Assembly (NCBI RefSeq): GCF_027594745.1 | Contig: NZ_CP110854.1 | Coordinates: forward strand, 1,308,241 to 1,372,240 | DNA: 64,000 nucleotides | Reading direction: 5' to 3' | Source of the DNA: Saprospira grandis | GTDB taxonomy: Bacteria; Bacteroidota; Bacteroidia; Chitinophagales; Saprospiraceae | Part shown: positions 1 to 64,000 of the stretch, one piece after another | Position numbering within the stretch: position 1 is the first letter of the stretch | How the letters are laid out: every line of letters starts with the position of its first letter | The notes under the pieces: model-generated | Database searches by the model: none | What the model was told of the DNA's origin: nothing | Seen by the model: only the letters and a program-made list of their open reading frames with translations | Program-made: the position numbers and the translations under genes

Positions 1-50
1 TTGGGGCGTTACTCCTTACAGTTGTCGAACTGCGGCCTAAAGGCCTTGTT
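1..50 (+). repeat. Partial copy of the intergenic repeat family (module C: ...ACTCCTTACAGTTGTCGAACTGCGGCCTAAAGGCCTTGTTGT...), truncated by the window edge
   Basis: Same ~45-nt motif (TTACTCCCTTCGGTCGTCGAACTGCGGACTAAAGTCCTTGTTGTCG) recurs at 21095-21125 (rc), 36020-36060 and 41375-41420. Confidence 0.6.
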
Positions 51-61
51 GTGGCCAAAAA

Positions 62-100
62 AGAGAGCCCCCAGCTAGCTGCGCTGGCTGGGGGCTCTTG
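62..100 (-). terminator. Rho-independent terminator downstream of the PfkB kinase gene
   Basis: Perfect hairpin AGAGCCCCCAGCyAGC...GCTGGCTGGGGGCTCT followed on the minus strand by a T-run. Confidence 0.5.
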
Positions 101-116
101 TGTAATAGAGCAAAGT

Positions 117-1031
117 CTAGAGCTTCACTTCCATCAAGTTTTGGAAAGCTTTCTTACGAGCGTCCAAAGCAGCCTCATCAATTTCTTTGAGGCGGTTAGG
201 ACCAAAAGCTTCTACACAGAAAGAAGCGACTACAGAACCGTAGACCAAAGCACGCTTCATGCTCTCCAAAGAGTGGTCATCTTCCTGAGCCAAATAGCCC
301 ATAAAGCCACCGGCAAAGCTATCGCCAGCTCCAGTAGGATCAAATACTTCTTCCAAAGGCAAAGCAGGAACAAAGAAAGTAGATTCGCCATGGAACAACA
401 AAGCGCCATGCTCTCCCTTCTTAATCACCAAATATTTGGGGCCCATCTCACGGATTACACGAGCAGCCTTTACTAGAGAGTACTCCCCAGACAACTGACG
501 AGCTTCCTCATCATTGATAATTAAAATATCTACCTGTTTCAATACCGCCTTGAGCTCCTCCATGGCAATATCCATCCAGAAGTTCATGGTATCCATAGCA
601 ACCAATTTAGGGCGCTTTTCTAGTTGCTCCAACACCTGCATTTGTACAGCAGGCGCAAAGTTACCCAACAAAAGGTATTCAGGGTTTTTATAGCCTTCGG
701 GCAATTTGGGGCTATAGTTCTCCAATACATTGAGCTCTGTGGCCAAAGTATCCCGAGCATTCATATTCATGTGATAGCGACCGGCCCAAAAGAAAGACTT
801 TTCGCCTTCGCGCTTCTCCAATCCATCCAAATTAACGCCTCTGGCTTCCAAAGCAGCCAACTCCTCTGCAGGAAAATCCTCGCCAATTACAGATAGCAAT
901 TGTAAGTCTTTGTGAAAATGAGAAGCCGCCCAAGCAATATAAGTACCAGCACCACCAATGATGCGGTCTGCCTTGCCAAAAGGAGTTTCAATGGTATCAA
1001 AGGCAACAGTGCCCAATGTCAATAAGCTCAT
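117..1031 (-). CDS. PfkB-family carbohydrate kinase (ribokinase/fructokinase-like)
   Basis: GAGD...AGG motifs of the PfkB C-terminal region (DPTGAGDSFAGGF) and a ribokinase-like N-terminus. The six-frame ORF extends to 1058 with a GTG start; ATG at 1031 is preferred. Confidence 0.8.
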   Translation of the reverse strand: MSLLTLGTVAFDTIETPFGKADRIIGGAGTYIAWAASHFHKDLQLLSVIGEDFPAEELAALEARGVNLDGLEKREGEKSFFWAGRYHMNMNARDTLATELNVLENYSPKLPEGYKNPEYLLLGNFAPAVQMQVLEQLEKRPKLVAMDTMNFWMDIAMEELKAVLKQVDILIINDEEARQLSGEYSLVKAARVIREMGPKYLVIKKGEHGALLFHGESTFFVPALPLEEVFDPTGAGDSFAGGFMGYLAQEDDHSLESMKRALVYGSVVASFCVEAFGPNRLKEIDEAALDARKKAFQNLMEVKL

Positions 1032-1156
1032 AGTAAAATTGATTTTTTTTCTGGGCACAAAAAAACAGAAAAAGGCCGAAAAAACGGCAGCCTAGCCCCC
1101 TTTTTTGTCTAGTCCAAAAGAAACTCCATTTTTTTTATGTCTTTTTTTGCAAAAAG

Positions 1157-1188
1157 TTTGGCAAAACCAAAAAGGGCTCCTATATTTG
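1157..1188 (+). promoter_or_regulatory. Bacteroidetes sigma-A-type promoter (TTTG -33, TAtaTTTG -7) driving the tRNA-Asn pair
   Basis: TTTG at 1157-1160 and TATATTTG at 1181-1188, spaced about 20 bp apart, about 40 nt upstream of the first tRNA. Confidence 0.45.
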
Positions 1189-1228
1189 CATACGCAAAGA
1201 GGGAACAGCCCTCTAAAAGCAAACATAC

Positions 1229-1302
1229 GCTTCCATAGCTCAGTTGGTTAGAGCATCTGACTGTTAATCAGAGGGTCCCTGGTTCGAGCCCAGGTGGGAG
1301 CG
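1229..1302 (+). tRNA. tRNA-Asn (anticodon GTT)
   Basis: Cloverleaf folded by hand: 7-bp acceptor stem (GCTTCCA/TGGGAGC with one G-T wobble), D-arm GCTC/GAGC, anticodon stem TCTGA/TCAGA with loop CTGTTAA, T-arm GGTTCGAGCCC. CCA is not encoded. Confidence 0.85.
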
Positions 1303-1327
1303 CTACTCATACACAACAATATATTTT

Positions 1328-1401
1328 GCTTCCATAGCTCAGTTGGTTAGAGCATCTGACTGTTAATCAGAGGGTCCCTGGTTCGAGCCCAGGTGGGAGC
1401 G
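1328..1401 (+). tRNA. tRNA-Asn (anticodon GTT), identical second copy
   Basis: 74/74 nt identical to the first copy, 25 bp downstream. Confidence 0.85.
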
Positions 1402-1402
1402 C

Positions 1403-1439
1403 AAAAGCCCGACTTCATTTGAAGTTGGGCTTTTTTTTA
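1403..1439. terminator. Bidirectional rho-independent terminator after the tRNA pair
   Basis: AAGCCCGACTTC-ATTT-GAAGTTGGGCTT hairpin followed by an 8-T run; it overlaps the stop of the convergent minus-strand gene. Confidence 0.65.
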
Positions 1440-2285
1440 TTCCTGCAAGCGCTTTAAGGCCTTAGGCCGCAAGCGCCACAGCTTGGCCCCCGATAAAATT
1501 GAGCGCTCTGTGGTTAAATACAGCTGCGCATCTGGTCCAAAACAAAGGGCCTCTTGCTGCCGCAAAGGCAGGCGTATGCGCTGCTCTAATGGACCAAAAC
1601 GGCCCCGCTCAAAAGAAAAGCGGTACAAATGCCGCATACTTAATAAATAAAGGCTTTGCTCTTCTTCTCGATAAGCCGCGGCCGTAACCGATTGCCATAA
1701 CCCTCCCTTTTTTAGCTGTACGCTATCGCAGAGGCGGGCCGCCTGCGGCCCCGCCTCTTTGCCCAAGGCATAGAGATAATGCCAGCCATCATGCGGACGA
1801 TGGCGGTTTTTGGTCACTATATATAAGCTGTCGCCTTGGGTAAAAAGGGCCTCGGCATCAAAGTGGCGCTGCCAAGAGGCGGCGGGAAAAGCAATTTGCT
1901 CTGGATAATAAAAGCTAATTTTTTGAGGCTGAATTTCCTTTTGGTCCAAAGCCGATTTTGGAAAAAAATAGATGCAAAGATCTTGGCGCTGATTTAAATT
2001 ATTGCCCATATCGGCCAAGTAAATAAATGCGCTATCAGTAGCAAGCGCCTCCCAATCTACATTGGGCGCTAAAATGTTGATGCTGCGCTGCAAACGCCCT
2101 TTTTGGTCCAATTCATAGAGCAAAGGAGAGTTTCCACCATCATTATGGGTATAAAAACTGCCGCTGCTGTCGATCCAAAGACCAGAACTTTCCGAAATAG
2201 GCAGGCGGCCCAAAGAACTCAAGCGACAAGCCGACAAACTTAGGCAAAGGAGCAAAATGCCAATACAACTTTTCATGGGCAGCAA
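1437..2285 (-). CDS. Hypothetical lipoprotein, secreted
   Basis: N-terminal signal peptide with a lipobox (LLLCLSLSAC); no recognizable catalytic motif. Confidence 0.5.
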   Translation of the reverse strand: MLPMKSCIGILLLCLSLSACRLSSLGRLPISESSGLWIDSSGSFYTHNDGGNSPLLYELDQKGRLQRSINILAPNVDWEALATDSAFIYLADMGNNLNQRQDLCIYFFPKSALDQKEIQPQKISFYYPEQIAFPAASWQRHFDAEALFTQGDSLYIVTKNRHRPHDGWHYLYALGKEAGPQAARLCDSVQLKKGGLWQSVTAAAYREEEQSLYLLSMRHLYRFSFERGRFGPLEQRIRLPLRQQEALCFGPDAQLYLTTERSILSGAKLWRLRPKALKRLQE

Positions 2286-2291
2286 TTTTTG

Positions 2292-2437
2292 CGGTGGACA
2301 GGCGGCGAAGCCGCCGCAGGCCTAGCGATGTGGAGCAGTGGCCGTTAGGCCAGACCGAAGCCCAAAGGGCTGAAGGGCCGAGCGAATAGCGAGCTGCGAA
2401 ACGTAGCGCCTGCCGAAGGCAGGAGGCCCCAAATAAA
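2292..2437 (-). repeat. Intergenic GC-rich hairpin repeat, module A, reverse orientation
   Basis: rc of ...CTCGCAGcTcGCTaTTCGCTCGGCCCT...GGTCTGGCC...CATCGCTAGGCC plus the terminal GGCGGCGAAGCCGCC hairpin; ends GGAGGCCCCAAA. Confidence 0.8.
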
Positions 2438-2471
2438 AAGGCATCTAGCCTAAGCCAAATGCCTTTATCTC

Positions 2472-3614
2472 TTAATCGACAATCATGGTATTTTTATCCA
2501 ATTCTTGTTGACGAATATTTTCGGGTAGTTCTAAATACTCATATTCCTGATTGCGCAATTGCGGACGGAAACCCGCCTCGCGGATGGCGTCTTGAATCCC
2601 TTGGGCCGTAAATCGGAAGGCAGCACCAGCGGCAGAAACCACATTTTCCTCAATCATGATGCTTCCAAAATCGTTGGCGCCAGCATGTAGGCAAGCCTGG
2701 GCCACCTGTTTGCCAACGGTCAGCCAAGAGGCCTGAATATTGGTCACATTGGGCAACATAATGCGGCTGAGGGCAATCATGCGGATATATTCATCGCCGC
2801 TCACATCTCGGCGTTTGATTTTCAGGCGAGACAAAATGGTGTCTTCATCCATAAATGGCCAAGGAATAAAGGCCAAAAAGCCCTTGGCATCCTTGGGTTT
2901 TTCGTTTTGCACCTCTCTCAACCAAACCAAATGCTCCATGCGCTCATAATTGGTCTCGATATGGCCAAACATCATGGTGGCGCTGGTCGTCAGATGCAAT
3001 TGATGCGCAGCCCGCATCACATCTAGCCACTCTTGGCCCCCGCATTTTCCGCGAGAAATACGGCGACGCACCCGATCATTGAGAATTTCGGCACCCGCCC
3101 CAGGCAAAGAATCTAGGCCCGCTTCTTTGAGGCGGCTGAGCACTTCTGTATGCGAAAGCTGATCAATTTTGGCGATATGCGCGATTTCGGGTGGGCCCAA
3201 AGCATGCAATTTGAGCGTAGGATAAAGCGATTTGAGCTCCTTAAACAGATCACAATAGTAATCAATGCCCAAATCGGGATGGTGTCCACCTTGCAAAAGC
3301 AACTGCTGGCCGCCATACTCCATCAACTCATCAATTTTGCGCTTGTAAGTGTCTATAGAGGTAATATATGACTCCTCATGGCCAGGGCGGCGGAAGAAAT
3401 TACAGAACTTACAGTTGGCAATACAGACGTTGGTGGTGTTCGAGTTGCGGTCGATAATCCAAGTCACCACATCATTAGGGACATGATGTTGGCGCAGGCG
3501 GTTGCCCACATACATCAACTCGGCGGTGCTTGCCTCTTCGAGCAAAAAAACACCCTCCTCAATACTGAGCTCTTCTAGTTGCAGGGCTCTATGCAATAAA
3601 TCGCTTACATTCAT
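2472..3614 (-). CDS. Radical-SAM enzyme of the futalosine menaquinone pathway (MqnC/MqnE family)
   Basis: CIANCKFCNF (CxxxCxxC) radical-SAM cluster motif, GGQQLLLQGGHHPDLGIDYY, and a size of about 380 aa typical of MqnC/MqnE/CofH-like enzymes. Confidence 0.65.
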   Translation of the reverse strand: MNVSDLLHRALQLEELSIEEGVFLLEEASTAELMYVGNRLRQHHVPNDVVTWIIDRNSNTTNVCIANCKFCNFFRRPGHEESYITSIDTYKRKIDELMEYGGQQLLLQGGHHPDLGIDYYCDLFKELKSLYPTLKLHALGPPEIAHIAKIDQLSHTEVLSRLKEAGLDSLPGAGAEILNDRVRRRISRGKCGGQEWLDVMRAAHQLHLTTSATMMFGHIETNYERMEHLVWLREVQNEKPKDAKGFLAFIPWPFMDEDTILSRLKIKRRDVSGDEYIRMIALSRIMLPNVTNIQASWLTVGKQVAQACLHAGANDFGSIMIEENVVSAAGAAFRFTAQGIQDAIREAGFRPQLRNQEYEYLELPENIRQQELDKNTMIVD

Positions 3615-3711
3615 AGCTTTTTGTTTCCAGATTCTCTCTTTTAACAGCCCTTTGGGCCTATGGTTGCCTCAAAGATACAACTTTTTTCATCTGTTATTGA
3701 AAGTAGGCATA

Positions 3712-3875
3712 TTTTGGGGCTTCCCCTGCGGCCTTCGGCCTTGGGTCGGGCTGTGTCGCAGCTCGCAGGCTTGCTCGGCCCTGCAGCGCTTCGCGCTTTG
3801 GTCTGGCCCTTCGGGCCACTGCTATCCATCCCTAAGCCAAGTCGCTTCGCTCCTTTCTACTGCTTGGAGCAGAGG
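3712..3875 (+). repeat. Intergenic repeat module A, forward
   Basis: TTTTGGGGCTTCCCCTGCGGCCTTCGGCC...CTCGCAGGCTTGCTCGGCCCTGC...GGTCTGGCCCTTCGGGCCACTGCTATCCATCCCTAAGCC. Confidence 0.85.
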
Positions 3876-4062
3876 GCTAGGCACAAAAAAATGAGCAGCT
3901 ACTTTCCCCAAAGTAGCTGCTCTGTAATCCCCATGATTTACCCCAAACTTAATTGAAGTTAGAGCAAGTATTTCCTTTTGCTCTATTGCAAATTTAAGGG
4001 AGAGAGTAATTAGTTTTCTAGGCCATTTAGGCAAAACTAAAAATTAGGTATTTCACTTAGAC

Positions 4063-7000
4063 TTAATTTTGCTCTAGTTTTTGGAGATAAGCGACCACCT
4101 CCATGGCCATATTGTCTAGTTCGGGCTGCTGGGCCTCTACAGCATTGCGCTCTTCTAGCCAAGCAAAGTATTTCTCCTCAAAAGCCTTCATCTCGTTAAT
4201 GTCCAAATAATAGAAGTTGATATTGATATGCGCCGGAGCATTGATGCTAAAGACCGCATGCATAAGATCCTGGAAATCTTCATTTTGGAAACGAGAGGGC
4301 CAAGAGGGCAAAATGATACTCATATCCAGAGAGTAGAAGTCATGGCGAACGTCTAGATTGGGGCGTTCCTCCAAAAAGAACTGAATATTGCTTTGCAAAG
4401 GAATAGCTCCTGATTTAAAGCTATAGACATAGGCCACAATATCGTCAATTTGTTCTTTGGCTCCTTCTCGAGTATAAAAGATTTCTGGACAGCGGGCAAT
4501 CTTACGATCATACTCCTGCAACACCACTTGATAGCTTTCGCCATCCTCTAGGGTTTCAATAATGAAGTTGTCCTTTTTGCTGGCCAATAAATCTAGTTGG
4601 TTACTGAGGTTGCGTTGCTCTTCAAAAGCACCAAACTCATAGCTTTCTAGCAAAGGACGATCTTGGTCATTAACTAGACGGAAAGCGTGGCGATCTTGGG
4701 CCTGCGGACGAAGCAAAATATGCTCTACCACATGCATTCCCTCCGTTTGGTGGTTAATGCGGGCAAAAAACTTAATCAGCTTTTCCAACTCTACCTGAGC
4801 AGCCAAAATACTGCTATATTCTCTAATCTTCACGCAACCCAAATCGGGATTCCCCTTATAGTAAACACTATAGATTTCCTCCCCATCACGCTCTTCCAAA
4901 AGGGCCAAATAGTTATAGCTAAATATACCATTGGCCAAAAGGTCTTGCATGAGCTCGTCCAAATCCTGCCCTCTAAAGATAAACTTAGAACGGTAGTCTA
5001 GGGTTTCTGGCAAACGCTCAGGAGCGGGACCAGGATCTTCTCCCTTCTCAATTTTCTCCAAACGCTCTAGCTCTGCATCTAAATCTATGTAACCCTCAGG
5101 CAACATAGGCGACTCTAGCTGAATGAGGTCGTGAAAATTATCCACTCCTTCTATATGCGCATCTTCATTAAAGATGCGGACCAAAGATTCATTACCTCCC
5201 TGATTGAGATTAAGCAACAAACAAACCCGACGTTCTAGACCTGCCACCTCCGTTTCTAAAAGCTCCAACATCTTTTTGGTAAACTTGATGTTGGTTTCGG
5301 CAATGGCTTCAGTCAAGGTTTCGGGCAAATCCAGGTCCTTCAGCATTTTTTTCGTCTGCTCCTTGGCCACATCCTCCGGATCACGGTAATTGAGGGCCAT
5401 AGAAAAGGCATCTCTCTGATGCTGACGAAGGCTGTAATTCTCCCGCAATTGCTTGTACTGCTGGCGAATCAAATCTCTTTCTACCTCTTCTTTATATTGC
5501 TTAATGAGCGGCTCAAATAGCTCGGCCCACTCTAGCTCTTGCTCATAAATGACATTATAAAGGGCCATGTAGTTGAATCCACGGCTACGGTTTCGACTAA
5601 TGTCGACATAGTTGCGCAAAAACTCCAATTTGGCATTGACTAGCTCATGCTCTGGGCTCTTGGCCTCCCCTTCCGACATATCATAGCCCACATACTGGCT
5701 TACTTTCAATAAAAAGTCGGTGGTAAAACGCTCGCCAAAACGAGCCAGTAAATGGTCCAGTAAACGGTTGCGGCGCTCCACAAAAGGGTCAAATTCCTCT
5801 ACCGTTTCTTCTAGCTTTTTCAAGCGAGCCTCATTGTCCTTGCCCTTCAAGATGTATTGCATCTCGGGCATGTTCTCTGGCAACTGAGAGAAATAACTAC
5901 GGTCCAAATCGCTATCCAATGAAAAGAATTTCTTCACATTGCCCAATTGGGCCAAGTAGTTGGCCATCAGCTGCTCAAAAAAGGATAAATACCCTCTGAG
6001 CTGCTTAATCATGCCCAAACGCTCCCGTGTAGGACGCACACTATTGGGCAAACCAAATGGACTCAAACCATAGGTGGCCGGAAAAGTATTTTGTACCGAG
6101 TAGTAACGCTTAATATCATCTTCCTTCAATACCGAGGGATAATCCTTCTCATTATAGAGCATCTTCATCTGATAGCCCTTCTTATACCGAGCATAAAGCG
6201 AGTACAACAACTGACTAGCCGTGTTGAGGTCCAAATCATAGTTCAAACTCCCCCGCTGAAAACGGATCGGATAAGCATCGGTTTTCCAACGCGCATCAAT
6301 AGTGTCCATATCCAAAACAGGATAGGTCTTTTCCGCAATCCGAATCACATCGCCCTCTACGGGAAAACCATCTTTTTCTACCCGAAAATAATTGATGCGG
6401 CGAACGCCCTCAATATCCGAGATGATTTCAATAATCTTAGAAATATAAACCTCCCGCTTCATCGCTCTGAGGTCCTCTTTCTTAATGATACCATGCACCG
6501 GCACGGGCCCATCAAAAATCTCTTCAATGGCATAGCCCTCTTCCAAAAGTTCATCAATGGTATGGTACTGAATAGAAGGCGTGAGATGCTCCTCCAACTT
6601 GAAGAGAATTTCAGCCAATACTTCTTCTGCCACCACATCCGAACTAATGTCCAAATCGGTATAAATAATAATCTTATCTACATCCAAGACCTCAATGGCC
6701 TCCAAATCTTCACAAAGGTTGCGATGCGCAGCAAATAAAGCATACACCTCTCGCTTAATCTCTTGCAAACGCTGCGGCTGACGAGCACTATCACTCACCT
6801 GCAACAAAATTCGATACAAGCCCTTAATGCCTTGCAAATGATCCCGCACAGGCTCCACCCAAGCATTCTTCACGCCATTCACCCGATCAATAATCAAGCG
6901 GCGATAGTCCTCTATGGTTACCGGATTTGTCGGCAATATCTCCGAGGCATCATAAAAGGTGTTGTTCAAAGCCTGCCGACGGCCCTTCCCTCTAGCATTC

Positions 7001-7221
7001 AATAAATCCTGAATGCTAAAATCCGTGCGAAAGCCCAAATCGGCCAAAGCATAACAAAGCTGTTCCAAAATGGTCACCCCAGGATCATGGGTGTTGTAAT
7101 CGGTCCAAACTTTACCCGATAGTTCTTGCACCATCTGCAAGCCCTCCTCCTTCAAAAAGAAGAAGTCCATACTCTTGTGCGGCGGGGTTTCGCGGAAAAT
7201 CTGAATTGGTTTCTGCGCCAT
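4063..7221 (-). CDS. Large (about 1052 aa) acidic cytoplasmic hypothetical protein with no recognizable domain
   Basis: Long uninterrupted ORF with coding-like composition; no signal peptide, no Walker/TM motifs, E/D/L-rich with coiled-coil-like stretches. Candidate ATG start at 7221 (7233 is TTG). Confidence 0.6.
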   Translation of the reverse strand: MAQKPIQIFRETPPHKSMDFFFLKEEGLQMVQELSGKVWTDYNTHDPGVTILEQLCYALADLGFRTDFSIQDLLNARGKGRRQALNNTFYDASEILPTNPVTIEDYRRLIIDRVNGVKNAWVEPVRDHLQGIKGLYRILLQVSDSARQPQRLQEIKREVYALFAAHRNLCEDLEAIEVLDVDKIIIYTDLDISSDVVAEEVLAEILFKLEEHLTPSIQYHTIDELLEEGYAIEEIFDGPVPVHGIIKKEDLRAMKREVYISKIIEIISDIEGVRRINYFRVEKDGFPVEGDVIRIAEKTYPVLDMDTIDARWKTDAYPIRFQRGSLNYDLDLNTASQLLYSLYARYKKGYQMKMLYNEKDYPSVLKEDDIKRYYSVQNTFPATYGLSPFGLPNSVRPTRERLGMIKQLRGYLSFFEQLMANYLAQLGNVKKFFSLDSDLDRSYFSQLPENMPEMQYILKGKDNEARLKKLEETVEEFDPFVERRNRLLDHLLARFGERFTTDFLLKVSQYVGYDMSEGEAKSPEHELVNAKLEFLRNYVDISRNRSRGFNYMALYNVIYEQELEWAELFEPLIKQYKEEVERDLIRQQYKQLRENYSLRQHQRDAFSMALNYRDPEDVAKEQTKKMLKDLDLPETLTEAIAETNIKFTKKMLELLETEVAGLERRVCLLLNLNQGGNESLVRIFNEDAHIEGVDNFHDLIQLESPMLPEGYIDLDAELERLEKIEKGEDPGPAPERLPETLDYRSKFIFRGQDLDELMQDLLANGIFSYNYLALLEERDGEEIYSVYYKGNPDLGCVKIREYSSILAAQVELEKLIKFFARINHQTEGMHVVEHILLRPQAQDRHAFRLVNDQDRPLLESYEFGAFEEQRNLSNQLDLLASKKDNFIIETLEDGESYQVVLQEYDRKIARCPEIFYTREGAKEQIDDIVAYVYSFKSGAIPLQSNIQFFLEERPNLDVRHDFYSLDMSIILPSWPSRFQNEDFQDLMHAVFSINAPAHININFYYLDINEMKAFEEKYFAWLEERNAVEAQQPELDNMAMEVVAYLQKLEQN

Positions 7222-7303
7222 AGGTCTTATCAATCTAAATAGGGCTCTGCCCTTGGGGTTCTGTTCCGTTCTAAAATATCTTGCGGTAGTGTGTGCTTGT
7301 CTC

Positions 7304-7486
7304 CTATTTGTCTAGTTGCTGCGGGGGGCTCTCTGCATGCATTTGGGCATTGGCCTGCTCATGAATCTTTCCAATCAACTCATATACTTCATTAAATGGC
7401 CGCTGGCCCAAGGCCTGCAAAATCTTATTGATTTCTTGCATATCTAGCTGCAATAGCAGGGGTTTTTCTTCTTTTGTCTTGCCCAT
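7304..7486 (-). CDS. Small (about 60 aa) hypothetical protein immediately upstream of, and co-oriented with, the 1052-aa gene
   Basis: ORF 7304-7552; internal ATG (MGKTKEEK...) at 7486 preferred because an AT-rich promoter-like sequence lies upstream. Confidence 0.3.
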   Translation of the reverse strand: MGKTKEEKPLLLQLDMQEINKILQALGQRPFNEVYELIGKIHEQANAQMHAESPPQQLDK

Positions 7487-7591
7487 CAGTCTCTTTTTTT
7501 GTAAAAGCCTAGCGAATTTAAGAAAAAAAGCGCTTTGTGCCAATTTATACAAATTTGATTACAGATGTAGGGATTCTTTTCACCTTTTTAT

Positions 7592-7750
7592 TTTTTTGGG
7601 GCTGCCCCGCCTTGCAGGCGGGTCGGGCTGTCTCAGGGCTCGCAGGTCTGCTCGGCCCTTCGCAAAAAAGCTGCGCTTTTTTGCTCGGTCTGGCCCTGCG
7701 GGCCACCCTTGCCCATCCCTCAGCCATTAAAAGCTGGCTGCGCCAGCCCC
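7592..7750 (+). repeat. Intergenic repeat module A, forward
   Basis: TTTTTTTGGGGCTGCCCCGCCTTGCAGGCGGGTCGGGCTGTCTCAGGGCTCGCAGGTCTGCTCGGCCCT...GCCCATCCCTCAGCC plus a GCTGGCTGCGCCAGCC hairpin. Confidence 0.85.
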
Positions 7751-7755
7751 GCCCC

Positions 7756-7790
7756 AACAAAAAAGAGCCGCAGTTGAATACTCAACTGCG
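7756..7790 (-). terminator. Rho-independent terminator of the Fe-S oxidoreductase gene
   Basis: GAGCCGCAGTTGA-ATACTCAACTGCGGCTC hairpin with a T-run on the minus strand. Confidence 0.55.
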
Positions 7791-7814
7791 GCTCTTCGCG
7801 CTTATCCACTCCGC

Positions 7815-9182
7815 TTATTCTGCATTGTTGATCTCCATGGCCCATTTGTCCCGATCATCAGGAGAAAAGGCCCAAGGCGCTCCATTGTTTTCAATGGTGT
7901 TAAACATACCGTTCCACTCTTCCGGAGAATCAGATTGCTCCAAAATGAGGTTGCGACGTAGCTCTACAATAATATCTAAGGGGTTAATCAAAACCGGACA
8001 AGCTTCTACACAAGCATTACATGAGGTACATGCCCGCAGCTCTTCTGTACTGATGTAGTCAAAAAGCGTTTTGCCATCATCGTAGTTCTCTGCCGTCAAT
8101 TTAGAGGTTTCCGATTTCTGCTCCTCATTGATGAACTCGGTCTTGTTGAGGTCCAAATTATGCCCTACCTCATCTGCACGATCCCGAACATCCATCATGA
8201 TTTTACGAGGCGATAATTTCTTGCCCGTCAAGTTGGCCGGACACATAGAAGTGCATCGACCACATTCCGTACAAGTATATGCACTCATAATTTGCTGACG
8301 CTTGAGGTCAAAGACATCACTTACCCCAAATTTGGGAATCTCCTCCGATACTGGCGCATCAAAGGCAGCATTGGGGTCCATCATAGAAGCTACTTCTTCC
8401 TGAACCTCTTTCATGTTGGCCATCTCCCCCTTTTTGTTCAATCTGGCCCAAAAGGTATTGGGAAAGGCAAAGATGATGTGCAAATGCTTAGAATAAGGTA
8501 GGTAACCCAAAAAGACAAAGACCATCAAGATGTGGCCCCACCAACCAATGCGCTCCAAAATATGTAGGGTCTCATTGCTTACGCCCTCCCAAAGCGGAGA
8601 AATTAAGCTGCTGACCAAAAAGCCATATTCGTTATGATGAATGGCCATGTCTGTACTGTTCATCAAAAAGATGCAGAACACCAAGATGATCTCGGCAAAG
8701 AGAATGAGGTTTGCATCCAATTTGGGCCAACCATTCATCTCCGACTTAACAAAACGAGGCAGCTTGAGCAAGTTACGTCTAGATAAAAAGGCAAAGGTAG
8801 CCACCAAAGCTAATACCGACAATACCTCAATGAAGCTCACCAGAAAAGTATAGAAGCCGCGAAGGAAGTCGCTGCCTTCCCACCAAGACCAAAATAGACG
8901 GTGCTGCCCCGTCAAGCCATCAATGACAATCTCAATGAGCTCGATTTGCGTAACTAAGAAGGCTACATATACACAAAGGTGTAAGAAGGCCGCCAAGGGC
9001 CGCTTAAACATTTTTTGCTGGCCCAAAGCTACCATAATGGTATTGCGCCAACGCTCCGGACTAGGCTTGGCTTCCTCATCTACTTTACCCAGCTGTATGT
9101 TGCGAATCACAAAGCTGTATTTTTTGTAGGAAAAGGCCGCCGTCCCTAGCAATACTAAGGCAAAAAGGATAGGTCCTATCAT
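7815..9182 (-). CDS. Membrane-anchored (Fe-S)-binding oxidoreductase (two CxxCxxCxxxCP 4Fe-4S motifs; GlpC/HdrD-like)
   Basis: CTECGRCTSMCP and CTSCNACVEACP ferredoxin-type motifs; N-terminal TM helices. Confidence 0.65.
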   Translation of the reverse strand: MIGPILFALVLLGTAAFSYKKYSFVIRNIQLGKVDEEAKPSPERWRNTIMVALGQQKMFKRPLAAFLHLCVYVAFLVTQIELIEIVIDGLTGQHRLFWSWWEGSDFLRGFYTFLVSFIEVLSVLALVATFAFLSRRNLLKLPRFVKSEMNGWPKLDANLILFAEIILVFCIFLMNSTDMAIHHNEYGFLVSSLISPLWEGVSNETLHILERIGWWGHILMVFVFLGYLPYSKHLHIIFAFPNTFWARLNKKGEMANMKEVQEEVASMMDPNAAFDAPVSEEIPKFGVSDVFDLKRQQIMSAYTCTECGRCTSMCPANLTGKKLSPRKIMMDVRDRADEVGHNLDLNKTEFINEEQKSETSKLTAENYDDGKTLFDYISTEELRACTSCNACVEACPVLINPLDIIVELRRNLILEQSDSPEEWNGMFNTIENNGAPWAFSPDDRDKWAMEINNAE

Positions 9183-9397
9183 GTTAAACTATTATTTTAA
9201 TTGATTAATGGTGTCAGTGATTTATAGACAATAACTAAAGTCAAATCTTGACTCTAGGCAGTCTAGTCCAAAGACAAAATTAAATTTTTTATGCTAATTT
9301 TATAATTCCCCTCTCAGAACTTTCTTCCGATTTGCTTATTTCTCCCCTGCCATTTGGGCCAAAAGCGCCCTTTTCCCCTCTCTTTTGGCCCAGCAGT

Positions 9398-9537
9398 ATT
9401 GGCCCAGCGCTGCGAAGGGGGGGCCGCAAGGCCAGACCCAGGCGCTGAAAGCGCCGCAGGGCCGAGCAGACCTGCGAGCCCCGCAGCATAGCGGCGGCCG
9501 ACCTAGGCGAAGCCTAGCCGGCCGCGGGCCCCAAAAT
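9398..9537 (-). repeat. Intergenic repeat module A, reverse, truncated
   Basis: ...GCCGCAGGGCCGAGCAGACCTGCGAGCCCCGCAG...GGGCCCCAAAATC. Confidence 0.8.
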
Positions 9538-9546
9538 CATCTAATT

Positions 9547-11733
9547 ATGAAAGCCATCTATTTCCTTATTTTTCTGCTGCCTAGCGGCCTCTACGCTCAA
9601 AATACTAAGCTGAATATCGACCTTTTTCGCCTTTGGCAAGAGGGCGGAACGCAAAGCGTGGAGCTGATCGTTCAGGGCGAGCCGCAAGCGATAAAAAAAC
9701 TGGCCCAACAAACCGATAGCCAGTATAAATATGGCCTAAATGATTTGGCCGCCCTCTCTATTCCCTTGCAAAAACTGCCCATTTGGTGGGAACATCCCGC
9801 TATTCAGGGCCTACAAGCCCAGCGCCTTAGCCCCCAATATTTTTTTGAACAAGATAGCCTGATGCTGGCCAATAATAACGCCCGAGCCGCTCATGAAGGC
9901 TGGGGTTTGCCCCAATCTTTTGAGGGCGAAGGCGTGCTTGTCGGTATTATTGACGACGGCTACGAATGGCAGCATCCCGACTTCTGGCAGCCCAATGATA
10001 GCAGTAGCCGATTTCTTAGCATCTGGGACCAAGACTATTTTTCGCCCAACTTTTTTATGGGCCAATATGGCTATGGCAGCTATTGGAATAAAGCCCAAAT
10101 TGATTCGGGCCTGATCGCTCAGCCCCCAGGCGAACATGGCTCGCATGTGCTAGGCACCGCCGCCGGAAATGGACTGGCCGCCCAAAAATATAAGGGCATT
10201 GCCCCCAAAGCCGAGCTCTTGGCCGTGGCCCTAAGCGAAGATGGACAGTTTTTGCCCCGCTTTGTGGATGCCGTCCACCATATTTTTCAAGAAGCTAAGC
10301 GATTGGGAAAAGCCTGCGCCATTAACTCTAGTGTGGGGGCCTATTATGGCTCGCATGATGGCCAAGACTTGTATACGGCTATGATTGAAGCGATGCTAGA
10401 GGAGGAAAACGGCCGAGCATTGATTCAAGCAGGCGGCAATGCTCGGCAGGCAAAAATGCACTGGCAAAAGGCCCCAGCAGATAGCGGCTGTCTGGCCTTT
10501 TTGCCCCTCAATGGCCAACTATTTCGCAGCTCGGCCTTTATTGATACAAGCGACTGGTCGCAGCTACATTGGCAATTTGAGCTCAAGGGGAGTCAGGGGC
10601 AAAGGCTGGTTCTTAGTCGCCCCTTTTCCCCTGCCGACCTGCCGCCGCATAGCCCCCTACCCGCCCAAAGAATAGACACTATATATGTAGGTCCGCAAGG
10701 CCCCCTGATTTTAGTGCAATATTTGGCCGAATGGCAGGGCTGCCTAGAGTGGTCCTTTCAGTTGCAGGGAAACAATCTGCAAAATCAACAGCTTTTTTTG
10801 CATTGGAGCGGGGCAGGCAAGGTGGATATTTGGAGCCATGAGCGCAATATGGGCCTTTCTGATATTGTTCTGCAGGCCAATGTTCCTCATTATATTTCGC
10901 CCGACAACCAACAAACCCTAGCCGCTTATTGGACCTGCTCACCCAAGGTCATCACAGTGGCGGCCTACCAAAACCGAGACCAACTGCATAATTATGCTGG
11001 CGATACGGTGTCTTTGGCCTATGCAGGCTTTCCGATCTTTGGCATTGCCGATTTTTCTAGCCTCGGCCCTAGTCGAACGGGCCTACAAAAGCCCGATTTA
11101 ACAGCCCCAGGGGGGCAGGTCCTTTCGGCAGGCAGTCTGGCCGCCCTACAAAATGCCAGAGCCAACAACTACCCTTATTTGGACCAAGGCGGCTGGCATG
11201 TTTCGGCCAAAGGGACCTCTATGGCGGCGCCTATGGTTACGGGGGCCGCTGCCCTCTATTTTCAATGCCAACCCCAGGCCGATTGGGCCGAGCTCAAGGC
11301 CGCCCTGCTACAATCGGCCCACAAAGATGCTTGGGTATATAGCGCTGGCGCTCCGCCCAATATAGATTGGGGAGCGGGCAAACTAGATGTGCAGGCGCTT
11401 TTGCAAAACTGCCTAAAGCCCGGCTGTCTAGACAGCAACGCCCTCAACTTTATGCCCAACGCTTGGGTAGAAGATGGCTCTTGCTACTACCCTAGTTCCA
11501 CAGATTACTTGGGCGAACAAGGGCCAAAGCTCTGGCCCAATCCCTTTAGCGCCCAACTGCAAATAGAATTGCCTCAGGCGGGCCAGCTTTGCTTTTATAA
11601 TGTGTTGGGCCAAGAAGTGGCTCGCTATATTTTGCCTGCTGGCCCAAAAACAATTCCTACCGAAGATTGGCCCAAGGGCAGCTACTTCTGGAAATGGGAA
11701 AATGGACAGAGCGGAAAGCTCATTAAGCAATAA
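9547..11733 (+). CDS. Secreted subtilisin-like serine peptidase (S8 family) with a T9SS C-terminal sorting domain
   Basis: Asp/His/Ser triad motifs (GIIDDG, HGSHVLGTAAG, GTSMAAPMVTGAAAL), signal peptide MKAIYFLIFLLPSGLYAQ, and a C-terminal WPNPF...QLQIEL...beta-sandwich typical of Por/T9SS CTDs. The ORF track starts at 9385 inside a repeat; ATG at 9547 is chosen. Confidence 0.85.
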   Translation: MKAIYFLIFLLPSGLYAQNTKLNIDLFRLWQEGGTQSVELIVQGEPQAIKKLAQQTDSQYKYGLNDLAALSIPLQKLPIWWEHPAIQGLQAQRLSPQYFFEQDSLMLANNNARAAHEGWGLPQSFEGEGVLVGIIDDGYEWQHPDFWQPNDSSSRFLSIWDQDYFSPNFFMGQYGYGSYWNKAQIDSGLIAQPPGEHGSHVLGTAAGNGLAAQKYKGIAPKAELLAVALSEDGQFLPRFVDAVHHIFQEAKRLGKACAINSSVGAYYGSHDGQDLYTAMIEAMLEEENGRALIQAGGNARQAKMHWQKAPADSGCLAFLPLNGQLFRSSAFIDTSDWSQLHWQFELKGSQGQRLVLSRPFSPADLPPHSPLPAQRIDTIYVGPQGPLILVQYLAEWQGCLEWSFQLQGNNLQNQQLFLHWSGAGKVDIWSHERNMGLSDIVLQANVPHYISPDNQQTLAAYWTCSPKVITVAAYQNRDQLHNYAGDTVSLAYAGFPIFGIADFSSLGPSRTGLQKPDLTAPGGQVLSAGSLAALQNARANNYPYLDQGGWHVSAKGTSMAAPMVTGAAALYFQCQPQADWAELKAALLQSAHKDAWVYSAGAPPNIDWGAGKLDVQALLQNCLKPGCLDSNALNFMPNAWVEDGSCYYPSSTDYLGEQGPKLWPNPFSAQLQIELPQAGQLCFYNVLGQEVARYILPAGPKTIPTEDWPKGSYFWKWENGQSGKLIKQ

Positions 11734-11744
11734 ACAACCCTCAA

Positions 11745-11778
11745 AAAGGGGCAAAACTTAGGTTTTGCCCCTTTTTTT
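11745..11778 (+). terminator. Rho-independent terminator after the S8 peptidase gene
   Basis: AAAGGGGCAAAAC-TTAG-GTTTTGCCCCTTTTTTT. Confidence 0.65.
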
Positions 11779-11890
11779 AGGCCCTAAAATCAACAGACCG
11801 CTAAATTTCGCCGCTAAGCGAGCCTAGCTAATCTCTAGTAGGGTCAGCCCAGAAAAAAAAGATAGGACCTTATAGATACGCCCGGAGGAG

Positions 11891-12200
11891 TTTGTAAACT
11901 GCAAATTAGCTCTGGCGTCACGCCAGAGGCGTTTTGCAACTGCAGATTAGCTCCGGCGCCACGCCAGAGGCATTTTGCAAATGCAGATTAGCTCTGGCGC
12001 CACGCCAGAGGCGTTTTGCAAATGCAGATTAGCTCTGGCGCCACGCCAGAGGCGTTTTGCAAATGCAGATTAGCTCCGGCGTCACGCCAGAGACGTTTTG
12101 CAAATGCAGATTAGCGCTGAACAGCTGTATAAAGCTGTTTTGCAAATGCAAATAAAGGCTAGCGCCAAGCCAGAGGCATTTGTAAACTGAAGATAGGTCC
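11891..12200. repeat. Tandem array of a 41-bp unit (about 7 copies, degenerate at the ends), each carrying a perfect 8-bp-stem hairpin CTCTGGCGyCACGCCAGAG
   Basis: Units GTTTTGCAAATGCAGATTAGCTCTGGCGCCACGCCAGAGGC repeat head-to-tail with 0-3 mismatches and no intervening unique spacers. Confidence 0.9.
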
Positions 12201-12219
12201 CAAACGCTTGTTTAGGGGC

Positions 12220-12258
12220 ATAAAAAAGGCCGCAGTTCCTAAAAAGGAACTGCGGCCG
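12220..12258 (-). terminator. Rho-independent terminator of the racemase-like gene
   Basis: GGCCGCAGTTCCT-AAAAA-GGAACTGCGGCC hairpin followed (minus strand) by TTTTTTAT. Confidence 0.6.
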
Positions 12259-12276
12259 AGGCATTGGCCCAAGGAT

Positions 12277-13353
12277 TTAGGCGGGGGCCAAGCGTTTTTC
12301 AATATATTTAGAATTCATGATGCGGAGGATCGCCATATAATCGAGTTTAAACTCGATCAGGTCGCCAACGCCCAGTCCTTCCTCATTACTTCCTAGGTCG
12401 ATAACCACCATATCGGAGGAGGCGCCCAGCATTTTCTGTTTGGGGTCGGCCAATTGCAGATGGGCTTCATCTACATCCAGCAGGCCGAGGTCGATAATGG
12501 CGCGGACCGCCGTTTTTTGTCGAAGTTCATCTTTAAAAGTCACGGCTTCGCCCTTAAGATTAAGGCCCATATTGCCATCGGGCACCAGGGGTTTTTCGTT
12601 CAGCTCGATGATTTGGGCATAAAGCTTAAAGACATCTTGGTGCATCCGTTCGTAGGTCCGATTATTATAGACATCGGTCCCTAAATAAAGGGTCTCTCCT
12701 ACTCTAAAGTGATTGATTCCCTCGGGCAATAGATTCTGAAAAATGAGGGGGATCGTCACAGAGGAGCCGCCAGACACCAGCGGAATTTCTCGGTTAAATT
12801 TGGCCTCTACCAGTTGTTCATAGAGGCAAAGTTGGATCAATTTATCTTGGCTGGGCAAAACGCCATACATACAAGTCAGGTTAGTTCCGATACCCACCAC
12901 TTGAATATTGGGCAATTTGAAGACCTGCTCATAAAAGTCCATAAATTCCTCTCGCATTACGCCTTCTCGCAGCTCGCCCATTTCGATCATAATAATCACT
13001 TTATGCAATTTATTTTGGCGGGCGGCCTCTTCGGAGAGCAGGCGGATGCTTTCGATCTCCGTATTAAAAGAGATATCGGCATATTGGACAATTTCGGGAA
13101 TAATTTCTTGGGGGGGCGGCTTAATATAGATCGTCTCCACCTCTTCCGAGATAGATTTGATCATTTTGAGGTTGCTCAGGCGGGAGTCGCAAAGTTGTTT
13201 GGCGCCTAATTTAATGAGTTCCTCTAGGTAGAGGCGGTGTCCACAAAGCATTTTAGAGACCACGGCCCATTGGATATTTTTTTCTTGAAAAAGCTCGTCT
13301 AAGCGTTGGTAATTTTCGGCTAGTTTTTGACTATCTAAGGTGATAAATGCCAT
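12277..13353 (-). CDS. PLP-dependent amino-acid racemase-family enzyme (alanine racemase N-terminal fold; YhfX/ornithine-racemase-like)
   Basis: N-terminal WAVVSKMLCGH (PLP-lysine context of alanine-racemase-fold enzymes); about 358 aa. Confidence 0.55.
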   Translation of the reverse strand: MAFITLDSQKLAENYQRLDELFQEKNIQWAVVSKMLCGHRLYLEELIKLGAKQLCDSRLSNLKMIKSISEEVETIYIKPPPQEIIPEIVQYADISFNTEIESIRLLSEEAARQNKLHKVIIMIEMGELREGVMREEFMDFYEQVFKLPNIQVVGIGTNLTCMYGVLPSQDKLIQLCLYEQLVEAKFNREIPLVSGGSSVTIPLIFQNLLPEGINHFRVGETLYLGTDVYNNRTYERMHQDVFKLYAQIIELNEKPLVPDGNMGLNLKGEAVTFKDELRQKTAVRAIIDLGLLDVDEAHLQLADPKQKMLGASSDMVVIDLGSNEEGLGVGDLIEFKLDYMAILRIMNSKYIEKRLAPA

Positions 13354-13399
13354 TACAAATGGTTTACTGAAAAAATAGGTATGTATTTATCTAGGAGGG

Positions 13400-13572
13400 T
13401 TTTGGGGCTGCCCCTGCGGCCTTCGGCCTTGGGTCGGGCTGTGTCGCAGCTCGCAGGTCTGCTCGGCCCTGCGGCGGCTTTGCCGCCTGGGTCTGGCCTG
13501 CGGCCACTGCTGTCCATCCCTCAGCCGCGTCGCTACGCTCCTTTGCGGCCCTTCGGGCCTGTAGGAGGCAGA
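13400..13572 (+). repeat. Intergenic repeat module A, forward
   Basis: TTTTGGGGCTGCCCCTGCGGCCTTCGGCC...CTCGCAGGTCTGCTCGGCCCTGCGGCGGCTTTGCCGCC...CATCCCTCAGCCGCGTCGCTACGCTCCTTTGCGGCCCTTCGGGCC. Confidence 0.85.
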
Positions 13573-13577
13573 GGGGT

Positions 13578-14021
13578 TTATTTTTTCAGTCGCATTTCGA
13601 GATAAGGATTAGTAAATCCTAATTTTTCATAAAGCTGCTTAGCGGGATTATCTTTTTCTACATGCAGGGCGATATCTCCGGGGGTTTGCTCAATTGCTGC
13701 CTGCATTAGTTGTTTTCCTAGGCCTTTTCCTCTAAATTGCGCATCTACGGCAATATAGACCAGGATATTTTCGGGGATATAGCCCGTCATGCCTGTGCGG
13801 TTAAGTACAGTAGCGCCGGCCAATTGTCCTTGATGATAGATGCTAAAAATCTGGCCTCCAGCGGCTTGTTTTGTCTGGCCCAGGGAGTAGTCCATAGCGG
13901 CAAGAATTTGCTCTTTGGGGTCTCCGTATTGTTCTAGATGTTTAAATAAAAAGTTGGCTATTTCTTCTTTCTCTGTTTCAGTTGGCTGATTTTCAGGAGA
14001 GTAAGATTTGATCGTTGCCAT
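13578..14021 (-). CDS. GNAT-family N-acetyltransferase
   Basis: Acetyl-CoA binding motif QFRGKGLGKQLM (Q/RxxGxG/A); about 147 aa. Confidence 0.8.
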   Translation of the reverse strand: MATIKSYSPENQPTETEKEEIANFLFKHLEQYGDPKEQILAAMDYSLGQTKQAAGGQIFSIYHQGQLAGATVLNRTGMTGYIPENILVYIAVDAQFRGKGLGKQLMQAAIEQTPGDIALHVEKDNPAKQLYEKLGFTNPYLEMRLKK

Positions 14022-14267
14022 TTTAAAAATAGGTATTTTAAGATTAGAAAATTCAAAAAGAACAACCCTAGAGGTTATACTTTGTTTTCTGCAAAGGTAG
14101 GCTTTTCTGTCTGCAAAGCCAGTGAGCTAAAATACAGGGGCAGAAAAACAGTTGTCTTGAGGGGAGTTAAACTAAATTATTGTTCAAGAAATAACTAATT
14201 GTCAAACAGACTGTTAAGCAAATATGGAAAAGCTTAAAATATAATTTGGGTTAAATTTTCTTAAGTT

Positions 14268-14440
14268 TTGCAGGGCCGAAGGCCCGCAAAGGAGCGTAGC
14301 GACGCGGCTGAGGGATGGACAGCAGTGGCCGAAGGCCAGACCCAGGCAGCTTTGCTGCCGCAGGGCCGAGCGAACAGCGAGCTGCGACACAGCCCGACCC
14401 AAGGCCGCAGGCCGCAGGGGCAGCCCCAACAAAAAATAAA
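14268..14440 (-). repeat. Intergenic repeat module A, reverse
   Basis: GGGCCGAAGGCCCGCAAAGGAGCGTAGCGACGCGGCTGAGGGATGG...GGCAGCCCCAACAAAAAA. Confidence 0.85.
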
Positions 14441-14443
14441 AAG

Positions 14444-15541
14444 ATGAAAGCAGGAGAAATTATACGATTTATCTATTCGGGTCAGCGGGCCGAGATTTTG
14501 GAAGATTATTTAGATGGCAGCTACCGGGTGTGGTTGTTGGAGGAAGATGAGGAGAGCATTGCCTTTGGGGATGATGTGGTGCCGGAGGCCCATTATACGG
14601 GCCCGCAGATTTCTGATATTCAGCGGGAGTTTGGCAAAAAGAAGCCCAAAAAAGCGCCTAAGGGCTTATCTACGGAAGAGTTATTTTATACTAAGGAAGA
14701 GATAGATGCGCGGAAAGCGGGTCGGCCATTGCCAAAAAAAGAGGCTCCTATTCCGGTTTATCAGGCCCCAAAAATTGAGGGCAAGGCGGCAGAGAACAAG
14801 GGCGTTTATTTAGCCTTTTACCCTTATGCGCAGGGGCAGTACAGCATCTATTTGGTCAATGATACGCCCTATGGATTTAACTTTGAGTTTGAGTTGCGGA
14901 TTTTGCAGGAGCGGGCGCAGGAGCTCAAGCAGCATATTGGGCCACATGACTACTTTCCAATTGCGGAATTTGCGCATGCCAACTTGAATGATTCGCCTCA
15001 GCTTATTTTGCGTTTGCCTATATTTGAGTTGGAGCACAGCTTTAAGCTCAAGTACAAAAAATGGATCAAATTGCAGCAGGCCATTCCCTTATTGGGTTTG
15101 GAGCTAGAGGGCTATCCTTGCTTTAGTTTGGCAGAATTGGAGGCTCGCAAGGCGCAGCCCAAAACCAACTTAAAAAAGTACACCTTGGCGCAGCGCAAAA
15201 AGCAGATGCACAAGGAAATTCATCGCAGGTATTACAACAAGCAAGATGCGCAGCGACTGGCTCATTTTGAGTCTTGTTTAGATTTGCACATTGAGCTCAT
15301 TTTTCCGGAAGACTACAAAGACCTACAGCCCTTTGAGTGTTTAGAATTTCAGATAGAAGCCTTAGAAGACTACCTCAATCAGGCCTTAGAGATTGGCTTT
15401 TCGGGGCAGTTAGAGATCATACATGGTGTGGGCAAAGGTCGTTTGATGAAAGAAACGCATCGGCGTTTGGACCTTTTGAAGCGCAAAAAGATGATTCGGG
15501 GCTATCAGTGCGAGGGGGGCAACACCTTTGTAAAATTCTAG
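14444..15541 (+). CDS. Smr-domain protein (DUF2027 + C-terminal Smr nuclease-like domain)
   Basis: C-terminal LEIIHGVGKGRLMKETHRRL is the Smr/MutS2 C-terminal domain signature. The track ORF starts at 14315 inside a repeat; ATG at 14444 is chosen. Confidence 0.65.
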   Translation: MKAGEIIRFIYSGQRAEILEDYLDGSYRVWLLEEDEESIAFGDDVVPEAHYTGPQISDIQREFGKKKPKKAPKGLSTEELFYTKEEIDARKAGRPLPKKEAPIPVYQAPKIEGKAAENKGVYLAFYPYAQGQYSIYLVNDTPYGFNFEFELRILQERAQELKQHIGPHDYFPIAEFAHANLNDSPQLILRLPIFELEHSFKLKYKKWIKLQQAIPLLGLELEGYPCFSLAELEARKAQPKTNLKKYTLAQRKKQMHKEIHRRYYNKQDAQRLAHFESCLDLHIELIFPEDYKDLQPFECLEFQIEALEDYLNQALEIGFSGQLEIIHGVGKGRLMKETHRRLDLLKRKKMIRGYQCEGGNTFVKF

Positions 15542-15576
15542 GCAATTTAGAATCAGGAAATTGGGGCAGAAAAGTT

Positions 15577-15606
15577 TTTGATATTAGAAAAATAAGCTTA
15601 AGTTTG
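15577..15606 (+). promoter_or_regulatory. Bacteroidetes-type promoter (TTTG ... TAAGTTTG) for rpmI-rplT
   Basis: TTTTTG ending at 15580 and TAAGTTTG at 15599-15606, 19-bp spacing, about 40 nt upstream of the rpmI ATG. Confidence 0.4.
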
Positions 15607-15646
15607 CAGTCGATTTTCAAAAATCTGTTTAAAAAAACGTATTACC

Positions 15647-15841
15647 ATGCCTAAAGTAAAAACGCATTCAGGTGCTAAAAAACGCTTTTCGGTGACGGGT
15701 AGCGGCAAGATCAAGCGTCGTCGTAGTGGAAAAAGCCACATTTTGACAAAAATGTCAAAGAAGCGTAAGCTTCGTCTACGTCACGCAGGTCTTTGTGCTC
15801 CTGGCGATGCCAAGCGCGTGAAGAAGATGCTTAACATCTAG
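15647..15841 (+). CDS. rpmI: 50S ribosomal protein L35
   Basis: [14 protein letters not shown]...highly conserved L35 sequence, 64 aa. Confidence 0.92.
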
Positions 15842-15950
15842 TATTAGCATCTCGAAACAATTAAGAGGCGCCTTAGTGGACAAGTTGTGGGTCCCTTCTC
15901 ACCTGCACCCCAGGCCCTTATTTTATCTATCTATTTTAAACTATTAAGCT

Positions 15951-16298
15951 ATGCCACGTTCGGTAAATTCTGTAGCTTCAAGAAGAAGAAAGAAGAAAAT
16001 TTTGAAGCAGGCCCGCGGTTACTTTGGAGCGAGATCTAAAGTTTATACCGTTGCCAAAAATGCGGTTGAGAAAGGTATGCAGTATGCATACATCGGCCGT
16101 AAATTGAAAAAGCGCAGCTATCGTGCTCTTTGGATTCAGCGTATCAACGCTGCTGTTCGTCAAGAGGGCCTCAGCTACTCTCGCTTTATGCACCTTTTGT
16201 CTCAGAGCGGTATCGAGCTCAACCGTAAAGTGTTGGCCGATCTAGCGATGAACGAGCCTGCTGCTTTCAAAGCTATCGTGAATGCGGTAAAGAAATAG
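15951..16298 (+). CDS. rplT: 50S ribosomal protein L20
   Basis: Conserved L20 sequence ([13 protein letters not shown]...ADLAM..), 115 aa, directly after rpmI. Confidence 0.95.
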
Positions 16299-16343
16299 GC
16301 AATATTTCTTTGAGATGAATACTTCGGTATTCTGCAGAAAAAA

Positions 16344-16377
16344 AGACCTCTACGCTAAGCGTAGAGGTCTTTTTTTG
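16344..16377 (+). terminator. Rho-independent terminator after rplT
   Basis: AGACCTCTACGC-TAA-GCGTAGAGGTCT followed by TTTTTTT. Confidence 0.75.
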
Positions 16378-16492
16378 TTGGTTTGTTCAGATTATTATTA
16401 TCTGAATAAGTTTAGGGAAGTAGAATTTAGCCAATAGTCGCCTAGGGACAAGCCCCTAGGCAGCTACAACTTTTAAACAGGTCTTTTTGTGT

Positions 16493-17425
16493 TTAGCTCA
16501 GCACCATATCCTCATAGCGGATAAACTGCTCAAAGCCTTTTTTGGCAAAATAGGCTTTGGTTTCGGCTTCGCTGCGTTGGCTACTGACGAGGACGAAATC
16601 GCCGCCCCAGGCGCCTAGGGGTTTAACGGTTCCCCAGAAATCCTCAAAGAACTGGGCTTTGGGTCCTTCTTGGCCCAGGATGGGTTGCAAAAGGGCCTGA
16701 TGTTCTTCGAGCAACTCCTCAAAATCTTCCAAATCCTTACAGTATTGGGCCACATTATGCGTAATCTGGCTAATTCTGGGAATGGGGGCTTCTCTTTCTT
16801 CTGCGGGCTTTACTTTATAGTGGACCAAAGCTTCGCGGCTGCTCTGCTTCTTATTGAGGTGCACAAAATAAAGCTGATCTTTAAACTTCGGGGCAAAGGG
16901 AGCGGGATGAGCCTGTGGTTGTCCATTAAACAAACGGTAGAGAATAGGTCCCTGGGCCTTGGCTGCGGCCAAATCATAGCCTGAGCCGCCAAAGCTTTCG
17001 GCCAGAAGTTGGTGGGCATCTACCTGCGCCCAATCGGCTAATAAACTGACTAAGGTAGAAGAAGAGCCTAGTCCCCAATCTCTAGGAAACTCTAGTTTTG
17101 TGGTTACTTCTAGTCCTTGGCCATCTGCTAAAAAGTTTGGATTATGTTCTTGAGCAATTTGGAGCAAGATGAGCAGGCGTTCGGCCTCTTCGGCCTCGCC
17201 TTCAAACTTAATCAGTTCCAAATCGGATAGGCTGACCCAAATCTCTAGCCAGCAATGGCCATTTTCTTCTAGGCTGCGCCAATGCAATTGGCCGGCCTTT
17301 TCGCCTTTTTCAACCTGCATACTTTGGCCCTTTTTGGTGGGCAATGCCAGAGCGGTAGCGCCCTCGGTCACAAAATACTCGGCCGTAAGCAAGAGCTTGC
17401 CTTTGGCATGTTGTGAAAAAATCAT
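16493..17425 (-). CDS. GHMP-family kinase (possible mevalonate-pathway kinase)
   Basis: GHMP motif PRDWGLGSSSTLVSLL; about 310 aa. Confidence 0.6.
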   Translation of the reverse strand: MIFSQHAKGKLLLTAEYFVTEGATALALPTKKGQSMQVEKGEKAGQLHWRSLEENGHCWLEIWVSLSDLELIKFEGEAEEAERLLILLQIAQEHNPNFLADGQGLEVTTKLEFPRDWGLGSSSTLVSLLADWAQVDAHQLLAESFGGSGYDLAAAKAQGPILYRLFNGQPQAHPAPFAPKFKDQLYFVHLNKKQSSREALVHYKVKPAEEREAPIPRISQITHNVAQYCKDLEDFEELLEEHQALLQPILGQEGPKAQFFEDFWGTVKPLGAWGGDFVLVSSQRSEAETKAYFAKKGFEQFIRYEDMVLS

Positions 17426-17447
17426 AGAGTTTAATTTATTTAGTGTA

Positions 17448-18257
17448 CTATTTTTCTGTCTTCAATTCGGCCTTGCTATAATAGCTTTGGCCTCTACTAT
17501 AATACTGCTCTTCCCAAGAGCGGATAGAATGCGGGAATTTGGTTTCAAACTGAATTTTCAGGCTGCCTTTTCCCTGCGCATAAGTCAGCTGATAGCTGGC
17601 CAGTTCTCCTTCTTCGCTGAGGCTTGCCTCTGCCGTTTTAGGGACCAAAAGGCTATGATACAATTGTGACAACAAACTAGATGGCAAAAACTCAAAGCGG
17701 CCCAAAGGCAGCTTTTCTGGAGAAATGCGAATGAGCGCAAACAACTCATCTTGCAAAAGCACTTTAGGGAGATCTCGCTGCTGATCGCCCTCCTTAGTCG
17801 CATAAGAAAACTGCTGCTGCCGGTAGTTATAGGCCCTGAGGTTAATCTGGTCAAAACGATGTCCCTCCCAGTTTTGTAAGCTATTGCTCACTTTATAACA
17901 AAAAGGCTCTGCCACCAAATCAATGGGGCGAAAAACAGACTGCATCAAACGATATTCCCCCTCCTTAAAACTCCGCAATTGATTGAGCTCCAAAACGGGG
18001 ATGGCTCCCTCATCCTCGGCCTGCACTTCATGTTGTTTGGAGCGAGAAAAATACTCCGCCTTGAAAATAAGCTGGGTTTGGCCTTCATATTTTTGCCCAT
18101 CTAGCTCCTGGACCAAATCATAATGATTGACCTCCCGTTTGCCTGTTAACCAATAAGCCTTAAATTCTTTAGACGGCTGCCAATTAGGCCCAGCCAAAAA
18201 GGCAAAGCCCAAACAACTAGATAATAAGAAAACGGCTAAAACGGAAAACTGTCTCAT
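17448..18257 (-). CDS. Hypothetical secreted protein
   Basis: Signal peptide MRQFSVLAVFLLSSCLGFAFLAG; no known motif. Confidence 0.45.
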   Translation of the reverse strand: MRQFSVLAVFLLSSCLGFAFLAGPNWQPSKEFKAYWLTGKREVNHYDLVQELDGQKYEGQTQLIFKAEYFSRSKQHEVQAEDEGAIPVLELNQLRSFKEGEYRLMQSVFRPIDLVAEPFCYKVSNSLQNWEGHRFDQINLRAYNYRQQQFSYATKEGDQQRDLPKVLLQDELFALIRISPEKLPLGRFEFLPSSLLSQLYHSLLVPKTAEASLSEEGELASYQLTYAQGKGSLKIQFETKFPHSIRSWEEQYYSRGQSYYSKAELKTEK

Positions 18258-18336
18258 ATTTTGTGCTTGAAAAAGGATGAGCGAGCAAAAAAAGCAGAAT
18301 ATCTCTTATCTTCCCTTTAGTATGAAGTAGATTAGG

Positions 18337-18906
18337 ATGTTAAGACTCTCTAAATATAGCAAAAAATCAAAACTTATGGCGAATTTCTCTTGGCTTCTTC
18401 TCTTGGGCTTTCTGACTTTTTCTCTATCCTATGCCAGTGCTCAAGAACTCATTAGCGACCCGGTCAGCTACGATGTTTTAGTTTTTGAACATTTTGAAAA
18501 AGGCAAAACTTACTTTATCCGAAAAGGCGGACGCATTAAGTACCGCCTCTACAACAGCCCCAAAACCACCTATAAAGGAGAGCTCCAAAAGGTCAATCGA
18601 GAAAGCATGATTATAGATGGCCGAGAAATTCCCCTTAAAGACTGTAGCCTCATTGCTGGCCGAGTACGCAGCCCCAAAGAGTTTCAGGGCGCTATTCTCC
18701 TGGGTATGGGCGCTGGTATCATCCCCCTATCCGCTGCCCTCTTGGGCGTCAACAGCATTGCTGGCCCTATTGTTATTGTGGGGGGCGTAGTGATACTTAC
18801 GGTGGGAATCATCCGATCTATGTCGGCCCGAAAGTTTAAAATGACTAAGGGCTGGGCCGTCTATGGCGGGCAACTACAATTTGACAGAAGTTATCAAAAA
18901 CAATAA
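18337..18906 (+). CDS. Hypothetical membrane-anchored protein
   Basis: N-terminal signal sequence and two C-terminal TM helices (GAILLGMGAGIIPLSAALLG / IVIVGGVVILTVGII). Confidence 0.45.
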   Translation: MLRLSKYSKKSKLMANFSWLLLLGFLTFSLSYASAQELISDPVSYDVLVFEHFEKGKTYFIRKGGRIKYRLYNSPKTTYKGELQKVNRESMIIDGREIPLKDCSLIAGRVRSPKEFQGAILLGMGAGIIPLSAALLGVNSIAGPIVIVGGVVILTVGIIRSMSARKFKMTKGWAVYGGQLQFDRSYQKQ

Positions 18907-18907
18907 A

Positions 18908-19723
18908 ATGCTAAAATCCTGGACCTATAAAGAGCAAGGCCTCGATGCCAAAGTAGAACTCTTTCATGATCATGTTCTCTGGACCAAAACGACCGAACAA
19001 CTTTATTTTTCATTGGAAGAGGCCCTTTGTCGCCCAGTTCCCATTGGACCCAACTGGATCGATGCCGAGCTGATCGACTACCTACAGTTGCTACTAGGCG
19101 AAGTAGAACTATCCGAGGCGGGCCAACTTATTTTTGCCTTCTACAAGGGCTTGCAAAGCCATAAACTAGTAGAACAAAGCTTCTTTTGGCCCAAACTGGA
19201 GGAAAAACAACTGCAGGCCCATTTTTCGGCCCAAGGGCTACAGCTCCTAGAAGAAAGCCCCTACCAAATTCTGCCCCTGCAAGCACAAAGACTTTGGCAT
19301 TTTTATCTGCAAGGAAGCAATATCCCCGGCCTGCCCTTTAAGGAAAGAAGACTTTGGAGCGACCAAATTAAACAACATCTTCGCTGGCCCCAACTCGCCC
19401 CTCCTTTTGCCTTGCTCGACTATAGCCGCCTGCCCCAAAAACGCTATGAGGCCCAAGACGAAAATAATGAGCTGCATTTCCTTTGGCTAGAAGAGGATTT
19501 TGCCCGAATTGGACAGGGCCGAGGCAGCCAAAGCCGTAGCGAAAAACGAAGCTACGAACAGTTGCTCCGAGAAGGCGAAAAAGGCCTGCCCAACTGCCTA
19601 GCTGCCTATTGGCCCATGCTCTACAAACTCCTCCAAAGGATGTATATTCGAGGCCAAATGCCCCAGCATCAGGAAAAGCCCAGCTATGAAGGGCCCGCCC
19701 CCGGACAAGCCCCTCCTGCCTAG
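18908..19723 (+). CDS. Hypothetical protein (start adjusted to MLKSWTYKE to avoid overlap)
   Basis: ORF 18863-19723 with coding-like composition; abuts the preceding gene. Confidence 0.4.
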   Translation: MLKSWTYKEQGLDAKVELFHDHVLWTKTTEQLYFSLEEALCRPVPIGPNWIDAELIDYLQLLLGEVELSEAGQLIFAFYKGLQSHKLVEQSFFWPKLEEKQLQAHFSAQGLQLLEESPYQILPLQAQRLWHFYLQGSNIPGLPFKERRLWSDQIKQHLRWPQLAPPFALLDYSRLPQKRYEAQDENNELHFLWLEEDFARIGQGRGSQSRSEKRSYEQLLREGEKGLPNCLAAYWPMLYKLLQRMYIRGQMPQHQEKPSYEGPAPGQAPPA

Positions 19724-19743
19724 TTATTGATCTTTTCTATTTC

Positions 19744-19906
19744 TTTTTTTTGGGGCTGCCCCTGCGGCCTGCGGCCTTGGGTCGGGCCATTGCGCAGCTC
19801 GCAGGTCTGCTCGGCCCTGCACAGGCTGCGCCTGTTTGGTCTGCCGCCTGCGGCGGCCCTGCTACAGCCCCTCAGCCGATAGGCTGGGGCTGCGCCCCAG
19901 CCCCAT
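19744..19906 (+). repeat. Intergenic repeat module A, forward
   Basis: TTTTTTTTGGGGCTGCCCCTGCGGCCTGCGGCCTTGGGTCGGGCCATTGCGCAGCTCGCAGGTCTGCTCGGCCCTGC...CCCTCAGCC plus a GGCTGGGGCTGCGCCCCAGCC hairpin. Confidence 0.85.
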
Positions 19907-19986
19907 AAGGTATATGGCTGCGCCATATATTTAGTAAAAAAATTGTCCGCCCCAAGATAAGCCCCCAATCAAATTTATTTGCCAAC

Positions 19987-21054
19987 ATGAAATGGTTCCA
20001 ACGTATCCGAAAAGCCTTTGAGGCCCTTCTAGAAGAAGATATCGAAAACGATTATGTAGATGATGGCCGCCCTTTCCGAATCTTGAGCCAAGAACGCTCC
20101 TTTCTGCCCAATTCGGCCAAAGGAGACTTTAGACTCTACCGCCTCCACCAAAGCTTTTGCGCCTGCTGGTACGAACTACTGGTCGTCCGCTCCGATGATG
20201 GCAACCTCCGCTATGAATTGCCCGGCTGGGGCCGTGCCGTAGCTATTAGCCCCGATAAAAGCAAACTCCTAGCTGCCCGAAATAAACAGCTGGCCATATT
20301 TAATGCCGCTACGGGCCAAATGATTGGCCAAGAAAAAACCCTAGACGCTTTTATCGATTTCCTGCTCTGGCTCCCCAATGAACAAATTGCCGCCACCGAT
20401 GGAGAAAAAATCTATCTGCTCGACCAAGAGCTAGAACTTAAGGCCATTATTCATGACCCCATAGATAAAGGAGGCTTTATTGCAGGGATGCAGCTGGGCC
20501 AACAGCCCCATGAAGTCATTATCCTTGATTTTAATCATCAACAACTGCGAAAAATAGACCTGCGATCGGGGGCCATCCTCAAAGAATCAACGGCCCAATA
20601 TGCCGAACAACTGTTTCGACAAGATGACCGCCTCTGGACCGCCCTGGTCAATGGGACCCAACTCCAAGAAATTCGCTTCTATAGCCTAGAAAAATTAGAA
20701 GAAAAGTATGCCCTGCCCTTTAGAGGCAAAAAGGGCATCCGCTTCGCCAACCAGCCCCCTTCCGATATTAGTTATCATCATTGGACCTCTTTGCCAGTTC
20801 TTTCTCCAGAAGAACAATTCTTGCTGGTGAATGATAATGCCGGCCTGCTCTGGCTGCTCGATGCCCATACCGGCGACCACCGCCGAACCTTCTCGCCAAA
20901 ATTGTTGCCCTATGTCTATGCCTGCCTCTGGCTCAATGAAGAAGAATTTGTGGCCCTTTTAGAAGACGGATTTGTGGCCAAGATGAATATCCGATCTAAA
21001 TCCCTTATGTTTAAACAACAAGATTTTGACCCTCAGCAAAATCGCTTCTTTTAG
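19987..21054 (+). CDS. Hypothetical cytoplasmic protein (possible beta-propeller-like repeats)
   Basis: 355-aa ORF with no signal peptide and no catalytic motif recognised. Confidence 0.4.
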   Translation: MKWFQRIRKAFEALLEEDIENDYVDDGRPFRILSQERSFLPNSAKGDFRLYRLHQSFCACWYELLVVRSDDGNLRYELPGWGRAVAISPDKSKLLAARNKQLAIFNAATGQMIGQEKTLDAFIDFLLWLPNEQIAATDGEKIYLLDQELELKAIIHDPIDKGGFIAGMQLGQQPHEVIILDFNHQQLRKIDLRSGAILKESTAQYAEQLFRQDDRLWTALVNGTQLQEIRFYSLEKLEEKYALPFRGKKGIRFANQPPSDISYHHWTSLPVLSPEEQFLLVNDNAGLLWLLDAHTGDHRRTFSPKLLPYVYACLWLNEEEFVALLEDGFVAKMNIRSKSLMFKQQDFDPQQNRFF

Positions 21055-21055
21055 A

Positions 21056-21290
21056 GGCGCAAAGCGCCTGGCCACAACAAGCCCTTTAGGGCGTAGTTCG
21101 ACGACCAAAGGGAGTAACCGATGCGCAGCAGAGGCGCGAAGCGCCTGGCCTAGCGATGCGGCGGGGTGGCCGAAGGCCAGACCAAGCAGGCTTTGCCTGC
21201 GAAGGGCCGAGCAGACCTGCGAGCCCCAAAGTGTAGCGCCGACGAGCGAAGCGAGGCGGAGGCCCCAAAACAGACAGACAAAAAAACCTA
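21056..21290 (-). repeat. Intergenic repeat, long variant (module C + module A), reverse
   Basis: Contains rc of CGGTTACTCCCTTTGGTCGTCGAACTACGCCCTAAAGGGCTTGTTGT (module C) followed by GGCCTAGCGATGCGGCGGGGTGGCC...GGCCGAGCAGACCTGCGAGCCCC...GGAGGCCCCAAAA. Confidence 0.85.
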
Positions 21291-21309
21291 ACCCAACAAT
21301 TATATTTTT

Positions 21310-24300
21310 ATGCAAAAAAAAGCAACAGAAGCGCAGTTCTTCTTTTCTCAACTGCTCAAGCTACAGCAAGTAGAGCAACCTTTGGGGGCCAAATATCAGG
21401 CATTAGATGCCCTTTTGGTCCAGCTATTTTTACAATTGACCGAAAAAGAGCGCCTACATTTTAGTGATCGCTCGGCACGGATTGCCTTTTTATCTCATAA
21501 GGAGGACCTCAGTCGCTCGGTTCAATGGCGCATTTACCAAATTATTAAGCGGGCCAAATGGATCCGCAGAAAAGAGCTGGAGCCTACGGCTGGCCAATAC
21601 GCCTCGGCCCTAAAGACCGTGGCCTTTGCCATTGCAGCCCTTTGTCATGTTCCTTTGCCCGAAGAATTGCGGGCCTATTTGCCCAGCGATGAGGAAGAAG
21701 AGCAGGAAGACCGCAACCCCTTCCCTATTAAAGAAGGCATTATTGAGGAGCTCAAAGTGGTGGTTTTGCAAATAGATGCCGAGCAAGAGCTCATCATCTG
21801 CCAACCTTATGGAGAGGACTATACCGACCAGCTCAGGCTGCGTTATAATGTGCCCGAAATCAATGCGCAGTTTAACTCGACCATTGAGCTGATGCAAGAT
21901 CATTTTCCCGCTGGGGCCATTTTGCAATTGCTGCAAGTCTTGGTAGAAGAATCGGGAATTTTGCTGCCCAAGCGCATCATCTTAGAGCCCGACTACCTGG
22001 TTGATGTGACCAGCATTGCCGAATGTTTTCAGCCACAGGGCGCTTCGCCCTACCTCTTTTTGCTCAAAAAGTTTTCGGCCTATGAAAATAGCCTACCTTT
22101 GATGCTGGGAAATATTGCCAACCGCTTTTTGGACCTCTTGAGCAAGAACCCCAAGCTGAGCTTTCAGGAAGAATTTAAGAAGCTCTTTAGCCTTAATCCC
22201 TTGGGCTTTGCCGACTTTAAGGATACCGATATTCGCAAGACCTATCATGAGGCCAAAAACCACTTTATCAACCTTCAGCATATTATCCTCAATGAGTTTC
22301 CCAAGCAGGGCATCGAGCGAGAGCGCATTTTGTTAGAGCCCTCTTTTTACTCTGCCCTTTATGGGATTCAGGGACGTTTGGACCTTTGGCAGCCGCCAGC
22401 AGAAGGCGATGATAAGGCATTGATTGTGGAATTGAAGAGTGGCAAAACCTTTATGCCCAATAAGTACAACCTCAATCATAATCACTATGTACAGACCTTG
22501 CTCTATGGATTGCTGACCAAATCGGTTTATCCTAGCTATAAGAGTTTGGCCCACATTCTTTACTCCAAATTGCAAGAAAAACCGCTGCGTCTAGCCCCTA
22601 GCACGCAGTTTAAGGAGGATGAAGCCTTGGCCCTTCGCAACCAGATGGTGATGATGGAGCGACAGCTGGCCCAATTGGACCAAAAATCACTGGAAGAATA
22701 TGGCCTTTTGCATCAGTTAGGGCCTGCCATTATGCCCAAAGCTAGCGGCTATACCGCCAGAGGATTGGAAGAATTTGAGGCCTGCTTTTCTAAGCTAAGC
22801 GAGCTAGAACGCCGCTACTTTATTGCCTTTTGTAGCTTTATTGCCAAAGAACAAATTTTGGCCAAAACAGGAGTAGAAGGAAATGAACGCGCCAATGGAC
22901 AAGCGGGGCTATGGCTAAGCGAAAGAGCCGATAAAGACGAACATTTTGAGCTTTTGGCGGGACTAGAACTACTAGAAAACAATAGCGAGCAAGAACCCCC
23001 TATTCTCCGCTTTAAGCGAACGGAAAATACCAACCCCTTGGCCAATTTCAGACAGGGCGATATTGCTATTTTGTATCCCGAAATGGGCCAGGATGACAAT
23101 GTCTTGAAGCATCAGATTTTTAAGGGCTCTATTTCTCAAATCAATGCCGAAGAGCTTTGTTTCAAGCTTTACTCTCCCCAATGTAGCGGCAGCGTTTTTG
23201 AGGCGGCCAAAAGCTGGAGCTTAGAACACGATATGCTCGATAAGGGCTTTACGGTTCAGTATCAATCGCTCTTCAAATTCATGAATTTCCATCCGGCCAA
23301 GCGACAGCTTTTATTGGGCCAAAGGGCCCCGCAAAAAAGCAGCGCTCCCCAAAATCGGAGCTTTATGCAGCCCTATTTGGGCGAAGACCAAAAGAGGATC
23401 CTCAACAAGGCCTTGGATGCCCAAGACTACTTTTTGTTGGTAGGCCCTCCGGGCACGGGCAAAACCAAGTTCATGCTGGCCCAAATGGTCGAATATCTCC
23501 ACCGAAACAGCCAAGAAAACATCTTGCTTTTGGCCTATACCAACCGAGCTGTAGATGAAATTTGCGAAGCCATTGAGGAAGTGGGTATTGATGATTATCT
23601 GCGGATGGGCAGCCGCTATTCTTGCGATCCTCGCTTTGAACATCGGATGTTTTCGGTGCAAACAGAAGCCCTAGCTAGCCGCAAAGATCTGCGAGCGACC
23701 ATCGACAAGCATCGGGTATTTGTCTCTACGGTTTCTAGCATGCTCAACCGTCCGCTTTTGCTCAAGCTCAAGCAATTTAATACCGTCATTATTGATGAGG
23801 CATCACAGATTTTGGAGCCCATGTTGCTCGGTTTGCTTCCGCATTTTCAGCGCTTTGTGCTTATTGGCGACCATAAGCAGTTGCCGGCGGTAGTTTTGCA
23901 GGACAAAGAGCAGTCGGCGGTTAAAGATGAGTTGCTCCAAAGCATTGGCTTGCGCAATCGCCGCAACTCCCTCTTTGAGCGCTTGTTTGAGCAGGCCCAA
24001 AAAGAAGGCTGGACCCATTGCTACGATCAATTGCAGCATCAGGGGCGGATGCATGCCGAAATTGCCCGCTTTCCCAGCCAATTTTTCTATGATAATAAGT
24101 TGTTGGAACTACCAGAAGACAATCCGATTGGCGACTGGCAGCAGCAGCCCCTACCCTTCCGTCCGATGCCCCAGGCCTCTGCTTTGGAGCAGCTTTTGGC
24201 CCAACATCGTCTGCTCTTTATTCCTAGTCAATCGGATTATCAGGGCAACAGCAAAACCAATGAGGAAGAAGCCATTCGGGTGGGCGAATTGGTCCATGCT

Positions 24301-24693
24301 TTTCGGAATTTATACGAGCAGCAGGGCGGCGGTTTTGCCCCAGAGGACCTTGGCATCATCACGCCTTTTCGGGCGCAGATTGCCCAGATTCGCCATGTTT
24401 TGGCCCAATATAATATGGGTTATGAGCAGTGTACCATTGATACGGTGGAGCGGTATCAGGGCGGGGCGCGCAAAATCATTCTCTTGTCTTTGGCCATCAA
24501 TATGAGTTATCAATTGCCGGCCATTGTTTCTCTTTCCGATGATGAGCAGGTAGACCGCAAGCTCAATGTGGCCCTTACTCGAGCTCGGCAGCAGCTGGTG
24601 GTTTTGGGCAATCCCAAGCTATTGGCCAATGATCCTCGTTATGCGGCCCTAATGGCCTGGATTAAGGAGCGGGGCGGCTATTTTACGCCTTAG
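21310..24693 (+). CDS. Nuclease-helicase fusion: N-terminal RecB/Cas4-like PD-(D/E)xK nuclease plus C-terminal SF1 Upf1/Dna2-family helicase (Dna2-like / Nhi-like architecture)
   Basis: Nuclease motifs GRLDLW ... IVELKSGK ... YVQTLLY (D, ExK, QxxxY). Helicase motifs: Walker A LVGPPGTGKT, motif II VIIDEASQ, ITPFRAQ, TIDTVERYQGGARKIILLSLA and ALTRARQQLVVLG (Upf1-like motifs V/VI). Confidence 0.75.
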   Translation: MQKKATEAQFFFSQLLKLQQVEQPLGAKYQALDALLVQLFLQLTEKERLHFSDRSARIAFLSHKEDLSRSVQWRIYQIIKRAKWIRRKELEPTAGQYASALKTVAFAIAALCHVPLPEELRAYLPSDEEEEQEDRNPFPIKEGIIEELKVVVLQIDAEQELIICQPYGEDYTDQLRLRYNVPEINAQFNSTIELMQDHFPAGAILQLLQVLVEESGILLPKRIILEPDYLVDVTSIAECFQPQGASPYLFLLKKFSAYENSLPLMLGNIANRFLDLLSKNPKLSFQEEFKKLFSLNPLGFADFKDTDIRKTYHEAKNHFINLQHIILNEFPKQGIERERILLEPSFYSALYGIQGRLDLWQPPAEGDDKALIVELKSGKTFMPNKYNLNHNHYVQTLLYGLLTKSVYPSYKSLAHILYSKLQEKPLRLAPSTQFKEDEALALRNQMVMMERQLAQLDQKSLEEYGLLHQLGPAIMPKASGYTARGLEEFEACFSKLSELERRYFIAFCSFIAKEQILAKTGVEGNERANGQAGLWLSERADKDEHFELLAGLELLENNSEQEPPILRFKRTENTNPLANFRQGDIAILYPEMGQDDNVLKHQIFKGSISQINAEELCFKLYSPQCSGSVFEAAKSWSLEHDMLDKGFTVQYQSLFKFMNFHPAKRQLLLGQRAPQKSSAPQNRSFMQPYLGEDQKRILNKALDAQDYFLLVGPPGTGKTKFMLAQMVEYLHRNSQENILLLAYTNRAVDEICEAIEEVGIDDYLRMGSRYSCDPRFEHRMFSVQTEALASRKDLRATIDKHRVFVSTVSSMLNRPLLLKLKQFNTVIIDEASQILEPMLLGLLPHFQRFVLIGDHKQLPAVVLQDKEQSAVKDELLQSIGLRNRRNSLFERLFEQAQKEGWTHCYDQLQHQGRMHAEIARFPSQFFYDNKLLELPEDNPIGDWQQQPLPFRPMPQASALEQLLAQHRLLFIPSQSDYQGNSKTNEEEAIRVGELVHAFRNLYEQQGGGFAPEDLGIITPFRAQIAQIRHVLAQYNMGYEQCTIDTVERYQGGARKIILLSLAINMSYQLPAIVSLSDDEQVDRKLNVALTRARQQLVVLGNPKLLANDPRYAALMAWIKERGGYFTP

Positions 24694-24747
24694 TTTTCTC
24701 CTTTTTGATCTTAATTTATCCCGCTAGTCATCATGACTAGGGGGATA

Positions 24748-24978
24748 TTTTTTTGGGGCCTGCCGCCTTTGGCGGCCGGGCCCTTGCAGGGCTCGCAGGT
24801 CTGCTCGGCCCTGCGTCGCCTTCGGCTCCTTGGTCTGGCCTGCGGCCACCCTTTCAGGCCCCTAGGCCTGCGGCCCTTCGGGCCTGTTTACTGTAGGTTG
24901 AAACCTACAGCAACAACGGTATTGCTTCGCAATGAAGCATAAATGAGGGTTAAAACCCTCATGAAGTTAACTTCTCGG
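24748..24978 (+). repeat. Composite repeat: module A (forward) fused to module B (three consecutive palindromic hairpins)
   Basis: Module A TTTTTTTGGGGCCTGCCGCCTTTGGCGGCC...CTCGCAGGTCTGCTCGGCCCTGC...GGCCCTTCGGGCC followed by CTGTAGGTTGAAACCTACAG / TATTGCTTCGCAATGA / ATGAGGGTTAAAACCCTCAT. Confidence 0.85.
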
Positions 24979-25041
24979 CCATCTTTTGATAAAAATTTCA
25001 GGCTAGTCAAGGCATATCCCCAAAGCGGCTTCTTTTGGTCC

Positions 25042-26982
25042 CTAACGGTTGAGGATGATGATCTCTACCTTTCGTTTTTGATGCTTGGCCATATTACTTT
25101 CTATTACGCCTCGGCCATCAGTTGTAATTTGGGCGCTTGTGATGCCCAGCTCCTTCATAAACTTGGTGACATAACCCGCCCGCTTCTGCGAAAGGGGTAG
25201 ATTGAACTCCTTATCCCCCACATCATCGGCAAAGCCTGTTACCTGAATTTTTAGACTTTCTGGATCTTCAAATTGCTCTAGTAGTTTTTGTATTTGCTCT
25301 TTTTGCAACTCGCTCAAATCATATTTTCCGGTCTCAAAGTAGACCGATAAGTTTTTGCGCAAACGAGGCTTGGGCGGCTCGGCCATTACGGGCTCTTCTT
25401 CAGGGATTTTTCCGTTGGGAGTCAGTTGCACATCTATTCGCTTGATGGCCTCCCCTGCCGCTCGCTCAAAGTAATCGGCCCCAATAAAGTTATCATAGCC
25501 CTCTTTAGAAATAATATAGGAGTAAGAAGCTCCACTAGGCAAACAAAGGAAAAATCGGCCCGCCTTATCCGTTTCAAAAACCCCAATGTTTTCGCCTTCA
25601 TTTCTCAGGCGAACTCTAGCCCCAGCCAAAGGTTCGGCGGTGGCCTCATCATAGAGGTAGCCATCCAAAAATACATGCTCTACAGCAGGAGCCATAGCAG
25701 CGGGAATATGGCAGCTATAAAGGTCCAAGCCCCCTTTTCCTTCTGGTCGGTCAGAAGAAAAGTAGGCATACTCGCCATCAGGAGAGACCACAATGCCGGC
25801 CTCACGGAAAGGAGAATTGACGCCCTCGCCCATATTTACTGGTCTAGACCACTCACCATTTTCTAATAATAAGGTCCGAAAAGCATCGGCTTCGCCCAAT
25901 CCCGGATGTCCATCAGACACAAAGTAGAGGGTTTGGCCATCTGGAGCAATAAAAGGGGCTTCTTCATCTCCTTCGGTATTGATTTTTGGTCCAAGGTTTT
26001 CGGGAACGCCCCAGCGGCCATCGGCCATTAGCTCGGCCATCCAGATATCGCTACCGCCAAAGCCCCCCTCTCGAGTAGAGACAAAGTACATTTTATAGCC
26101 ATCGCAACTAATAGAGGGCTGAGAGTCCCAGGCTTCGCTATTTAGGCCTACTGCTGGCCCCACGCTATCTACAATTTCATTTTCGCTATCATATTCGGCC
26201 ACATAAATATCGCAGCCGCCCTGCACATTTTCCCAGGCACAGGCGGCAAAGAAAATCCGTCGACCACAAACTGTAAACTTGGCCATGCCTTCATTATAAG
26301 GTGTATTGATGGCTGGCCCAATAGATTTTGGCGATTTCCATTCGCCCTTCTCGTTTTTGCGCAGCATCAAAATATCTTCATCTCCCGAGCGGTTGGAGGT
26401 ATAAAGGAGCATATCGCCATTGGCCCGCAAGGTGGGTAAAAACTCATCAAATTTGGAGTTGGCCATGCCGGGCAAAAGCTCGGCCTTGCCCGTAGAGCCC
26501 GTATATTCCATTTCTATAGCATATTCGCAGCTCTTAATGTTTCGGTCCAAATACGCATCATAGTTGCGGGCAGCCCCCTCTTCTTTGATGCTATAGTTTT
26601 TGGGGTCTGCATATTTGTAGAGCTCAAAGTACTCTAAGGCTTTACTATAATTATAGGCCTTCATCTGTAGTTCGGCGGCCTCAAAATAGGCAGATCTAGA
26701 CAAAAGCGGATTTTGCTTAAAGAGCCGCTCATAGGCCATTCTTGCCGTTTCATAATCGCCTGTTTCTTTGGCCACCACCCCCAACAAGCGCTGAGCCGCA
26801 GCAAAGTTGGGCTTTTGCTTAATCGCTTGCTTTAGACTAGCTGCAGCCGCCTCATATTTGGCATTATTAAAATAGTATTCGGCATCTTCCATATGTTCTT
26901 TGGCCGATTTGCTCAGGGGCTGGGCCCTAAGACTGAGGCTACAGAAGAGCAGCAAAAAAAAGAAGTATGTAGCTTTCATCAT
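25042..26982 (-). CDS. Envelope protein with N-terminal TPR repeats, TolB-like PD40 beta-propeller repeats and a C-terminal OmpA peptidoglycan-binding domain
   Basis: Signal peptide; TPR-like helices; repeated ...LYFVSDR / PDGQTLYFVSD PD40 motifs; C-terminal OmpA motif (NLPLSQKRAGYV...RKVEIII). Confidence 0.8.
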   Translation of the reverse strand: MMKATYFFFLLLFCSLSLRAQPLSKSAKEHMEDAEYYFNNAKYEAAAASLKQAIKQKPNFAAAQRLLGVVAKETGDYETARMAYERLFKQNPLLSRSAYFEAAELQMKAYNYSKALEYFELYKYADPKNYSIKEEGAARNYDAYLDRNIKSCEYAIEMEYTGSTGKAELLPGMANSKFDEFLPTLRANGDMLLYTSNRSGDEDILMLRKNEKGEWKSPKSIGPAINTPYNEGMAKFTVCGRRIFFAACAWENVQGGCDIYVAEYDSENEIVDSVGPAVGLNSEAWDSQPSISCDGYKMYFVSTREGGFGGSDIWMAELMADGRWGVPENLGPKINTEGDEEAPFIAPDGQTLYFVSDGHPGLGEADAFRTLLLENGEWSRPVNMGEGVNSPFREAGIVVSPDGEYAYFSSDRPEGKGGLDLYSCHIPAAMAPAVEHVFLDGYLYDEATAEPLAGARVRLRNEGENIGVFETDKAGRFFLCLPSGASYSYIISKEGYDNFIGADYFERAAGEAIKRIDVQLTPNGKIPEEEPVMAEPPKPRLRKNLSVYFETGKYDLSELQKEQIQKLLEQFEDPESLKIQVTGFADDVGDKEFNLPLSQKRAGYVTKFMKELGITSAQITTDGRGVIESNMAKHQKRKVEIIILNR

Positions 26983-27013
26983 GATTATTGTTTGCCTTAG
27001 TTTGTTTGGCTGT

Positions 27014-27160
27014 CAGAGCGGGCCGAAGGCCCGCCGGCCTAGCGATGTGCAGCAGTGCGGCGCAGCCGCAGACCCAGGCCGTCAGGCCGCAGGGCCGAGC
27101 AGACCTGCGAGCTGCGAAACGTAGCGCCGCAAGGCAAAGCCGCAGCGGAGGCCCCAAAAC
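27014..27160 (-). repeat. Intergenic repeat module A, reverse
   Basis: GGGCCGAAGGCCCGCCGGCCTAGCGATGTGCAGCAGTG...GGCCGAGCAGACCTGCGAGCTGCGAAACGTAGCGCC...GGAGGCCCCAAAA. Confidence 0.85.
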
Positions 27161-27232
27161 TCCTTAGACTTTCCTATATAAACGCTTCTGCCATAAAAAA
27201 AAGGGCCAAAAGGCCCTAAAGTTCTCTTAAAA

Positions 27233-27790
27233 TCAGCCTCTTGGCTTCCAAAGTACTTCTTCCGCCTGATGGCAATGGGCGGCAAAGCGGCCAAAAATAA
27301 AGAGGTAATCGGATAGGCGATTGAGGTATTGCAAGACCACCGCAGGCAGGGCTTGTTCTTCATTTAGGGCCACGGCTAGGCGCTCGGCACGGCGGCAAAC
27401 GGTGCGGGCAATATTGGCCCGAGACACCTGTGGGTGCCCGCCTGGCAAAACAAAATTTTTGAGGGGCGCCAAATGTTCATCCATGGCATCCATCCAGTTT
27501 TCGAGCTGCAAAACATCCTCGGGCAAAACATCGGGCTGCTTGACCTTCTCGGCCTTTTCGGGGGCGGTGGCCATGATGGTCCCTAGGCTAAACAAACGCT
27601 CCTGAATCTTCAAAAGCTGCTGCCGCTGTTCTTCCTGCTCGCAAAAATCTCTTAACAATCCTAAGTTCGCATTCAGCTCGTCTAGGCTGCCATAGGCCTC
27701 AATTCTCAAATGGTATTTGGGTAGGCGGCCCCCGCCCCAAAGTGCGGTGGTGCCTTTATCTCCAGTTTTGGTATAAATCTTAAACGACAT
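27233..27790 (-). CDS. ATP:cob(I)alamin adenosyltransferase, PduO/MMAB type
   Basis: Conserved N-terminus MSFKIYTKTGDKGTTALWGGGR and about 185 aa, typical of PduO-type adenosyltransferases. Confidence 0.85.
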   Translation of the reverse strand: MSFKIYTKTGDKGTTALWGGGRLPKYHLRIEAYGSLDELNANLGLLRDFCEQEEQRQQLLKIQERLFSLGTIMATAPEKAEKVKQPDVLPEDVLQLENWMDAMDEHLAPLKNFVLPGGHPQVSRANIARTVCRRAERLAVALNEEQALPAVVLQYLNRLSDYLFIFGRFAAHCHQAEEVLWKPRG

Positions 27791-27796
27791 AATTTA

Positions 27797-28363
27797 CTAT
27801 ACTTCTCCCTTTTGCTCTCGATAGCGCTTATAGGCCTTAATGCCTATCATCAGGCTTATTCCAAAGGCAATCAAACTCAAAAAGGCAATCAAAAAATCAG
27901 TTCTACTTTTATAAACGGCCAACAAAACAATGGCCAAGAGCAAGAGGGTGGCAATCTCATTGTACATCCTAAATTTGGCCGAACTCATCACAAATTCATT
28001 GCGGGCCAAACGCTGCATAATGCCCTTGCTGTAATAATGATAGCCAAGCAAAAGCACAATAAATCCCAGCTTCCAGTGCATCCAGATATTGGCCACAAAC
28101 CAATCCCAACCATAATAAATGAGCATCATGCTGCCCCCCAAAAAGGTAATAAACATGGCCGGCGTCATAATAATATGATACAATCGGCGCTGCATAATGG
28201 CGTATTGCTCCGTCAAAATTCCCCGCTCTGCCTCGGGCCGCTCCAAAGCCTCGGTATGATAAATAAATAGACGAGGCAGGTAAAATAGGGCCGCAAACCA
28301 GCTAATGAGCCCAATAAAGTGAATAACTTTACCCAAGTTATAGAGCCATGGCGTATCAAACAT
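27797..28363 (-). CDS. hemJ: HemJ-family membrane protein (protoporphyrinogen IX oxidase, UPF0093/CopD-like)
   Basis: About 188 aa, four TM helices, conserved HxxGxxxWxGxLFYLPRLFVYH-like N-terminal motif (HFIGLISWFAALFYLPRLFIYH). Confidence 0.65.
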   Translation of the reverse strand: MFDTPWLYNLGKVIHFIGLISWFAALFYLPRLFIYHTEALERPEAERGILTEQYAIMQRRLYHIIMTPAMFITFLGGSMMLIYYGWDWFVANIWMHWKLGFIVLLLGYHYYSKGIMQRLARNEFVMSSAKFRMYNEIATLLLLAIVLLAVYKSRTDFLIAFLSLIAFGISLMIGIKAYKRYREQKGEV

Positions 28364-28428
28364 ATTGCTTAGTTATTTTTTTACAGGGCGAAGATAAGGA
28401 TTATTAGCGCTCAAAATTGTGATTTTCT

Positions 28429-28842
28429 ATGTCTATTCAACATCATTCTATTGCTCTTCGGGCCAAAAGCCGAGGCTTCCACCTCATTACCACAGAGGTT
28501 TTGCAACAATTGCCTGCCCTGCCCCAAAACGGACTGCTACAGCTTTTTATTCAACATACTTCGGCTGGCCTGACCATTAACGAGAATGCCGATCCCGATG
28601 TTCGTATGGATTTTGAAACGATTTTTAATCGCCTGGTCCCCGAAAACCAAAAGGGCCTTTTGCATACCCTAGAAGGCCCCGACGATATGCCCGCCCACAT
28701 TAAAACCGCTTTTACGGGCACAAGTTTAAGTATTCCCATTATTTAAGGCCAACTCGCCCTAGGTACTTGGCAGGGCCTCTATCTTTGCGAGTTCAGAAAC
28801 CAAGGCGGCCGCCGAAAACTAGTCGCTACGATTATAGATTAG
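28429..28842 (+). pseudogene. yjbQ: yjbQ-family (UPF0047, secondary thiamine-phosphate synthase-like) gene interrupted by a single in-frame TAA at 28744-28746
   Basis: The 105-aa ORF ends ...TGTSLSIPII*. The same frame continues GQLALGTWQGLYLCEFRNQGGRRKLVATIID*, the invariant YjbQ C-terminus (GTWQGIYLxExR...R.V.VT). The stop replaces the residue of the conserved (E/D)NG motif. Confidence 0.7.
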
Positions 28843-28929
28843 GATTTGGGAAATCTGTTTATTATCTCTGTAGGTTAGAACCTCATAAAGCTAATCCTTT
28901 GAATACACAGTATACTGAATAGTTGGGGA

Positions 28930-29072
28930 TTTTGGGGCCTCCTGCCTGCGGCAGGCGCTACGTTCCGCAGCTCGCTATTCGCTCGGCCCTGCGGCAGCAA
29001 AGCTGCCTGGGTCTGGCCCTTCGGGCCACTGCTGCACATCGCTAGGCCAGGCTGGCCTTCGGCCAGCCTTCT
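28930..29072 (+). repeat. Intergenic repeat module A, forward
   Basis: TTTTGGGGCCTCCTGCCTGCGGCAGGCGCTACGTTCCGCAGCTCGCTATTCGCTCGGCCCTGCGGCAGCAAAGCTGCC...GGCCCTTCGGGCCACTGCTGCACATCGCTAGGCCAGGCTGGCCTTCGGCCAGCC. Confidence 0.85.
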
Positions 29073-29198
29073 AGATCCAAACAGATTTGGCCCTTTCTAC
29101 AGACTTTTGTAATTTTTTAGGCCCTTAGGGCTAACCATCAGCCCCTTTGGGGTATTACTCATTGAGCCCACAAGCTTACCCCCAGAAACCTCTTTTTT

Positions 29199-29771
29199 AT
29201 GGATATTTCAATTGCGGCCCTTCGGGCTGGAGACCAAAGGGCCTATAAAGCCCTCTATGAACAGGCCTATTGGTATTGTGCTAGTTATTTGCTCCAACAG
29301 GGCGCCCAAGAAGCCGATGCCAAAGCTACTTTTAATCGTGCCCTAGAGATTTTTTGGACCAAAATGCAAACGCCCGATTTCGAGCTCAGTTGCCAACCCA
29401 AAACCTATCTCTATGCCGTTTGTCGAAACCTCTGGCTCAAACAGCTCCGCAAACAAAAGAAAAAACCCATCCTCCAAGATGAGGAACGCCTGCTGCAAGA
29501 GCCCCTCCCCCATTTGGTCCAAGAAGAGGTCTACTTTTTAGAAGAAGAAGAGGCCGACCCCCTACTCATGACCGCCATGAAAGCCCTAAGCAGCATGAAG
29601 AATACCGATTGCCAAAAAGTGCTGGAGCTCTACTATTTTGAGAAGAAGTCGCATCGAGAAATTGAGCAAATTATGGGCTTTGCCGATAATTACTCTAAGG
29701 TGAAGAAAAATAGCTGTATCAAACAGCTCAAAAAACAATTGCTGCGCCTGCTGGGCCAGCCCAAAGCCTAA
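29199..29771 (+). CDS. RNA polymerase sigma factor, ECF (sigma-70 region 2/4) family
   Basis: Region-2-like YxxAYxY...LxxxxxQE (FNRALEIFW), region-4 helix-turn-helix (LELYYFEKKSHREIEQIMGFADNYSKVKK); about 190 aa. Confidence 0.75.
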   Translation: MDISIAALRAGDQRAYKALYEQAYWYCASYLLQQGAQEADAKATFNRALEIFWTKMQTPDFELSCQPKTYLYAVCRNLWLKQLRKQKKKPILQDEERLLQEPLPHLVQEEVYFLEEEEADPLLMTAMKALSSMKNTDCQKVLELYYFEKKSHREIEQIMGFADNYSKVKKNSCIKQLKKQLLRLLGQPKA

Positions 29772-29775
29772 ATTT

Positions 29776-30666
29776 ATGGATTTTCATAGCCCCGAATGGC
29801 TGGATGCTTTCCAGCAAAACCAACTCTCTGCCGAAGAGCGAGCCGCTACCCTTGCCTTGGCCCAAAAAGATGCCGCCTATGCCGCCGAGCTGCAGGCCCA
29901 TGGCATCGCTATCCAAGCTATTCAGGCTTTTGGCCGCCAAACTGCCGTAGAAAAAATGGCCCAAGAACTTGAGGAGAAAGGCCTTTTTGAGCGACCTATC
30001 GAACAAGCCCTACAGACTCAAGCCGCCCAAAAACAAATTGGCCAAATTGCCCAAGAATTAGAAGCAGAAGGCTTTTTTGCCCAAGAGGAAGAAAAGGAAG
30101 AAGAGATTAAGGTGCGCCCCCTCCCCCGCTGGCGCCCAATTATGGGTATTGCCGCTAGCCTCATTCTATTGGTGAGTCTGGGCTATTGGTGGCAGAAGTC
30201 GCAAAGCCTGCCCGGCTGGTCTCAAGAATACACTATTGCTAGCGCAGAGTCTACCCAAAAAGAATTACAACTGCTTTTAGGCGCCCAAGGCTTTGGCCAA
30301 AATGAAGAAGCCCTCAGACAGTTGCAGCTTGGCCTCGATGCCTATGAAAAAAAGGATTGGACCAAAGCCAAAACAGAGTTGCTGGCCTACCAAAAGGCCA
30401 ATTCTATCTTTGCCCAAGAAGAAACCCAGTTTTATCTGGGCCATATCGCTTTTGAGCAAGGAGAACTAGACAGCGCAAAGTCCTACTGGCAAGAGCTGGC
30501 CCAATTGCCTAGCCTGCCCCCCCATATTTCCGAAAAACTCAGTTGGTATCAGGCCCTCTTGGCCCTACGCGAAAACCAAAAAGAACTGGCCAAAAGCTAC
30601 CTGAAAAAGGTGCCCCAAGGCCCCTATCAAGAAAAAGCCAAAGAGCTGTTGCAAACGCTAGAGTAA
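29776..30666 (+). CDS. Putative anti-sigma factor (single TM, C-terminal TPR-like periplasmic domain), translationally coupled to the ECF sigma gene
   Basis: Starts 5 nt after the sigma gene stop; central TM helix IMGIAASLILLVSLGYWW; C-terminal TPR-like repeats. Confidence 0.55.
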   Translation: MDFHSPEWLDAFQQNQLSAEERAATLALAQKDAAYAAELQAHGIAIQAIQAFGRQTAVEKMAQELEEKGLFERPIEQALQTQAAQKQIGQIAQELEAEGFFAQEEEKEEEIKVRPLPRWRPIMGIAASLILLVSLGYWWQKSQSLPGWSQEYTIASAESTQKELQLLLGAQGFGQNEEALRQLQLGLDAYEKKDWTKAKTELLAYQKANSIFAQEETQFYLGHIAFEQGELDSAKSYWQELAQLPSLPPHISEKLSWYQALLALRENQKELAKSYLKKVPQGPYQEKAKELLQTLE

Positions 30667-30700
30667 TACAAGGCCTTGCACCTTAGTAGAATATTAGACG

Positions 30701-30728
30701 ATCCCCTCCTCGGAGGGGATTTTTTTTG
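30701..30728 (+). terminator. Rho-independent terminator after the sigma/anti-sigma operon
   Basis: ATCCCCTCC-TCGG-AGGGGAT followed by TTTTTTT. Confidence 0.7.
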
Positions 30729-30791
30729 TCCCCTATTCGATAGAGATCAAATACCTCATCAAAGGCTTGATGCCCTAGTTGGTCCAAAACA

Positions 30792-30826
30792 AAAGGGGCT
30801 GCTCGATATCGAGCAGCCCCTTTGCG
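30792..30826 (-). terminator. Rho-independent terminator of the outer-membrane protein gene
   Basis: AAAGGGGCTGCTCGATATCGAGCAGCCCCTTT palindrome followed (minus strand) by TTTTGTTTTGG. Confidence 0.65.
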
Positions 30827-30843
30827 GCAGGTCCTAAGTCATC

Positions 30844-32526
30844 TTAGAACTTAGCGATTACACCAATTTTTCCATTGATGCCCAATTGCTGATAGAGGTA
30901 CCAACGTTGGTATTTATTATTGAGCAAATTATTGCCTTCTACAAAGAAAGCAAAGCGTTGTTGCTCTCCTTTTCCGAGCCAATAAGTAGCATTGAGGTTA
31001 AGATCAAACAAGCCGCCAAGGGTTTCGCTTTCGGTAGCCAAAGCGGGAAGATAAGGCACGCCCGCATTGACAAAGAGATCGGCCCCAACTTCTAGATTAC
31101 CTTTTTTGTAGGTCAGGCCAAAGCTAGACTCCAAAACAGGCAGATGATAAGCTACTTCAGCTGTTCCGCCGCTATAATTATTGAAGGCCAAAGCGCCCTT
31201 AAAGTAGAGTTCCTCCATAATTTGAAGCTCCACATCTGCGGCCACAGTTAGGCGGCTGAGCGTATCATAGGCCAGACCAAATTTCAGATAATTACTTTCT
31301 GCGGTATTATAGAAAAGGGGTTGTTGGCTCAAATTGGCATAAGAGACATTAAAGTCGTAGCCTAGGCGCTTAATCTTCCCTTTGAGGCCCCCATAAAAGC
31401 GGCTTTCTTGGGTATGTTCCCAATGCAGGCGCTCTGTATCCAAGAAAGGATTATAAGTAGAAAGCTGCATAAGCGTATTTTCACGGATACTGCCCGACCA
31501 ACCTGCATAGGGAATAAATTGGCCCCCTAAAACGGCATAGCTAAGCTCGATATCGGGCAAAACGAAGAACTGTCCGGCATTGCTTCCTAAGCGGGCGCCC
31601 AAACGGCTCTTAAAGTTGCCAAAATTGAGGTCGGCTCCAGCATGCAATTGGGCCAGGCTGCGGCTTTGGCTGCTATCGGTGGTGGTATAGCGGCTATACA
31701 GCAGCTCGGCATTGGCAAAGAGGCGATGTTGGGGGCTGCGGCTATTGCCCAACCATTTTTCAAAAACAAGGCGGGGACGGATATTGAGCTCGCCAACGCC
31801 ATGATAAGAAGTAGTATTATAGAGGTCCAGATCGGCTCTATAGTTCATCTCTTGTTTATTGCTTTTGGCATTGAAGAGATGAATATTGGCCCCTACCGTA
31901 AGGTAGCGCTGTTTGAGGCTATCTTCGGCTAGGCCAGAGCTATCTTGAGCGAAGGGATAAAGGCTATCGCCTAGATTTTCGAGCAGTTGGTGGTAGCCAT
32001 AATAGCGATAATTATTGAGGTCCATATTTAGGGCGCCGCCAACAGCAAGGCCATTAGACAGAAAATAATCGCCCTGTAGATTTAGCGAAGTTTCGCCAAA
32101 AACTTGGTCCTCTAAGTTACCTTGGCTGCTATGGTGTTTGGCTGTAGCCCCAAAGCGAAGTTTATCGCTATTGCTATTGTGGTAAGAGAGTTCTAGCAAG
32201 GGGGAAAGTGGGAAACCAATGCCTGCCTTTGTATAAAAGTTGAGACTTTTGGGGGGCTTAGGCACGGGCATAGCCAGTGGGCGGATATTGGGTTCTGGAT
32301 AATTAACCGAGACGATCCGTTCGGGGACCAAATAAGTCAATTTTTGGCCAGCGGTAGTATCCAAATTGGGTAAAAGAGGCTGAGCCTCCTGCTTTTTACT
32401 TTCGGCCAATTGGGCCTTAAAGGGTTTGACTAGCTCGGTCCCTACATCATTGATTTGGGCCTTTAGGCTGGGGGCAAACAGCCCAACAGCCAAAGCTAAA
32501 CAAAGAGATTTACTATATTTTATCAT
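30844..32526 (-). CDS. Putative outer-membrane beta-barrel protein
   Basis: Signal peptide MIKYSKSLCLALAVGLFAPSLKAQ, alternating amphipathic beta-strand pattern, C-terminal ...GKIGVIAKF ending in Phe. The track ORF extends to 32739 through a repeat; ATG at 32526 is chosen. Confidence 0.5.
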   Translation of the reverse strand: MIKYSKSLCLALAVGLFAPSLKAQINDVGTELVKPFKAQLAESKKQEAQPLLPNLDTTAGQKLTYLVPERIVSVNYPEPNIRPLAMPVPKPPKSLNFYTKAGIGFPLSPLLELSYHNSNSDKLRFGATAKHHSSQGNLEDQVFGETSLNLQGDYFLSNGLAVGGALNMDLNNYRYYGYHQLLENLGDSLYPFAQDSSGLAEDSLKQRYLTVGANIHLFNAKSNKQEMNYRADLDLYNTTSYHGVGELNIRPRLVFEKWLGNSRSPQHRLFANAELLYSRYTTTDSSQSRSLAQLHAGADLNFGNFKSRLGARLGSNAGQFFVLPDIELSYAVLGGQFIPYAGWSGSIRENTLMQLSTYNPFLDTERLHWEHTQESRFYGGLKGKIKRLGYDFNVSYANLSQQPLFYNTAESNYLKFGLAYDTLSRLTVAADVELQIMEELYFKGALAFNNYSGGTAEVAYHLPVLESSFGLTYKKGNLEVGADLFVNAGVPYLPALATESETLGGLFDLNLNATYWLGKGEQQRFAFFVEGNNLLNNKYQRWYLYQQLGINGKIGVIAKF

Positions 32527-32555
32527 TTGATTTTTCTTTAGACGATCTATTTTGG

Positions 32556-32726
32556 AGAGGACAGGCGGCGAAGCCGCCGCAAAGGAGCGCAGCGACGCGG
32601 CTGAGGGATGGATAGCAGTGGCCCGCAGGGCCAGACCGAAGCGCTTTAGCGCTGAAGGGCCGAGCAGACCTGCGAGCTGCGGCACAGCCCGACCCGCCCG
32701 CAGGGCGGGGCAGCCCCAAAAAAAGA
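32556..32726 (-). repeat. Intergenic repeat module A, reverse, lying between the TPR gene stop and the OMP gene start
   Basis: GGCGGCGAAGCCGCCGCAAAGGAGCGCAGCGACGCGGCTGAGGGATGGATAGCAGTGGCC...GGCCGAGCAGACCTGCGAGCTGCG...GGGCAGCCCCAAAAAAAG. Confidence 0.85.
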
Positions 32727-32731
32727 AAGAT

Positions 32732-35700
32732 TTAATCAATCATTTCTAGTTCGCCATTGCCATCATTTCGGCGCAGGCGGCTATTAGAAGAAATGGCTTG
32801 CTTGACTTGGGCCAATTTATCTTGGGCCTCCTTCACAATTTCGGCTTCTCCGCTGAAGTTGCCCAAAAGGCTTTCTAGGGTACCTTTGGCTGCATCTAGT
32901 TTGCCTTGTTCAGCATAGATATCGGCGATGAGGATAAAGTTGCGCGCCAACCAATTGAGGTGTTGGCCCAGCAGCTTATTGTTTTGGAAAGCCAGCTCTA
33001 GAGCGCCATCCAAATCGCGTTGGATATAAGTAATTTTGGCAATTTGGTAATGGGCTTCAGAGGCGTTAATATCGTCATCGACCAGCTTGAGGCTCTCCTT
33101 ATAAGACTGCATCGCCTTGGCATTATCGCCAGCGGCTTGTTGGGCCTTAGCCAGATAAAAATGGGCCTCGGCCTTATTGGCAGCGCTAGCATTGGGTTCT
33201 TTGAGAAAGTTGGTGGCCAGTCCCTTTAGCGCCTGATAATTTTGGCTATAATAGGCTGAGCGCATACCGAATAGGCGAGCTTCCGAGCGGTTTTCGGGGC
33301 TAGAAGCAAACTGTTCTAGGCCTTGAAAATAAGTGAGGGCCTTGGCATAATCCTCCGTAATATGGTAACAAATTCGGCCTGCCAAAAGGTTGGCTTCCTC
33401 TGCCATAGCGGGGGGCGCTTTGGGGTCCTTGGCCTCGGCCACATAAGCAAAATCGCCTAGGGCCTTGGGATACTCCTTGAGATTATAGTAGGCAATTCCT
33501 CGGTTGAGGTGGGCCGACATACTATTGAGGCCTTTTGGAAAGCGATCGAGATATTTGCTGTAATTATCGGCAGCGGCGGGCCAGTTTTCCTGATCGAAAG
33601 AAGAGGCGGCTGATTCATAAAGGAGCGAATCTGCGGCCATATCGGAGAAATTATAGCCCTGCAAAGTAGAGGCATAAGCCATAAAGCCGTCGGGATCGCC
33701 TTGATCGATATAGATTTTTCGGATAAAGTTGAGGGCCGCTTTGGCTTCCTCTGTTTGGACATTATTGCTCACCACCGTCTTAAAATAATCGAGGGCTTCG
33801 CGGTTCATATCGCGGCTATAAGAGAGCACGCCCAACTTATAGAGGGCTTTGGCGGTATACTCGCTATCGGGATACTTCACGATCAATTGGTCAAAACTTC
33901 CTTTGGCCTGATCGAATTCATTTTGGTTAATCTGCGTGCTCCCCATGGCATAAAGCGCATCATCTGCATAGATAGAACTGGGATGTTGGCCCACCAAATC
34001 GGCTAGGGTGCGCAGCTGCTTTTGGGCTTGATTGGTCAAGCTATAGATCAGGCTCAGCTGATACATGGCATAATCCTCATTGGGAAAATTATTGGCCACA
34101 ATGCGTTCATAATAGCCAGCAGCAGCAGTATAATTATTCGTTCCGCCCAAATAGAGGTAGCAGTCGCCAGCCCGGCCGAGGGCATCGGGATAGACAAAAT
34201 TGGAGACATGTCGATCATTGATTTTGCTCAGGCGGGGCTCAATATACTTGACCGCCTTCACGAACTCGCCCACGGCATTATCATAGCTATTTTTGCGAAG
34301 ATAATTGTAGCCTAGGCCATAATGGGCCGTTCCTTTAGAGGAATTGGCGGGTAATTGGGGAGCGGCAGCCGCTACGGTCGTAAAGCGGTTATACTCATCA
34401 ATACTTTTATCAAATTGGTCCAATTGGAAAAGCGCCTCGGCTTTCCAGAAATGGGCCAGGGCCGTGGTTTCGGTATGCACGGCAGAGCCCAGAGACTCAT
34501 TAAAGCGCTCTACGGCCTTGGTAAAATTGCTGGCCTTATAATGCTGCACGCCACGGAAATAAGCCACCTTTTGGAAAGCCTCTTTGAGAGAGGGCTCACT
34601 GCGGTCGATAGTTCTTAGGATGCTCAGGGCTTTTTCATAATCGCGAGTATTGAGGAAGAGCTGGCTCATCAAGTTTTGCGACTCGTTGCTGTATTTTGTA
34701 TTGAGTAGCTCCATAAAAGCCGAAATAGCGTCATTGTCTAGGCCCAACTCATAAGACAATTTGGCATAATTCATTTTAGCGTCAATCTGCAGTTCTTTGT
34801 CCTGCTTCATTTCTGCGGCCTGCTTAAACGAAAGGCGGGCCTCCTCTTTACGGCCTAATTTGAGTTGGCAATCGGCTAGATTGTAGCGGGCATTTTGGCC
34901 CAACTTATTATCTAATCGAGCAATTTGCTCAAAGTTACCGGCGGCATCCTCATATTTTCCAGCTCGATATTGGGTATAAGCCAATTGATAGAAGATATCT
35001 TCTGTCATTTTTGGCGTCTTGCTGGCGTATTCCTCCATATAAGGAAGCGCTTTTTTATAATTCTTCTTTTCGTAATAGGCTTGGCCCACCGCCTGTACAA
35101 TCGTCATACGTTCCCGCACCGTATTGCTTTTGGTGTAGGGTTCTCCGTAGGCAATTGTTTTATCATAATCCTTTTTCATGAAATGGATCTGCGTGATATA
35201 GGTAGGGACCACCTTTTCGTAGCGGCTCGACTTATTGGCAATTTCAAAGCTGGCCAAGGCGGCATCAAAGTCTTTGAGGAAGAAAGAGCAGAGGCCATAA
35301 TAGTAATTGGCGGAAAAAGTATACTCGCTTTTGGTCCCTTTGATTTGGGCAAAAACGGGTTGGGCTTTCTTAAAGTCCTTAGACACAAAATAGCAATAGG
35401 CCAACTGGAACTTGGCCTCAATCAGCTCCTCATTGCTCAGGTCATTGAGGTCTTTAAAATTGATGCTACTGAGGTATTTAATCGCCTTTTTATAATCTCT
35501 TTGGGCATAATAATAACGGCCCACCTCCAATTTGGCCTGAGCGGCCACCGACATAGGCTCATATTTCTTAATCAGGACCAAAAGTTTATTTTCGGCATCG
35601 GGCCGTTCCAAGCGCAGGGCGGCCAGAGCGGCATAAAGTTCTGCTTTGGGGCGGTAGGATTCGGGCAACTCCCAATCATCATAAAGGGCTTGATCGGGGG

Positions 35701-35881
35701 CGAGCAATTGGCCCAATTCATCTTCGGCCTTGCCATAAAGGGCTTGTTCATAAAATTCGATGGCGGCATGATATGCGGCCTGGGGGTCTTTATAGACGGC
35801 TGTTTGCTGCGCTTGTATGCCCTGCAAACTTGCAAGACTCAGCAGTCCGCCATAGACCAGTTTTTTCAGCTTTGGTTGCAT
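32732..35881 (-). CDS. Large secreted tetratricopeptide-repeat (TPR) protein, about 1049 aa
   Basis: Signal peptide LLSLASLQGIQAQQ; tens of 34-residue TPR-like helical repeats (AxxYxxxG/A patterns) throughout. Confidence 0.7.
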   Translation of the reverse strand: MQPKLKKLVYGGLLSLASLQGIQAQQTAVYKDPQAAYHAAIEFYEQALYGKAEDELGQLLAPDQALYDDWELPESYRPKAELYAALAALRLERPDAENKLLVLIKKYEPMSVAAQAKLEVGRYYYAQRDYKKAIKYLSSINFKDLNDLSNEELIEAKFQLAYCYFVSKDFKKAQPVFAQIKGTKSEYTFSANYYYGLCSFFLKDFDAALASFEIANKSSRYEKVVPTYITQIHFMKKDYDKTIAYGEPYTKSNTVRERMTIVQAVGQAYYEKKNYKKALPYMEEYASKTPKMTEDIFYQLAYTQYRAGKYEDAAGNFEQIARLDNKLGQNARYNLADCQLKLGRKEEARLSFKQAAEMKQDKELQIDAKMNYAKLSYELGLDNDAISAFMELLNTKYSNESQNLMSQLFLNTRDYEKALSILRTIDRSEPSLKEAFQKVAYFRGVQHYKASNFTKAVERFNESLGSAVHTETTALAHFWKAEALFQLDQFDKSIDEYNRFTTVAAAAPQLPANSSKGTAHYGLGYNYLRKNSYDNAVGEFVKAVKYIEPRLSKINDRHVSNFVYPDALGRAGDCYLYLGGTNNYTAAAGYYERIVANNFPNEDYAMYQLSLIYSLTNQAQKQLRTLADLVGQHPSSIYADDALYAMGSTQINQNEFDQAKGSFDQLIVKYPDSEYTAKALYKLGVLSYSRDMNREALDYFKTVVSNNVQTEEAKAALNFIRKIYIDQGDPDGFMAYASTLQGYNFSDMAADSLLYESAASSFDQENWPAAADNYSKYLDRFPKGLNSMSAHLNRGIAYYNLKEYPKALGDFAYVAEAKDPKAPPAMAEEANLLAGRICYHITEDYAKALTYFQGLEQFASSPENRSEARLFGMRSAYYSQNYQALKGLATNFLKEPNASAANKAEAHFYLAKAQQAAGDNAKAMQSYKESLKLVDDDINASEAHYQIAKITYIQRDLDGALELAFQNNKLLGQHLNWLARNFILIADIYAEQGKLDAAKGTLESLLGNFSGEAEIVKEAQDKLAQVKQAISSNSRLRRNDGNGELEMID

Positions 35882-35981
35882 GAAGTTCTATTTAATTTTA
35901 AAGGAGTCTTTCCTAGAGAATCATTCTAATAAGTTCTTAGCTCAAGATACAGTTTTTTAACTGTTTTATGATTTTGGGGCC

Positions 35982-36228
35982 TCCGCTGCGGCTTCGCCTT
36001 GCGGCGGTTACTCCCTTCGGTCGTCGAACTGCGGACTAAAGTCCTTGTTGTCGCAGCTCGCTGCTGTTTTTGTGGGGCCTCCGCCTCCCTTTGGTCGTCG
36101 GCGCTACGTTTCGCAGCTCGCTATTCGCTCGGCCCTGCGCCAGCAAGCCGGCTAGGTCTGGCCTGCGGCCACTGCTGCACATCGCTAGGCCAAGGCGGCT
36201 TTGCCGCCTTCTGCTCCAAGAAAGTAAT
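35982..36228 (+). repeat. Intergenic repeat, long/dimeric variant (module C + module A), forward
   Basis: TTTTGGGGCCTCCGCTGCGGCTTCGCC...GGTTACTCCCTTCGGTCGTCGAACTGCGGACTAAAGTCCTTGTTGTCGCAGCTCGC, then a second TTTTTGTGGGGCCTCCGCCTCCC...CTCGCTATTCGCTCGGCCCTGC...CATCGCTAGGCCAAGGCGGCTTTGCCGCC. Confidence 0.85.
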
Positions 36229-36268
36229 TTGTGGAGACTAGGCCCAAAAATAATGCCTTGAGCGCATA

Positions 36269-36312
36269 AAAAAAGCGGCCCGACGAATAATCGTCGGCCC
36301 GCTTTGATGAAT
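36269..36312 (-). terminator. Rho-independent terminator of tsaB
   Basis: GCGGCCCGACGAATAATCGTCGGCCCGC hairpin followed (minus strand) by TTTTTTT. Confidence 0.65.
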
Positions 36313-36382
36313 CTTTTTCATTAGCCCTAGCTATTAAAAGTTTTCTATGGCAGAGCTTTTTGGCAGTTCAGAGAAAGTCAGG

Positions 36383-37099
36383 CTATTTTTTGCTAAAAAA
36401 CTTATTATTTTTTGGCTTAGTCAGCTGTGGGGCCCTTAAATAGAAGGGTTCGGAGTAGGCGAGTTCGGCAAAGGCTTGTTTTTCGTAGGCATTTTGGGCC
36501 AATTGTTCAAAAAAGCGGGCGGAGGGCGCCTTGATGGGCAATAAATCTATTTCTATTTTATTTTGTGACATCAGTTCCTGGTAATTCATAGCCGCAGAGC
36601 CTAGTACATACAGTCTATGCTCTTGTTGATAAATAGTCAGGTCTAATTCTTTGAGTGACACAAAAAAGGGCGATTTAATAACTTCTAGTTGGCTATTATA
36701 GATAGCGGCATAGGCATTTCCTCTTCGGGCATCTTCTAGGCAGATCAGCAAGCTATTTTTGGGCAGGCTTTGGTTCCATTTTGCGCCATAGGCCAAGGCG
36801 GCTAGGGTATCGAGGGCCAAGAGGGGGCGTTGCCAGGCAAAGGCCAAGCCTTTGGCGGTAGAATAGGCAATGCGCAGGCCGGTATAAGAGCCGGGGCCTT
36901 TGCTCAGGGCAATGGCGGCCAGATCTGTTCCTTTGAGTTTGGCTCGCTGCAAGATTTTTTGGACAAAAAGCGTAAGTTCTGCGGCGGGGTCACCAGTATC
37001 AAGAGCACTTTCTTCTACTAGCCAGCAGTGGCCATTTTTAATCAGTGCCACCGAAGTTTTTCGGCTGCTACTTTCTAAAACGAGTATCAATTGGTCCAT
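36383..37099 (-). CDS. tsaB: tRNA threonylcarbamoyladenosine biosynthesis protein TsaB (YeaZ)
   Basis: N-terminal ILVLESSSRKTSVAL...GPGSYTGLRIAYSTAKGLA, typical inactive Kae1/YgjD paralog; about 238 aa from the ATG at 37099. Confidence 0.8.
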   Translation of the reverse strand: MDQLILVLESSSRKTSVALIKNGHCWLVEESALDTGDPAAELTLFVQKILQRAKLKGTDLAAIALSKGPGSYTGLRIAYSTAKGLAFAWQRPLLALDTLAALAYGAKWNQSLPKNSLLICLEDARRGNAYAAIYNSQLEVIKSPFFVSLKELDLTIYQQEHRLYVLGSAAMNYQELMSQNKIEIDLLPIKAPSARFFEQLAQNAYEKQAFAELAYSEPFYLRAPQLTKPKNNKFFSKK

Positions 37100-37149
37100 A
37101 ACAAATAAGTATTCTAGCGTGGTGGGCAAAAATAAGGGCTGGGTTGGGG

Positions 37150-37274
37150 CGCCAATGGCCTAGCGATGCGAAAGGGTGGCCGTCAGGCCAGACCGAGGCG
37201 CTTTGCGCCGAAGGGCCGAGCAGACCTGCGAGCCCTGTAGCGTAGCGCCTGCCGAAGGCAGGAGGCCCCAAAAA
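37150..37274 (-). repeat. Intergenic repeat module A, reverse
   Basis: GGCCTAGCGATGCGAAAGGGTGGCCGTCAGGCCAGACC...GGCCGAGCAGACCTGCGAGCCCTGTAGCGTAGCGCCTGCCGAAGGCAGGAGGCCCCAAAAA. Confidence 0.85.
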
Positions 37275-37300
37275 TAACAGCAGTAAGTTAAAAAACAAAA

Positions 37301-37336
37301 TAGCCCCTCAATTTGCATTGAGAGGCTAGGGGCTTT
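37301..37336 (-). terminator. Putative rho-independent terminator of rpsA
   Basis: AGCCCCTCAATTTGCATTGAGAGGCTAGGGGCT nested hairpin followed (minus strand) by ATTTTGTTTTTT. Confidence 0.45.
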
Positions 37337-37364
37337 ATTATGAATCGGAATGAGGAGTTAGATC

Positions 37365-39212
37365 TTACTCTTCGTCCTGATTATCTTTCTCTTGATTTTC
37401 GATTTGCTCACGCAATTGGGCAAAAACGTTGAGGTCACCCATAGTGCTACGCTCTACTTTATCTTGCTGTTTGCGGAGTTCATCTTGTGCTTCGCGGTTT
37501 TGGCGACGTTTGTCATCGCGTTCTTGGCGGTCAGCATCTTTCTTGCTATCGTTGTAGTAGCGAGAGTGAGACACGAGGATACGCTTATCATCGCGGTTAA
37601 ACTCGATTACTTTGAATAGCAAAGTTTCCTCTACTTCTGCGAGGCTACCATCTTCTTTCTTCACATGGCGGAGAGGAGCGAAAGCCTCTAGGCCGTAAGG
37701 AAGTTGAACGATAGCACCACGGTCGTCACGGCGGAGGACAGTGGCTTCATGCACAGAGCCTACAGGGAAAACATTCTCGAAAGTATCCCAAGGGTTTTCT
37801 TCGAGTTGTTTGTGGCCCAAAGAAAGTTTGCGATTTTCTACATCGATGTCAAGGATCATGATATCTAGAGTCTCCCCTACTTTGGTAAACTCGGCAGGGT
37901 GGCCATAGCGCTTAGTCCAAGAAAGGTCAGAGATATGGATCATACCGCCGATACCTTCTTCGAGTTCCAAGAATACGCCATAAGGAGTAAGGTTTTTGAC
38001 CTCACCTTTGTGCGTGCTATTTTTGGGATAGCGCTCTTCGATAGTTGCCCAAGGATCATCGCTAAGCTGCTTAAGGCTTAGAGACATCTTGCGCTCTTCG
38101 CGGTCGATAGTCACCACTTTAGCTTCGTGGATAGTCCCTTCTTTGAAGTAATCGCGAGAGTTGATAGGCTGGCTGCTCCAAGATACCTCAGAAACGTGGA
38201 TAAGCCCTTCAACACCGGGAGTGATTTCTAGGAAAGCACCATAATCCTCGATGTTTACGATACGGCCTTTAACGGTAGAACCGGGCTGCACGTCTTCAGG
38301 CAATACGTCCCATGGGTGGGGCTGTAGTTGCTTAAGGCCCAAAGAGATACGTTTTTTGTCATCATTGAAGTCAAGAACAACAACGTTGAGCTTCTGGCCA
38401 TTCTCTAGTACATCGCTGGGGTGCTTGATACGGCCCCAAGAGATGTCCGTGATATAAAGAAGACCATCTACACCACCCAAATCGAGGAATGCACCAAAGT
38501 CCGTAAGGTTCTTTACCGTACCTTCTAGGACCTGACCGCGCTCCAATTTAGAGATGATTTCTTGACGTTGAGCTTCCAAGTCGCTTTCGATAAGCGCTTT
38601 GTGAGAAACAACAGCGTTTTTGATCGCTTCGTTGATTTTCACTACCTTGAACTCCATAGTTTTACCTACGTATGCATCATAATCAACGATAGGCTTGATG
38701 TCGATTTGAGAACCGGGCAAGAAAGTTTCTAGACCCTGAACGTCTACGATCATACCACCTTTCGTCTTGCTGATGATATGTCCTTTAACGACAGTACCTT
38801 CGTTGTAAGCGTTAACGATGCTTTCCCAAGCGCGAAGCAATTTCGCTTTGCGGCGAGACAAAACAAGCTGTCCACGCTTATCCTCTTGAGTTTCTACGTA
38901 TACCTCAACAACATCGCCTACAGCGAGTTCGGGCATATCGCGGAATTCTGAAGTAGGGACCAATCCGTCAGACTTGTAGTTCAAGTCGATAACTACATCG
39001 CCATCTTGGATAGCTACTACACGACCACCAACGATTTCGTACTCTTTTACAGAGCTCAAAGTTTCGTCGTACTCGGCAGTTAGTTTGGCCATTTCTTCAG
39101 CAGAGTAAGCTGATTCACCAGACTTGCTAGAGTTCCAATCAAAATCGTCGTGAGCAACTACTACTTGCTCTTGCTGGTTCTCCAGCTCCTGATTATTAGT
39201 TTCGTTTTCCAT
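37365..39212 (-). CDS. rpsA: 30S ribosomal protein S1
   Basis: Six S1 domains with characteristic G.V.G.V..I...GAFV.L..G..GL.H.S motifs; about 615 aa with an acidic C-terminal tail. Confidence 0.95.
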   Translation of the reverse strand: MENETNNQELENQQEQVVVAHDDFDWNSSKSGESAYSAEEMAKLTAEYDETLSSVKEYEIVGGRVVAIQDGDVVIDLNYKSDGLVPTSEFRDMPELAVGDVVEVYVETQEDKRGQLVLSRRKAKLLRAWESIVNAYNEGTVVKGHIISKTKGGMIVDVQGLETFLPGSQIDIKPIVDYDAYVGKTMEFKVVKINEAIKNAVVSHKALIESDLEAQRQEIISKLERGQVLEGTVKNLTDFGAFLDLGGVDGLLYITDISWGRIKHPSDVLENGQKLNVVVLDFNDDKKRISLGLKQLQPHPWDVLPEDVQPGSTVKGRIVNIEDYGAFLEITPGVEGLIHVSEVSWSSQPINSRDYFKEGTIHEAKVVTIDREERKMSLSLKQLSDDPWATIEERYPKNSTHKGEVKNLTPYGVFLELEEGIGGMIHISDLSWTKRYGHPAEFTKVGETLDIMILDIDVENRKLSLGHKQLEENPWDTFENVFPVGSVHEATVLRRDDRGAIVQLPYGLEAFAPLRHVKKEDGSLAEVEETLLFKVIEFNRDDKRILVSHSRYYNDSKKDADRQERDDKRRQNREAQDELRKQQDKVERSTMGDLNVFAQLREQIENQEKDNQDEE

Positions 39213-39341
39213 AATTATGGAAGTTTCCCTTCCGGGACGGTTTAAAAATGTGAATAAATTAATTTACAGTTCCTCTAAAAGGAAAATGCCTGCAAAAATA
39301 AGCTTTTCAAGCTTCTTTTACAAGCTATTATAGGTTTATTT

Positions 39342-41282
39342 TTAGTCCTCTTCCCAAAAGGCTTCTAGGGCCAATTCGGCGGCTTCCCATTTTTCCATGG
39401 CCTCTTCTGTAGCCGCTTCATTTTCTTGATGTTTGGCTAGGGCCTTTTCATAGTCGGGGGTTCCAAATTTGCTGCTATCGCCCAATATTTTTTCCAGCTT
39501 ATTTTTCTCTTCTTCTAGGCGCTGAAGTTGCCGCTCTGCATTCTGGATATTTCTTTTGAGTTGTTTGAGGGCCTGCTTGACCGCAGGATCGTTTTCGTCT
39601 TTTTTGGGCTTGGCCTTTTTGCTGCTGCCGCTGCTGTTGGCCGTTTTGCCCAAAGAGACATCTCGAAGGCTGCCGTATTGGCGTTTTTCTAGGAAGTATT
39701 CAGAGTCGCCCAAATAGGTTTTGAGCTTCTTTTGGTCAAATTCAATGACTTTATCGGTCAAGCCATCCAAAAAGTCTCTATCGTGAGAAACCACCACCAA
39801 GGTCCCATCATAATGCAAAAGGGCCTCTTTCAAAATGGCCTTAGAAAGCATATCGAGGTGGTTGGTGGGTTCATCCAGCACCAATAAGTTGATGGGGTGC
39901 AAAAGCAAGCAGGCCATGGCTAGACGCGCCCGTTCTCCTCCCGATAAAACCGATACTTTTTTGTCTACATCCTCCCCCTTAAAGAGAAAGGAGCCCAAAA
40001 TAGCCCGTAGGCGGGGACGCAACTCAAAGGGGGCATCTTGTTCTATGGTTTCTAAAACGGTCTTTTTGGGGTCTAGGGCTTCGGCCTGATTCTGTGCATA
40101 ATAGCCCAAATGGACATTATGGCCCAATTCGCTTGTTCCGCCCGTGGGCAGTTGCTGGCCCACCATTATTTTTACCAAGGTCGATTTTCCCTCTCCGTTT
40201 TTGCCCATAAAGGCCAGGCGTTCGCCTCGGATGATGGTCAAATCTACTTCATTCAAGATCAAATTATCGCCATAGCTTTTGCTTAGGCCCTTTACAATGG
40301 CCACTCTTTCGCCAGAACGAGGTGCGGGCGGAAACTGCAGGCGCATCCGGCTGCTATCCCCATCTTCTAGCTCGATCCGCTGCATGCGGTCCAATTCCTT
40401 GATGAGCGATTGGGCCATTTTGGCCTTATTGGCCTTGGCTCTAAATTTATCGACTAAGGCCTCTTTGCGGGCAATTTCTTTTTGCTGCTGCTGAAAAGCC
40501 GACTGCATTTGGGCCTGTCGCTCTTCTCGCAATTCTAAATATCGAGAGTAGTTGGCTTTATAATCATGCACTTTGCCCAACTCAATCTCAATGGTGCGCT
40601 GCGTCACCTTATCCAAAAAGGCTTTATCGTGAGAAATCACAATCACGGCCCCTTCATAAGGCTGCAAAAACTGTTCGAGCCAAATGATAGATTCAATATC
40701 CAAGTGGTTGGTCGGCTCATCCAAAAGCAAGAGCTGTGGCCGCTGCAACAGAATTTTGGCCAGCTCAATTCGCATTTGCCAGCCCCCGCTAAAGGTGGTG
40801 GTTTGTCGATCAAAATCAGTAACCGAAAAGCCCAAGCCCATCAAGATTTTCTCGGCTTCGGCTTGCAAACTTTGGCCGCCAATCAAGGCCAGACGGTCGT
40901 TTAATTCCGATAATTCATGAATCAGCTCCATATAGCCATCGCTGCTATAATCGGTCCGCTCCTCCATTTCTTGCTGAATCTCTTCTAGGCGTTTTTCCAT
41001 GGCCTGCGCCTTGGCAAAGGCCGTCATGGCCTCTTCCAACACCGTTTTGCCCTTGGGCAAGAGCATATCTTGATGCAAAAACCCGATGGTTAGATCTTTA
41101 GGAGCGGCAATATTGCCTTGCATGGGCGCAATTTGCCCAGCAATAATCTTAAGCATAGTCGATTTCCCCGCTCCATTTCGGCCCGTCAGACCAATGCGGT
41201 CTTTTTCTCGCACCGTAAAGGAAACCTGGTCCAACAATCGGCGATCGCCATATTGTACATATATATTCTGAAGGTTCAGCAT
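39342..41282 (-). CDS. ABC-F family ATPase (tandem ABC domains, no TM domain; translation-associated EttA/Uup/YbiT-like)
   Basis: Two Walker A motifs (GRNGAGKST, GKNGEGKST), two ABC signatures (FSGGWQMRIELAK, LSGGERARLAMA), and a C-terminal coiled-coil extension. Confidence 0.9.
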   Translation of the reverse strand: MLNLQNIYVQYGDRRLLDQVSFTVREKDRIGLTGRNGAGKSTMLKIIAGQIAPMQGNIAAPKDLTIGFLHQDMLLPKGKTVLEEAMTAFAKAQAMEKRLEEIQQEMEERTDYSSDGYMELIHELSELNDRLALIGGQSLQAEAEKILMGLGFSVTDFDRQTTTFSGGWQMRIELAKILLQRPQLLLLDEPTNHLDIESIIWLEQFLQPYEGAVIVISHDKAFLDKVTQRTIEIELGKVHDYKANYSRYLELREERQAQMQSAFQQQQKEIARKEALVDKFRAKANKAKMAQSLIKELDRMQRIELEDGDSSRMRLQFPPAPRSGERVAIVKGLSKSYGDNLILNEVDLTIIRGERLAFMGKNGEGKSTLVKIMVGQQLPTGGTSELGHNVHLGYYAQNQAEALDPKKTVLETIEQDAPFELRPRLRAILGSFLFKGEDVDKKVSVLSGGERARLAMACLLLHPINLLVLDEPTNHLDMLSKAILKEALLHYDGTLVVVSHDRDFLDGLTDKVIEFDQKKLKTYLGDSEYFLEKRQYGSLRDVSLGKTANSSGSSKKAKPKKDENDPAVKQALKQLKRNIQNAERQLQRLEEEKNKLEKILGDSSKFGTPDYEKALAKHQENEAATEEAMEKWEAAELALEAFWEED

Positions 41283-41335
41283 GATTCTTTTCTTTTAGTC
41301 GCCGCAAAAATAGCCTTTTTCTTTGGAATAATAAT

Positions 41336-41597
41336 TTTTTGGGGCCTCCGCTGCGGCCTGCGGCCTTGCGGCGGTTACTCCCTTTGGTCGTCGAACTGCG
41401 CCCTAAAGGGCTTGTTGTCGTTGCGCAGCTCGCTGCTATTTTGGGGCCTCCGCCTCCCTTCGGTCGTCGGCGCTACGTTTCGCAGCTCGCTGTTCGCTCG
41501 GCCCTGCGGCCTGACGGCCTGGGTCTGCGGCTTCGCCGCACTGCTGCACATCGCTAGGCCAAATGGAAGTCCTGCGCTTCGGCCATCCTTTGGTAAA
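41336..41597 (+). repeat. Intergenic repeat, long/dimeric variant (module C + module A), forward
   Basis: TTTTTTGGGGCCTCCGCTGCGGCCTGCGGCC...GGTTACTCCCTTTGGTCGTCGAACTGCGCCCTAAAGGGCTTGTTGTCG..., then a second TTTTGGGGCCTCCGCCTCCCTTCGG...CTCGCTGTTCGCTCGGCCCTGC...CATCGCTAGGCC. Confidence 0.85.
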
Positions 41598-41683
41598 AAT
41601 TTTAGTTCACTAGTTCACTCAAAAAGGAGTAAATAAACTATATATTACTTAGACATAAGCTAAAAACACAAAATCAAAATAAT

Positions 41684-43093
41684 ATGAAAGCATTAGCTAG
41701 CATCCTTATCCTCTTCATTGGGATACTTAATCCCAGTAAAATGCGAAGCAAAAAGGAAATTATTGCGGCAAAAAACAGTTACCAACAAGAGCAAGCTCTT
41801 TTTAACGAAAGCTATTTGCAGTATAAAAGCCTGAGCGAACTGCTCGCTCAACTCAGCCCTGAAGACCCAGAATATCAATCCTTTAAAGCAGCCCAAACAA
41901 AGGCCAAAAAAGTTTTGGGGCAGTATAAAAAACAGCTGGCCAAGGAAAAAACAGCCTTAGAGACTATTATTGCCAGTTTTCTAGGCGCTCAGCAGGAGGA
42001 TATTCCGAAGGAGCAGTATAGAAAATTATTAGCAGATTTCTTTAAGAATGCATCTGAAGTACTTAAATCAAGAATTGGTAAATCGCCTAAACTAGAGAGT
42101 ACGCCACTGAGTATTTTTCAAGCCCAATTAGCTCAATTCTTCAAACAGATTCCAGGTCCACTCAGTAAACAACTCAATAAGGAGGTTAAAGCGATTCCTA
42201 TTGATACCAATGTTGAAGACTTTCTAGCGGCCTTTTTGGCCATTTTAGAGAAATACAGCCAAGAAGATCAAATCAAGGCGAACTGGTTCAATACCTTTAG
42301 TATCAAAGAAAAGAATTTACTAAAGAAAATTAGCTATCAGCAACTAGAAAGCATTTTGGACCAAGCCCTAGCCAAGGATGACTTTTTGACGAAGGAGGAG
42401 CTGGAAGAGAAAAAGAATATAGTCCTTAAAATACAAGAGGAAAAAAATAGCATCAATAGATGGAAGGATGAGGAATATTTAACATGGAATGACAGCATTA
42501 ACCTTGCAGATTGTTTAGCCCCCAGCTATTTTCCTCAAGTAGTGGCCAATGATTATTATACAGACAAATATGTGAAAGTAGCGACCATCAAAAATTCTTT
42601 ACTTCAGTCTTTGGAACGCTTAGAGCAGGAAGGAAGCCTAGAGGAACTAAAAGCATTTATTTCCTGTGACTTTTTCTCCAACTGCAGAGTACAGTCCCTT
42701 AGAGAAATTTTTGAAGCAGTAGAAGCTAAACGGCTAAAGCAGTTAGATTTACTTCCTTATCTTGGCGAAGAGCCCAGAGGTACAAAAGTTGATATTCAAC
42801 TGTTGAAGTCTCTTTTGAGTGGAATGAATGCAGACCCTAATGATTTCTTGGGGCAACTGCTACTAACGCATATCAAGAACTTAAAATCTGAATCACTTAG
42901 TTTAAGTGAATTAAACGCTGAAGTAGCAGAAAGCCTAATCAATAATCCCGCACTATTAGCTATGATTCCCAAGGAATTCCCTAAAGAAAGTGCGGAAGCT
43001 TGGCTTTCTTTTGATGCCCAATTCAAAAGAGCCGTAGTTCCTGGGGCATTTGGCACTCACAATCATCCTCTTCAAAAAATCATACAAGAATAG
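41684..43093 (+). CDS. Hypothetical protein, low-GC gene (N-terminal hydrophobic anchor, Lys/Glu-rich helical body)
   Basis: 469-aa ORF visibly AT-richer than the neighbouring genes (Lys AAA/AAG-rich), bounded by repeat copies on both sides; no motif recognised. Confidence 0.5.
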   Translation: MKALASILILFIGILNPSKMRSKKEIIAAKNSYQQEQALFNESYLQYKSLSELLAQLSPEDPEYQSFKAAQTKAKKVLGQYKKQLAKEKTALETIIASFLGAQQEDIPKEQYRKLLADFFKNASEVLKSRIGKSPKLESTPLSIFQAQLAQFFKQIPGPLSKQLNKEVKAIPIDTNVEDFLAAFLAILEKYSQEDQIKANWFNTFSIKEKNLLKKISYQQLESILDQALAKDDFLTKEELEEKKNIVLKIQEEKNSINRWKDEEYLTWNDSINLADCLAPSYFPQVVANDYYTDKYVKVATIKNSLLQSLERLEQEGSLEELKAFISCDFFSNCRVQSLREIFEAVEAKRLKQLDLLPYLGEEPRGTKVDIQLLKSLLSGMNADPNDFLGQLLLTHIKNLKSESLSLSELNAEVAESLINNPALLAMIPKEFPKESAEAWLSFDAQFKRAVVPGAFGTHNHPLQKIIQE

Positions 43094-43167
43094 AGAGCGG
43101 AAGATCTAACTCCTTCTAATCAAATAAAAACAGCTAAGCTAAAGCCTCTTGCCAAATAAATTTTTTA

Positions 43168-43208
43168 AGCAAAGCCCCAAACTTCCCGTTTGGGGCTTTG
43201 CTCTTTTG
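43168..43208 (+). terminator. Rho-independent terminator after the low-GC hypothetical gene
   Basis: GCAAAGCCCCAAAC-TTCC-CGTTTGGGGCTTTGC followed by TCTTTT. Confidence 0.65.
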
Positions 43209-43360
43209 GACCTTCGGTCATTCCTACCCCCAAAAGCTGCTGGGCCTGAAAACAGCAGCCCGCCATAAAATTAGAAGCAGGGGCTTTTAAGCTCCTGCGG
43301 CAAGAAAAATGAGGACCAACAAGATTGGCTGCGGCCTTTAGGCTGCAGTAAGCTCATTTA

Positions 43361-43578
43361 TATATCATTGCGAAGCAATACCATTGTTGCTGTAGGTTTC
43401 AACCTAAGTTCAATCCATGAGGGTTTTAACCCTCATCCATATATCATTGCGAAGCAATACCATCTGGCTGTAGGTTTCAACCTAAGTTCAATTCATGAGG
43501 GTTTTAACCCTCATCCATATATCATTGCGAAGCAATACCATCTGGCTGTAGGTTTCAACCTACAGTTAAAAGGGCCGA
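43361..43578 (-). repeat. Tandem array (78 bp x about 2.7) of module B (three palindromic hairpins)
   Basis: Units ATATCATTGCGAAGCAATACCATCTGGCTGTAGGTTTCAACCTAAGTTCAATyCATGAGGGTTTTAACCCTCATCCAT repeated at 43363, 43441 and 43519. Confidence 0.9.
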
Positions 43579-43712
43579 AGGCCCGCGGCTGAGGGATGGA
43601 CAGCAGTGGCCGAAGGCCAGACCCAGCCGCTGAAGGCGGCGCAGGGCCGAGCGAACAGCGAGCTGCGAAACAGCCCGACCCAGCCAAAGGCTGGGGCAGC
43701 CCCAAAAAAAGA
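43579..43712 (-). repeat. Intergenic repeat module A, reverse, directly abutting the module-B array
   Basis: GGGCCGAAGGCCCGCGGCTGAGGGATGGACAGCAGTGGCC...GGCCGAGCGAACAGCGAGCTGCGAAACAGCCCGACCC...GGGGCAGCCCCAAAAAAAG. Confidence 0.85.
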
Positions 43713-43768
43713 AAAGGTCCAGCACCGAAGTACTGGACCTTTAAAGGGTTTAGCAAAAGCTAATTAAA

Positions 43769-46700
43769 CTATTTGGCCAAAACGAAAGGCAATTGTAGGC
43801 GGCCATCCTTACCTTCTAGTTGAAGGATATATTGGCCAGCGGGCAAATCGTTGAGGTTAAAGTTGTATTGTTGTTGGATGCTTGCGGTTTGCGTCCAAAC
43901 CACTTGGCCCAAAGCATTGAAGATGCGAATCTGCTGCTCGCCTTCTAGGGCTTGCTCCAATTGGAGTTGGAACTGACCGTTGTTGGGGTTGGGGAAGAGC
44001 TTAATGTTTTGCTCATTCCAAGTGGTAATGCTGGTGCTACAGTCAATGAAAGCAATGTTAATGCTAGCGCTGTTGCTACAAGCACCAGCTGTAGTATAAG
44101 TAACACTGTGGTTAGCATTGATTGGGCTATTATCAAAGTCAATTGTTCCAGTATTAGGATCAAGAACTAGGCCTGTACTACTACTGAAGGTTCCGCCTGA
44201 AACCATTGTAGTTGGCAAAGTGGTAGCTTGAGTTCCTAGGCAGAAAGTTGTGGTATCATAGACAAAGCTAGCATCATCACGAGCATTAAGTACGAGCATA
44301 ACGGTATCTACATCGGGGCAATTCCCTTGTGTAGTATAAGAAATCACATAAGCACCCGCTTGGCTATTGGCGAGGTCAATTGTACCGCCAAAGCTCTCGA
44401 TAGCGATACCAGGCGTAGAGCTAAACAAACCGTTATTGCTGGCATTGATTTGCGCAATGGGGTTTGTTCCATCTAGGCAGTAGCTGCTCATGGCATAGCT
44501 AATATCTGCGGTATCGGCCGCATCGATATTGATGACAAAAGTATCGAGATCGGCACAAGCGTTGGGCGTAGTATAGACGATAGCGTGAAGACCAGCACTA
44601 GAGTTATCTACATTGATTGCACCAGTAGTAGGATCGAGATCAACTACATTAGAGGGGCTGCTAAAGCTACCGCCTTGGGTAGCTGCGATAGTAGGCGTAA
44701 CAGTACCCGCACCAAAGCAATAATTAGCCATAGGGTAGCTAATGTCAGCGGTGTCGGCATCTGCAATAGCTACAGCAACAGTGTCATAATCCATACAGCT
44801 CATGTTTGGACCAACACCATAAATAACGCTATAGGCTCCAATTGCAGAAGCACCAGCAGAAATCTCACCAGTTAGGCTATCAATATTAAGGCCTGCAGTG
44901 CTCATATAAGTACCGCCAAGGTCACCATTGTTAGTCACAGCAACTTGTCCAGAGTTTTGGCAATAAGATGCAAAAGGATAGCTAATATCAGCGGAGGGGC
45001 TCTCCGCATTTTGAGTGATATTTAGGACATAAGCCCCTGTGTTTGTACTGTAACCTTCTACCATTACATAAATGGTGTCGAGGTAATTAACAGGCGTGCC
45101 CAAAATTTCTGAGCGCGTGCCACAGTTATCGTCATTGCCCGCAATCTGGCTGATTCCAGCATCATAGATACGGAGATAAGTATCGTAGCTAGAGCCACAA
45201 AGTGAGGCGTCAATAGTGGTCACACAAGGATCAGTGATAATCAGTTGATACCAAACATCGGCAGAAGAGTTGGCGATAAAGTCGGTATAACAGCTAGCGG
45301 TACTGCTTGTATCATTAAAAGTAGCCGTAGATACCATAATAGGATCTGTGGGCGTATCTCCATTGACCGCACAAAGGGTTGTAAAGCTAATCATGCTCCA
45401 GGCAGAAGTATCGCCAGGGGCACAAACTTCACGGACATAAGCCTCATAAGTTGTATTATCCATAAGACCCGTTTGGTTGCTACTGTTGGTATTGATTACG
45501 GCAGTAGTTCCTGTGGGGGTATTTCCAGCCATGACTACTTCTACTTGGAAGTTAGAGCCAGTTCCCGTCCAGTTCAAGTCGGCAGAAGTGGCGGTAATAT
45601 TGCTAGCGGCTAGGCCAGAAACGGCCAAACAAGTAGGCAAGTCATCAAAGGCTACATCATCAATTAGGATATCGTTGTAGAAAGCCGTTCCAGCATCTTC
45701 GACTACAGTAAAGCGGGCCTGTACAGGGCCAGTAATCGTAAAGACACTCAAGTCGACCATCACCTCATGCCAGTTTGGAAAATCTTGGCGGATAGTGTCT
45801 ACAGTGGTCCAGTTGGCCCCATCATAGATATCAATAATCAAAGTATTGTTATCGCCGGGGTTGGTGGTATTGTTAGAGTATACCCAAAAAATAAGGCCTG
45901 GGCGAGTCAAGGCCGTAATATCTACCTGAGGCGTCTCTAGAGTAGAGATTTGGCTAGCTCCAGTTGGAGTAGAACCATCAATCCAAGCATAATTTCCAGC
46001 ATTTCCAGTATGGTCGCCAGCATTTCCAGCGGCATAACCTGCAGCCGTACTATACTTCCAAGCCTCAGAACCACTCTCGGTCCAGCAGTTAGGCGTAGCA
46101 GAACCATCAAAGGTTTCTAGATAAGGAGCGACAAAGGTATTACAAGCTGTTGTAAAGCTCAAAGGAGCTGTATAAGCTGCAGTATCACCTACCCCACAGA
46201 ATGGGCGCACATAGACATCATAGTCCGTAGCAGCCATTAGTCCAGTTAGATTAAATGGAGTAGTTATGGCCGATACCATAGTTCCTGCACCTTGAGTAAA
46301 GCCCGTAGGGCCATACTCTACGATATAAGAACCTGCAGAAACCGCATTATTGTCGGTCCAATCCAAATCCACAGCAGTAGGCATAACATTAGAAGCAGTC
46401 ATATTGGCTGCAGTCAAACAAGTGGGCAAGTTGGCAAAGCTAATGTCATCTAGCAAGATGTCATTGTAAAAAGCATCAGTAGGACAATCTTCTACTACCG
46501 TAAAGCGTGCCTGTACATTACCCGTAATCGTATAAACAGAGAGGTCAACTTTAAACTCCACCCAGTCAATGCTATCCTGACGGAAAGTATCCACATTGTT
46601 CCAACTGGCCCCATCAAAAAAGTCAATGATCAAGGTGTTGTTATCTCCAGGGTTATTGGTATTATTACTAAAAACCCAATAAGTCAAAGTAGGGGTCGTT

Positions 46701-46996
46701 AGGCCCGAAATATCAACCAAAGGCGTCTCTAAAGTTGTTGCAACAGTGGGTCCACTAGTCCCAGAACCGTCAATCCAGGCGTAGTTCCCGCCATTTCCAG
46801 TATGGTCTAAGGTACCACCAGCCCCATAAGCAGCTCCTGTACTATACTTCCAGGTATCCGAGCCGCTTTCGGTCCAACAAGTAGGCGTTGTCGTCCCATC
46901 AAAGCTCTCCGAATAGGGAGCTACCTGGGTACACTGCGCCCTCAAGCCGGCAATGCTCAAAAAGAGACAGGCCGCAATTAGCGTATAAATTCTCAT
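43769..46996 (-). CDS. Very large T9SS-secreted surface protein/adhesin: two MAM-like domains, FN3-like domains, four tandem ~80-aa repeat domains, C-terminal T9SS sorting domain
   Basis: Signal peptide; internally duplicated CWTESGS..WKYST..Y.AG...DHTGN.GNYAWIDGS...FTVVED module (x2); repeated DTADISYP..YC modules (x4); C-terminal KLFPNPNNGQFQLQLE...ILQLE T9SS CTD. Confidence 0.75.
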   Translation of the reverse strand: MRIYTLIAACLFLSIAGLRAQCTQVAPYSESFDGTTTPTCWTESGSDTWKYSTGAAYGAGGTLDHTGNGGNYAWIDGSGTSGPTVATTLETPLVDISGLTTPTLTYWVFSNNTNNPGDNNTLIIDFFDGASWNNVDTFRQDSIDWVEFKVDLSVYTITGNVQARFTVVEDCPTDAFYNDILLDDISFANLPTCLTAANMTASNVMPTAVDLDWTDNNAVSAGSYIVEYGPTGFTQGAGTMVSAITTPFNLTGLMAATDYDVYVRPFCGVGDTAAYTAPLSFTTACNTFVAPYLETFDGSATPNCWTESGSEAWKYSTAAGYAAGNAGDHTGNAGNYAWIDGSTPTGASQISTLETPQVDITALTRPGLIFWVYSNNTTNPGDNNTLIIDIYDGANWTTVDTIRQDFPNWHEVMVDLSVFTITGPVQARFTVVEDAGTAFYNDILIDDVAFDDLPTCLAVSGLAASNITATSADLNWTGTGSNFQVEVVMAGNTPTGTTAVINTNSSNQTGLMDNTTYEAYVREVCAPGDTSAWSMISFTTLCAVNGDTPTDPIMVSTATFNDTSSTASCYTDFIANSSADVWYQLIITDPCVTTIDASLCGSSYDTYLRIYDAGISQIAGNDDNCGTRSEILGTPVNYLDTIYVMVEGYSTNTGAYVLNITQNAESPSADISYPFASYCQNSGQVAVTNNGDLGGTYMSTAGLNIDSLTGEISAGASAIGAYSVIYGVGPNMSCMDYDTVAVAIADADTADISYPMANYCFGAGTVTPTIAATQGGSFSSPSNVVDLDPTTGAINVDNSSAGLHAIVYTTPNACADLDTFVINIDAADTADISYAMSSYCLDGTNPIAQINASNNGLFSSTPGIAIESFGGTIDLANSQAGAYVISYTTQGNCPDVDTVMLVLNARDDASFVYDTTTFCLGTQATTLPTTMVSGGTFSSSTGLVLDPNTGTIDFDNSPINANHSVTYTTAGACSNSASINIAFIDCSTSITTWNEQNIKLFPNPNNGQFQLQLEQALEGEQQIRIFNALGQVVWTQTASIQQQYNFNLNDLPAGQYILQLEGKDGRLQLPFVLAK

Positions 46997-47235
46997 AAAG
47001 TGTATGATTTAATATGAATGAAAAAAGGCTTATCCAAACAAATGCTCAAAGCCTGCTATCGCTTTGAGGTCCTTACAAATTTAATCTTTTTTAGACAAAA
47101 AATTAAGCTTCTGCCCAATTAGCCCAAAACCAAAGATTTAGCAAAAGCTTAAGTCTTTTCTGGCTAAGTTGTTGCAACATTGTTGCATTTATATTTATCT
47201 TTGCCCTTATTAACAGTTGTTGAAATCCATTTATC

Positions 47236-47643
47236 ATGAACAAAACTTTATCTCTCTTGCTTTTGCTGGGCCTGTTTTTTTCTTTTTCGGCCTGTAGCAA
47301 GGAAGAGGAGGACATCCAAATCACAGAGTTTCAGGTCAGTTTTATTAGCCCCTCGGCCAATGAAACCCTAGCCGATCCCGCCAACGCCAATTTCCAACTA
47401 GAGGTCTCTACTCCAGAAAATATCCATGGGGTGCAGGTTTTTCTCTACCTAGACGGAGATAGCAGCTATATCGCTCCTTTTTCACCTTCTAGAACGCCCC
47501 GAGATGGCGACCTCCTAGAGATTAACGAGCAAATTGACCTTTCGGCCTTTCCCGCCGGTAGCCAATTTCGCCTAGAGGTAAAGGGCTGCCTAGAGCATGG
47601 CTGCCCCCAACCCATTATCCAAAGTATTCCTTTTAATATCTAA
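47236..47643 (+). CDS. Small lipoprotein, tandem paralog 1
   Basis: Lipobox LLLLGLFFSFSAC; shares SFISPSANETLADP...GDSSYIAPF...IDLSAFPAG...LEVKGC motifs with the downstream gene. Confidence 0.55.
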   Translation: MNKTLSLLLLLGLFFSFSACSKEEEDIQITEFQVSFISPSANETLADPANANFQLEVSTPENIHGVQVFLYLDGDSSYIAPFSPSRTPRDGDLLEINEQIDLSAFPAGSQFRLEVKGCLEHGCPQPIIQSIPFNI

Positions 47644-47656
47644 AATAGCATCAATC

Positions 47657-48076
47657 ATGAAACTTTCTTATTCTTGGCCCCTACTGCTTTTTGTCCTTCT
47701 TTTTGGCTTTTCTTCTTGCGAAAAGGAAGAAGAGGATGAGCATGATCACGATCATGCAGAAGTAAGCATCAGTTTCCTTTCTCCTGCCAATGAGGGGACC
47801 GTGGCCGACCCCAGCCAAACGCATATCCATGTTCAAGTTACTTCCGATGAGGACCTACACGATATTTATGTCTATCTCCAAGTCGAGGGCGACAGCAGTT
47901 ATATCGCTCCTTTTGGCCCCATGACGGTGCATGAGCATGCCACTACCGTAGACATCGAAGAGGATATCGACCTCTCTAGCTATCCCGCCGGTACCGAGTT
48001 TCACCTAGAGGTTGAAGCTTGTGAAGGCCATGATTGCAGCGAAAAAGAAACCCAAAGTATTCACTTTTCTATCTAG
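47657..48076 (+). CDS. Small His/Glu-rich lipoprotein, tandem paralog 2
   Basis: Lipobox LLFGFSSC followed by EEEDEHDHDHAE; same conserved motifs as paralog 1 (SFLSPANEGTVADP, GDSSYIAPF, IDLSSYPAG, LEVEAC). Confidence 0.55.
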   Translation: MKLSYSWPLLLFVLLFGFSSCEKEEEDEHDHDHAEVSISFLSPANEGTVADPSQTHIHVQVTSDEDLHDIYVYLQVEGDSSYIAPFGPMTVHEHATTVDIEEDIDLSSYPAGTEFHLEVEACEGHDCSEKETQSIHFSI

Positions 48077-48133
48077 GTTTTAGTCTAGCCTACTTTCTAC
48101 TAGGACAGCAGCTACTGATGCAGTGGTTGCTGT

Positions 48134-48292
48134 TTTTTTTGGGGCCTGCCGCCTGCGGCGGCCGGGCCCTTGCAGGGCTCGCAGGTCTGCTCGGCCCTTC
48201 AGCCCTTCGGGCTTCGGTCTGGCCTGCGGCCACCCTTTCAGGCCCCTAGGCCAGTCGCTGCGCTCCTTTGCGGCGGCTGCGCCGCCTGTCTA
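48134..48292 (+). repeat. Intergenic repeat module A, forward (left arm of an inverted pair)
   Basis: TTTTTTTGGGGCCTGCCGCCTGCGGCGGCC...CTCGCAGGTCTGCTCGGCCCTTC...GGTCTGGCCTGCGGCCACCCTTTCAGGCCCCTAGGCC... Confidence 0.85.
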
Positions 48293-48342
48293 CCGCAATT
48301 GGACCAATAAAAAAAGCGCTGCTAAACGAAGTTTAGTCAGCG

Positions 48343-48490
48343 CTAGGGCCGCAAGGCCCTAATTGGCTTAGGGATGGATAGCAGTGGCCCGAAGGGCCAG
48401 AGCCAGGCGCTGAAAGCGCCGCAGGGCCGAGCAGACCTGCGAGCTGCGCCACAGCCCGACCCGACCAAAGGGAGGGGAAGCCCCAAACCC
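48343..48490 (-). repeat. Intergenic repeat module A, reverse (right arm of an inverted pair)
   Basis: GGGCCGCAAGGCCC...GGCTTAGGGATGGATAGCAGTGGCCCGAAGGGCCAGAGCC...GGCCGAGCAGACCTGCGAGCTGCG...GGGGAAGCCCCAAA. Confidence 0.85.
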
Positions 48491-48492
48491 CC

Positions 48493-50526
48493 TTAATCTA
48501 ATTCCAATACCTTCAATTCAATTCGGCGATTAAAGGCACGGCCTTCTTCTGTTTCATTGCTGGCCGCAGGATCATTTTCCCCATAGCCTTTAGCCTTCAT
48601 GCGCTTAGCCGAAATCCCATGCTCTTGGAGGTAGTCCACTACGGCCTTTGCCCGATTATTAGAAAGCGTTTGGTTGGCGGCCAAGCTTCCTCGGCTGTCG
48701 GTATGTCCCCCAATTTCAATCTTCATTTCTGGATATTGGGCCATTAGGGCCAAGAGGCGGTCCAGTTCTTTTTGGCCCTCTTCCTTGAGGTTATACTTAT
48801 TGGTATCAAAGAAAATATTGTTGAGCCGAATCTTGGCCCCCTTCTGAATCGGGTGCAAATAGAGGTCTACCACCACTTCTTTATATTCTCCGCCCTTGGG
48901 CAAATCAATCGATTTACTTTCCGAGAGGAACTTCTCCTTTTGGGCCAAAAATCCGTAGTTGGTCCCTGAAGGCAAAACCAAGCTATAGGCCCCCGTTTGA
49001 GGATTGGAGCGGGCAATGCCAGAAGGCCCCTCTTTGCCCAAGCTTTCGTACTGCACCGAGGCCGCCAAAGGCGTGCTGTCTAGGGCATTAAATACTCGGC
49101 CACGGACCAATAATACGGCCTCTGGACGAGCCGACTCGGGCAATTGTACTTTCATGATATCGGTTTTGCCCAAAGAGTTTTCACTAGAAGAGAAAAAAGC
49201 GTACTCCCCAGAAGCAGGCAAAGAGTAATAGGCATCAAAATCAGAGGTATTGAGTTTGGGGCCCAGGTTGAGCGGCTCCGACCAATTGGTCCAGCTATCG
49301 TCCAAACGACGGCTCATAAACATATCCGCCTCCCCGTAGCCTGGCCGACCAGAAGTAGCAAAATAAAGGGTTTTGCCATCGGCCGCCAAATAAGGAGACA
49401 GCTCAGAAGCAGCGGTATTCAGGACCTCTCCCGTATGCAGGGGGGCAGTCCAGCTGCCATCTTCATTTCTAAAAGAAACATAAATATCCTTGGCCCCCTC
49501 CGAGTCATCTCGCTCGATGGCCAAGACCAAAGTTTTGCCATCATTGGCCAGACTATACTCGCCAAACTTATTGTGGTTGTAGTAGTCTTCAATTTCTAAG
49601 GCCTCGGGAAAAGACCAGCGGTCGGCCCCCTCCTTATGCGAAAAAGAAAGCCCCTTCTCCGAGCCCCCATCTTTTTTATAGACATTGAGTACCAAAAGGG
49701 TTTGGCCATCGGGCGTGACCGAACAGATCGAGTTATTGCGCTCATTATTGATGGGCGCACCAATATTTTCGGCGGGCAAAAACTGCCCATCTTCGCCCAG
49801 TTTTGCGCACCAAACATCCTGATTGCCTTTGTCGCCTAGATTATCGGGATGATTCTGACGGGTATAATAAAGCAATTGGCCATCAGGAGAAATCAAGGGG
49901 GCCAATTCATCGGTTGGGCTATTGATATTTGCCCCAAGATTGACCGGATCATCTACCTCATCCGCTCCAGCCACAGTTTGCACCTCTACCTGATAGTCAA
50001 CCTCCTCTTCAGAAATTCCAATGGCATCGATCTGATTATAGCCGTAAACCATACGGGTATTGAGATGGAGCTGAATGGCAGAGACCAGAAAATCCGTCTG
50101 TTCTTCCAATACAAATTTGGTCAATTTACCCTTGCGATCTTTATTTTCTTTGCTCAATTCGGGCGTTTGCTCAAAAATCAAGCGGACCTCTCCCTTGCTG
50201 CCATAGGCCACAATTTTTTCAATCGCACCAGGGTTGAAGGCCTCAGAAACCGTGATCTGCTTTACCTTTTGAGGCGTTTTATAGCCCACTTTAATAAACT
50301 CGCCATCTCCATTAGACTTTGACTTGGGCGTCCAAGCGCAAGGCGTTCCTTTACAGTTTTCTGCAATAACGGAAGGCGGGCCCACAACTTCTTTGGCCAC
50401 ATACTGCCCCTTATGTTTGGGCAAGGCCAGTTCAGAAGATTTGTCGAAAACCACAGCCGCCCATTGTATAGATTGGGCCGCTAGGAGCTGAGGGATAAAA
50501 CAACTGAGGATGATTAAATAACGCAT
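48493..50526 (-). CDS. OmpA-family envelope protein with PD40/TolB-like beta-propeller repeats (paralog of 25042-26982)
   Basis: Signal peptide; C-terminal OmpA domain (FDTNKYNL...GHTDSRGS...NQTLSNNRAKAV...RRIELKV); central PD40-type repeats. Confidence 0.85.
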   Translation of the reverse strand: MRYLIILSCFIPQLLAAQSIQWAAVVFDKSSELALPKHKGQYVAKEVVGPPSVIAENCKGTPCAWTPKSKSNGDGEFIKVGYKTPQKVKQITVSEAFNPGAIEKIVAYGSKGEVRLIFEQTPELSKENKDRKGKLTKFVLEEQTDFLVSAIQLHLNTRMVYGYNQIDAIGISEEEVDYQVEVQTVAGADEVDDPVNLGANINSPTDELAPLISPDGQLLYYTRQNHPDNLGDKGNQDVWCAKLGEDGQFLPAENIGAPINNERNNSICSVTPDGQTLLVLNVYKKDGGSEKGLSFSHKEGADRWSFPEALEIEDYYNHNKFGEYSLANDGKTLVLAIERDDSEGAKDIYVSFRNEDGSWTAPLHTGEVLNTAASELSPYLAADGKTLYFATSGRPGYGEADMFMSRRLDDSWTNWSEPLNLGPKLNTSDFDAYYSLPASGEYAFFSSSENSLGKTDIMKVQLPESARPEAVLLVRGRVFNALDSTPLAASVQYESLGKEGPSGIARSNPQTGAYSLVLPSGTNYGFLAQKEKFLSESKSIDLPKGGEYKEVVVDLYLHPIQKGAKIRLNNIFFDTNKYNLKEEGQKELDRLLALMAQYPEMKIEIGGHTDSRGSLAANQTLSNNRAKAVVDYLQEHGISAKRMKAKGYGENDPAASNETEEGRAFNRRIELKVLELD

Positions 50527-50628
50527 AAAATATTATAGATTTTGTGGAGAATTTGTCCGAAGATATAAACTCTATACAGAGTTCTATGCAATTTATACCC
50601 CAGAAAGCCAAAAGTTAGTTCCCTAACA

Positions 50629-50661
50629 AAAAAAAGGCCCAGCCTATGAATAGGCTGGGCC
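50629..50661 (-). terminator. Rho-independent terminator of the HtrA gene
   Basis: GGCCCAGCCTAT-GAA-TAGGCTGGGCC hairpin followed (minus strand) by TTTTTTTT. Confidence 0.7.
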
Positions 50662-50688
50662 AACTGTAATAACTTAAAAATAAGCTGT

Positions 50689-52146
50689 TTATTTATTAAA
50701 CAAGTAGCTATAATCACCACTAAAGTTCTCATAAAAACCATCTAACTTCACTTCATCCTCGGCCTGAATAATGGCCTGAATAAATTCCTCTTCAGTTTTT
50801 ACTTTTTCTCCATTTACGGTCTCAATGATGAAGTCGCGGTCCATATTGGTACTTTCCATTAGGCTGCCCGAACGGATTTTAGTCACAATCAAGCCCTTCT
50901 CCAGATCCAAGCGGCGACGCTCTTTGCTATTGAGGGGGCGAATATCAATACCCAACTCTTCCAATACAGTTTCCTCATTTCTGAAGCGCTCCGAACGAGG
51001 CTTGTCCTCAATGCTATTGCCATTAGAGGCATTCTTGAGCTCTACCTTTGTTTCATAAGATTTTCCATCTCGGAAATAGATGATGGCCACCTCTTGCCCA
51101 GGACGGAAAAGCCCCACCTGCTCTTGCAATTCTGGCGAGCTCTTCACCTTTACATTATTTACATGCGTAATAATATCGCCTGATTTTAGGCCGCCTTCTT
51201 CGGCTGCACTGCCCGCATTAACTCGGTCCAAATAGACCCCATCCAAGGAGTTAAGCGACATTTCTTTGGCCAATTCATTGCTCACATCTCGAATCGTTAC
51301 GCCCAAAAATCCTCTTTGGACCTCTCCATATTCAATCAGGTCTTTAGCCACTTTACGCGCCAAATTGACCGGCACCGCAAAAGAGTAACCCTCATATCGG
51401 CCCGAACGAGTAATAATAGCGGTGTTAATCCCCACCAAACGGCCCTCTGCATCAATCAAAGCGCCACCACTATTGCCCGGATTCACCGCCGCATCGGTCT
51501 GAATAAAAGACTCAATAGAGTAAGTCCCCTCCAAAATATCAATGTTACGGCCCTTGGCCGACACAATCCCCGCCGTTACCGTAGAGGTCAAATTAAAGGG
51601 ATTGCCCACGGCCAAAACCCATTCGCCCACCTGCAACTGATCCGAATTGGCAAAGCCCAAAACAGGCAACTCGCGGCCATCCAACTCCTCTTCTTCTACC
51701 TTAATCACGGCCAAATCCGTAGAAGGATCGGTCCCAATCACCTTCGCCTTGTATTTTCTGCGGTCATTCAAGGTCACCTCTACCTGCCGAGCCCCTTCCA
51801 CCACATGGTTGTTCGTCAGCATATAGCCGTCCTTACTAATAATCACCCCAGAACCCGAAGCCCCAGAACCAAAGTCAAATAACTCCTCATTGCCCCCATT
51901 AGACTGAATATGCACCACCGAAGGCCGAGCCAAATTGGCCGCCGCCTTAAAGTCTTTGGGCCGATCCGTCAACGGACTGCCATAAGGGCTATCATTATAA
52001 TAAGTCGCTTGGTATTTAGGCACAAATTCCCGCACAATCACTTCTTGGCCGGCAGGACGTTCTTTTTCTAGACAGGTTTTATAAACCCCTAAGGTCAATC
52101 CCGAACTCAAGATCGAAACCGCCAATAGGATAATTCCATTTCTCAT
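50689..52146 (-). CDS. htrA: Periplasmic serine endoprotease DegP/HtrA (trypsin-like domain plus two PDZ domains)
   Basis: Catalytic motifs TNNHVV (His), D.AV.K (Asp), GNSGGAL (Ser); two PDZ-like regions; signal anchor. Confidence 0.9.
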   Translation of the reverse strand: MRNGIILLAVSILSSGLTLGVYKTCLEKERPAGQEVIVREFVPKYQATYYNDSPYGSPLTDRPKDFKAAANLARPSVVHIQSNGGNEELFDFGSGASGSGVIISKDGYMLTNNHVVEGARQVEVTLNDRRKYKAKVIGTDPSTDLAVIKVEEEELDGRELPVLGFANSDQLQVGEWVLAVGNPFNLTSTVTAGIVSAKGRNIDILEGTYSIESFIQTDAAVNPGNSGGALIDAEGRLVGINTAIITRSGRYEGYSFAVPVNLARKVAKDLIEYGEVQRGFLGVTIRDVSNELAKEMSLNSLDGVYLDRVNAGSAAEEGGLKSGDIITHVNNVKVKSSPELQEQVGLFRPGQEVAIIYFRDGKSYETKVELKNASNGNSIEDKPRSERFRNEETVLEELGIDIRPLNSKERRRLDLEKGLIVTKIRSGSLMESTNMDRDFIIETVNGEKVKTEEEFIQAIIQAEDEVKLDGFYENFSGDYSYLFNK

Positions 52147-52276
52147 AGGCTATATATAGATTAGATGCTGATTTAGAAGATCTGATTTTAAACTTTAAAA
52201 TCCTAACTGAAGTTCATACTTTTGCAGCTTTGAAGAGAAAAACTGCCAGAAGTTTAGTGCAAAAGGTCTTTTCTGC

Positions 52277-52428
52277 TTTTTTTGGGGCCTCCCCTCGCCC
52301 TCAAGGGCTCAGGGCGCTACGTTCCGGGGCTCGCTACTCGCTCGGCCCTTCGCCAGCAAGCTGGCTCGGTCTGGCCCTGCGGGCCACCCCTACACATCGC
52401 TAGGCCATGATGGCCTTCGGCCATCCTT
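52277..52428 (+). repeat. Intergenic repeat module A, forward
   Basis: TTTTTTGGGGCCTCCCCTCGCCCTCAAGGGCTCAGGGCGCTACGTTCCGGGGCTCGCTACTCGCTCGGCCCTTC...CATCGCTAGGCCATGATGGCCTTCGGCCATCC. Confidence 0.85.
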
Positions 52429-52498
52429 TAAAAGCGGTTAAAGCCCAAACGCTAAACAACGCCCTTAGCTCCACCCAATTTAAAACGCCTACTTAGCT

Positions 52499-52780
52499 AT
52501 GAGAGAAAAACCAAACCCCTATGAGGGCATGAGCCGCAAAGAACGGCGAGAAGCAGCCTTGGACCAAGTCTTTGGCAAGAACAGAAAAGAATATATGGGC
52601 AATATTTGGGGCTGGAAGTTTACCTATTTCGGCCTTGTTTTCCTATTAGCCGTTTTTGCCTTTGCGGCCTATGGCGTTTGGACAGGTAAAATTGACCTCA
52701 AAAAACAACAGTTTGAGGCCACCCCCTCCCGACATATCCAACAAAATAGCTTGCACCATCAAAAAGATACAGCAAACTAG
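52499..52780 (+). CDS. Small membrane protein, hypothetical
   Basis: 93-aa ORF with one TM helix (FTYFGLVFLLAVFAFAAYGVW). Confidence 0.4.
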   Translation: MREKPNPYEGMSRKERREAALDQVFGKNRKEYMGNIWGWKFTYFGLVFLLAVFAFAAYGVWTGKIDLKKQQFEATPSRHIQQNSLHHQKDTAN

Positions 52781-52822
52781 CTAGGCCTTTCTTTTTTCAT
52801 CCTTTTTTAACATTGCTTTAAA

Positions 52823-53620
52823 ATGTCAGCCATTCCTTTCTATAAATATCAAGCAGCAGGCAATGATTTTGTCATTTTTGACAATCGAGATGGGCAGTTT
52901 TCTTTTTCGGCCCAAGAAATTGCCCGCATCTGCCACCGACAGTTTGGCATTGGGGCCGATGGCATTATGCTCTTAGAAACAGCTGCTTCTACAGACTTTA
53001 AGATGGTCTATTTTAATGCCGATGGCGCCCCCAGCAGTATGTGCGGCAATGGCGGAAGAGCTTTGGTCGCCTTTGCCCATCATTTGGGCCTCTTTGAAAA
53101 TAGCTGTAGCTTTATGGCCGTGGATGGTCTGCACCAGGCCAAGGTCTTAGGGCCTAATTATATTGCCCTAGAAATGCAGGATTATAAGGATTTGCTCCTG
53201 GCCGATACGCACTGCTTTTTAGATACGGGCTCTCCTCATCATATTGAGTTTGTCGCCCAATCCGAAGCCGTCGATGTGGTCCAAGAAGGCCGAAAAATTC
53301 GCTATGCCGCTCCCTATGGAGAAAAAGGCGCAAATGTCAATTTTGTAGAAGTCCTCGGCCCTAAACAACTCCAAATTGCCACCTACGAAAGAGGGGTGGA
53401 AAATGAAACTTTGGCCTGTGGCACCGGCGTTACCGCCGCCGCTATTGCTCATTTTCTACAACATGGCCCAAAAACAAAAGGCCATCAACGCATAGAGGTC
53501 CGAGCCAAAGGCGGAGAACTAGCCGTAGAGTTCGATTACCAAGAAGAAATTAAAAATATTTGGCTGTTGGGCCCCGCCCAAGCCGTTTTTCAAGGCCAGT
53601 ATTTCGGCCTCCAAAAATAA
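52823..53620 (+). CDS. dapF: Diaminopimelate epimerase
   Basis: N-terminal F.KY.A.GNDFV..D and catalytic-Cys motif MCGNGGRA; about 265 aa. Confidence 0.9.
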   Translation: MSAIPFYKYQAAGNDFVIFDNRDGQFSFSAQEIARICHRQFGIGADGIMLLETAASTDFKMVYFNADGAPSSMCGNGGRALVAFAHHLGLFENSCSFMAVDGLHQAKVLGPNYIALEMQDYKDLLLADTHCFLDTGSPHHIEFVAQSEAVDVVQEGRKIRYAAPYGEKGANVNFVEVLGPKQLQIATYERGVENETLACGTGVTAAAIAHFLQHGPKTKGHQRIEVRAKGGELAVEFDYQEEIKNIWLLGPAQAVFQGQYFGLQK

Positions 53621-53629
53621 AAGTGAATC

Positions 53630-53986
53630 ATGGGAAAAGATACCAACAAAGTGGTCCAAGAAAATAATATCCAATTGACTGTCGGCCTCAATGCCGATCG
53701 CACCCCCGTCAAAATTGAATGGGAAGCCTCCGATAGCCAAAACGGCCCCGAAGAATGCAAGGCCATGCTGGTCTCCCTCTTTGATAAGGCCCATAAAGAT
53801 ACCCTCAAAATTGATCTCTGGACCCTCGAGATGCAGGTCAATGAAATGGACCGCTTTATGTACCAAACCCTACGCGGCCTAGCCGATACTTATTATCGAG
53901 CCACCAATAACCAACAACTGAGCAACGACTTTATGCGCTTTGTCCAGTACTTTGGCGAAAAAACAGAAACCCTACCCAAAAAGTAG
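53630..53986 (+). CDS. gldC: Gliding-motility protein GldC
   Basis: About 118 aa; resembles Flavobacterium GldC (IQLTVGLNADRTPVKIEW.ASD...EC.AMLVSLFDK...L.IDLWT..M.V.EMD.F..QTL..L.DTY.RAT...). Confidence 0.7.
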   Translation: MGKDTNKVVQENNIQLTVGLNADRTPVKIEWEASDSQNGPEECKAMLVSLFDKAHKDTLKIDLWTLEMQVNEMDRFMYQTLRGLADTYYRATNNQQLSNDFMRFVQYFGEKTETLPKK

Positions 53987-54006
53987 GTCCGAATGCAAAG
54001 CCAAAG

Positions 54007-54039
54007 GCCCAACTCCAATAAGGAGTTGGGCCTTTTTTA
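54007..54039. terminator. Bidirectional rho-independent terminator between gldC and the convergent membrane-protein gene
   Basis: GGCCCAACTCC-AATAA-GGAGTTGGGCC followed by TTTTTTAT. Confidence 0.7.
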
Positions 54040-55173
54040 TTCCCGCCAATCTTCCACCCGCCAATGTTTTGCAGGCTGCAAAAGCGGTAGTTCCCTATAC
54101 ATTAAGGTATTGGCCCGCCAAGAAACCTCTTGCCCTCCCCATTCTCCAAATAGGAAGAGTTGGTCACTAGTTTGGCGATAATATAAACGAGCCCAAAGGC
54201 TATCGCTCTGCAAATCGTAGAGGGTAAGGCCCTCTTTGGGCAAATAGCGCAAGCGATAGCTCTTTTGCCTCCTCCCCTGCTGCATGATCCAGTAGCCCCG
54301 ACGATGGATATAAAATTGTTGGCCATCTTCTAGGGCATAGGCCCCATGCAAAGGCGGCCTAGGCTCCAAATCGTCGTTCCAATGCTGCCGATGCCGATAG
54401 GGCCAAGCAATATTCAGAAGGATCAATAGGAGGAGAGCTGTTTTGAGCACTCTTTTTTGCCCTTTGCGAAAACTAGGCCCTAAGGACTGTTTTACCGCCA
54501 AAGCCTGCCCGCTAGACCAAACCCAAAGCCCTTTTAATCTGGGCCAAAGAAGATATAAGGCCATCCATAAAAGCCCAGCCGAGTATATCTTGACATTAAT
54601 GTCAAAACTGATGTTGATGAGCAAAACCTGCCCCATAACCCCAGCCGCTAATAAAGCGCCCAATGCTCGACTAGGACGATAGAATAATGCTAATGCCGCT
54701 AAGAGTTCTACTATACCGGTCCAAAAACTATAGGTCCAAGAACTGCCCATGACCGACCAAAAGGCTAGATCTTTCTCAATATAGCCTAAAGGCTGATATA
54801 AGGTATTGGGCTCGGGCAAAAAGAACTGCTGTTTGAGCAGTTTGTCTAGACCATAACGCCCCAGTTGCATACCTAAGTAATAGGCGATACCCAATTGTAA
54901 ATAAGACTGAAACTGCTGACTCCAGTTTTTTTTGTCCCAAACTAATAGTAAAGCCGCCTCCGCAGCCAAAACAATGAGGTGCAAATAAAAGCCGGTACTA
55001 TCCGATGCTAAAACATAGTAGCCCCCTTCTATCCCTAAAAGCGCCCCGCAAGCCTTATAAAAGGGCTCAAATGCTTCGGCCCAAAATCTAGAGTAGGCAG
55101 GCCATAGCGGCTGTTCAATTGGAGCCGTTAGGGCAAAAAGAATTAAGTATATAGTCGTCCAACGATAAAGCAT
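54037..55173 (-). CDS. Polytopic membrane protein, hypothetical
   Basis: 378-aa ORF with at least 8 predicted TM helices in the N-terminal 250 aa and a Trp/Arg-rich soluble C-terminal domain. Confidence 0.45.
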   Translation of the reverse strand: MLYRWTTIYLILFALTAPIEQPLWPAYSRFWAEAFEPFYKACGALLGIEGGYYVLASDSTGFYLHLIVLAAEAALLLVWDKKNWSQQFQSYLQLGIAYYLGMQLGRYGLDKLLKQQFFLPEPNTLYQPLGYIEKDLAFWSVMGSSWTYSFWTGIVELLAALALFYRPSRALGALLAAGVMGQVLLINISFDINVKIYSAGLLWMALYLLWPRLKGLWVWSSGQALAVKQSLGPSFRKGQKRVLKTALLLLILLNIAWPYRHRQHWNDDLEPRPPLHGAYALEDGQQFYIHRRGYWIMQQGRRQKSYRLRYLPKEGLTLYDLQSDSLWARLYYRQTSDQLFLFGEWGGQEVSWRANTLMYRELPLLQPAKHWRVEDWRE

Positions 55174-55447
55174 CTGTATTTTTTTTAGCTGTTCTATCTA
55201 ATCCACGGAGCTAATCCGAGATGTCCGTAGACCTCCGTGGCGCATTCTAAGCTCCTCTTTTAATTTTCCTATACCCCTCCTAATTAAAAAATAAAAGGCG
55301 CTTAGGCCCTAAAATAAGCGATCCTTTATTTAGAAGGATAAAAAAAGGCCCCAAACTGTAGTTTGGGGCCTTTCTGAGCCATCAAATTATTGAGCATAAA
55401 AGCTTGAGCAAGGAATTAGGCCAGCCAATAATAGCGAAAGCGGCAAG

Positions 55448-55590
55448 AAGGCCCGAAGGGCCGCAGGCCTAGCGATGTGCAGCAGTGGCCGTCAGGCCAG
55501 ACCCAGCCGCTGAAAGCGGCGCAGGGCCGAGCGAATAGCGAGCTGCGGAACGTAGCGCCGACGAGCGAAGCGAGGCGGAGGCCCAAAAAA
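55448..55590 (-). repeat. Intergenic repeat module A, reverse
   Basis: GGCCCGAAGGGCCGCAGGCCTAGCGATGTGCAGCAGTGGCCGTCAGGCCAGACCC...GGCCGAGCGAATAGCGAGCTGCGGAACGTAGCGCC...GGAGGCCCAAAAAAA. Confidence 0.85.
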
Positions 55591-55627
55591 ATCGCCCTTA
55601 TCCTCGATCATTTTCTTCAGAAGTGCT

Positions 55628-57130
55628 CTAATTATTGGTTAATTGGGCAAGCGGGCTATCTTTTTTGGCAATAAAGTCAATAGCCTTGGCTAGATCTTGG
55701 GCAAACACCCGATCGCCTTCAATGGCGGGCACGACTTGGCGGAAAGCTTGGCGGCAATTTTCGATAGCGGCAGAGCTAGTTAGAGTTCTAAACTCTAGGC
55801 TTTGCATAGCCGCCATTAGTTCAATAGCCAAAAGGCGTTCTAGATTATGGACCAAGCGATAAAGTTTGGTGCCTGCATTGGCGGCCATACTCACATGGTC
55901 CTCTTGGCCATTGCAAGAGACCAGAGAATCTACAGAAGCGGGGGTACAGAGCTGTTTATTTTGGCTAGCAATAGAGGCCGCGGTATATTGGCCGATCATC
56001 AGGCCAGAGTGCAGGCCCGAATTGGGAGTAAGGAAAGCGGGCAGGCCTCTTTTTCCGCCAATGAGTTGATACAGACGGCGTTCCGAGATACTTCCAAGTT
56101 CGGAGAGGGCCAATGCCATAAAATCGAGCGTAAGGGCAAGCGGTTGGGCGTGGAAATTTCCGCCAGAGAGAATCGCATCTGTTTCGGGGAAGATATTGGG
56201 GTTGTCGGTGACGCTATTGAGCTCTGTAGTGAGTACCTTTTTGGCATATTGTAGGGCATCTTTGCTGGCCCCATGCACTTGAGGCACGCAGCGGAAAGAA
56301 TAGGGATCTTGCACCACCTCTTTTTCGGCCTTCATCAGGGGAGAATCGGCCAGTAGAGTTCTAATATTTTTGGCCGTTTGTAATTGGCCATTATGAGGGC
56401 GAATAAGATGCAGACGTTCATCAAAGGGGCTAAGTAAACCGCCAAAGCCATCAATAGAAATAGCGGCAATGCTATCGGCCCAAAGGCTAAGTTTTTCTGC
56501 CTTCCAGTAGCTATAAATCCCGTAGGCCAAAGAAAACTGCGTACCATTGAGCAGGGCTAGGCCCTCCTTCATTTCGAGAGCAAGAGGCTGCCAGCCCAAT
56601 TTTTCTAGGGCTTGGGCCGAGGGCATGCGTTCCCCTTTAAAATAGACCTCTCCCTCGCCTAAAATGGGAAGAGAAAGGTGGGCCAGGGGGGCCAAATCGC
56701 CAGAGGCGCCTAGGCTACCGAGTTGATAAATGACGGGAATGAGGTCTGCATTATAGCTATCAATGAGGCGTTGGAGCAAAATAGGGCGAACGCCAGAAAA
56801 CCCTTGGGCCAGATTCTGTATTTTGAGTAGTAGCATGAGGCGGGCCAGCTCTTGGGGCACCAAATCGCCCGTACCAAAAGCATGAGAGCGGACCAAATTA
56901 TGCTGCAGTTCGTTTAGGGCCTCCTTGCCAATTTTGACATCGCAAAGGGAGCCAAAGCCCGTATTGATGCCATAAAAAGAGTCTTCTGAGGCTGCCACCT
57001 TCTGCTCTAGAAAATCGCGGCAAGCCTTTACTTTGGTCCAAAGGGAGTCCGTTAATTCAATTTTTGTATGTTCAGCCCAAAGCTGATGCAATGCGGCTAA
57101 TGTTAGTTCTTTTTCGGTAAGCAAATGCAT
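55628..57130 (-). CDS. hutH: Histidine ammonia-lyase (MIO-containing aromatic amino-acid lyase family)
   Basis: MIO-forming GASGDLAPLAHL motif; substrate-selectivity residues RSHAFG (Ser-His, diagnostic for HAL rather than TAL/PAL); 500 aa. Confidence 0.8.
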   Translation of the reverse strand: MHLLTEKELTLAALHQLWAEHTKIELTDSLWTKVKACRDFLEQKVAASEDSFYGINTGFGSLCDVKIGKEALNELQHNLVRSHAFGTGDLVPQELARLMLLLKIQNLAQGFSGVRPILLQRLIDSYNADLIPVIYQLGSLGASGDLAPLAHLSLPILGEGEVYFKGERMPSAQALEKLGWQPLALEMKEGLALLNGTQFSLAYGIYSYWKAEKLSLWADSIAAISIDGFGGLLSPFDERLHLIRPHNGQLQTAKNIRTLLADSPLMKAEKEVVQDPYSFRCVPQVHGASKDALQYAKKVLTTELNSVTDNPNIFPETDAILSGGNFHAQPLALTLDFMALALSELGSISERRLYQLIGGKRGLPAFLTPNSGLHSGLMIGQYTAASIASQNKQLCTPASVDSLVSCNGQEDHVSMAANAGTKLYRLVHNLERLLAIELMAAMQSLEFRTLTSSAAIENCRQAFRQVVPAIEGDRVFAQDLAKAIDFIAKKDSPLAQLTNN

Positions 57131-57233
57131 AAATTGTTAGCTGTTGAGGCCCATTTTGGGCCATAAAAATCAATTATTTTCTGTTTGTCTGCGGAAAATA
57201 TACGGAAGAGAATTTATAAATAAATGAAGCAAT

Positions 57234-57911
57234 ATGAATAGCTCGAAAAATAAGGTCAAGTTCTTGGCCCGCGCCTACTTTTTCCTCCTTCCTTGGAGCC
57301 GTCCTAAGAGATTATGGGCTTTGGCGGCCCTATTGCTCTTAATTTTCCTGAGTTTTCAGTACCTCATTTCTCATTGGCAGGCTGCGCTGGGGCCATTGGC
57401 CTCTGGGGAGGAGATTCAGCTACTGGATGCTCAGTTTGGCCTCAAATCTCAAGAGATTATTCCTCTTTTAGCGCATCTGGGGCCTGTTTATCGGCAAGAT
57501 CAGAGCTACTTATACATGAGTTTAGACTTGATTTATCCCCTTGCTTACGGATTGTTTTTTTCGGCTTGGCTACTTTTTCTGCTCCAAAACTCATTTCCTC
57601 GTTATTTGGGCAGTCTTTACCAGCTCTGTTTTTTCCCTTTTTTGATCTCTATCACTGATCTTTTAGAAAATATATCTTTTATATTGTTGCTTTGGCGCTA
57701 TCCTCGGCTTCCCGCTTGGCTTTGGTCCTTGGCCTCCTTTTTTAATCAGGCAAAATGGATTGGAGTCAACTTGCTGCTCATCTTCCTCCTCTTAGGATAC
57801 ATTGCTCGTTGGATGAACCGAGTAGAAGTGGCCGAATTTAAGGCCATGCAAAAGCGCTTTGGCTCAAAGAACTACAATCATTACACTAAAAAACAAGATC
57901 AAGATGTCTAA
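57234..57911 (+). CDS. Membrane protein, hypothetical (5-6 TM helices)
   Basis: 225-aa hydrophobic ORF; its stop overlaps the start of the carbonic anhydrase gene by 8 nt. Confidence 0.45.
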   Translation: MNSSKNKVKFLARAYFFLLPWSRPKRLWALAALLLLIFLSFQYLISHWQAALGPLASGEEIQLLDAQFGLKSQEIIPLLAHLGPVYRQDQSYLYMSLDLIYPLAYGLFFSAWLLFLLQNSFPRYLGSLYQLCFFPFLISITDLLENISFILLLWRYPRLPAWLWSLASFFNQAKWIGVNLLLIFLLLGYIARWMNRVEVAEFKAMQKRFGSKNYNHYTKKQDQDV

Positions 57912-58494
57912 GAACTTATTATGGGATGCGGCCTTGGCCAAATTGAAAGCAGGAAACGACCGCTTTGTCAATGAACAAGCAGAAGGAAAAAAACAGGCCA
58001 TGGACCGCCGCCAAGAGCTTACTAAAGGGCAGGCGCCTTGGGCGATTATTTTGAGTTGTGCCGACTCTAGAGTGGTGCCCGAACTTGCCTTTGACACTGG
58101 CCTGGGCGAGCTCTTTGTGATTCGGGTAGCGGGCAATATTGCCAATACCTCTACCATTGCGAGTATTGAGTATGCCGTGGCCCACCTAGACGTTAATTTG
58201 ATTGTGGTCATGGGCCACGAAAGCTGCGGAGCAGTTACGGCCGCCATGGCCGAGGGCGATGCAGAAAGCAATAACCTCAAGCATTTGTTGGACTATATTC
58301 AGCCGGCGCTTTCGGCCTGCCCCAACTGCCAAGATGTGAACGAAGTGGTTAAGAAAAATGCCGAACTAACGGCAGAAGCCCTAGCGGCCAACTCCAGCAT
58401 CATCCAAAATGAAATCCAGAATGGGGAGCTCAAGGTCTTTTCGGCCTACTACAACCTCTCTGACGGACATGTAGACTTTTTTGAGGAGGCTTAG
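57904..58494 (+). CDS. Beta-class carbonic anhydrase
   Basis: Zinc-ligand motifs CADSRV and HESCGAV (C..D.R / H..CG) at canonical spacing; about 196 aa from the ATG at 57904. Confidence 0.85.
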   Translation: MSKNLLWDAALAKLKAGNDRFVNEQAEGKKQAMDRRQELTKGQAPWAIILSCADSRVVPELAFDTGLGELFVIRVAGNIANTSTIASIEYAVAHLDVNLIVVMGHESCGAVTAAMAEGDAESNNLKHLLDYIQPALSACPNCQDVNEVVKKNAELTAEALAANSSIIQNEIQNGELKVFSAYYNLSDGHVDFFEEA

Positions 58495-58514
58495 GCCAAA
58501 TTGAAAAGGGGAAT

Positions 58515-58550
58515 AAAAAACGCCAGCTCGATAAAAGCTGGCGTTTTTTT
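58515..58550 (+). terminator. Rho-independent terminator after the carbonic anhydrase gene
   Basis: AAAAAACGCCAGCT-CGATAA-AAGCTGGCGTTTTTTT. Confidence 0.75.
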
Positions 58551-58565
58551 GTGGGCCTATATTAT

Positions 58566-58628
58566 TTTTTTTTGGGGCCCGCGGCCAGCTTTGCTGGCCG
58601 CCGCTATGCTGCGGGGCTCACTGTGCCG
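58566..58628 (+). repeat. 5'-terminal 58-60 bp fragment of repeat module A; direct duplicate of the 5' end of the copy at 59723
   Basis: TTTTTTTTGGGGCCCGCGGCCAGCTTTGCTGGCCGCCGCTATGCTGCGGGGCTCAC matches 59723-59783 exactly, then diverges into AT-rich DNA. Confidence 0.85.
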
Positions 58629-58635
58629 CTAATAT

Positions 58636-59559
58636 CTAACATGGGAATATTATTTTCTTTAACCCTTTCTTTTTGGATATACAAGGGCCAAGAACTAGGG
58701 GGCTACAGTCATAAATCTCTAATCTTTCTAAATTTTCGCATTTTAAATTAGACAAATCTGTACTAGTCGTCCCATCTCTATTAACCGTCCCAAACAAACT
58801 TAAAGACTTCAAATTGAGTTTATCTAGCCTTATTAGAGATAAAGGTATATTATAACAGCTTAACTTTTTCAAAAATCTAAGGTGGTGTATTTCTCTACAA
58901 AAATCCAGATTTATTCTACCACCTCCACCTATAGATAAATCTATTTCTCTTAAATTAGGGAGGCGATCCAAAAAAGGTATACTATCTACATACATATAGC
59001 ATGAAGCTGAAAAACGCTCTAATGTGTCAGGGAGACAGATGTACCAATCTTTCAGAGATGGGATGGAGCGTAGTTCTAATTCTTTGAGTTTGTCTAATTC
59101 GATAATTTCTTCAAAATTTTTCACAGAAGAATTTAGAGACAAGCTTTCTATAGCGCTCTGCTGTATCGCTTTAAAATCTATTCTGCTAAAAGATAAATGT
59201 AGTTCTTTTAGTGTGCCTAGATCTTCTACGAAGCTAATATCTTCGGTTGTTGTCTCCAAACGGGATATATCTAAAGTACCTAATTCTGAAGGAAATGAGG
59301 CCCTACTTAAAGGTATTTCAGTAAAACCTGTAAGTATCAAATACTTTATTTGGGGCAGTCGATCTAATAGATATAGTATAGATTCATTTTCTTCATATAC
59401 GGTAAGTGAAATGGTTTCCAACCAATTCATTTTTGAAATTTTATCTAGTTGTTGCTCTGTTATTAGGTCTAACCACCCGCCTCCAAACTCCTCGCATAAA
59501 AAGAGACTTCCAGATCTTTCAATATTTTCCTCTTCGATTAAACCCTCGATATTGTCCAT
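58636..59559 (-). CDS. Leucine-rich-repeat (LRR) protein encoded on a low-GC cassette
   Basis: Repeated LxxLxLxxN/CxxL units (LKELHLSFSRID, LKELELRSIPSL, LREIDLSIGG, LKSLSLFGTV, LERLEIYDCSPL). Markedly AT-rich codon usage, unlike flanking genes; no signal peptide seen. Confidence 0.6.
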   Translation of the reverse strand: MDNIEGLIEEENIERSGSLFLCEEFGGGWLDLITEQQLDKISKMNWLETISLTVYEENESILYLLDRLPQIKYLILTGFTEIPLSRASFPSELGTLDISRLETTTEDISFVEDLGTLKELHLSFSRIDFKAIQQSAIESLSLNSSVKNFEEIIELDKLKELELRSIPSLKDWYICLPDTLERFSASCYMYVDSIPFLDRLPNLREIDLSIGGGGRINLDFCREIHHLRFLKKLSCYNIPLSLIRLDKLNLKSLSLFGTVNRDGTTSTDLSNLKCENLERLEIYDCSPLVLGPCISKKKGLKKIIFPC

Positions 59560-59722
59560 GCAAATATTTTTAGTTAGATAATCCCATAAAGCTAAAAAAA
59601 TAGTTTTTCATTTTTAATAAAAAAACTTTAAATCACAATTGCTCATGGCAAACAAAATTCTTGTTCTTAAATGAGTCGCGGACAGTAGTGGGAGCAGAAT
59701 TATTAAGCACCTATATTATTGT

Positions 59723-59915
59723 TTTTTGGGGCCCGCGGCCAGCTTTGCTGGCCGCCGCTATGCTGCGGGGCTCACAGGTCTGTTCGGCCCTTCGCTTTTT
59801 CGCTTTGCTCAAAAGCTCGGTCTGGCCTTCGGCCACCCCTCCGCAGCGCTGGGCCGCTCATCGGAGCGGTTTTGTTTGGGCGTTCTGCTTTGGCGGCTTG
59901 GCCTTTCCTTTTAAG
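59723..59915 (+). repeat. Intergenic repeat module A, forward (variant with GGCCAGCTTTGCTGGCC first hairpin)
   Basis: TTTTTTGGGGCCCGCGGCCAGCTTTGCTGGCCGCCGCTATGCTGCGGGGCTCACAGGTCTGTTCGGCCCTTCG...GGTCTGGCCTTCGGCCACCCCTCCGCAGCGCTGGGCCGCTCATCGGAGCGG. Confidence 0.85.
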
Positions 59916-60039
59916 CGGTATTCGTCGCTGCGCTCCTCATTCGCCAATATGTCCCCGCCCACCCAGCCCTCTGCGGGATTCCCTAAGGAATCCCTCAGGG
60001 AGGCGGGCAACAAGCTTGCTGCAGACTTGGTCCAAATTC

Positions 60040-60118
60040 AACGCATGAGGGTTGAAACCCTCATGCCTATAAGATGGCGAAGCAATACCGCTCTTGCTGT
60101 AGGTGTTCAGCTACAGCT
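60040..60118 (-). repeat. Module B (three hairpins, partly degenerate), reverse
   Basis: ATGAGGGTTGAAACCCTCAT / GGCGAAGCAATACC / CTGTAGGTGTTCAGCTACAG. Confidence 0.7.
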
Positions 60119-60275
60119 AAAAAGGGCCGAAGGCCCGCAGGCTGAGGGATGGATAGCAGTGGCCCAAAGGGCCAGACCCAGCCGCCTTTGGCGGCGCAGG
60201 GCCGAGCAGACCTGCGAGCTGCGACACAGCCCGACCCGAAGGCCCAAAGGGCCGAAGGGGCAGCCCCAAAAAAAG
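60119..60275 (-). repeat. Intergenic repeat module A, reverse; with 59723-59915 it forms an inverted pair bracketing module B
   Basis: GGGCCGAAGGCCCGCAGGCTGAGGGATGGATAGCAGTGGCCC...GGCCGAGCAGACCTGCGAGCTGCGACACAGCCCGACCC...GGGGCAGCCCCAAAAAAAG. Confidence 0.85.
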
Positions 60276-60278
60276 AAA

Positions 60279-61565
60279 CTACTCCCCCTCCCAGCGGGCA
60301 AAAAGCAAACAACTATTCACATCTCCAAAGCCAAAACTCGCCTTGGCCATATAGCGCAAATCTGCCGCCTCCATTTGCAGGGGAATACAGGCAGCAGAAA
60401 TCTGGGCCGCAATCTCGGGATGAAGATCTTCGGCATTTTTGCTGGGGTGCAAAAAGCCATGGACCAATTGCAAGACCACCGCCACCGACTCAATAGCTCC
60501 CGCCGCAGATAAACAATGACCAATCAAGGATTTTAGGCTATTAATCTTAGGGAAATCATCGGCAGAGCGGCCCAAAGCCCGCAGCCAAGCCCCAATTTCG
60601 GCAGGATCGCCCATGGTGGCCGTCAGATGGCCCGAAATAGCGTCTAGCTCCTGCGCAGCAATGCCCGCATCGGCCAAAGCCAAGCGAATACAGCGCTCTA
60701 TCGCCTTGATGTTGGGAGCCGTCATGCTGCCCCCCTGACGCTGACCGCCCGCATTTAAGTGCCCCCCTTTTAGCTCGGCATAAATGTGCGCGCCACGGGC
60801 TTGAGCCGAGGCCAAACTCTCTAAAACCAATGCGCCAGCGCCGCTGCCCGGCACAAAACCCGCCGCCTGCTCGCTCATTGGGCGAGAAGCCTGCTCTGGG
60901 CGGTCATTAAACTTGCGGCAAAGCACCCGCATCGAATCAAAACCCGCCCAAATATATGGACCAGAACTGTTGCAGCTACCGACCAGCATCCGCTCCGCTC
61001 GTCCCGACCGAATACGATCATAGCCCATTAATATGGCCTCACTGCCCGTGCTGCAAGCCGCCGAATTAGAACTCAACTGATTGCCAAGGCCCAAAAAACC
61101 GCCCAAATAAGCGCTGATGCTGCTCTCCATCGTCTGTTGAATCAAAGAAGAGCCAATGCGGCGGACCTTGCCCGCATCCACCTTATAAATTCCCTCTCGA
61201 ACCACCTCAATACTAGACTGCCCGCCGCCAAAAATGCAGCCCGCCTCCCAATCGGGTTCCTCTTCCTTTTCAGAAATTGGCAAGGCGGCATCCTGCCAAG
61301 CCTCTAGGCCCGCCAAACAGCCATACAAAAGGCCAGAGCCCTGAATATATCGCCTTTGTAAGGGCGTCAAGAAGCTATTAATGTACTCTTCGGTCAGCGG
61401 AGGGCTGCCTGCGACTCGACAAGCAAACTGTAGCTCCTCCAAATCTGGACGATAGCTAATTCCCGACTTTCCCGACTGCAAAGCGGCCAAAAAATCGGCC
61501 TTTCCCAAGGCGTTGGGAGCCACCACCCCCAAACCCGTAATCACGACTCTATTTTCCTGCATCAT
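60279..61565 (-). CDS. Beta-ketoacyl-ACP synthase (KAS I/II-type, Cys-His-His elongating ketosynthase)
   Basis: Active-site SAACSTG (Cys), GHLTATMGDPAE and SLIGHCLSAAG (His/His); 428 aa. Confidence 0.85.
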   Translation of the reverse strand: MMQENRVVITGLGVVAPNALGKADFLAALQSGKSGISYRPDLEELQFACRVAGSPPLTEEYINSFLTPLQRRYIQGSGLLYGCLAGLEAWQDAALPISEKEEEPDWEAGCIFGGGQSSIEVVREGIYKVDAGKVRRIGSSLIQQTMESSISAYLGGFLGLGNQLSSNSAACSTGSEAILMGYDRIRSGRAERMLVGSCNSSGPYIWAGFDSMRVLCRKFNDRPEQASRPMSEQAAGFVPGSGAGALVLESLASAQARGAHIYAELKGGHLNAGGQRQGGSMTAPNIKAIERCIRLALADAGIAAQELDAISGHLTATMGDPAEIGAWLRALGRSADDFPKINSLKSLIGHCLSAAGAIESVAVVLQLVHGFLHPSKNAEDLHPEIAAQISAACIPLQMEAADLRYMAKASFGFGDVNSCLLFARWEGE

Positions 61566-62010
61566 GGCTATTTTTTTTGGTCCACATTCCCGCTAATTCG
61601 GCCTTAGCGACCAAATCGCCAGCCTCATTATAGGCCGAGGCCGTCACTCGAAGCTGTTGGAGACGAAATAATTTCTTTTTGGCCTCTACCCGCAGCAGCT
61701 CTCCAGGGCGATGGAGCTGGTAGAAATTCACCTTAGAGCTACTAAAAGCAATTTTGGGCACCTCCTGCAGCTCCTCTTTCAATAAATAAATGCCTAGGCA
61801 AACCAGGCCAATTTGAGCCATGCACTCCAAGAGCAGCACCCCCGGCGTAATGGGGTCCTCGGGAAAATGGTCCGCATAAAAAGGGGCATCCTCTGCAAAG
61901 CGGTATTGGCCAATAACGCCCTCCTCGTTCAGCTCCAACAACTCATCTACAAAGCAGAAACTGGGACCATAGGGAAGCAAGGCCAAAATATCTTGATAAT
62001 TTTCTTTCAT
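61549..62010 (-). CDS. FabZ/FabA-like 3-hydroxyacyl-ACP dehydratase (hotdog fold)
   Basis: HFP.DPI.PGVL..E..AQ motif (HFPEDPITPGVLLLECMAQ); 153 aa; overlaps the KAS gene by 17 nt. Confidence 0.8.
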   Translation of the reverse strand: MKENYQDILALLPYGPSFCFVDELLELNEEGVIGQYRFAEDAPFYADHFPEDPITPGVLLLECMAQIGLVCLGIYLLKEELQEVPKIAFSSSKVNFYQLHRPGELLRVEAKKKLFRLQQLRVTASAYNEAGDLVAKAELAGMWTKKNSHDAGK

Positions 62011-62016
62011 CTTTTC

Positions 62017-62802
62017 TTAAATCAATCGTTCTCCCCCATCTACGGGGATAATAGCGCCATTAATCCAGGCCGATTCTGCTCGGCAAAGCAGCTCGATAAC
62101 TTTGGCCACATCTTCGGCCTTAGTCATTCGGCCCAAAGGGTTTCGACTTTTGGCAAATTGGGCCAAATCATCGCTGCCTGGAATCAGTTGAAAAGAGCGA
62201 GTATTCATCATGCCCGCCTGTACAATATTGGCTCGGATGCCCAGAGGCGCATACTCTAGGGCCATAGAACGGATGATGGCCTCTAGGGCCGTTTTGGCGG
62301 CAGATACAGCCGCATAATGGGACCAAGCCCGCTGGTTGCCGCCACTACTGAGGCCCAAAACTCGGGCATCTTCGGCAAAGCGGCCTAGAGCAATTAATCC
62401 CTGCGCCCAATCGACAATACTATAAGCCATATTTTGGGCCGTGAGCTGAAAATCAGTACTCGTCAAATTATTCTGCCCTAAAAAAGCCTTGAGATTTCCC
62501 TTGGCAATACTATGCAGCAACAGCCGAAAACGCGCCCCAGCAGGCAGGCGGTTCGAGAGCTCGGCCAAAGAGCGGGCAATTTGCTCCTTCTGCGTAGCAT
62601 CCACATTATAATGCAAAATGCTTACGCCCGTTTCTAGGGCCAAGGCCTGAAAACGAGCCTGGGCCTCTCGGGCATCGGCTCGCCTTTCTCGATAATAAAT
62701 GCAAAGCGACATGCCTTTTTTGGCCAGTACTTGGGCCGCAGCCCAACCTAATCCAGAAGAGCCCCCTAAAATGAGCCCCCAAAGTTCTTTTTCCTTATAC
62801 AT
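62017..62802 (-). CDS. SDR-family reductase with FabI-like Y-x6-K catalytic motif (putative enoyl-ACP reductase)
   Basis: N-terminal Rossmann GGSSGLG; catalytic YAAVSAAK (Y-x6-K, spacing characteristic of FabI rather than the classical YxxxK) followed by ANIVQAGMMNT, cf. E. coli FabI NAISAGPIRT. Confidence 0.65.
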   Translation of the reverse strand: MYKEKELWGLILGGSSGLGWAAAQVLAKKGMSLCIYYRERRADAREAQARFQALALETGVSILHYNVDATQKEQIARSLAELSNRLPAGARFRLLLHSIAKGNLKAFLGQNNLTSTDFQLTAQNMAYSIVDWAQGLIALGRFAEDARVLGLSSGGNQRAWSHYAAVSAAKTALEAIIRSMALEYAPLGIRANIVQAGMMNTRSFQLIPGSDDLAQFAKSRNPLGRMTKAEDVAKVIELLCRAESAWINGAIIPVDGGERLI

Positions 62803-62829
62803 GGGTTTACTAATTTTCTGGGGCGAAGC

Positions 62830-63888
62830 CTACTCCCAATTTAATAATAGCCGCTGAGCCGAAAAGCCTGGGCCAAAGCTGAGCATCAGGCCCTTTTCGC
62901 CTGCGGCAATCTCCTTTTCTAGATAGCGCTCGAGCACATAGAGCACCGTGGCCGAAGACATATTGCCATAAAGGCGCAAGACCTCCTTGGTCTCCTCGAT
63001 ATTTTTGCCCAAATCGGCAAAAAGGCCCTCTACCATCTGTACAATCTTTTTGCCGCCGGGATGAAAAATCAAATGCTCAATCTCTTCGATCGTCAAGCCA
63101 TTCTTTTCAATAAAAGGAAAAAGGACCGACTTAAAATGCCGCTCAATTTTATTGGGCACTTCCTTGTCCAAAATCATTTGAAGGCCCGTATTGCGCAGCT
63201 TGAAGCCCATCATATCAATTTCGTCATAAAAATGATACATTTCTCCTGCAATGATGGCGGGTTTTAGCTCCTCGGAGGGGCCCAGAATGGTACAAACCGC
63301 TCCATCGCCAAAAATGGCCGCACTGACCATATTGACCATGCTCATATCATCCTGCTGAAAAGTAGCCGTAGGCGACTCAAAAGCGACAATAGCCGCCCGC
63401 TTGCCCGGATTGGCCAAAAGCAGATTGTAGGCATAAATCAAAGCGGAGGTTCCCCCCGCACAGCCCATTTCTGTTACGGGCAAACGCATAATATCTTGAC
63501 GCATTCTCAGCGCATTAATTAAGTAGGCATCTATGGAGGGAATCATAATGCCCGTACAGCTCACACTAATGATTATATCGATATCGGTAGGCTGCAAATT
63601 GGCTTTTTTGAGGGCCCCTTCTACGGCTTGCTGCGTCAGTAGGGTATATTCCTCGGCATAACGGGCATTCTTTTCCTCAAAGGAGGTTTGCTGAAACACC
63701 TCTTCGATGTCCATAATGGAGTAGCGACGGTCTACCTGCGCATAGCGAAAAATACGCTCCACCTTACGGCGAAAGCGTTCGTCTTGGCCCTTGGCCTGCA
63801 GCCAAAGATCGATATAGGGTAAAATATCGGCTGTAGATCTAGAATAAGGCGGCAGAGCCTTATGTGTGGAAAGTATTTTTATAGACAA
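62830..63888 (-). CDS. Type III polyketide synthase (chalcone/stilbene synthase superfamily)
   Basis: Active-site Cys context MGCAGGTSAL; HPGGKKI; GNMSSATV (cf. CHS GNMSSACV); C-terminal SFGPGFS (GFGPG loop). These motifs match type III PKS, not FabH. Start codon appears to be TTG. Confidence 0.8.
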   Translation of the reverse strand: MSIKILSTHKALPPYSRSTADILPYIDLWLQAKGQDERFRRKVERIFRYAQVDRRYSIMDIEEVFQQTSFEEKNARYAEEYTLLTQQAVEGALKKANLQPTDIDIIISVSCTGIMIPSIDAYLINALRMRQDIMRLPVTEMGCAGGTSALIYAYNLLLANPGKRAAIVAFESPTATFQQDDMSMVNMVSAAIFGDGAVCTILGPSEELKPAIIAGEMYHFYDEIDMMGFKLRNTGLQMILDKEVPNKIERHFKSVLFPFIEKNGLTIEEIEHLIFHPGGKKIVQMVEGLFADLGKNIEETKEVLRLYGNMSSATVLYVLERYLEKEIAAGEKGLMLSFGPGFSAQRLLLNWE

Positions 63889-64000
63889 GAGAGTATATTT
63901 TAAGTTTTTTGGGGTAAGCGATTTTTAAAATACGAGAAAAAATAGGCTATGGAGTTATTTAGCTGCTTTTTTATCTTTCTCCAAATGGAATCACTTCCTT

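Follow-up and report, generated by a model that had tools for sequence, protein, structure and literature searches.

Module A, a dense family of mosaic multi-hairpin intergenic repeats with alternating orientation in Saprospira

Copies of module A in the window and their distribution

The window analyzed here, a 64-kb stretch of Saprospira grandis DNA, contains 22 full copies of module A, a multi-hairpin unit of 120 to 200 nt, which score 94 to 124 bits with a covariance model (cmsearch), and 3 fragments that carry the T-run end alone. The 22 full copies are recovered by both nhmmer and the covariance model, and a pattern scan of the window found 14 matches to the 23-nt core pattern, versus 0 expected. 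The dense repeat of the original prediction is confirmed, with full copies matching all 22 of its coordinates, and its estimate of about one copy per 2.7 kb agrees with the 64 copies found in 174.6 kb of nonorthologous Saprospira DNA, which corresponds to 1 per 2.73 kb. The ends had been described as fixed, but they fall into at least four co-varying subtypes, with T-runs ranging from 3 to 8 T.

Subtype A cores (GGGGCTKCCCC...CATCCCTMAGCC) lie at 3709..3838 (+, 118.5 bits), 7591..7727 (+, 112 bits, with orthologous copies in L087-L090), 13399..13526 (+, 110.5 bits, with orthologous copies in five genomes), 14306..14434 (-, 116.9 bits), 32599..32724 (-, 117.7 bits), 43587..43710 (-, 112.1 bits), 48365..48487 (-, 109.1 bits), and 60140..60274 (-, 121.7 bits), with a variant at 19745..19878 (+, 94.3 bits). 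The T-runs of the copies at 32599 and 60140 begin 7 and 4 nt past a stop codon, respectively, and that of the copy at 43587 also forms the T-tail of a terminator-like hairpin (43713-43742) detected by the terminator scan. Subtype B cores (GGGGCCTCC...CATCGCTAGGCC) lie at 2319..2437 (-, 115.7 bits), 21147..21271 (-, 121.1 bits), 27036..27161 (-, 109.9 bits), 28929..29048 (+, 119.7 bits), 36068..36191 (+, 117.5 bits), 37157..37276 (-, 121.9 bits), 41437..41560 (+, 103.2 bits), 52277..52406 (+, 114.6 bits), and 55466..55591 (-, 123.6 bits), the last being bounded by a stop codon on one side and on the other by a terminator-like site (55342-55375, terminator scan). Subtype C (GGGGCCTGCC...GGCCCCTAGGCC) is found at 24748..24868 (+, 98.6 bits) and 48134..48252 (+, 98 bits), and subtype D (GGGGCCCGCGGCC...CAGCGCTGGGCC) is found at 9401..9539 (-, 100.4 bits) and 59722..59855 (+, 111 bits). 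The copies at 48134 (+) and 48365 (-), and likewise those at 59722 (+) and 60140 (-), are the left and right members of two gene-less tail-to-tail pairs. Module C, which had been predicted for the longer variants, occurs three times in the window. It lies in the 3' tail of the copy at 21147 (21070-21140) and in two T-run-end fragments, at 35969..36067 (+, 21.2 bits; module C at 36010-36029, together with CGCAGCTCGC) and 41334..41436 (+, 21.5 bits; module C at 41377-41396), which are fused to the 5' sides of the full copies at 36068 and 41437, respectively. The third fragment (58567..58621, +, 32.1 bits) is a truncated subtype D sequence that ends after GGGGCTCAC. A separate small element in the window carries the duplication GGTCTTTTT.

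All module A copies in the window are intergenic, as predicted, and the genes that the family flanks are housekeeping genes (rpsA, rplT, pur, and paa). The claim that nearly every intergenic region is occupied went too far: of 46 intergenic regions, 20 (43%) hold copies, and when only the 31 regions of 100 nt or more are counted, the share is 65% (20 of 31). Multigene stretches lacking copies (the Csm operon in L338 and 6 kb in L339, for example) likewise indicate that coverage is not uniform. With its T-run on the 5' side, the unit does not have the shape of a terminator. Certain copies follow a terminator, and others are preceded by a stop codon and followed by the terminator. The anticipated spurious ORFs through the repeat are annotated in S. 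grandis Lewin (SGRA_0019, 0223, 0391, and 1287). The description of module A as a genome-shaping element is borne out by its density, by short-read assemblies that break at its copies, and by the copy at 24748, which coincides with a synteny breakpoint, as the synteny with Lewin and DSM 2844 stops at 24881.

Both S. grandis Lewin and Saprospira sp. CCB-QB6 carry module A on their chromosomes and on their 55-kb plasmids, with equal densities on chromosome and plasmid. Among 72,556 plasmids, only two Saprospira plasmids gave matches, at 16 and 15 places. A search of relatives found copies in other Saprospira and none in 80 other Saprospiraceae/Chitinophagales loci (1.3 Mb). An exact 22-mer of module A had 0 matches in viral contigs. 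Judged by the sequences searched, module A is a genus-specific, lineage-restricted family. A search of Rfam gave no match even at an E value of ≤10, and the family was not found in the literature searched, in line with the idea that it is uncatalogued.

Fold and strand asymmetry

The full unit starts with the T-run, GGGGC with a closing helix, the variable hairpin hp1, and two long-range helices, followed by the invariant single-stranded segments GCTCGC, GCTCGGCCCT, and GGTCTGG around the variable hairpins hp2 and hp3, and it closes with a 3' end ...AGCC/GGCC and a variable tail hairpin, often finishing in ...GCAAAA. In 50 of 50 copies, the unpaired GCTCGGCCCT and GGTCTGG show no variation. 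The multi-branch fold is strongly supported, with 97.9% of cells paired, versus 79% in shuffles and 31 to 58% with slid partners. The proposed covariation check on the hairpins revealed 21 pairs with changes on both sides in 272 cells, and this very strong covariation upholds the view of a large structured family.

The pairing is almost exclusively of the Watson-Crick type. Apart from one invariant G.T pair, about 5 G.T and 3 A.C occur in about 1,500 cells. Rather than tetraloops of the predicted UUCG type, the hairpins have the triloops C(TTC)G, C(TGC)G, and C(TTT)G, with a strand bias (31 TTC and 26 TGC versus 1 GAA and 0 GCA) that is not shared by TTT and AAA (22:13). Mismatches are likewise asymmetric, with 20 T.C/C.T versus 4 G.A/A.G. 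Viewed on the A-run strand, the mismatches become G.A and the loops become C(GAA)G and C(GCA)G, and in 4 of 4 copies this strand has the better folding z-score. In DNA, triloops of the form d(C-GNA-G) have exceptional stability. Part of the loop bias could descend from a founder copy. Relative to the adjacent gene, about 22 copies are placed sense and 20 antisense. The nearly exclusive Watson-Crick pairing, the strand-asymmetric triloops, and the equal numbers of sense and antisense placements favor a constraint at the DNA level over one on RNA, and this constraint probably acts on a single strand, the one ending in the A-run. The same features, with the stable form of the triloop on the opposite strand, speak against the structured RNA that had been suggested.

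Persistence, exchange, and alternating orientation

These are old copies, passed down at fixed positions across the species of Saprospira. All seven sites between 6 and 26 kb of the window are occupied in genomes that are 81 to 97% identical, and plasmid sites are common to Lewin and CCB-QB6. The comparison of orthologous loci, which had been proposed as a way to find presence/absence polymorphism and target-site duplications, revealed no empty site among 7 positions on the chromosome and some 20 on plasmids and no target-site duplication, with a longest flank match of 6.46 versus 6.52 in controls. Orthologues differ in blocks that have been replaced (paired double changes number 72, versus 10 one-sided changes and 9 breaks), and their alleles are mosaic, with other family variants standing in for entire hairpins, for the central third, or for the body as a whole. 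For example, hp2 of the copy at 14306 reads GGCAGCAAAGCTGCC or GGCGGCTTTGCCGCC, depending on the orthologue; the DSM 2844 orthologue of the copy at 9401 has module C within it; the orthologues of the copy at 21147 in Lewin, CCB-QB6, and L091 have the central part of another subtype and no module C; and in the paaZ spacer, module C stands in place of the whole core between identical flanks. These swapped hairpins and bodies point to exchange between copies, which may keep the copies alike. Such exchange can preserve sequence without function, and conservation therefore tells little about function.

Neighboring copies are in opposite orientations in 55 of 60 pairs (P = 5e-12). The shortest spacing between copies of the same orientation is 2,437 bp (n = 54), whereas 33 of the 55 inverted neighbors are nearer than this, the closest being 113 bp apart, and spacing is greater for same-orientation than for inverted neighbors (Mann-Whitney U test, P = 0.005). 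Simulated hard exclusion at 2.4 to 3 kb gave only 73 to 78% alternation (P = 0.0003 to 0.005 versus the observed 55 of 60), and exclusion must extend to 3.5 to 4 kb for 86 to 87%. The alternation, together with the exclusion of close same-orientation copies, is a new finding, the cause of which is discussed below.

Nature and possible origin of the family

An action as a cis-acting RNA element in mRNAs, either as a 3'/5' untranslated region stabilizer or as operon "punctuation," would accord with the strongly supported fold, the positions kept across species, and the siting of copies, which start 0 to 7 nt past stop codons and end 8 to 36 nt ahead of start codons within the pur and paa operons or, in some cases, come after a stop codon and before a terminator. 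Neighbors, which are complementary within one transcript because they are inverted, could form a long duplex around a gene, U-run to A-run, that a double-strand RNase could cut as in rRNA-flanking stems, and through alternation each copy has an inverted partner. However, the complementarity of neighbors equals that of random pairs (0.62 versus 0.62), many neighbor pairs are in separate transcription units (convergent or divergent genes), the balance of sense and antisense placements implies that no single RNA fold is used consistently, G.U pairs are nearly absent, and there is no Rfam relative, which makes an RNA element unlikely. Many copies must nevertheless be transcribed, a point against a DNA-level repeat, being located after stops in the pur and paa operons or ahead of terminators.

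The invariant unpaired GCTCGGCCCT and GGTCTGG could also mark a site at which a gyrase/IHF/HU-like or SMC-type host protein, of the kind reported for E. coli BIMEs, binds these motifs or extruded hairpins, with oriented pairs organizing supercoil or loop domains of a few kilobases each. The equal chromosome and plasmid densities and the alternating orientation with quasiregular spacing suit such an architectural site, and BIMEs are bound by several host proteins (PMC2817692). We regard it as rather doubtful, as there is no protein candidate, inter-copy exchange alone can hold motifs invariant, and copy-free multigene stretches exist. The invariant motifs and the invariant G.T pair would also fit host protein recognition or an RNA role.

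A MITE of the classical type, derived by deletion from a DDE-type insertion sequence and mobilized in trans through cut and paste, was the other suggestion of the original prediction and is very unlikely. The size, intergenic siting, and high copy number of module A fit, its short T-run/A-run ends (TTTTGG...CCAAAA) might amount to a minimal inverted repeat, and another small element in the window has a duplication, but module A has no long terminal inverted repeats, no target-site duplications, and no insertion polymorphism at the orthologous sites compared; no transposase gene was found in the window or sampled loci, and alternation is not expected from random insertion. A SINE-like retroposed RNA, with the A-run strand as the RNA sense, a short A-tail, and copies made by target-primed reverse transcription at T-rich nicks, can be set aside as highly improbable despite the A-run of 3 to 8 nt, its retention in 3 of 3 window fragments, and the stability-favoring loops and mismatches on that strand, given the lack of target-site duplications and G.U pairs, the absence of any reverse transcriptase seen, and fragments elsewhere without the A-run end (L084 4176-4303); we know of no bacterial precedent.

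We lean, with modest confidence, toward module A as a new REP/BIME-like family of mosaic multi-hairpin intergenic DNA repeats, not an RNA gene, to which an enzyme working on hairpins of single-stranded DNA has probably given its form. Like the REPs, BIMEs, and REPINs of enterobacteria and Pseudomonas, which are associated with RAYT/TnpA-REP (HUH/Y1) proteins, module A is extragenic, GC rich, palindromic, and very high in copy number, has coexisting subtypes, a modular mosaic, and neighbors in alternating orientation, lacks target-site duplications, persists vertically at fixed sites, and has stems that change sequence yet stay complementary. In contrast, a REP is a single hairpin of 20 to 40 nt, whereas module A measures 120 to 200 nt, holds three local hairpins within long-range helices, and by far exceeds any REP in size and branching; a conserved GTAG or CGTC head is missing, and its G.T pairs are nearly absent, while many REP families show them (PMC3733652). 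REPs alternate within BIMEs (PMC2817692); the alternation of module A is not confined to a cluster but spans kilobases with intervening genes. When about 300 kb of Saprospira DNA was scanned for motifs, no HUH/Y1 gene was detected, whereas RAYTs are known for REP/BIME. Genes of the Bacteroidetes-specific RAYT subclass 2.6 have "atypical secondary structures" on their flanks, and more copies of these occur elsewhere in the genome (Quentin et al. 2018, PMC6006769), a likeness by description only; Saprospira, also a member of the Bacteroidetes, is not named in that paper or in its supplements examined.

Pneumococcal BOX (boxA-B-C), Neisseria Correia, and enterobacterial ERIC elements are also modular or foldable intergenic repeats of 100 to 200 nt, which are cotranscribed with neighboring genes and can affect mRNA processing. 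However, Correia and ERIC elements have long terminal inverted repeats, Correia elements make TA duplications, and the density of module A is severalfold higher than that of any of the three, for none of which, to our knowledge, has genome-wide orientation alternation been reported. Integron attC sites share a structured single-strand form, variable stems, conserved ends, and a position after each gene, but they have R''/R' core sites (GTTRRRY), which module A lacks, and are all in one orientation, whereas module A alternates and flanks housekeeping genes.

The observation of the original prediction stands, and its interpretation is supported in part. In the REP/BIME-like reading, an activity on single-stranded hairpin DNA, for which an HUH/Y1 RAYT-type transposase is the closest model, would have spread the family and may still police it. 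The lack of target-site duplications is as expected for HUH/Y1 elements. No empty sites were seen at orthologous positions, an observation that speaks against mobility. IS608 excision drops steeply with the distance between the ends, as both must be single stranded together. Two same-strand module A sites that are single stranded together at the replication fork could undergo excision or slippage, copies of like orientation within about 2.4 to 3 kb of each other would thereby be lost, and the observed alternation would remain, with any effects on mRNA ends or stability being a by-product.

Module A in the window and across Saprospira

Module A is an unusually large and dense new family of the REP/BIME-like type, ordinary in kind but not in degree. 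A hidden Markov model (HMM) built from its copies gave 22 full-length matches and three fragments in the window, the fragments (at 35969, 41334, and 58567) retaining the T-run end, which is the 5' end of the unit, alone. The 22 full copies score 94 to 124 bits with a covariance model built from their alignment, and a 23-nt core pattern has 14 matches in the window at three or fewer mismatches, compared with none in 100 shuffles. All 22 sites listed in the original prediction, 11 in each orientation, were recovered by the HMM and the covariance model, and a total of 64 copies was counted in 174.6 kb of nonorthologous Saprospira DNA, or 1 per 2.73 kb. All 64 are intergenic, and long ORFs flank every copy in the window, in agreement with the predicted placement outside coding frames. 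The family is as dense as had been proposed, but its presence in nearly every intergenic region was an overstatement, because copies occupy 20 of the 46 intergenic regions of the window (20 of the 31 with a length of 100 nt or more). Module A cores make up 4.4% of the window, and the family takes roughly 4 to 6% of Saprospira DNA; by extrapolation from the 174.6 kb, a 4.35-Mb genome would contain about 1,600 copies.

The unit is 120 to 200 nt long and has eight helices. It begins with three to eight T residues followed by GGGGC, the start of a closing helix in which GGCYK pairs with MRGCC at the 3' end, and continues with the variable hairpin hp1 and two more long-range helices. A conserved stretch, GCTCGC-(AGGTCT or TRYTC)-GCTCGGCCCT, precedes the variable hairpin hp2, and GGTCTG, the hairpin hp3, and the 3' strand of the long-range helices come after it. 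The 3' terminus is a variable tail hairpin, often with CTSTNNNCGCAAAA next to it. At least four end subtypes (A to D) were distinguished, whose 5' and 3' halves covary. The optional block module C (GTTACTCCCTTYGGTCGTCGAAC...CTTGTTGT), which had been predicted in longer variants, was found three times in the window and lies either at one shared junction on either strand or within a duplicated 3' end. A terminator role was rejected on the basis of shape, as the T-run lies ahead of the hairpins in one direction and the A-run lies after them in the other.

Other repeats were also present in the window. A second family, module B, consists of 78-nt units with CTGTAGGTTGAAACCTACAG and ATGAGGGTT.AAACCCTCAT hairpins at 43353-43567, ~24885-24965, and 60017-60113, with related copies on the Lewin plasmid, and every copy seen adjoins the 3' tail of a module A copy. 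A tandem array at 11891-12119 (extending over ~11841-12194) comprises 5.6 units of 41 bp, each with a CTCTGGCG..CGCCAGAG hairpin, and is not a CRISPR because it has no spacers; it occupies the convergent spacer after an S8 peptidase gene, where the DSM 2844 orthologue has a 76-nt spacer only. Two tandem tRNA-Asn(GTT) genes (1229-1303 and 1328-1402) have identical Rfam scores.

Comparison loci were obtained by exact look-ups of the window proteins. Loci orthologous to the window were found in S. grandis Lewin, DSM 2844 (JH719942), and Saprospira sp. CCB-QB6 (CP116808), together with a 39-kb ENA contig of 96 to 98% identity and short metagenome contigs whose ends fall within module A. Three of the compared contigs (L001 to L003), which carry the window gene at 2472-3614, are short-read contigs of 1.3 to 1.5 kb, and L001 and L002 end within module A. 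The ENA contig has 940 bp extra (6825-7767) with a DUF3800 gene, opposite window position ~1436. A JGI contig that is otherwise syntenic with 43.7 to 54 kb of the window carries HEPN_RiboL-PSP and GmrSD defence-type genes at its positions 10438-13423, where the window counterpart is a 378-aa gene (54037-55173).

Module A is restricted to Saprospira. Of 72,556 plasmids, only two matched, those of Lewin and CCB-QB6, each of 55 kb, and the family also occurs elsewhere on the Lewin chromosome. Among the matches listed, 80 other genomes of Saprospiraceae/Chitinophagales had no copy in their rpsA neighbourhoods (1.3 Mb in total), and an exact module A 22-mer had zero matches in the viral collection. 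A gapped DNA pattern, which was too loose, gave three true loci of 240 in the metagenome and viral collections, all from one Saprospira-bearing sample. A protein search with the translation of a spurious ORF through module A matched the Lewin "hypothetical proteins" SGRA_0019, 0223, 0391, and 1287 and a few metagenome contigs, which bears out the warning that such peptides could be called as genes. A full-text literature search found no description of module A. The two plasmids (NC_016936.1 and NZ_CP116809.1; 53 to 55 kb) also carry purine, guanine, and pyrimidine biosynthesis genes and a phenylacetate (paa) operon, and AT-rich iteron-like repeats (AATAAAGATTCCGTTATTTCTTTAATTC) lie beside module A tails in several of their spacers. 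Two stretches of the Lewin chromosome are free of module A, namely, positions 1-6289 of locus L338, which hold a type III-A Csm operon, and the 6 kb at positions 1252-7416 of locus L339, which hold five genes, the first SbcC-like; the DNA around both has the usual density.

Orthologous sites and exchange between copies

Module A sites are persistent. In five other genomes or contigs, of 81 to 97% identity, all seven sites at 6 to 26 kb of the window hold a copy, and Lewin and CCB-QB6 have their 21 plasmid sites in common. None of the orthologous sites, 7 on the chromosome and about 20 on plasmids, is empty in any genome compared. The longest flank match averages 6.46, versus 6.52 in permuted controls, and thus gives no sign of target-site duplication. 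A MITE-like origin, as originally proposed, is not supported: a DDE-transposon derivative would be expected to have terminal inverted repeats of ~10 nt or more, a duplication, and insertion polymorphism, and module A shows neither of the latter two and at most a possible inverted repeat of ~5 to 6 nt (TTTTGG...CCAAAA), seen in copies with a full tail only. Orthologous sites differ by internal replacements only. Unlike module A, an insertion of ~100 bp at 16385-16488, after the rplT terminator, shows both a duplication (direct repeat GGTCTTTTT on its flanks) and presence/absence polymorphism, being missing in five related genomes or contigs and 236 bp longer at the identical site in Lewin.

The replacements between orthologous copies involve blocks. 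The hairpin hp2 is either GGCAGCAAAGCTGCC or GGCGGCTTTGCCGCC, depending on the orthologue, AGGTCTGC swaps with T(R)YTCGC, and the Lewin allele of site 21147 has hp1 from one group and its centre from another. In the paaZ spacer, CCB-QB6 has TTTTTGGGGC-module C-GGCC-tail, compared with a full core in Lewin, between identical flanks. Overall, orthologous copies show 72 paired double changes, 10 one-sided changes, and 9 breaks. Judged from the sequences, these block differences bear the signature of exchange between copies, and block replacement also fits template switching within hairpins. With exchange between copies, much of the "covariation" would be the swapping of whole complementary units, and sequence conservation of module A cannot be read as evidence of function. 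In addition, window synteny with Lewin and DSM 2844 stops at 24881, 13 nt past the core of the forward copy at 24748. Beyond this point, Lewin, DSM 2844, and CCB-QB6 have a gene for a large Por_Secre_tail protein, and the window has a TPR/PD40/OmpA gene (25042-26982).

Fold and level of constraint

Covariation among the copies supports the predicted hairpins. Among 50 paralogues, pairing holds in 97.9% of cells, compared with 79% after column shuffling and 31 to 58% with slid partners, and two-sided changes are found in 21 of 31 pairs (272 cells), with one-sided changes nearly nil; because the alignment had been fitted to the structure of the model itself, the counts lean towards that structure, although the slid-partner control is still clearly separate. 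The case for structure rests on this covariation, as the folding energies of single sequences are only weakly better than those of shuffles (z of -0.35 to -3.3).

The original prediction suggested a structured RNA. No known family accounts for module A, since Rfam 15 returned only two tRNAs at gathering score in the window and nothing meaningful with two module A copies even at an E value of ≤10. Orientation, pairing type, and loops do not support a structured RNA in general, and a cis-acting RNA role, which would fit the paired fold, is unlikely. The T-run end points towards the stop codon of the adjacent gene (sense) ~22 times and towards the start codon (antisense) ~20 times, and copies in the co-directional pur and paa operons are by turns sense and antisense. 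G.T pairing is common in many REP families, and Di Nocera et al. read it as a sign of RNA function (PMC3733652). In module A, outside one invariant G.T pair (GGCC with GGTC), ~5 G.T and 3 A.C occur in roughly 1,500 cells, together ~0.5% of the variable stem cells.

The loops that had been described as UUCG type are forced by their stems into a triloop register. C(TTC)G, C(TGC)G, and C(TTT)G were counted 31, 26, and 22 times, and the reverse forms C(GAA)G, C(GCA)G, and C(AAA)G 1, 0, and 13 times; TTT/AAA loops flip freely, and TTC and TGC loops essentially never do. Seen from the A-run strand, the opposite strand that ends in an A-run, the TTC loop becomes C(GAA)G and the TGC loop C(GCA)G, which we take to be of the GNA triloop type. 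GNA triloops are exceptionally stable in DNA. The "UUCG" loops are therefore triloops with their stable form on the A-run strand. Mismatches are also asymmetric, with 20 T.C/C.T and 4 G.A/A.G, which corresponds to G.A on the A-run strand, and this strand gave the better z-score in all four copies folded as DNA. Almost purely Watson-Crick pairing, strand-asymmetric loops, and an orientation free of transcription argue that the constraint on module A is on DNA, on one strand, and this DNA-level reading is the one that we somewhat favor.

Alternating orientation and relation to REP/BIME elements

Neighbouring copies are nearly always inverted. Alternation was found in 20 of 21 neighbour pairs in the window, 19 of 20 on the Lewin plasmid, and 8/8 (weaker matches included), 3/3, and 5/7 at three Lewin chromosomal loci (L084, L338, and L339, respectively), for a total of 55 of 60 pairs when one more same-orientation pair from the ENA contig is counted (binomial p = 5e-12). 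A search with filters off found no remnant copy between 3709+ and 7591+, the one exception in the window. The minimum distance between full copies in the same orientation is 2,437 bp (median, 4.8 kb; n = 54), and 33 of 55 inverted neighbours fall below it, down to 113 bp. Spacers range from 113 bp to several kilobases, unlike the fixed short spacer of an inverted REP doublet, and neighbours in the same orientation lie farther from each other than inverted ones do (p = 0.005). Tail-to-tail intervals are short, about one-third of them without genes, and every head-to-head interval contains genes.

The closest kind to module A, which is best called REP/BIME-like, is the REP/BIME element with its RAYT enzyme. 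Like these elements, module A is extragenic, GC rich, and palindromic, would exceed 100 copies per genome by extrapolation, lacks duplications, and persists vertically over long periods. Its subtypes A to D, the two positions of module C, the variable tails, and the adjacent module B form a BIME-like mosaic, and alternating orientation is also described for REP/BIME elements (PMC2817692). In contrast, a REP unit is a short imperfect palindrome of 20 to 40 nt whose conserved head, GTAG or CGTC, is unpaired, whereas module A is three to five times longer, branched, and without a conserved head: GTAG occurs in subtype B only, on the A-run strand (..AACGTAGCGCC..), and ACAG and ATAG occur in subtypes A and D. 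No ORF with a RAYT-like HUH...Y motif was found in the ~300 kb of Saprospira DNA sampled or the other fetched loci, and no transposase Pfam was found among 30 window proteins scanned. The paper on RAYT subclass 2.6 of Bacteroidetes, with its "atypical secondary structures," does not mention Saprospira (PMC6006769). Integron attC sites were rejected, as module A ends have no GTTRRRY (R''/R' core sites) and its copies alternate, whereas attC sites keep one orientation after each cassette.

The best account of the spacing is that same-strand module A sites lying close together may be unstable at short range, either by excision by a hairpin-DNA (HUH/Y1) enzyme, for which both sites would have to be single-stranded together at the fork, or by slippage between nearby direct repeats. 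Such instability fits the exclusion zone. In simulations at the observed density, hard same-orientation exclusion of 2.4 to 3 kb gave 73 to 78% alternation and that of 3.5 to 4 kb gave 86 to 87%; nearing the observed 92% thus takes a zone above the smallest same-orientation spacings seen. A hard threshold under-predicts alternation, and part of the pattern therefore stays unexplained. Alternatively, alternation itself might be functional rather than a by-product, each copy needing an inverted neighbour, with a long RNA duplex punctuating and processing transcripts gene by gene or paired DNA sites partitioning the chromosome and plasmid into few-kilobase domains. Adjacent inverted copies resemble each other no more than random pairs do, which argues against partner-specific duplexes as well as recent symmetric doublets. 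Functional alternation is quite improbable, and a host architectural role for module A, a rival of the DNA-level reading, is likewise improbable. A general homologous-recombination deletion filter was rejected by argument, because copies with one other copy between them remain direct repeats around essential genes, alternation at most halves the cost, and selection simply removes deletions of needed genes.

Module A fragments short-read assemblies of Saprospira, seeds spurious "hypothetical proteins" in public annotation, and marks at least one strain-to-strain synteny breakpoint. Its near-strict alternation over kilobases and 2.4-kb same-orientation exclusion are two quantifiable regularities, and they are what would surprise a specialist. 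If alternation were functional, module A would serve to organise the whole genome rather than being selfish DNA. If exclusion arises because hairpin sites on one strand are excised or slip at the replication fork, the spacing would be a natural read-out of this process. The Watson-Crick-only covariation and the hairpin block replacement also make the family a good natural case for palindrome upkeep by template switching and inter-copy exchange. With a unit that is far larger and multi-branched, the family carries the REP/BIME concept into Bacteroidota.

What the first reader, a model, noticed from the sequence alone, without database searches (positions are those of the whole stretch)
4063..7552. 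Orphan two-gene module of a ~60-aa protein plus a 1052-aa acidic domain-less protein, bracketed by repeats
Between repeat copies at 3712-3875 and 7592-7750 lie only two co-oriented genes: a small ORF (7304-7486) followed 70 bp later by a 1052-aa protein (4063-7221). The large protein has no signal peptide, TM helix, nucleotide-binding or catalytic motif that I can recognise. It is strongly acidic with coiled-coil-like stretches, and has a conserved-looking N-terminal block (WTDYNTHDPGVTILEQLCYALADLGFRTDF). Proteins of this size lacking any recognizable domain are uncommon. The tight bracketing by repeats on both sides is what gives the locus an accessory, cassette-like look, comparable to the nuclease-helicase and LRR loci.
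Basis: partly seen in the sequence, partly recalled or inferred. Interest (0 to 1): 0.6.

Follow-up and report, generated by a model that had tools for sequence, protein, structure and literature searches.

The report
Stray Cis12 baseplate gene pair
The "domain-less" 1052-aa protein is Cis12, a baseplate wedge protein of the phage-tail-like contractile injection machine of Saprospira, encoded with a conserved 60-aa partner away from the machine's other genes; the flanking repeats are a genome-wide filler, so this is an ordinary family in an unusual place, not a new cassette.

Summary
Both ORFs and both repeat copies are at the stated coordinates. The interpretation mostly falls.

- **Large protein (4063-7221, minus strand).** It is a clear homologue of structurally solved Cis12/Afp12 baseplate proteins: Algo12 E=1.5e-86, Anabaena Cis12 2e-74, Pvc12, Afp12. 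An AlphaFold model (pLDDT 84) has these same chains as its top five Foldseek hits. More distant homologues sit in canonical contractile-injection-system (CIS) clusters, in the order cis11, cis13-like, cis12, tape measure, ATPase.
- **60-aa ORF (7304-7486).** It is real (9 synonymous vs 1 non-synonymous codon difference against strain DSM 2844). It belongs to an unannotated family of at least 353 clusters. In 49 of 62 testable metagenome loci it lies directly upstream of cis12, often inside full CIS clusters.
- **Location.** In Saprospira the pair has left the main cluster. On a Saprospira-like 2.4-Mb contig the cluster ends at cis11/cis13-like, and the pair lies about 9 kb away. In this window no other CIS gene was found within about 57 kb on one side or about 10 kb on the other.
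- **Repeats.** They belong to a dispersed, S. grandis-specific family with 12 copies in 64 kb, so they are not cassette ends.

Verdict: a new member of a known kind. The conserved small partner is the modestly interesting part.

The parts
4063..7221 (-). cis12: 1052-aa baseplate wedge protein (gp6-like plus gp7-like), stop codon included
   Evidence: PDB phmmer gives Algo12 1.5e-86, All3315 2.2e-74, SalCis12 6e-41, Pvc12 2e-20 and Afp12 1e-16. AF2 model pLDDT 83.8. Foldseek top 5 hits are all Cis12/Pvc12/Afp12-type baseplate chains. Against DSM 2844 there are 172 synonymous vs 25 non-synonymous codon differences.
5560..7221 (-). Cis12 residues 1-554: conserved N-terminal region that aligns to the modelled wedge-forming part of Algo12 and All3315
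   Evidence: Aligns to Algo12 6-560 and All3315 15-589. 39-59% identical to Cis12 proteins inside CIS clusters. Holds most of the invariant columns of alignment A3.
4834..5559 (-). Cis12 residues 555-796: variable, most acidic insert (pI 4.47), predicted helical bundle plus acidic linker
   Evidence: Not alignable outside the Saprospira group. Carries 13 of the 25 non-synonymous differences against DSM 2844. Occupies the position of the All3315 extension (roughly 590-1159) that Weiss et al. (PMC8894136) show forms the membrane connector. Helices H553-669.
4066..4833 (-). Cis12 residues 797-1052: conserved C-terminal alpha/beta domains with the EG(M/F)H(V/L)VEHILLRP and SxILPxWPxRFQNxDF motifs
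   Evidence: 32-43% identical to the C-termini of CIS-cluster Cis12 proteins. Matches All3315 1203-1278 (domain E 2.5e-08) and Algo12 782-828.
7304..7486 (-). 60-aa Cis12-coupled small protein (helix-turn-helix hairpin), stop codon included
   Evidence: Conserved upstream of cis12 in L003, L004, L005, L006 and L008. 9 synonymous vs 1 non-synonymous codon against DSM 2844. At least 199 homologues and at least 353 50%-identity clusters. Lies directly before cis12 in 49 of 62 metagenome loci. Found inside canonical CIS clusters such as L015. AF2 predicts H16-27 and H31-51.
7222..7303 (-). 82-nt spacer between the small gene and cis12
   Evidence: Read from the sequence. In other lineages the two genes overlap or are under 30 nt apart.
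3893..3922 (-). Terminator-like hairpin (13-bp stem plus T run) downstream of cis12
   Evidence: Consensus scan. This is a pattern match only.
7762..7797 (-). Terminator-like hairpin (16-bp stem plus T run) ending the upstream Fe-S gene. It marks the 5' boundary of the unit.
   Evidence: Consensus scan. This is a pattern match only.
3712..3880 (+). Copy of the dispersed S. grandis intergenic GC-rich repeat. It flanks the module; no functional link is shown.
7592..7760 (+). Copy of the same dispersed repeat. It flanks the module; no functional link is shown.

Best explanation
The window comes from Saprospira grandis or a very close relative (98% protein identity to strain DSM 2844).

**Large gene.** It encodes Cis12, one of the two proteins (with Cis11) that form the six wedge heterodimers of the baseplate of a phage-tail-like contractile injection system. 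In Saprospiraceae this system is the membrane-anchored T6SS subtype iv, historically seen as 'rhapidosomes' and used to kill prey.
- The conserved N-terminal 550 residues would build the wedge core bundle with Cis11.
- The variable acidic insert and the C-terminal domains would sit on the lateral, exposed side of the baseplate. That side is where relatives attach fibres or connect to a membrane.

**Small gene.** The 60-aa gene upstream encodes a helical-hairpin protein that is genetically coupled to cis12 across many Bacteroidota CIS loci. The most likely role is a Cis12-specific assembly partner: a chaperone or a small wedge-associated subunit, probably acting as a dimer, since about a third of homologues are tandem duplications.

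**Location.** In the Saprospira lineage this two-gene unit has been displaced from the main CIS cluster and is transcribed on its own.

**Shown:** homology, fold, gene-pair conservation, displacement, purifying selection.
**Inferred:** incorporation into the Saprospira baseplate, the role of the insert, and the role of the small protein.
For: **Identity**
- phmmer against PDB: Algo12 1.5e-86, All3315 (Cis12) 2.2e-74, SalCis12 6e-41, Pvc12 2e-20, Afp12 1e-16.
- The AF2 model (pLDDT 83.8, pTM 0.77) has these baseplate chains as its top five Foldseek hits.

**Context of homologues.** Fulvivirga (L002), Lewinella (L007) and two MAGs (L009, L015) place the homologue after sheath, tube, VgrG, PAAR, gp25, Cis11 and a 250-300-aa Cis13-like protein, and (in L007, L009 and L015) before the tape measure and AAA ATPase.

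**Saprospira-type main cluster**
- It ends at cis11/cis13-like with no cis12 (L011, L012).
- On the same 2.38-Mb contig, the small gene plus cis12 (66% identical to the window protein) lie about 9 kb away in convergent orientation.

**Small gene**
- Conserved in all six Saprospira loci.
- 49 of 62 metagenome loci have a Cis12 N-terminus starting within -60 to +300 nt downstream.
- The pair moves as a unit in independent rearrangements (L030, L034, L037, L091).

**Selection.** 172 synonymous vs 25 non-synonymous codon differences for cis12, and 9 vs 1 for the small gene.

**Literature**
- Cis11-Cis12 heterodimer wedges, and the gp7-like part as the hotspot for fibres and superstructures (PMC8894135).
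- A Cis12 extension forms the membrane connector (PMC8894136).
- Aureispira T6SSiv kills prey, S. grandis has a CIS cluster, and rhapidosomes are likely T6SSiv (bioRxiv 10.1101/2024.01.29.577165).
Against: - I could not view the main CIS cluster of S. grandis itself. A second, cluster-embedded cis12 in this genome is therefore not excluded.
- No other CIS gene was found in the 64-kb window or in the 6 kb beyond its left end, so linkage gives no support here.
- The small protein has no match in any solved CIS structure.
- It is absent within 10 kb of cis12 in L002, L007 and L009.
- In Aureispira it sits after dnaX, far from cis12. It is therefore not an obligatory neighbour.
- Its structure prediction is only moderate (pLDDT 69).
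Confidence: 0.8

Rival explanations
1. The gene is an extra cis12 paralogue that has been exapted, together with the small protein, for a function outside the contractile injection system. The real structural cis12 would lie in the main cluster.
For: - It sits in a housekeeping neighbourhood, unlinked from any CIS gene.
- Orphan pairs recur in unrelated lineages (L030, L091).
- The S. grandis main cluster was not inspected.
Against: - The two Saprospira-type main clusters that could be seen have no cis12 of their own (L011, L012).
- All the invariant Cis12 columns are kept.
- The N-terminal wedge-forming region is the most conserved part: 58-59% identity to Aureispira and 50% to a cluster-embedded Cis12.
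- Only one S. grandis protein appears among the top 120 homologues.
Confidence: 0.1
2. The small protein is a regulator of cis12 or CIS expression or firing (for example an anti-sigma-like or DNA-binding helical hairpin), not an assembly partner or structural subunit.
For: - It is a tiny two-helix protein with no structural match.
- In Aureispira it is separated from cis12.
- In a Saprospira-like genome an ECF-type sigma gene directly follows cis12.
- It is not seen in solved baseplates.
Against: - It is tightly, often overlappingly, coupled to the cis12 start codon inside structural operons. That is typical of stoichiometric partners.
- There is no HTH or other Pfam hit.
- Tandem-duplicated forms (27 of 73 loci) fit a dimeric binding module.
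Confidence: 0.15
3. The locus is a mobile or defence-type accessory cassette delimited by the two repeat copies.
For: - Repeat copies lie in the same orientation on both sides.
- The neighbours of the pair differ between Saprospira species.
Against: - There are 12 copies of the repeat in 64 kb, scattered in both orientations in many intergenic regions.
- The repeats are absent from related loci that carry the same pair.
- There is no PADLOC hit.
- No integrase or transposase is adjacent.
- The protein is a structural baseplate component.
Confidence: 0.02

Closest known systems
Algo12 (Alg12) of the Algoriphagus machipongonensis extracellular CIS (PDB 7AEB/7AEF)
   Same: - Best sequence match: E=1.5e-86, covering residues 4-554 plus C-terminal motifs.
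- Foldseek TM-score 0.70 on the target.
- Same gp6-like wedge part followed by a lateral part (PMC8894135).
   Different: - The Saprospira protein has a different middle region: a 240-aa acidic helical insert.
- It belongs to a membrane-anchored T6SSiv lineage rather than a released eCIS (literature).
- It is encoded away from cis11.
- It is preceded by a small partner gene that the AlgoCIS paper does not describe.
Cis12 (All3315) of the thylakoid-anchored CIS of Anabaena PCC 7120 (PDB 7B5H)
   Same: - E=2.2e-74; it is the top Foldseek hit at 1.3e-43.
- It has a large insert at the same position between the conserved N- and C-terminal parts.
- Same gene order, cis11-cis13-cis12, as the Bacteroidota clusters.
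   Different: - The Anabaena insert is about 500 aa and contacts the thylakoid membrane. The Saprospira insert is about 240 aa, is unrelated in sequence, and its contact partner is unknown.
- No small partner gene is reported there.
Pvc12 / Afp12 (Photorhabdus PVC, Serratia AFP; PDB 6J0N, 6RAO) and, more distantly, phage T4 gp6/gp7
   Same: - Homologous N-terminal region (E=2e-20 and 1e-16).
- Same overall fold class.
- Same role as the wedge partner of the baseplate-J-like protein (Afp11/Cis11).
   Different: - Only about 14-19% identity in the structural alignments.
- No acidic insert.
- The genes are always described inside the afp/pvc operon.
T6SS subtype iv of Aureispira sp. and 'Ca. Amoebophilus asiaticus' (Lien et al. 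preprint; Bock et al. 2017 as cited there)
   Same: - Closest organismal context. The Aureispira Cis12 orthologue is 58% identical over the N-terminal half and is also unlinked from CIS genes within 10 kb.
- S. grandis is reported to carry a related CIS cluster.
   Different: - In Aureispira the small gene is not next to cis12; it follows dnaX.
- Whether the published Aureispira cluster lists its own cis12 could not be read, because Table S1 is held only as an image.

Membership tests
Cis12 / Afp12 / Pvc12 baseplate wedge proteins of contractile injection systems | Significant sequence homology to structurally defined members over the N-terminal wedge-forming region | tested here: met
   phmmer against PDB: Algo12 1.5e-86, All3315 2.2e-74, SalCis12 6.2e-41, Pvc12 2.2e-20, Afp12 1.3e-16.
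Cis12 / Afp12 / Pvc12 baseplate wedge proteins of contractile injection systems | Predicted fold superposes on solved Cis12-type chains | tested here: met
   The AF2 model has pLDDT 83.8. Foldseek ranks 1-5 are 7b5h_AD, 7aeb_A (TMt 0.70), 9qgl_a, 6j0n_P and 6rao_J.
Cis12 / Afp12 / Pvc12 baseplate wedge proteins of contractile injection systems | Gene lies in a CIS cluster next to cis11 (baseplate-J-like) | tested here: not met
   No sheath, tube, VgrG, gp25, Cis11, TMP or Cis15 homologue was found in the 64-kb window or in the L003 extension. The feature is met by homologues in L002, L007, L009 and L015. This is a contextual feature, not one that defines the protein.
Cis12 / Afp12 / Pvc12 baseplate wedge proteins of contractile injection systems | The same genome encodes the rest of the machine and lacks another cis12 | tested here: inconclusive
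   The S. grandis cluster is known only from the literature and was not retrieved here. In a Saprospira-like 2.38-Mb contig the main cluster has no cis12, and the pair lies about 9 kb away.
Cis12 / Afp12 / Pvc12 baseplate wedge proteins of contractile injection systems | Physical presence as a Cis11-Cis12 heterodimer in the baseplate | not testable with these tools
   This needs proteomics or cryo-EM of S. grandis T6SSiv/rhapidosomes.
NCBIfam TIGR02243 'putative baseplate assembly protein' | Score above the curated cut-off (155.8 bits) | tested here: not met
   14.5 bits, E=0.0096, covering residues 25-57 only. It shares the N-terminal motif but is not a member of this equivalog model.
Known anti-phage defence systems (PADLOC models) | Match to any defence-protein model | tested here: not met
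   No hit for either protein at E<=0.1.
Repeat-delimited mobile cassette | Flanking repeats specific to the element ends | tested here: not met
   There are 12 copies of the repeat across the window in both orientations. Related loci with the same gene pair have no such repeats.
Any described family for the 60-aa protein (Pfam, NCBIfam, PHROGs, PADLOC, PDB) | Significant match | tested here: not met
   No hits for the single sequence. None for a 35-member profile against PDB, and none for the members scanned against Pfam.

The most novel reading that the evidence does not exclude
The conserved core of about 45 aa (helical hairpin) may be an unrecognised, widespread component of Bacteroidota-type contractile injection systems that works with Cis12, either as a wedge-assembly chaperone or as a small baseplate subunit. 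The pair has repeatedly escaped the main cluster: in Saprospira, in a Cytophagales MAG, and in a further metagenomic lineage. That pattern could reflect a checkpoint in which baseplate completion, and hence the number of loaded machines, is controlled in trans by a separately regulated Cis12 module.
Probability: 0.25. Interest if true: 0.55.

Novelty: new member of a known kind. Interest (0 to 1): 0.33.

Why it matters
**Annotation.** A 1052-aa 'hypothetical protein' (SapgrDRAFT_0933-like) and roughly 1800 relatives with no Pfam domain on record and, where a source names them at all, only 'hypothetical protein' can be named Cis12.

**CIS biology, two practical points.**
- Cluster-based surveys of contractile injection systems will score Saprospira-type loci as lacking a core baseplate gene, because cis12 is encoded elsewhere.
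- A small, highly conserved gene sitting directly before cis12 in many clusters has no family assignment and is not in any solved baseplate model. It is a cheap, testable candidate for a missing assembly factor.

Neither point overturns current understanding of these machines.

Tried and rejected
- **Family libraries.** Pfam, NCBIfam, PHROGs and PADLOC scans of both proteins gave only sub-threshold hints: TIGR02243 at 14.5 bits and phrog_6 at E=0.025.
- **S. grandis main cluster.** I searched 5.8 billion proteins with a Cis11 from the closest cluster-embedded relative (L009). Only 97 hits came back and none was from S. grandis or Aureispira.
- **S. grandis DNA in IMG/VR.** I looked for it via two exact repeat cores. 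There were no matches. The small-protein scan of viral contigs also found nothing.
- **Aureispira Table S1/S2.** I tried to read these to see whether its published cluster lists a cis12. They are held only as images.
- **Small protein.** A PDB search with the single sequence and with a 35-member profile returned only noise (E>0.1). I did not run a fold search on the two-helix model, because a hairpin of that size gives meaningless matches.
- **Natural fusions.** I found no natural fusion of the small domain to Cis12 that could stand in for co-folding.
- **AAA+ hit beyond the window's left edge (L003).** It is FtsH, not Cis15.
- **Promoter scan.** It gave no more sites than shuffled sequence, so no promoter is claimed.
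Full report
**Observation.**
- The window carries an ORF on the minus strand from ATG 7221 to stop 4063-4065, encoding 1052 aa. The mechanical ORF list starts it at a TTG four codons upstream, but homologues begin at the ATG.
- A 60-aa ORF lies at 7304-7486, also on the minus strand. The two are separated by 82 nt.
- The large protein is acidic (pI 4.84, net charge -60) and has no TM-like segment.
- It has no significant hit in Pfam, PHROGs or PADLOC.
- GC-rich repeat copies flank the pair at about 3712-3880 and 7592-7760.
- The physical description is therefore correct.

**The repeats are not cassette ends.**
- Two conserved cores of the element match 8 and 9 places in the window, against about 0 expected. 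Merged, they define 12 copies of an element of about 150-170 nt, in both orientations, roughly one per 5 kb.
- The element is also present in the S. grandis DSM 2844 locus. It is absent from every other related locus, including the freshwater Saprospira loci that keep the same gene pair.
- Bracketing by two copies is therefore what a dense dispersed repeat gives by default.
- Terminator-like hairpins lie just upstream of the unit (7762-7797, ending the preceding Fe-S gene) and just downstream of cis12 (3893-3922). The pair thus looks like an ordinary independent transcription unit (pattern matches only).

**What the large protein is.**
- The closest protein is SapgrDRAFT_0933 of S. grandis DSM 2844 (98% identity). 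About 1800 homologues exist; none of the 120 listed has a Pfam domain on record apart from one faint DUF4332 hit, and those that a source names are called 'hypothetical protein'.
- A sequence search against all PDB chains is decisive:
  - Algo12 of the Algoriphagus eCIS: E=1.5e-86.
  - All3315 (Cis12) of the Anabaena thylakoid-anchored CIS: 2.2e-74.
  - SalCis12: 6e-41. Pvc12: 2e-20. Afp12: 1e-16.
The same block gives the sub-threshold TIGR02243 'baseplate assembly protein' hit.
- An AlphaFold2 model built on 36 homologues is confident (pLDDT 83.8, pTM 0.77). Its five best Foldseek matches in the PDB are exactly these Cis12/Pvc12/Afp12-type chains.
- According to the structural papers, Cis11 and Cis12 form six heterodimers, the baseplate wedges, around the spike.
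  - The gp6-like part of Cis12 builds the core bundle.
  - The gp7-like part is exposed laterally, binds fibres, and is an evolutionary hotspot (PMC8894135).
  - In Anabaena an insert in Cis12 forms the connector to the membrane (PMC8894136).
- The Saprospira protein has three parts:
  - a conserved N-terminal part, residues 1-554;
  - a variable, most acidic insert, residues 555-796 (pI 4.47), predicted as a helical bundle plus linker;
  - a conserved C-terminal part, residues 797-1052.
- The insert sits where All3315 has its membrane-connector extension.
- The insert also carries 13 of the 25 amino-acid differences against DSM 2844.

**Genomic context elsewhere.**
- More distant homologues lie in canonical CIS clusters. 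The order is sheath, tube proteins, DUF5908, CIS_tube, VgrG, PAAR, gp25, a 1250-1310-aa Cis11, a 250-300-aa protein, the homologue, and then in L007, L009 and L015 the tape measure and AAA ATPase. In L002 the next gene is instead an nSTAND1-domain protein.
- This holds in Fulvivirga imtechensis (L002), Lewinella sp. W8 (L007) and two MAGs (L009, L015).
- The 250-300-aa protein weakly resembles the N-terminus of Anabaena Cis13 and Bdellovibrio fibres. That fits the cis11-cis13-cis12 order of Anabaena.
- In contrast, the Aureispira orthologue (58% identical over the N-terminal half) lies between an ion-channel gene and ferritin (L001, L010).
- The Saprospira orthologues lie in varying housekeeping contexts (window, L003, L004, L008).
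- No other CIS gene was found in the 64-kb window or in the 6 kb beyond its left edge. The AAA+ hit there is FtsH.

**Is it the structural cis12 or a spare copy?**
- Two Saprospira-type main clusters recovered through Cis11 (L011, L012) run from the cap protein through sheath, tubes, VgrG, PAAR, gp25 and Cis11 to the Cis13-like protein, and then stop. No cis12, tape measure or ATPase follows.
- On the same 2.38-Mb contig as L011, the small gene plus a cis12 lie about 9 kb beyond the cluster end, in convergent orientation. This cis12 is 66% identical to the window protein and 69-71% identical to the GTDB-labelled Saprospira loci. Unrelated genes separate it from the cluster.
- In the closest relative where both loci can be seen, the displaced gene is therefore the only cis12 found in the roughly 36 kb of that contig that could be read.
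- Against DSM 2844, cis12 shows 172 synonymous and 25 non-synonymous codon differences, so the gene is under purifying selection.
- I could not inspect the main cluster of S. grandis itself. Its existence rests on Lien et al., who classify the Aureispira system as T6SSiv, show that it kills prey, and equate rhapidosomes with it.

**The small gene.**
- It is conserved, with the same start, upstream of cis12 in all Saprospira-type loci: 41-46% identical to the window protein in the four MAG/metagenome loci and 98% in DSM 2844, with 21 invariant positions. Against DSM 2844 there are 9 synonymous and 1 non-synonymous codon differences.
- A profile search finds at least 199 homologues. An exhaustive phmmer finds 353 50%-identity clusters.
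- None of these has a Pfam domain on record or more than a 'hypothetical protein' label. No Pfam, NCBIfam, PHROGs, PADLOC or PDB match exists.
- The core of about 45 residues (L.L...E.N.ILKALG.LPF.EVYELIGKI.EQAN.Q) is predicted as a helix-turn-helix hairpin (moderate confidence).
- 27 of 73 metagenome loci carry a tandem-duplicated version.
- Of 62 metagenome loci with at least 400 nt downstream of the small gene, 49 have a Cis12 N-terminus starting within -60 to +300 nt on the same strand. The two genes often overlap by 4-13 nt. Most of the long loci also carry Cis11, Cis13-like, VgrG, sheath, TMP and ATPase genes.
- The pair stays together through independent rearrangements:
  - divergent from the rest of the cluster (L037);
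  - 3 kb beyond cis13-like (L034);
  - fully orphan in a metagenome contig (L030) and in a Cytophagales MAG among tRNA-synthetase and Obg genes (L091).
- Exceptions exist.
  - The small gene is absent within 10 kb of cis12 in L002, L007 and L009.
  - In the Aureispira lineage it follows dnaX and precedes a conserved 171-aa protein.
- The most economical reading is a Cis12-specific partner, a chaperone or small subunit. This is inference from gene coupling only.

**Conclusion.** The finding resolves into a known family in an unusual genomic arrangement: a displaced cis12 operon of the Saprospira T6SSiv/rhapidosome machinery. It is not a new orphan protein and not a repeat-bounded cassette. The residual novelty is the uncharacterised small partner family and the repeated detachment of the pair from the main cluster.

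Noticed in passing
window 3712-3880, 7592-7760, 9355-9528, 13403-13575, 14256-14428, 19751-19925, 28926-29100, 32550-32718, 43537-43705, 48316-48484, 52283-52455, 60090-60262: A dispersed GC-rich intergenic repeat of about 150-170 nt occurs 12 times in 64 kb. It was found only in S. grandis loci (window and L003). Its RNAalifold consensus has 30 pairs, of which 14 show compensatory double changes, including long-range closing stems. No Rfam family matches at gathering score. It could be a structured REP-like or ncRNA element. Its strand and function are unknown.
   Followed up: partly
L013/L014 10001-10672; also L021, L022, L023: In the Aureispira lineage the small Cis12-partner homologue (46 aa) is not next to cis12. 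It sits directly after dnaX and 16 nt before a conserved 171-aa acidic protein of unknown function, which is 75-80% identical across the loci.
   Followed up: partly
L011 1-14684 and L012 1-14594: Saprospira-type main CIS clusters stop after cis11 and a Cis13-like gene. They lack an adjacent tape-measure gene and AAA ATPase as well as cis12. The machine's genes therefore seem to be split over at least three loci in this lineage.
   Followed up: partly
L090 13609-14459: In the Saprospira-like 2.38-Mb contig, cis12 is followed by an ECF-type sigma-70 gene (191 aa) whose start overlaps the cis12 stop, and then by an 87-aa ORF. This is a possible regulatory link that is absent from the S. grandis window.
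   Followed up: no
L039/L040 about 9186-9449 (L039 coordinates): In one CIS cluster type the small-protein homologue sits right after VgrG and before gp25/Cis11, instead of before a recognisable Cis12. A 1029-aa ORF after Cis11 gave no Cis12 hit.
   Followed up: no
window 4066-4833 (Cis12 residues about 770-950): The Foldseek list includes small YegP/UPF0339-like domains (2k8e, 2k49; TMt about 0.6) matching part of the model, presumably the repeated beta-beta-beta-alpha units in its C-terminal region.
   Followed up: no
window 1229-1302 and 1328-1401: Two adjacent tRNA genes with identical Rfam scores (70.2 bits) lie 26 nt apart. They are probably a tandem duplicate.
   Followed up: no
window 21310-24693, 43769-46996, 9385-11733: Other large genes in the window are ordinary: a 1127-aa AAA_11/AAA_12 superfamily-1 helicase, a 1075-aa fn3/MAM protein with a T9SS sorting domain, and an S8 peptidase with a weak, sub-threshold match to the T9SS sorting domain.
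   Followed up: no

Follow-up and report, generated by a model that had tools for sequence, protein, structure and literature searches.

A tandem array of 41-bp hairpin units as the variable middle of a composite intergenic element in Saprospira

Related repeats and arrays in other bacteria

Intergenic repeats of the BOX, REP and MITE families are dispersed sequences that occur in tens to hundreds of copies. BOX elements number some hundred or more per genome and REPs hundreds, and the BIMEs, in which the orientation of the REPs alternates, are linked to RAYT transposases. The described system closest in architecture to the element reported here is BOX, which in Streptococcus pneumoniae and S. 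suis has the modular order boxA-(boxB)n-boxC, with a middle module that folds on its own (PMC3049150). Two kinds of tandem array have also to be considered. The antitoxin arrays of type III toxin-antitoxin systems are built of units of 31-62 nt in 1.9-5.6 copies (PMC3401426), and the genuine CRISPRs of Saprospira strain Lewin lie in three separate regions with 429 spacers, as stated in a passage of PMC10820777 that cites Saw et al. (2012).

The Saprospira element shares with BOX a layout in which conserved 5' and 3' modules surround a middle module (~45 bp in BOX) that is repeated in tandem and whose number varies by strain; both are intergenic and non-coding, with predicted stem-loops and a middle that folds independently. 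Unlike the dispersed BOX elements, that of Saprospira was seen at only one or two loci per genome, and its two loci exchange alternative hairpin types; the phylum also differs, and the likeness proposed here is one of architecture. A single copy was found in the window (the whole 64-kb stretch of Saprospira grandis DNA analysed here), and its leader had no matches beyond the two loci, designated A and B, in the Saprospira DNA that was searched. As far as dispersal goes, the element is not itself a member of the BOX family, and it is in its architecture that it would be of BOX type. The explanation that we favour, with a confidence that falls somewhat short of even, is that the element is a composite intergenic repeat of BOX type (A-Bn-C), present in few copies, with VNTR behaviour and a middle module that can be amplified.

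Extragenic palindromes at the 3' ends of genes or between convergent genes, sometimes in clusters, are likewise a feature of REP/BIME sequences and of the intergenic mosaic elements of Neisseria. Assignment to REP/BIME was rejected, as the Saprospira units always run head-to-tail, keep an exact period of 41 bp, are low-copy and have no neighbouring transposase; nor did the element show similarity to the terminal inverted repeat of an IS. Other mosaic intergenic repeats are also borne by the Saprospira genome. Bacterial VNTRs or minisatellites, such as the mycobacterial MIRUs and the pneumococcal MLVA loci, resemble the element in having an intergenic tandem unit of 40-100 bp in a strain-polymorphic number, but lack what distinguishes it from them, namely a conserved leader and tail, a paralogous locus and a hairpin kept by compensatory changes. 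No earlier description of this repeat family emerged from Rfam, the sequence collections or the searched literature; the family is real and cleanly delimited, and it provides no evidence of a new mechanism.

The array, the composite element and its flanks

A preliminary description of this DNA had reported a tandem array of about seven 41-bp hairpin units, and this was borne out by several lines of evidence. Positions 11890-12177 of the window hold seven head-to-tail 41-bp units (five canonical and two degenerate), followed by a partial eighth. TRF detected a repeat at 11891-12119 with a period of 41, 5.6 copies, 92% matches and a score of 379; a repeat search placed in-register unit starts at 11890, 11931, 11972, 12013, 12054 and 12137, to which direct reading of the sequence adds that of U6 at 12095; and none of 100 shuffles equalled the unit match count. 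The array had been said to start at 11891; its first unit begins one position earlier, at 11890. Neither the full unit, nor its left half, nor its hairpin-containing right half occurs anywhere else in the 64-kb window, in agreement with the earlier view that this repeat family is distinct from the others in the window.

The canonical units U1-U5 (11890-12094, + strand), which are of the type here called W, consist of the linker GTTTTGCAAATGCAGATTAG, the hairpin CTCYGGCG-YCA-CGCCAGAG and a final GC. A perfect 8-bp stem with a 3-nt loop had been ascribed to every unit; among the units of the window this holds only for U1, U3 and U4, in which CTCTGGCG pairs with CGCCAGAG. U2 and U5 carry CTCCGGCG (the CTCC variant), which results in a C.A mismatch on the + strand, the 42-nt U6 (12095-12136, + strand) joins the canonical linker to an unrelated right half, GCGCTGAACAGCTGTATAAAGCT, and U7 (12137-12177, + strand), the last full unit, is a degenerate unit/hairpin, GGCTAGCGCCAAGCCAGAGGC, that is kept in the S. 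grandis-type locus-A arrays. A U6-like unit is also found late in other arrays, at locus A of BRAZ and at locus B of DSM 2844 and Lewin. The linker contains an 8-bp palindrome, TTTGCAAA, and on the + strand can form a second, small hairpin (UUUGC-AAAU-GCARA). No coding capacity was detected in the array, every frame of which meets a stop; since, in addition, a 41-nt period cannot hold a reading frame, the array is non-coding. A single ORF of 60 aa or more overlaps it (12082-12264, - strand), and this has no family match.

What the preliminary description had overlooked is that the array constitutes the variable middle of a composite element that occurs at two loci and is polymorphic for presence or absence. 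In the window this element spans ~440 bp (11779-12220) and is composed of a leader of ~111 bp, the units and a tail. The leader (11779-11889, + strand), which corresponds to an A-like module, is kept at both loci and in all strains. Its nhmmer profile matched the window at 11779-11888 (8e-34), with matches at loci A and B only, and revealed no further copies in the ~150-200 kb of Saprospira DNA that were searched. The final ~41 bp of the leader are a degenerate unit, and its segment 11826-11839 (AGCTAATCTCTAGT) is an antisense copy of the unit segment ACTGCAGATTAGCT. The tail (12178-12220, + strand) comprises the partial unit U8, ATTTGTAAACTGAAGATAGGTCC, an imperfect hairpin, CCCAAAC-GCTT-GTTTAGGG, and the right copy (12215-12220) of a 6-bp direct repeat, GGGGCA, the left copy of which was placed at 11748-11753 by alignment of filled and empty sites. 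The 5' module (the leader) and the 3' module (12137-12220) are kept at the two loci in at least seven genomes or contigs.

The position attributed to the array, between convergent S8 peptidase and racemase-like genes with their own terminators, is supported by Pfam and by the presence of hairpins with T runs. The S8 peptidase gene (9385-11733, + strand), which has the same orientation as the array, encodes a secreted subtilase with a T9SS C-terminal sorting domain (Pfam Peptidase_S8, 3e-30, and Por_Secre_tail); it belongs to the context, outside the element, and is syntenic in Lewin, DSM 2844 and CCB-QB6. Its terminator (11743-11778, + strand) has a 15-bp perfect stem, a 4-nt loop and a T run, the hairpin and T run covering 11743-11776, and is considered to be part of the flank, outside the element, since it is not common to the locus-B copies. 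The opposite flank is formed by the terminator of the racemase-like gene (12228-12257, - strand), with a 13-bp stem, a T run and a loop that reads AAAAA or TTTTT depending on the strain, and by the convergent gene itself (12277-13353, - strand), a member of the alanine/ornithine racemase family (Pfam Ala_racemase_N) whose best match is 'alanine racemase [Saprospira grandis]' with 100% identity. Tandem intrinsic terminators were rejected as an identity for the array: a terminator scan calls neither the W units of the window nor the L-type units of Lewin (described below), only the terminators of the flanking genes, and the units have only four U after the stem. Nor is the unit a common dispersed terminator, an alternative envisaged in the preliminary description, as it is low-copy.

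The genes surrounding the element are ordinary chromosomal genes at both loci (GNAT, DUF2027/Smr and L35/L20 at locus A; VWA, PhoX and DHquinase at locus B), and no transposase, nuclease, cas or defence genes were found in the neighbourhood of either. Short direct repeats that contain a hairpin and follow a conserved leader-like sequence are reminiscent of a CRISPR array. This identity was nevertheless rejected, as it had been from the outset: the units abut, with no unique spacers and a 41-bp start-to-start spacing equal to the unit length, and no cas genes were detected. A Pfam scan of 25 of the larger ORFs in the first 41.6 kb of the window revealed no Cas or defence domains, and for the neighbours of the locus PADLOC returned only generic subtilase-domain matches to the S8 peptidase. 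In a search of the window against Rfam only two tRNAs passed the gathering score, and at E <= 10 the region 11700-12300 gave only chance-level miRNA or sRNA names.

A pure tandem, spacer-less array of 41-nt units (one to eight of them), which fall within the 31-62 nt of type III antitoxins, also recalls ToxI, CptI and TenpI. The element could on these grounds be an orphan antitoxin-like array directed against an endoribonuclease encoded elsewhere, or a degenerate CRISPR; the unit length and copy number are in or near the type III ranges (PMC3401426), the purely tandem array follows a conserved leader, and the hairpin 'alleles' could be specificity determinants. In type III systems, however, the array, a terminator and a gene of ToxN/AbiQ type lie on the same strand, whereas no terminator and toxin gene are present here. 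At locus A the next gene is convergent. At locus B it encodes a protein of 205 aa whose N-terminus looks, by eye, hydrophobic and like a signal peptide and for which there is no Pfam or PADLOC match, and this gene is also present at the empty sites, where the array is missing. A type III system proper (toxIN, cptIN or tenpIN) was rejected, since at neither locus is the array followed by a toxin gene or preceded by a recognisable promoter. The orphan version has moreover to contend with Rfam matches that do not rise above chance, with the absence of spacers and with the 25 ORFs devoid of cas or defence domains, and we regard it as extremely improbable.

Two loci, unit number and unit types

Orthologous loci were obtained via the racemase and PhoX proteins. 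The element resides at two chromosomal loci in Saprospira, A (between the peptidase and racemase genes) and B (downstream of phoX), at both of which it lies just downstream of a gene for a secreted enzyme and is co-oriented with that gene. Locus A is filled in the window (543-bp spacer, seven units), in Lewin (583-bp spacer, about eight units), in CCB-QB6 (542-bp spacer, seven units) and in metagenome contigs from ENA, JGI and BRAZ; in L055, L056 and L057 the leader and tail are intact and enclose one full unit only (296-bp spacer), and in DSM 2844 the locus is empty (75-bp spacer). Locus B is filled in DSM 2844, in Lewin and in the ENA contig L054, with arrays of about eight units, and is empty in CCB-QB6 and L058. 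Two copies of the element are found in Lewin and one each in DSM 2844 and CCB-QB6, at different loci, and every sampled genome retains at least one. A comparison of array length between strains, as proposed in the preliminary description, showed that the number of units ranges from 1 to 8.

A search with a unit 18-mer against one genome per species yielded about 22 chance-level matches and one true relative, at a single locus of S. grandis DSM 2844 (L010). This relative is spacer-less and has the 41-bp period, a left half-unit in common with the window and a different right half; the likeness extends to ~100 bp upstream of the array and to the degenerate units at its end. Among metagenome and viral contigs the unit met with single matches of a chance type only, and BLAST against plasmids and phages gave nothing. 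As far as the searched collections show, the element is restricted to the marine bacterium Saprospira.

The segment missing from locus A of DSM 2844 is bounded by the GGGGCA direct repeat. It includes half of the peptidase terminator, a part absent from the locus-B copies, and for this reason the empty locus A is explained by a microhomology deletion no less well than by an insertion site that was never filled. A clean target-site duplication or a terminal inverted repeat that would show mobility was not found; the termini of the element display a weak similarity of ~15 bp, seen by eye and at locus A only, locus B being too remodelled for edges to be compared.

Three types of unit were distinguished by their hairpins. 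The W type, CTCTGGCG-CCA-CGCCAGAG, is found at locus A of the window and locus B of Lewin; the L type, CTCYGGGC-ATC-GTTYAGAG, at locus A of Lewin, at loci A and B of the ENA contigs and at locus B of DSM 2844; and the Q type, (GGC)TGGGCG-CCA-CGCCCA(CG), which has a diverged linker, in CCB-QB6, L055 and L057. Units are near-identical inside one array, the types are not bound to a locus, mixed arrays occur, and U2 of the window is identical to one of the units at locus B of Lewin; the units therefore undergo concerted evolution with exchange between the two loci. The leaders, unlike the units, group by locus. Change in unit number, homogenisation and inter-locus exchange are thus all documented by the arrays themselves.

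The consensus units of the different types are only 59-71% identical (W versus Q and W versus L), against 88-93% at the 4-fold sites of the racemase gene in the same comparisons, which indicates a satellite-like turnover, far quicker than that of neutral sites. The 41-bp period and the 8-bp stem with its 3-nt loop have nonetheless been kept in all three types through compensatory changes. Across 30 distinct units, 88.8% of the stem cells pair, and five of the eight pairs have changed on both sides, including changes from U-A to G-C, from C-G to U-A and from G-C to C-G; stem registers that were slid gave only 26-49% pairing. The covariation score of the units was 0.449, compared with 0.20 in shuffles, none of 500 of which reached the observed value. 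This covariation shows that the palindrome has been maintained; the units are kin by descent or conversion, so that it does not give the number of independent events.

Conservation of the leader was gauged against the same class of sites. Among close strains it tracks the 4-fold sites (93% versus 93% and 85% versus 88%), whereas in comparisons with the most divergent lineage it reaches 86% versus 72-73% (p = 0.007-0.02), and between QB6 and L055 95% versus 79% (p = 1e-4). Such differences offer at best modest evidence for constraint on the leader. These figures bear on the proposal that the element is purely neutral, that is, a minisatellite persisting through slippage and hairpin-templated mutation. 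Such a proposal would account for the fast turnover, the variation in copy number, the losses at both loci, the frequent mismatching polymorphisms and the 4-fold rate of the leader among close strains. It is less easily reconciled with a leader, tail and unit order that are kept across two paralogous loci and in lineages with 72-79% 4-fold identity, with the exactness of period and stem geometry and with the presence of at least one copy in all sampled genomes, and we consider it to be quite unlikely.

Folding, transcription signals and possible roles

The persistence of symmetry despite sequence change speaks for a single strand that folds (RNA or ssDNA) rather than for duplex DNA recognised by a sequence-specific dimer. 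It bears directly on the suggestion, already present in the preliminary description, that the array might bind proteins in a regular phase or act as a barrier to replication. The corresponding model holds that the palindromes, phased at about four helical turns, are bound at the DNA level in partition, in nucleoid organisation or in the blocking of replication forks or transcription, for which the plasmid F sopC centromere, with its 43-bp repeats, and iterons provide a comparison. A strict 41-bp period in three types, despite a divergence of 29-41% between W and the others, a palindrome in every unit and the additional palindrome of the linker would all suit such a role. The conservation of symmetry in the face of changing palindrome sequence is, however, the signature of a folded single strand, and the L type is symmetric as duplex DNA in its outer 5 bp only. 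Moreover, either locus may be absent, no partition or replication genes lie nearby, and the array has no plasmid or phage relative. As the palindrome sequence is not conserved and a form with one unit exists (L055/L057), which opposes the suggestion of the preliminary description, we hold a phased DNA-binding array to be very unlikely.

The assignment of a strand to the folded form was approached through wobble pairs and through predicted folding. On the + strand, the 8-bp stem of the L type needs two G.U pairs, and an A/G polymorphism of the linker leads to U-A alternating with U.G in the small hairpin. A helix between the leader segment 11826-11839 and ACTGCAGATTAGCT is 94.6% paired over ten sequences, in nine of which it includes a U.G pair that would be A.C on the opposite strand. 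The frequent CTCC variant, on the other hand, is mispaired on the + strand (C.A) and wobble-paired on the - strand (G.U), and an overall tally of unit pairing amounts to about 89% on + and about 83% on -. The strand evidence from wobble pairs is mixed. A minimal element with one unit folds better than its shuffles on the + strand only (z = -1.7, versus -0.1 on the - strand), while folding of the whole array yields z of about -10 on both strands and is uninformative, as the palindromic units pair among themselves. Covariation in the leader is weak, with two pairs and an observed score reached by 17 of 500 shuffles, and a helix that closes the 5' end in L055 is, by eye, not kept at locus B.

With regard to transcription signals, Saprospira follows the promoter consensus of Bacteroidota: upstream of a tRNA gene, of rpmI and of rpsA there are exact TAnnTTTG boxes, themselves preceded at 18-20 nt by TTG or TTTG. 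Inside the element no TAnnTTTG -7 box and no TTG-N17-21-TAnnTTTG combination was found on either strand at six loci, nor was any sigma-70-type promoter match, and a scan of the + strand detected no terminator at the 3' end of the element. An autonomous sigma-A transcription unit was rejected on the basis that real Saprospira promoters have exact TAnnTTTG boxes and the element has none, and is unlikely. Any RNA would derive from read-through of the co-oriented peptidase (locus A) or phoX (locus B) gene, or from an unrecognised promoter.

A dedicated structured ncRNA, read from the + strand through a non-canonical promoter or processed from read-through, would be one way to explain the single-stranded fold; a processed RNA had also been among the suggestions of the preliminary description, and may or may not be produced here. 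Each 41-nt unit would then consist of the AU-rich hairpin of the linker and the GC-rich 8-bp hairpin, and the whole would serve as a multivalent sponge or scaffold for proteins, or would be cleaved to RNAs one unit long. This explanation gains from the G.U-compatible variation of the + strand and from the leader-unit helix, and also from the folding of the one-unit element beyond its shuffles on the + strand only. Further points in its favour are that the orientation relative to the upstream gene is alike at both loci, that every genome keeps at least one copy and that the leader outlasts the 4-fold sites at the largest distance. It suffers from the absence of a Bacteroidota promoter on either strand and of a 3' terminator on the + strand, from the mispairing of the CTCC variant on that strand and from a difference in pairing between strands that is not decisive. 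The leader evolves at the 4-fold rate among close strains and covaries weakly, and the units are reduced to one in some strains. We view a dedicated ncRNA as possible, on the unlikely side. A more elaborate version is a trans-acting RNA locus in which a + transcript, originating from read-through or from an alternative sigma factor, would be folded and perhaps cut into 41-nt double-hairpin modules. Specificity for a partner protein encoded elsewhere would then lie in the apical 8-11 nt of the modules, which evolve rapidly and are exchanged between the two loci as the W, L and Q alleles; we rate this version as improbable.

Most likely, then, the element is no guide array, antitoxin array or phased protein-binding array. 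In the favoured explanation, a composite repeat of BOX type with VNTR behaviour, units would be gained and lost via replication slippage or unequal recombination between identical 41-bp units, and the palindrome would persist because the formation of single-stranded hairpins persists. The hairpin may be kept by selection on the read-through 3' RNA of the upstream gene, or by hairpin-templated mutation. A function, if there is any, would most likely reside in stacked stem-loops in the 3' read-through RNA, which could protect the transcript end or insulate neighbouring genes from each other.

Some observations fit the composite repeat less comfortably. A copy number as low as that of the element, with two loci, contrasts with the dispersal of the BOX, REP and MITE families, and the retention of at least one copy per sampled genome, together with the conservation of the leader with respect to the divergent lineage, hints at a more specific selection. 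Read-through transcription is an assumption, as a strong terminator lies between the peptidase gene and the element, and the units themselves are not scored as intrinsic terminators.

If the element is indeed a composite repeat of this kind, the modular A-Bn-C architecture of streptococcal type would also exist in Bacteroidota, and, with so few copies, its gain and loss, conversion between the loci and the turnover of units can be followed with ease; it would in that case also offer a ready VNTR marker for Saprospira. If instead it acts through RNA, it would represent a new structured tandem RNA in Bacteroidota, a phylum that, to our knowledge, largely lacks Hfq and CsrA and has few characterised regulatory RNAs; the trans-acting version would amount to a Saprospira-specific RNA system of an orphan antitoxin or sponge kind. 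Under either reading the element can be removed from candidate lists of CRISPR-like or defence loci. The array also breaks short-read assemblies at the locus; the read-assembly contig L023, which has the same sequence as the window, ends within the array.

A G+C-rich multi-hairpin repeat of the intergenic spacers

A G+C-rich multi-hairpin repeat of ~130-145 bp is present in almost all of the intergenic spacers and occupies 20 places in the window, including 2306-2437, 3712-3856, 13400-13529, 14303-14434, 19745-19878, 27020-27159, 32596-32724, 43569-43710, 55448-55591 and 60121-60274. Further copies lie at 2243-2394, 4300-4440 and 6128-6320 of L010, the DSM 2844 contig carrying the 41-bp array downstream of phoX (locus B). 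At its density of ~1 per 3 kb, the repeat would by extrapolation number over 1000 copies in a genome. Every copy has one constant end, consisting of GGGGC-N-GCCCC followed by a run of A or T, which in sequence looks like a terminator, while the short internal hairpins vary from copy to copy with their palindromy kept. No family matching this repeat was found in Rfam. It may be a weightier finding than the 41-bp array itself.

A second tandem repeat and the make-up of spacers

A 78-bp unit is repeated 2.7 times at 43353-43567, preceded by a hairpin, GGCTGCGGCCTTTAGGCTGCAG, at 43326-43350; it is probably the module A of the preliminary description, a repeat family distinct from the 41-bp unit. 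Related places outside the window were found at ~7172-7195 of L049 and at 6290-6510 of L010. In the Lewin strain the same hairpin borders the 41-bp element of locus B on its left side, and in DSM 2844 pieces of the 78-bp type lie immediately upstream of the 41-bp array, so that, judged by their sequence, Saprospira intergenic spacers look like mosaics of repeat modules.

Strain differences around the 41-bp array

Between the convergent S8 peptidase and racemase-like genes (locus A), DSM 2844 (L045, 7077-7153) lacks 467 bp relative to window 11748-12220, between two GGGGCA hexamers. The absent segment comprises the entire 41-bp-array element and half of the peptidase terminator, leaving one hairpin terminator for both genes. 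The terminator of the racemase-like gene (12228-12257) has a loop of 4-5 nt (12241-12245) that reads AAAAA or TTTTT depending on the strain, with one orientation in the window and the ENA contig L042 and the opposite in Lewin, CCB-QB6 and DSM 2844; the stem is identical across strains despite this difference, and on sequence comparison the loop is inverted between them.

The 41-bp array is a consistent site of breaks or gap-filling in short-read assemblies: L023, a contig identical to the window, stops at 12074, L051 and L053 carry N runs within the array, and L044 and L054 end within it. For this reason, the number of units that a draft genome or metagenome shows there is not reliable.

Genes of the window

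The S8 peptidase ORF (9385-11733) has a TTG start and encodes 782 aa. Its real start is uncertain, since the orthologue is called at different lengths in public records: one annotation of Lewin gives 782 aa and most of the rest give 728 aa.

The tRNA genes at 1229-1302 and 1328-1401 have the same Rfam score and are separated by 26 bp, which suggests a tandem duplicate; upstream of the pair, at ~1158-1189, lies an exact Bacteroidota-type promoter, TTTG-N20-TATATTTG.
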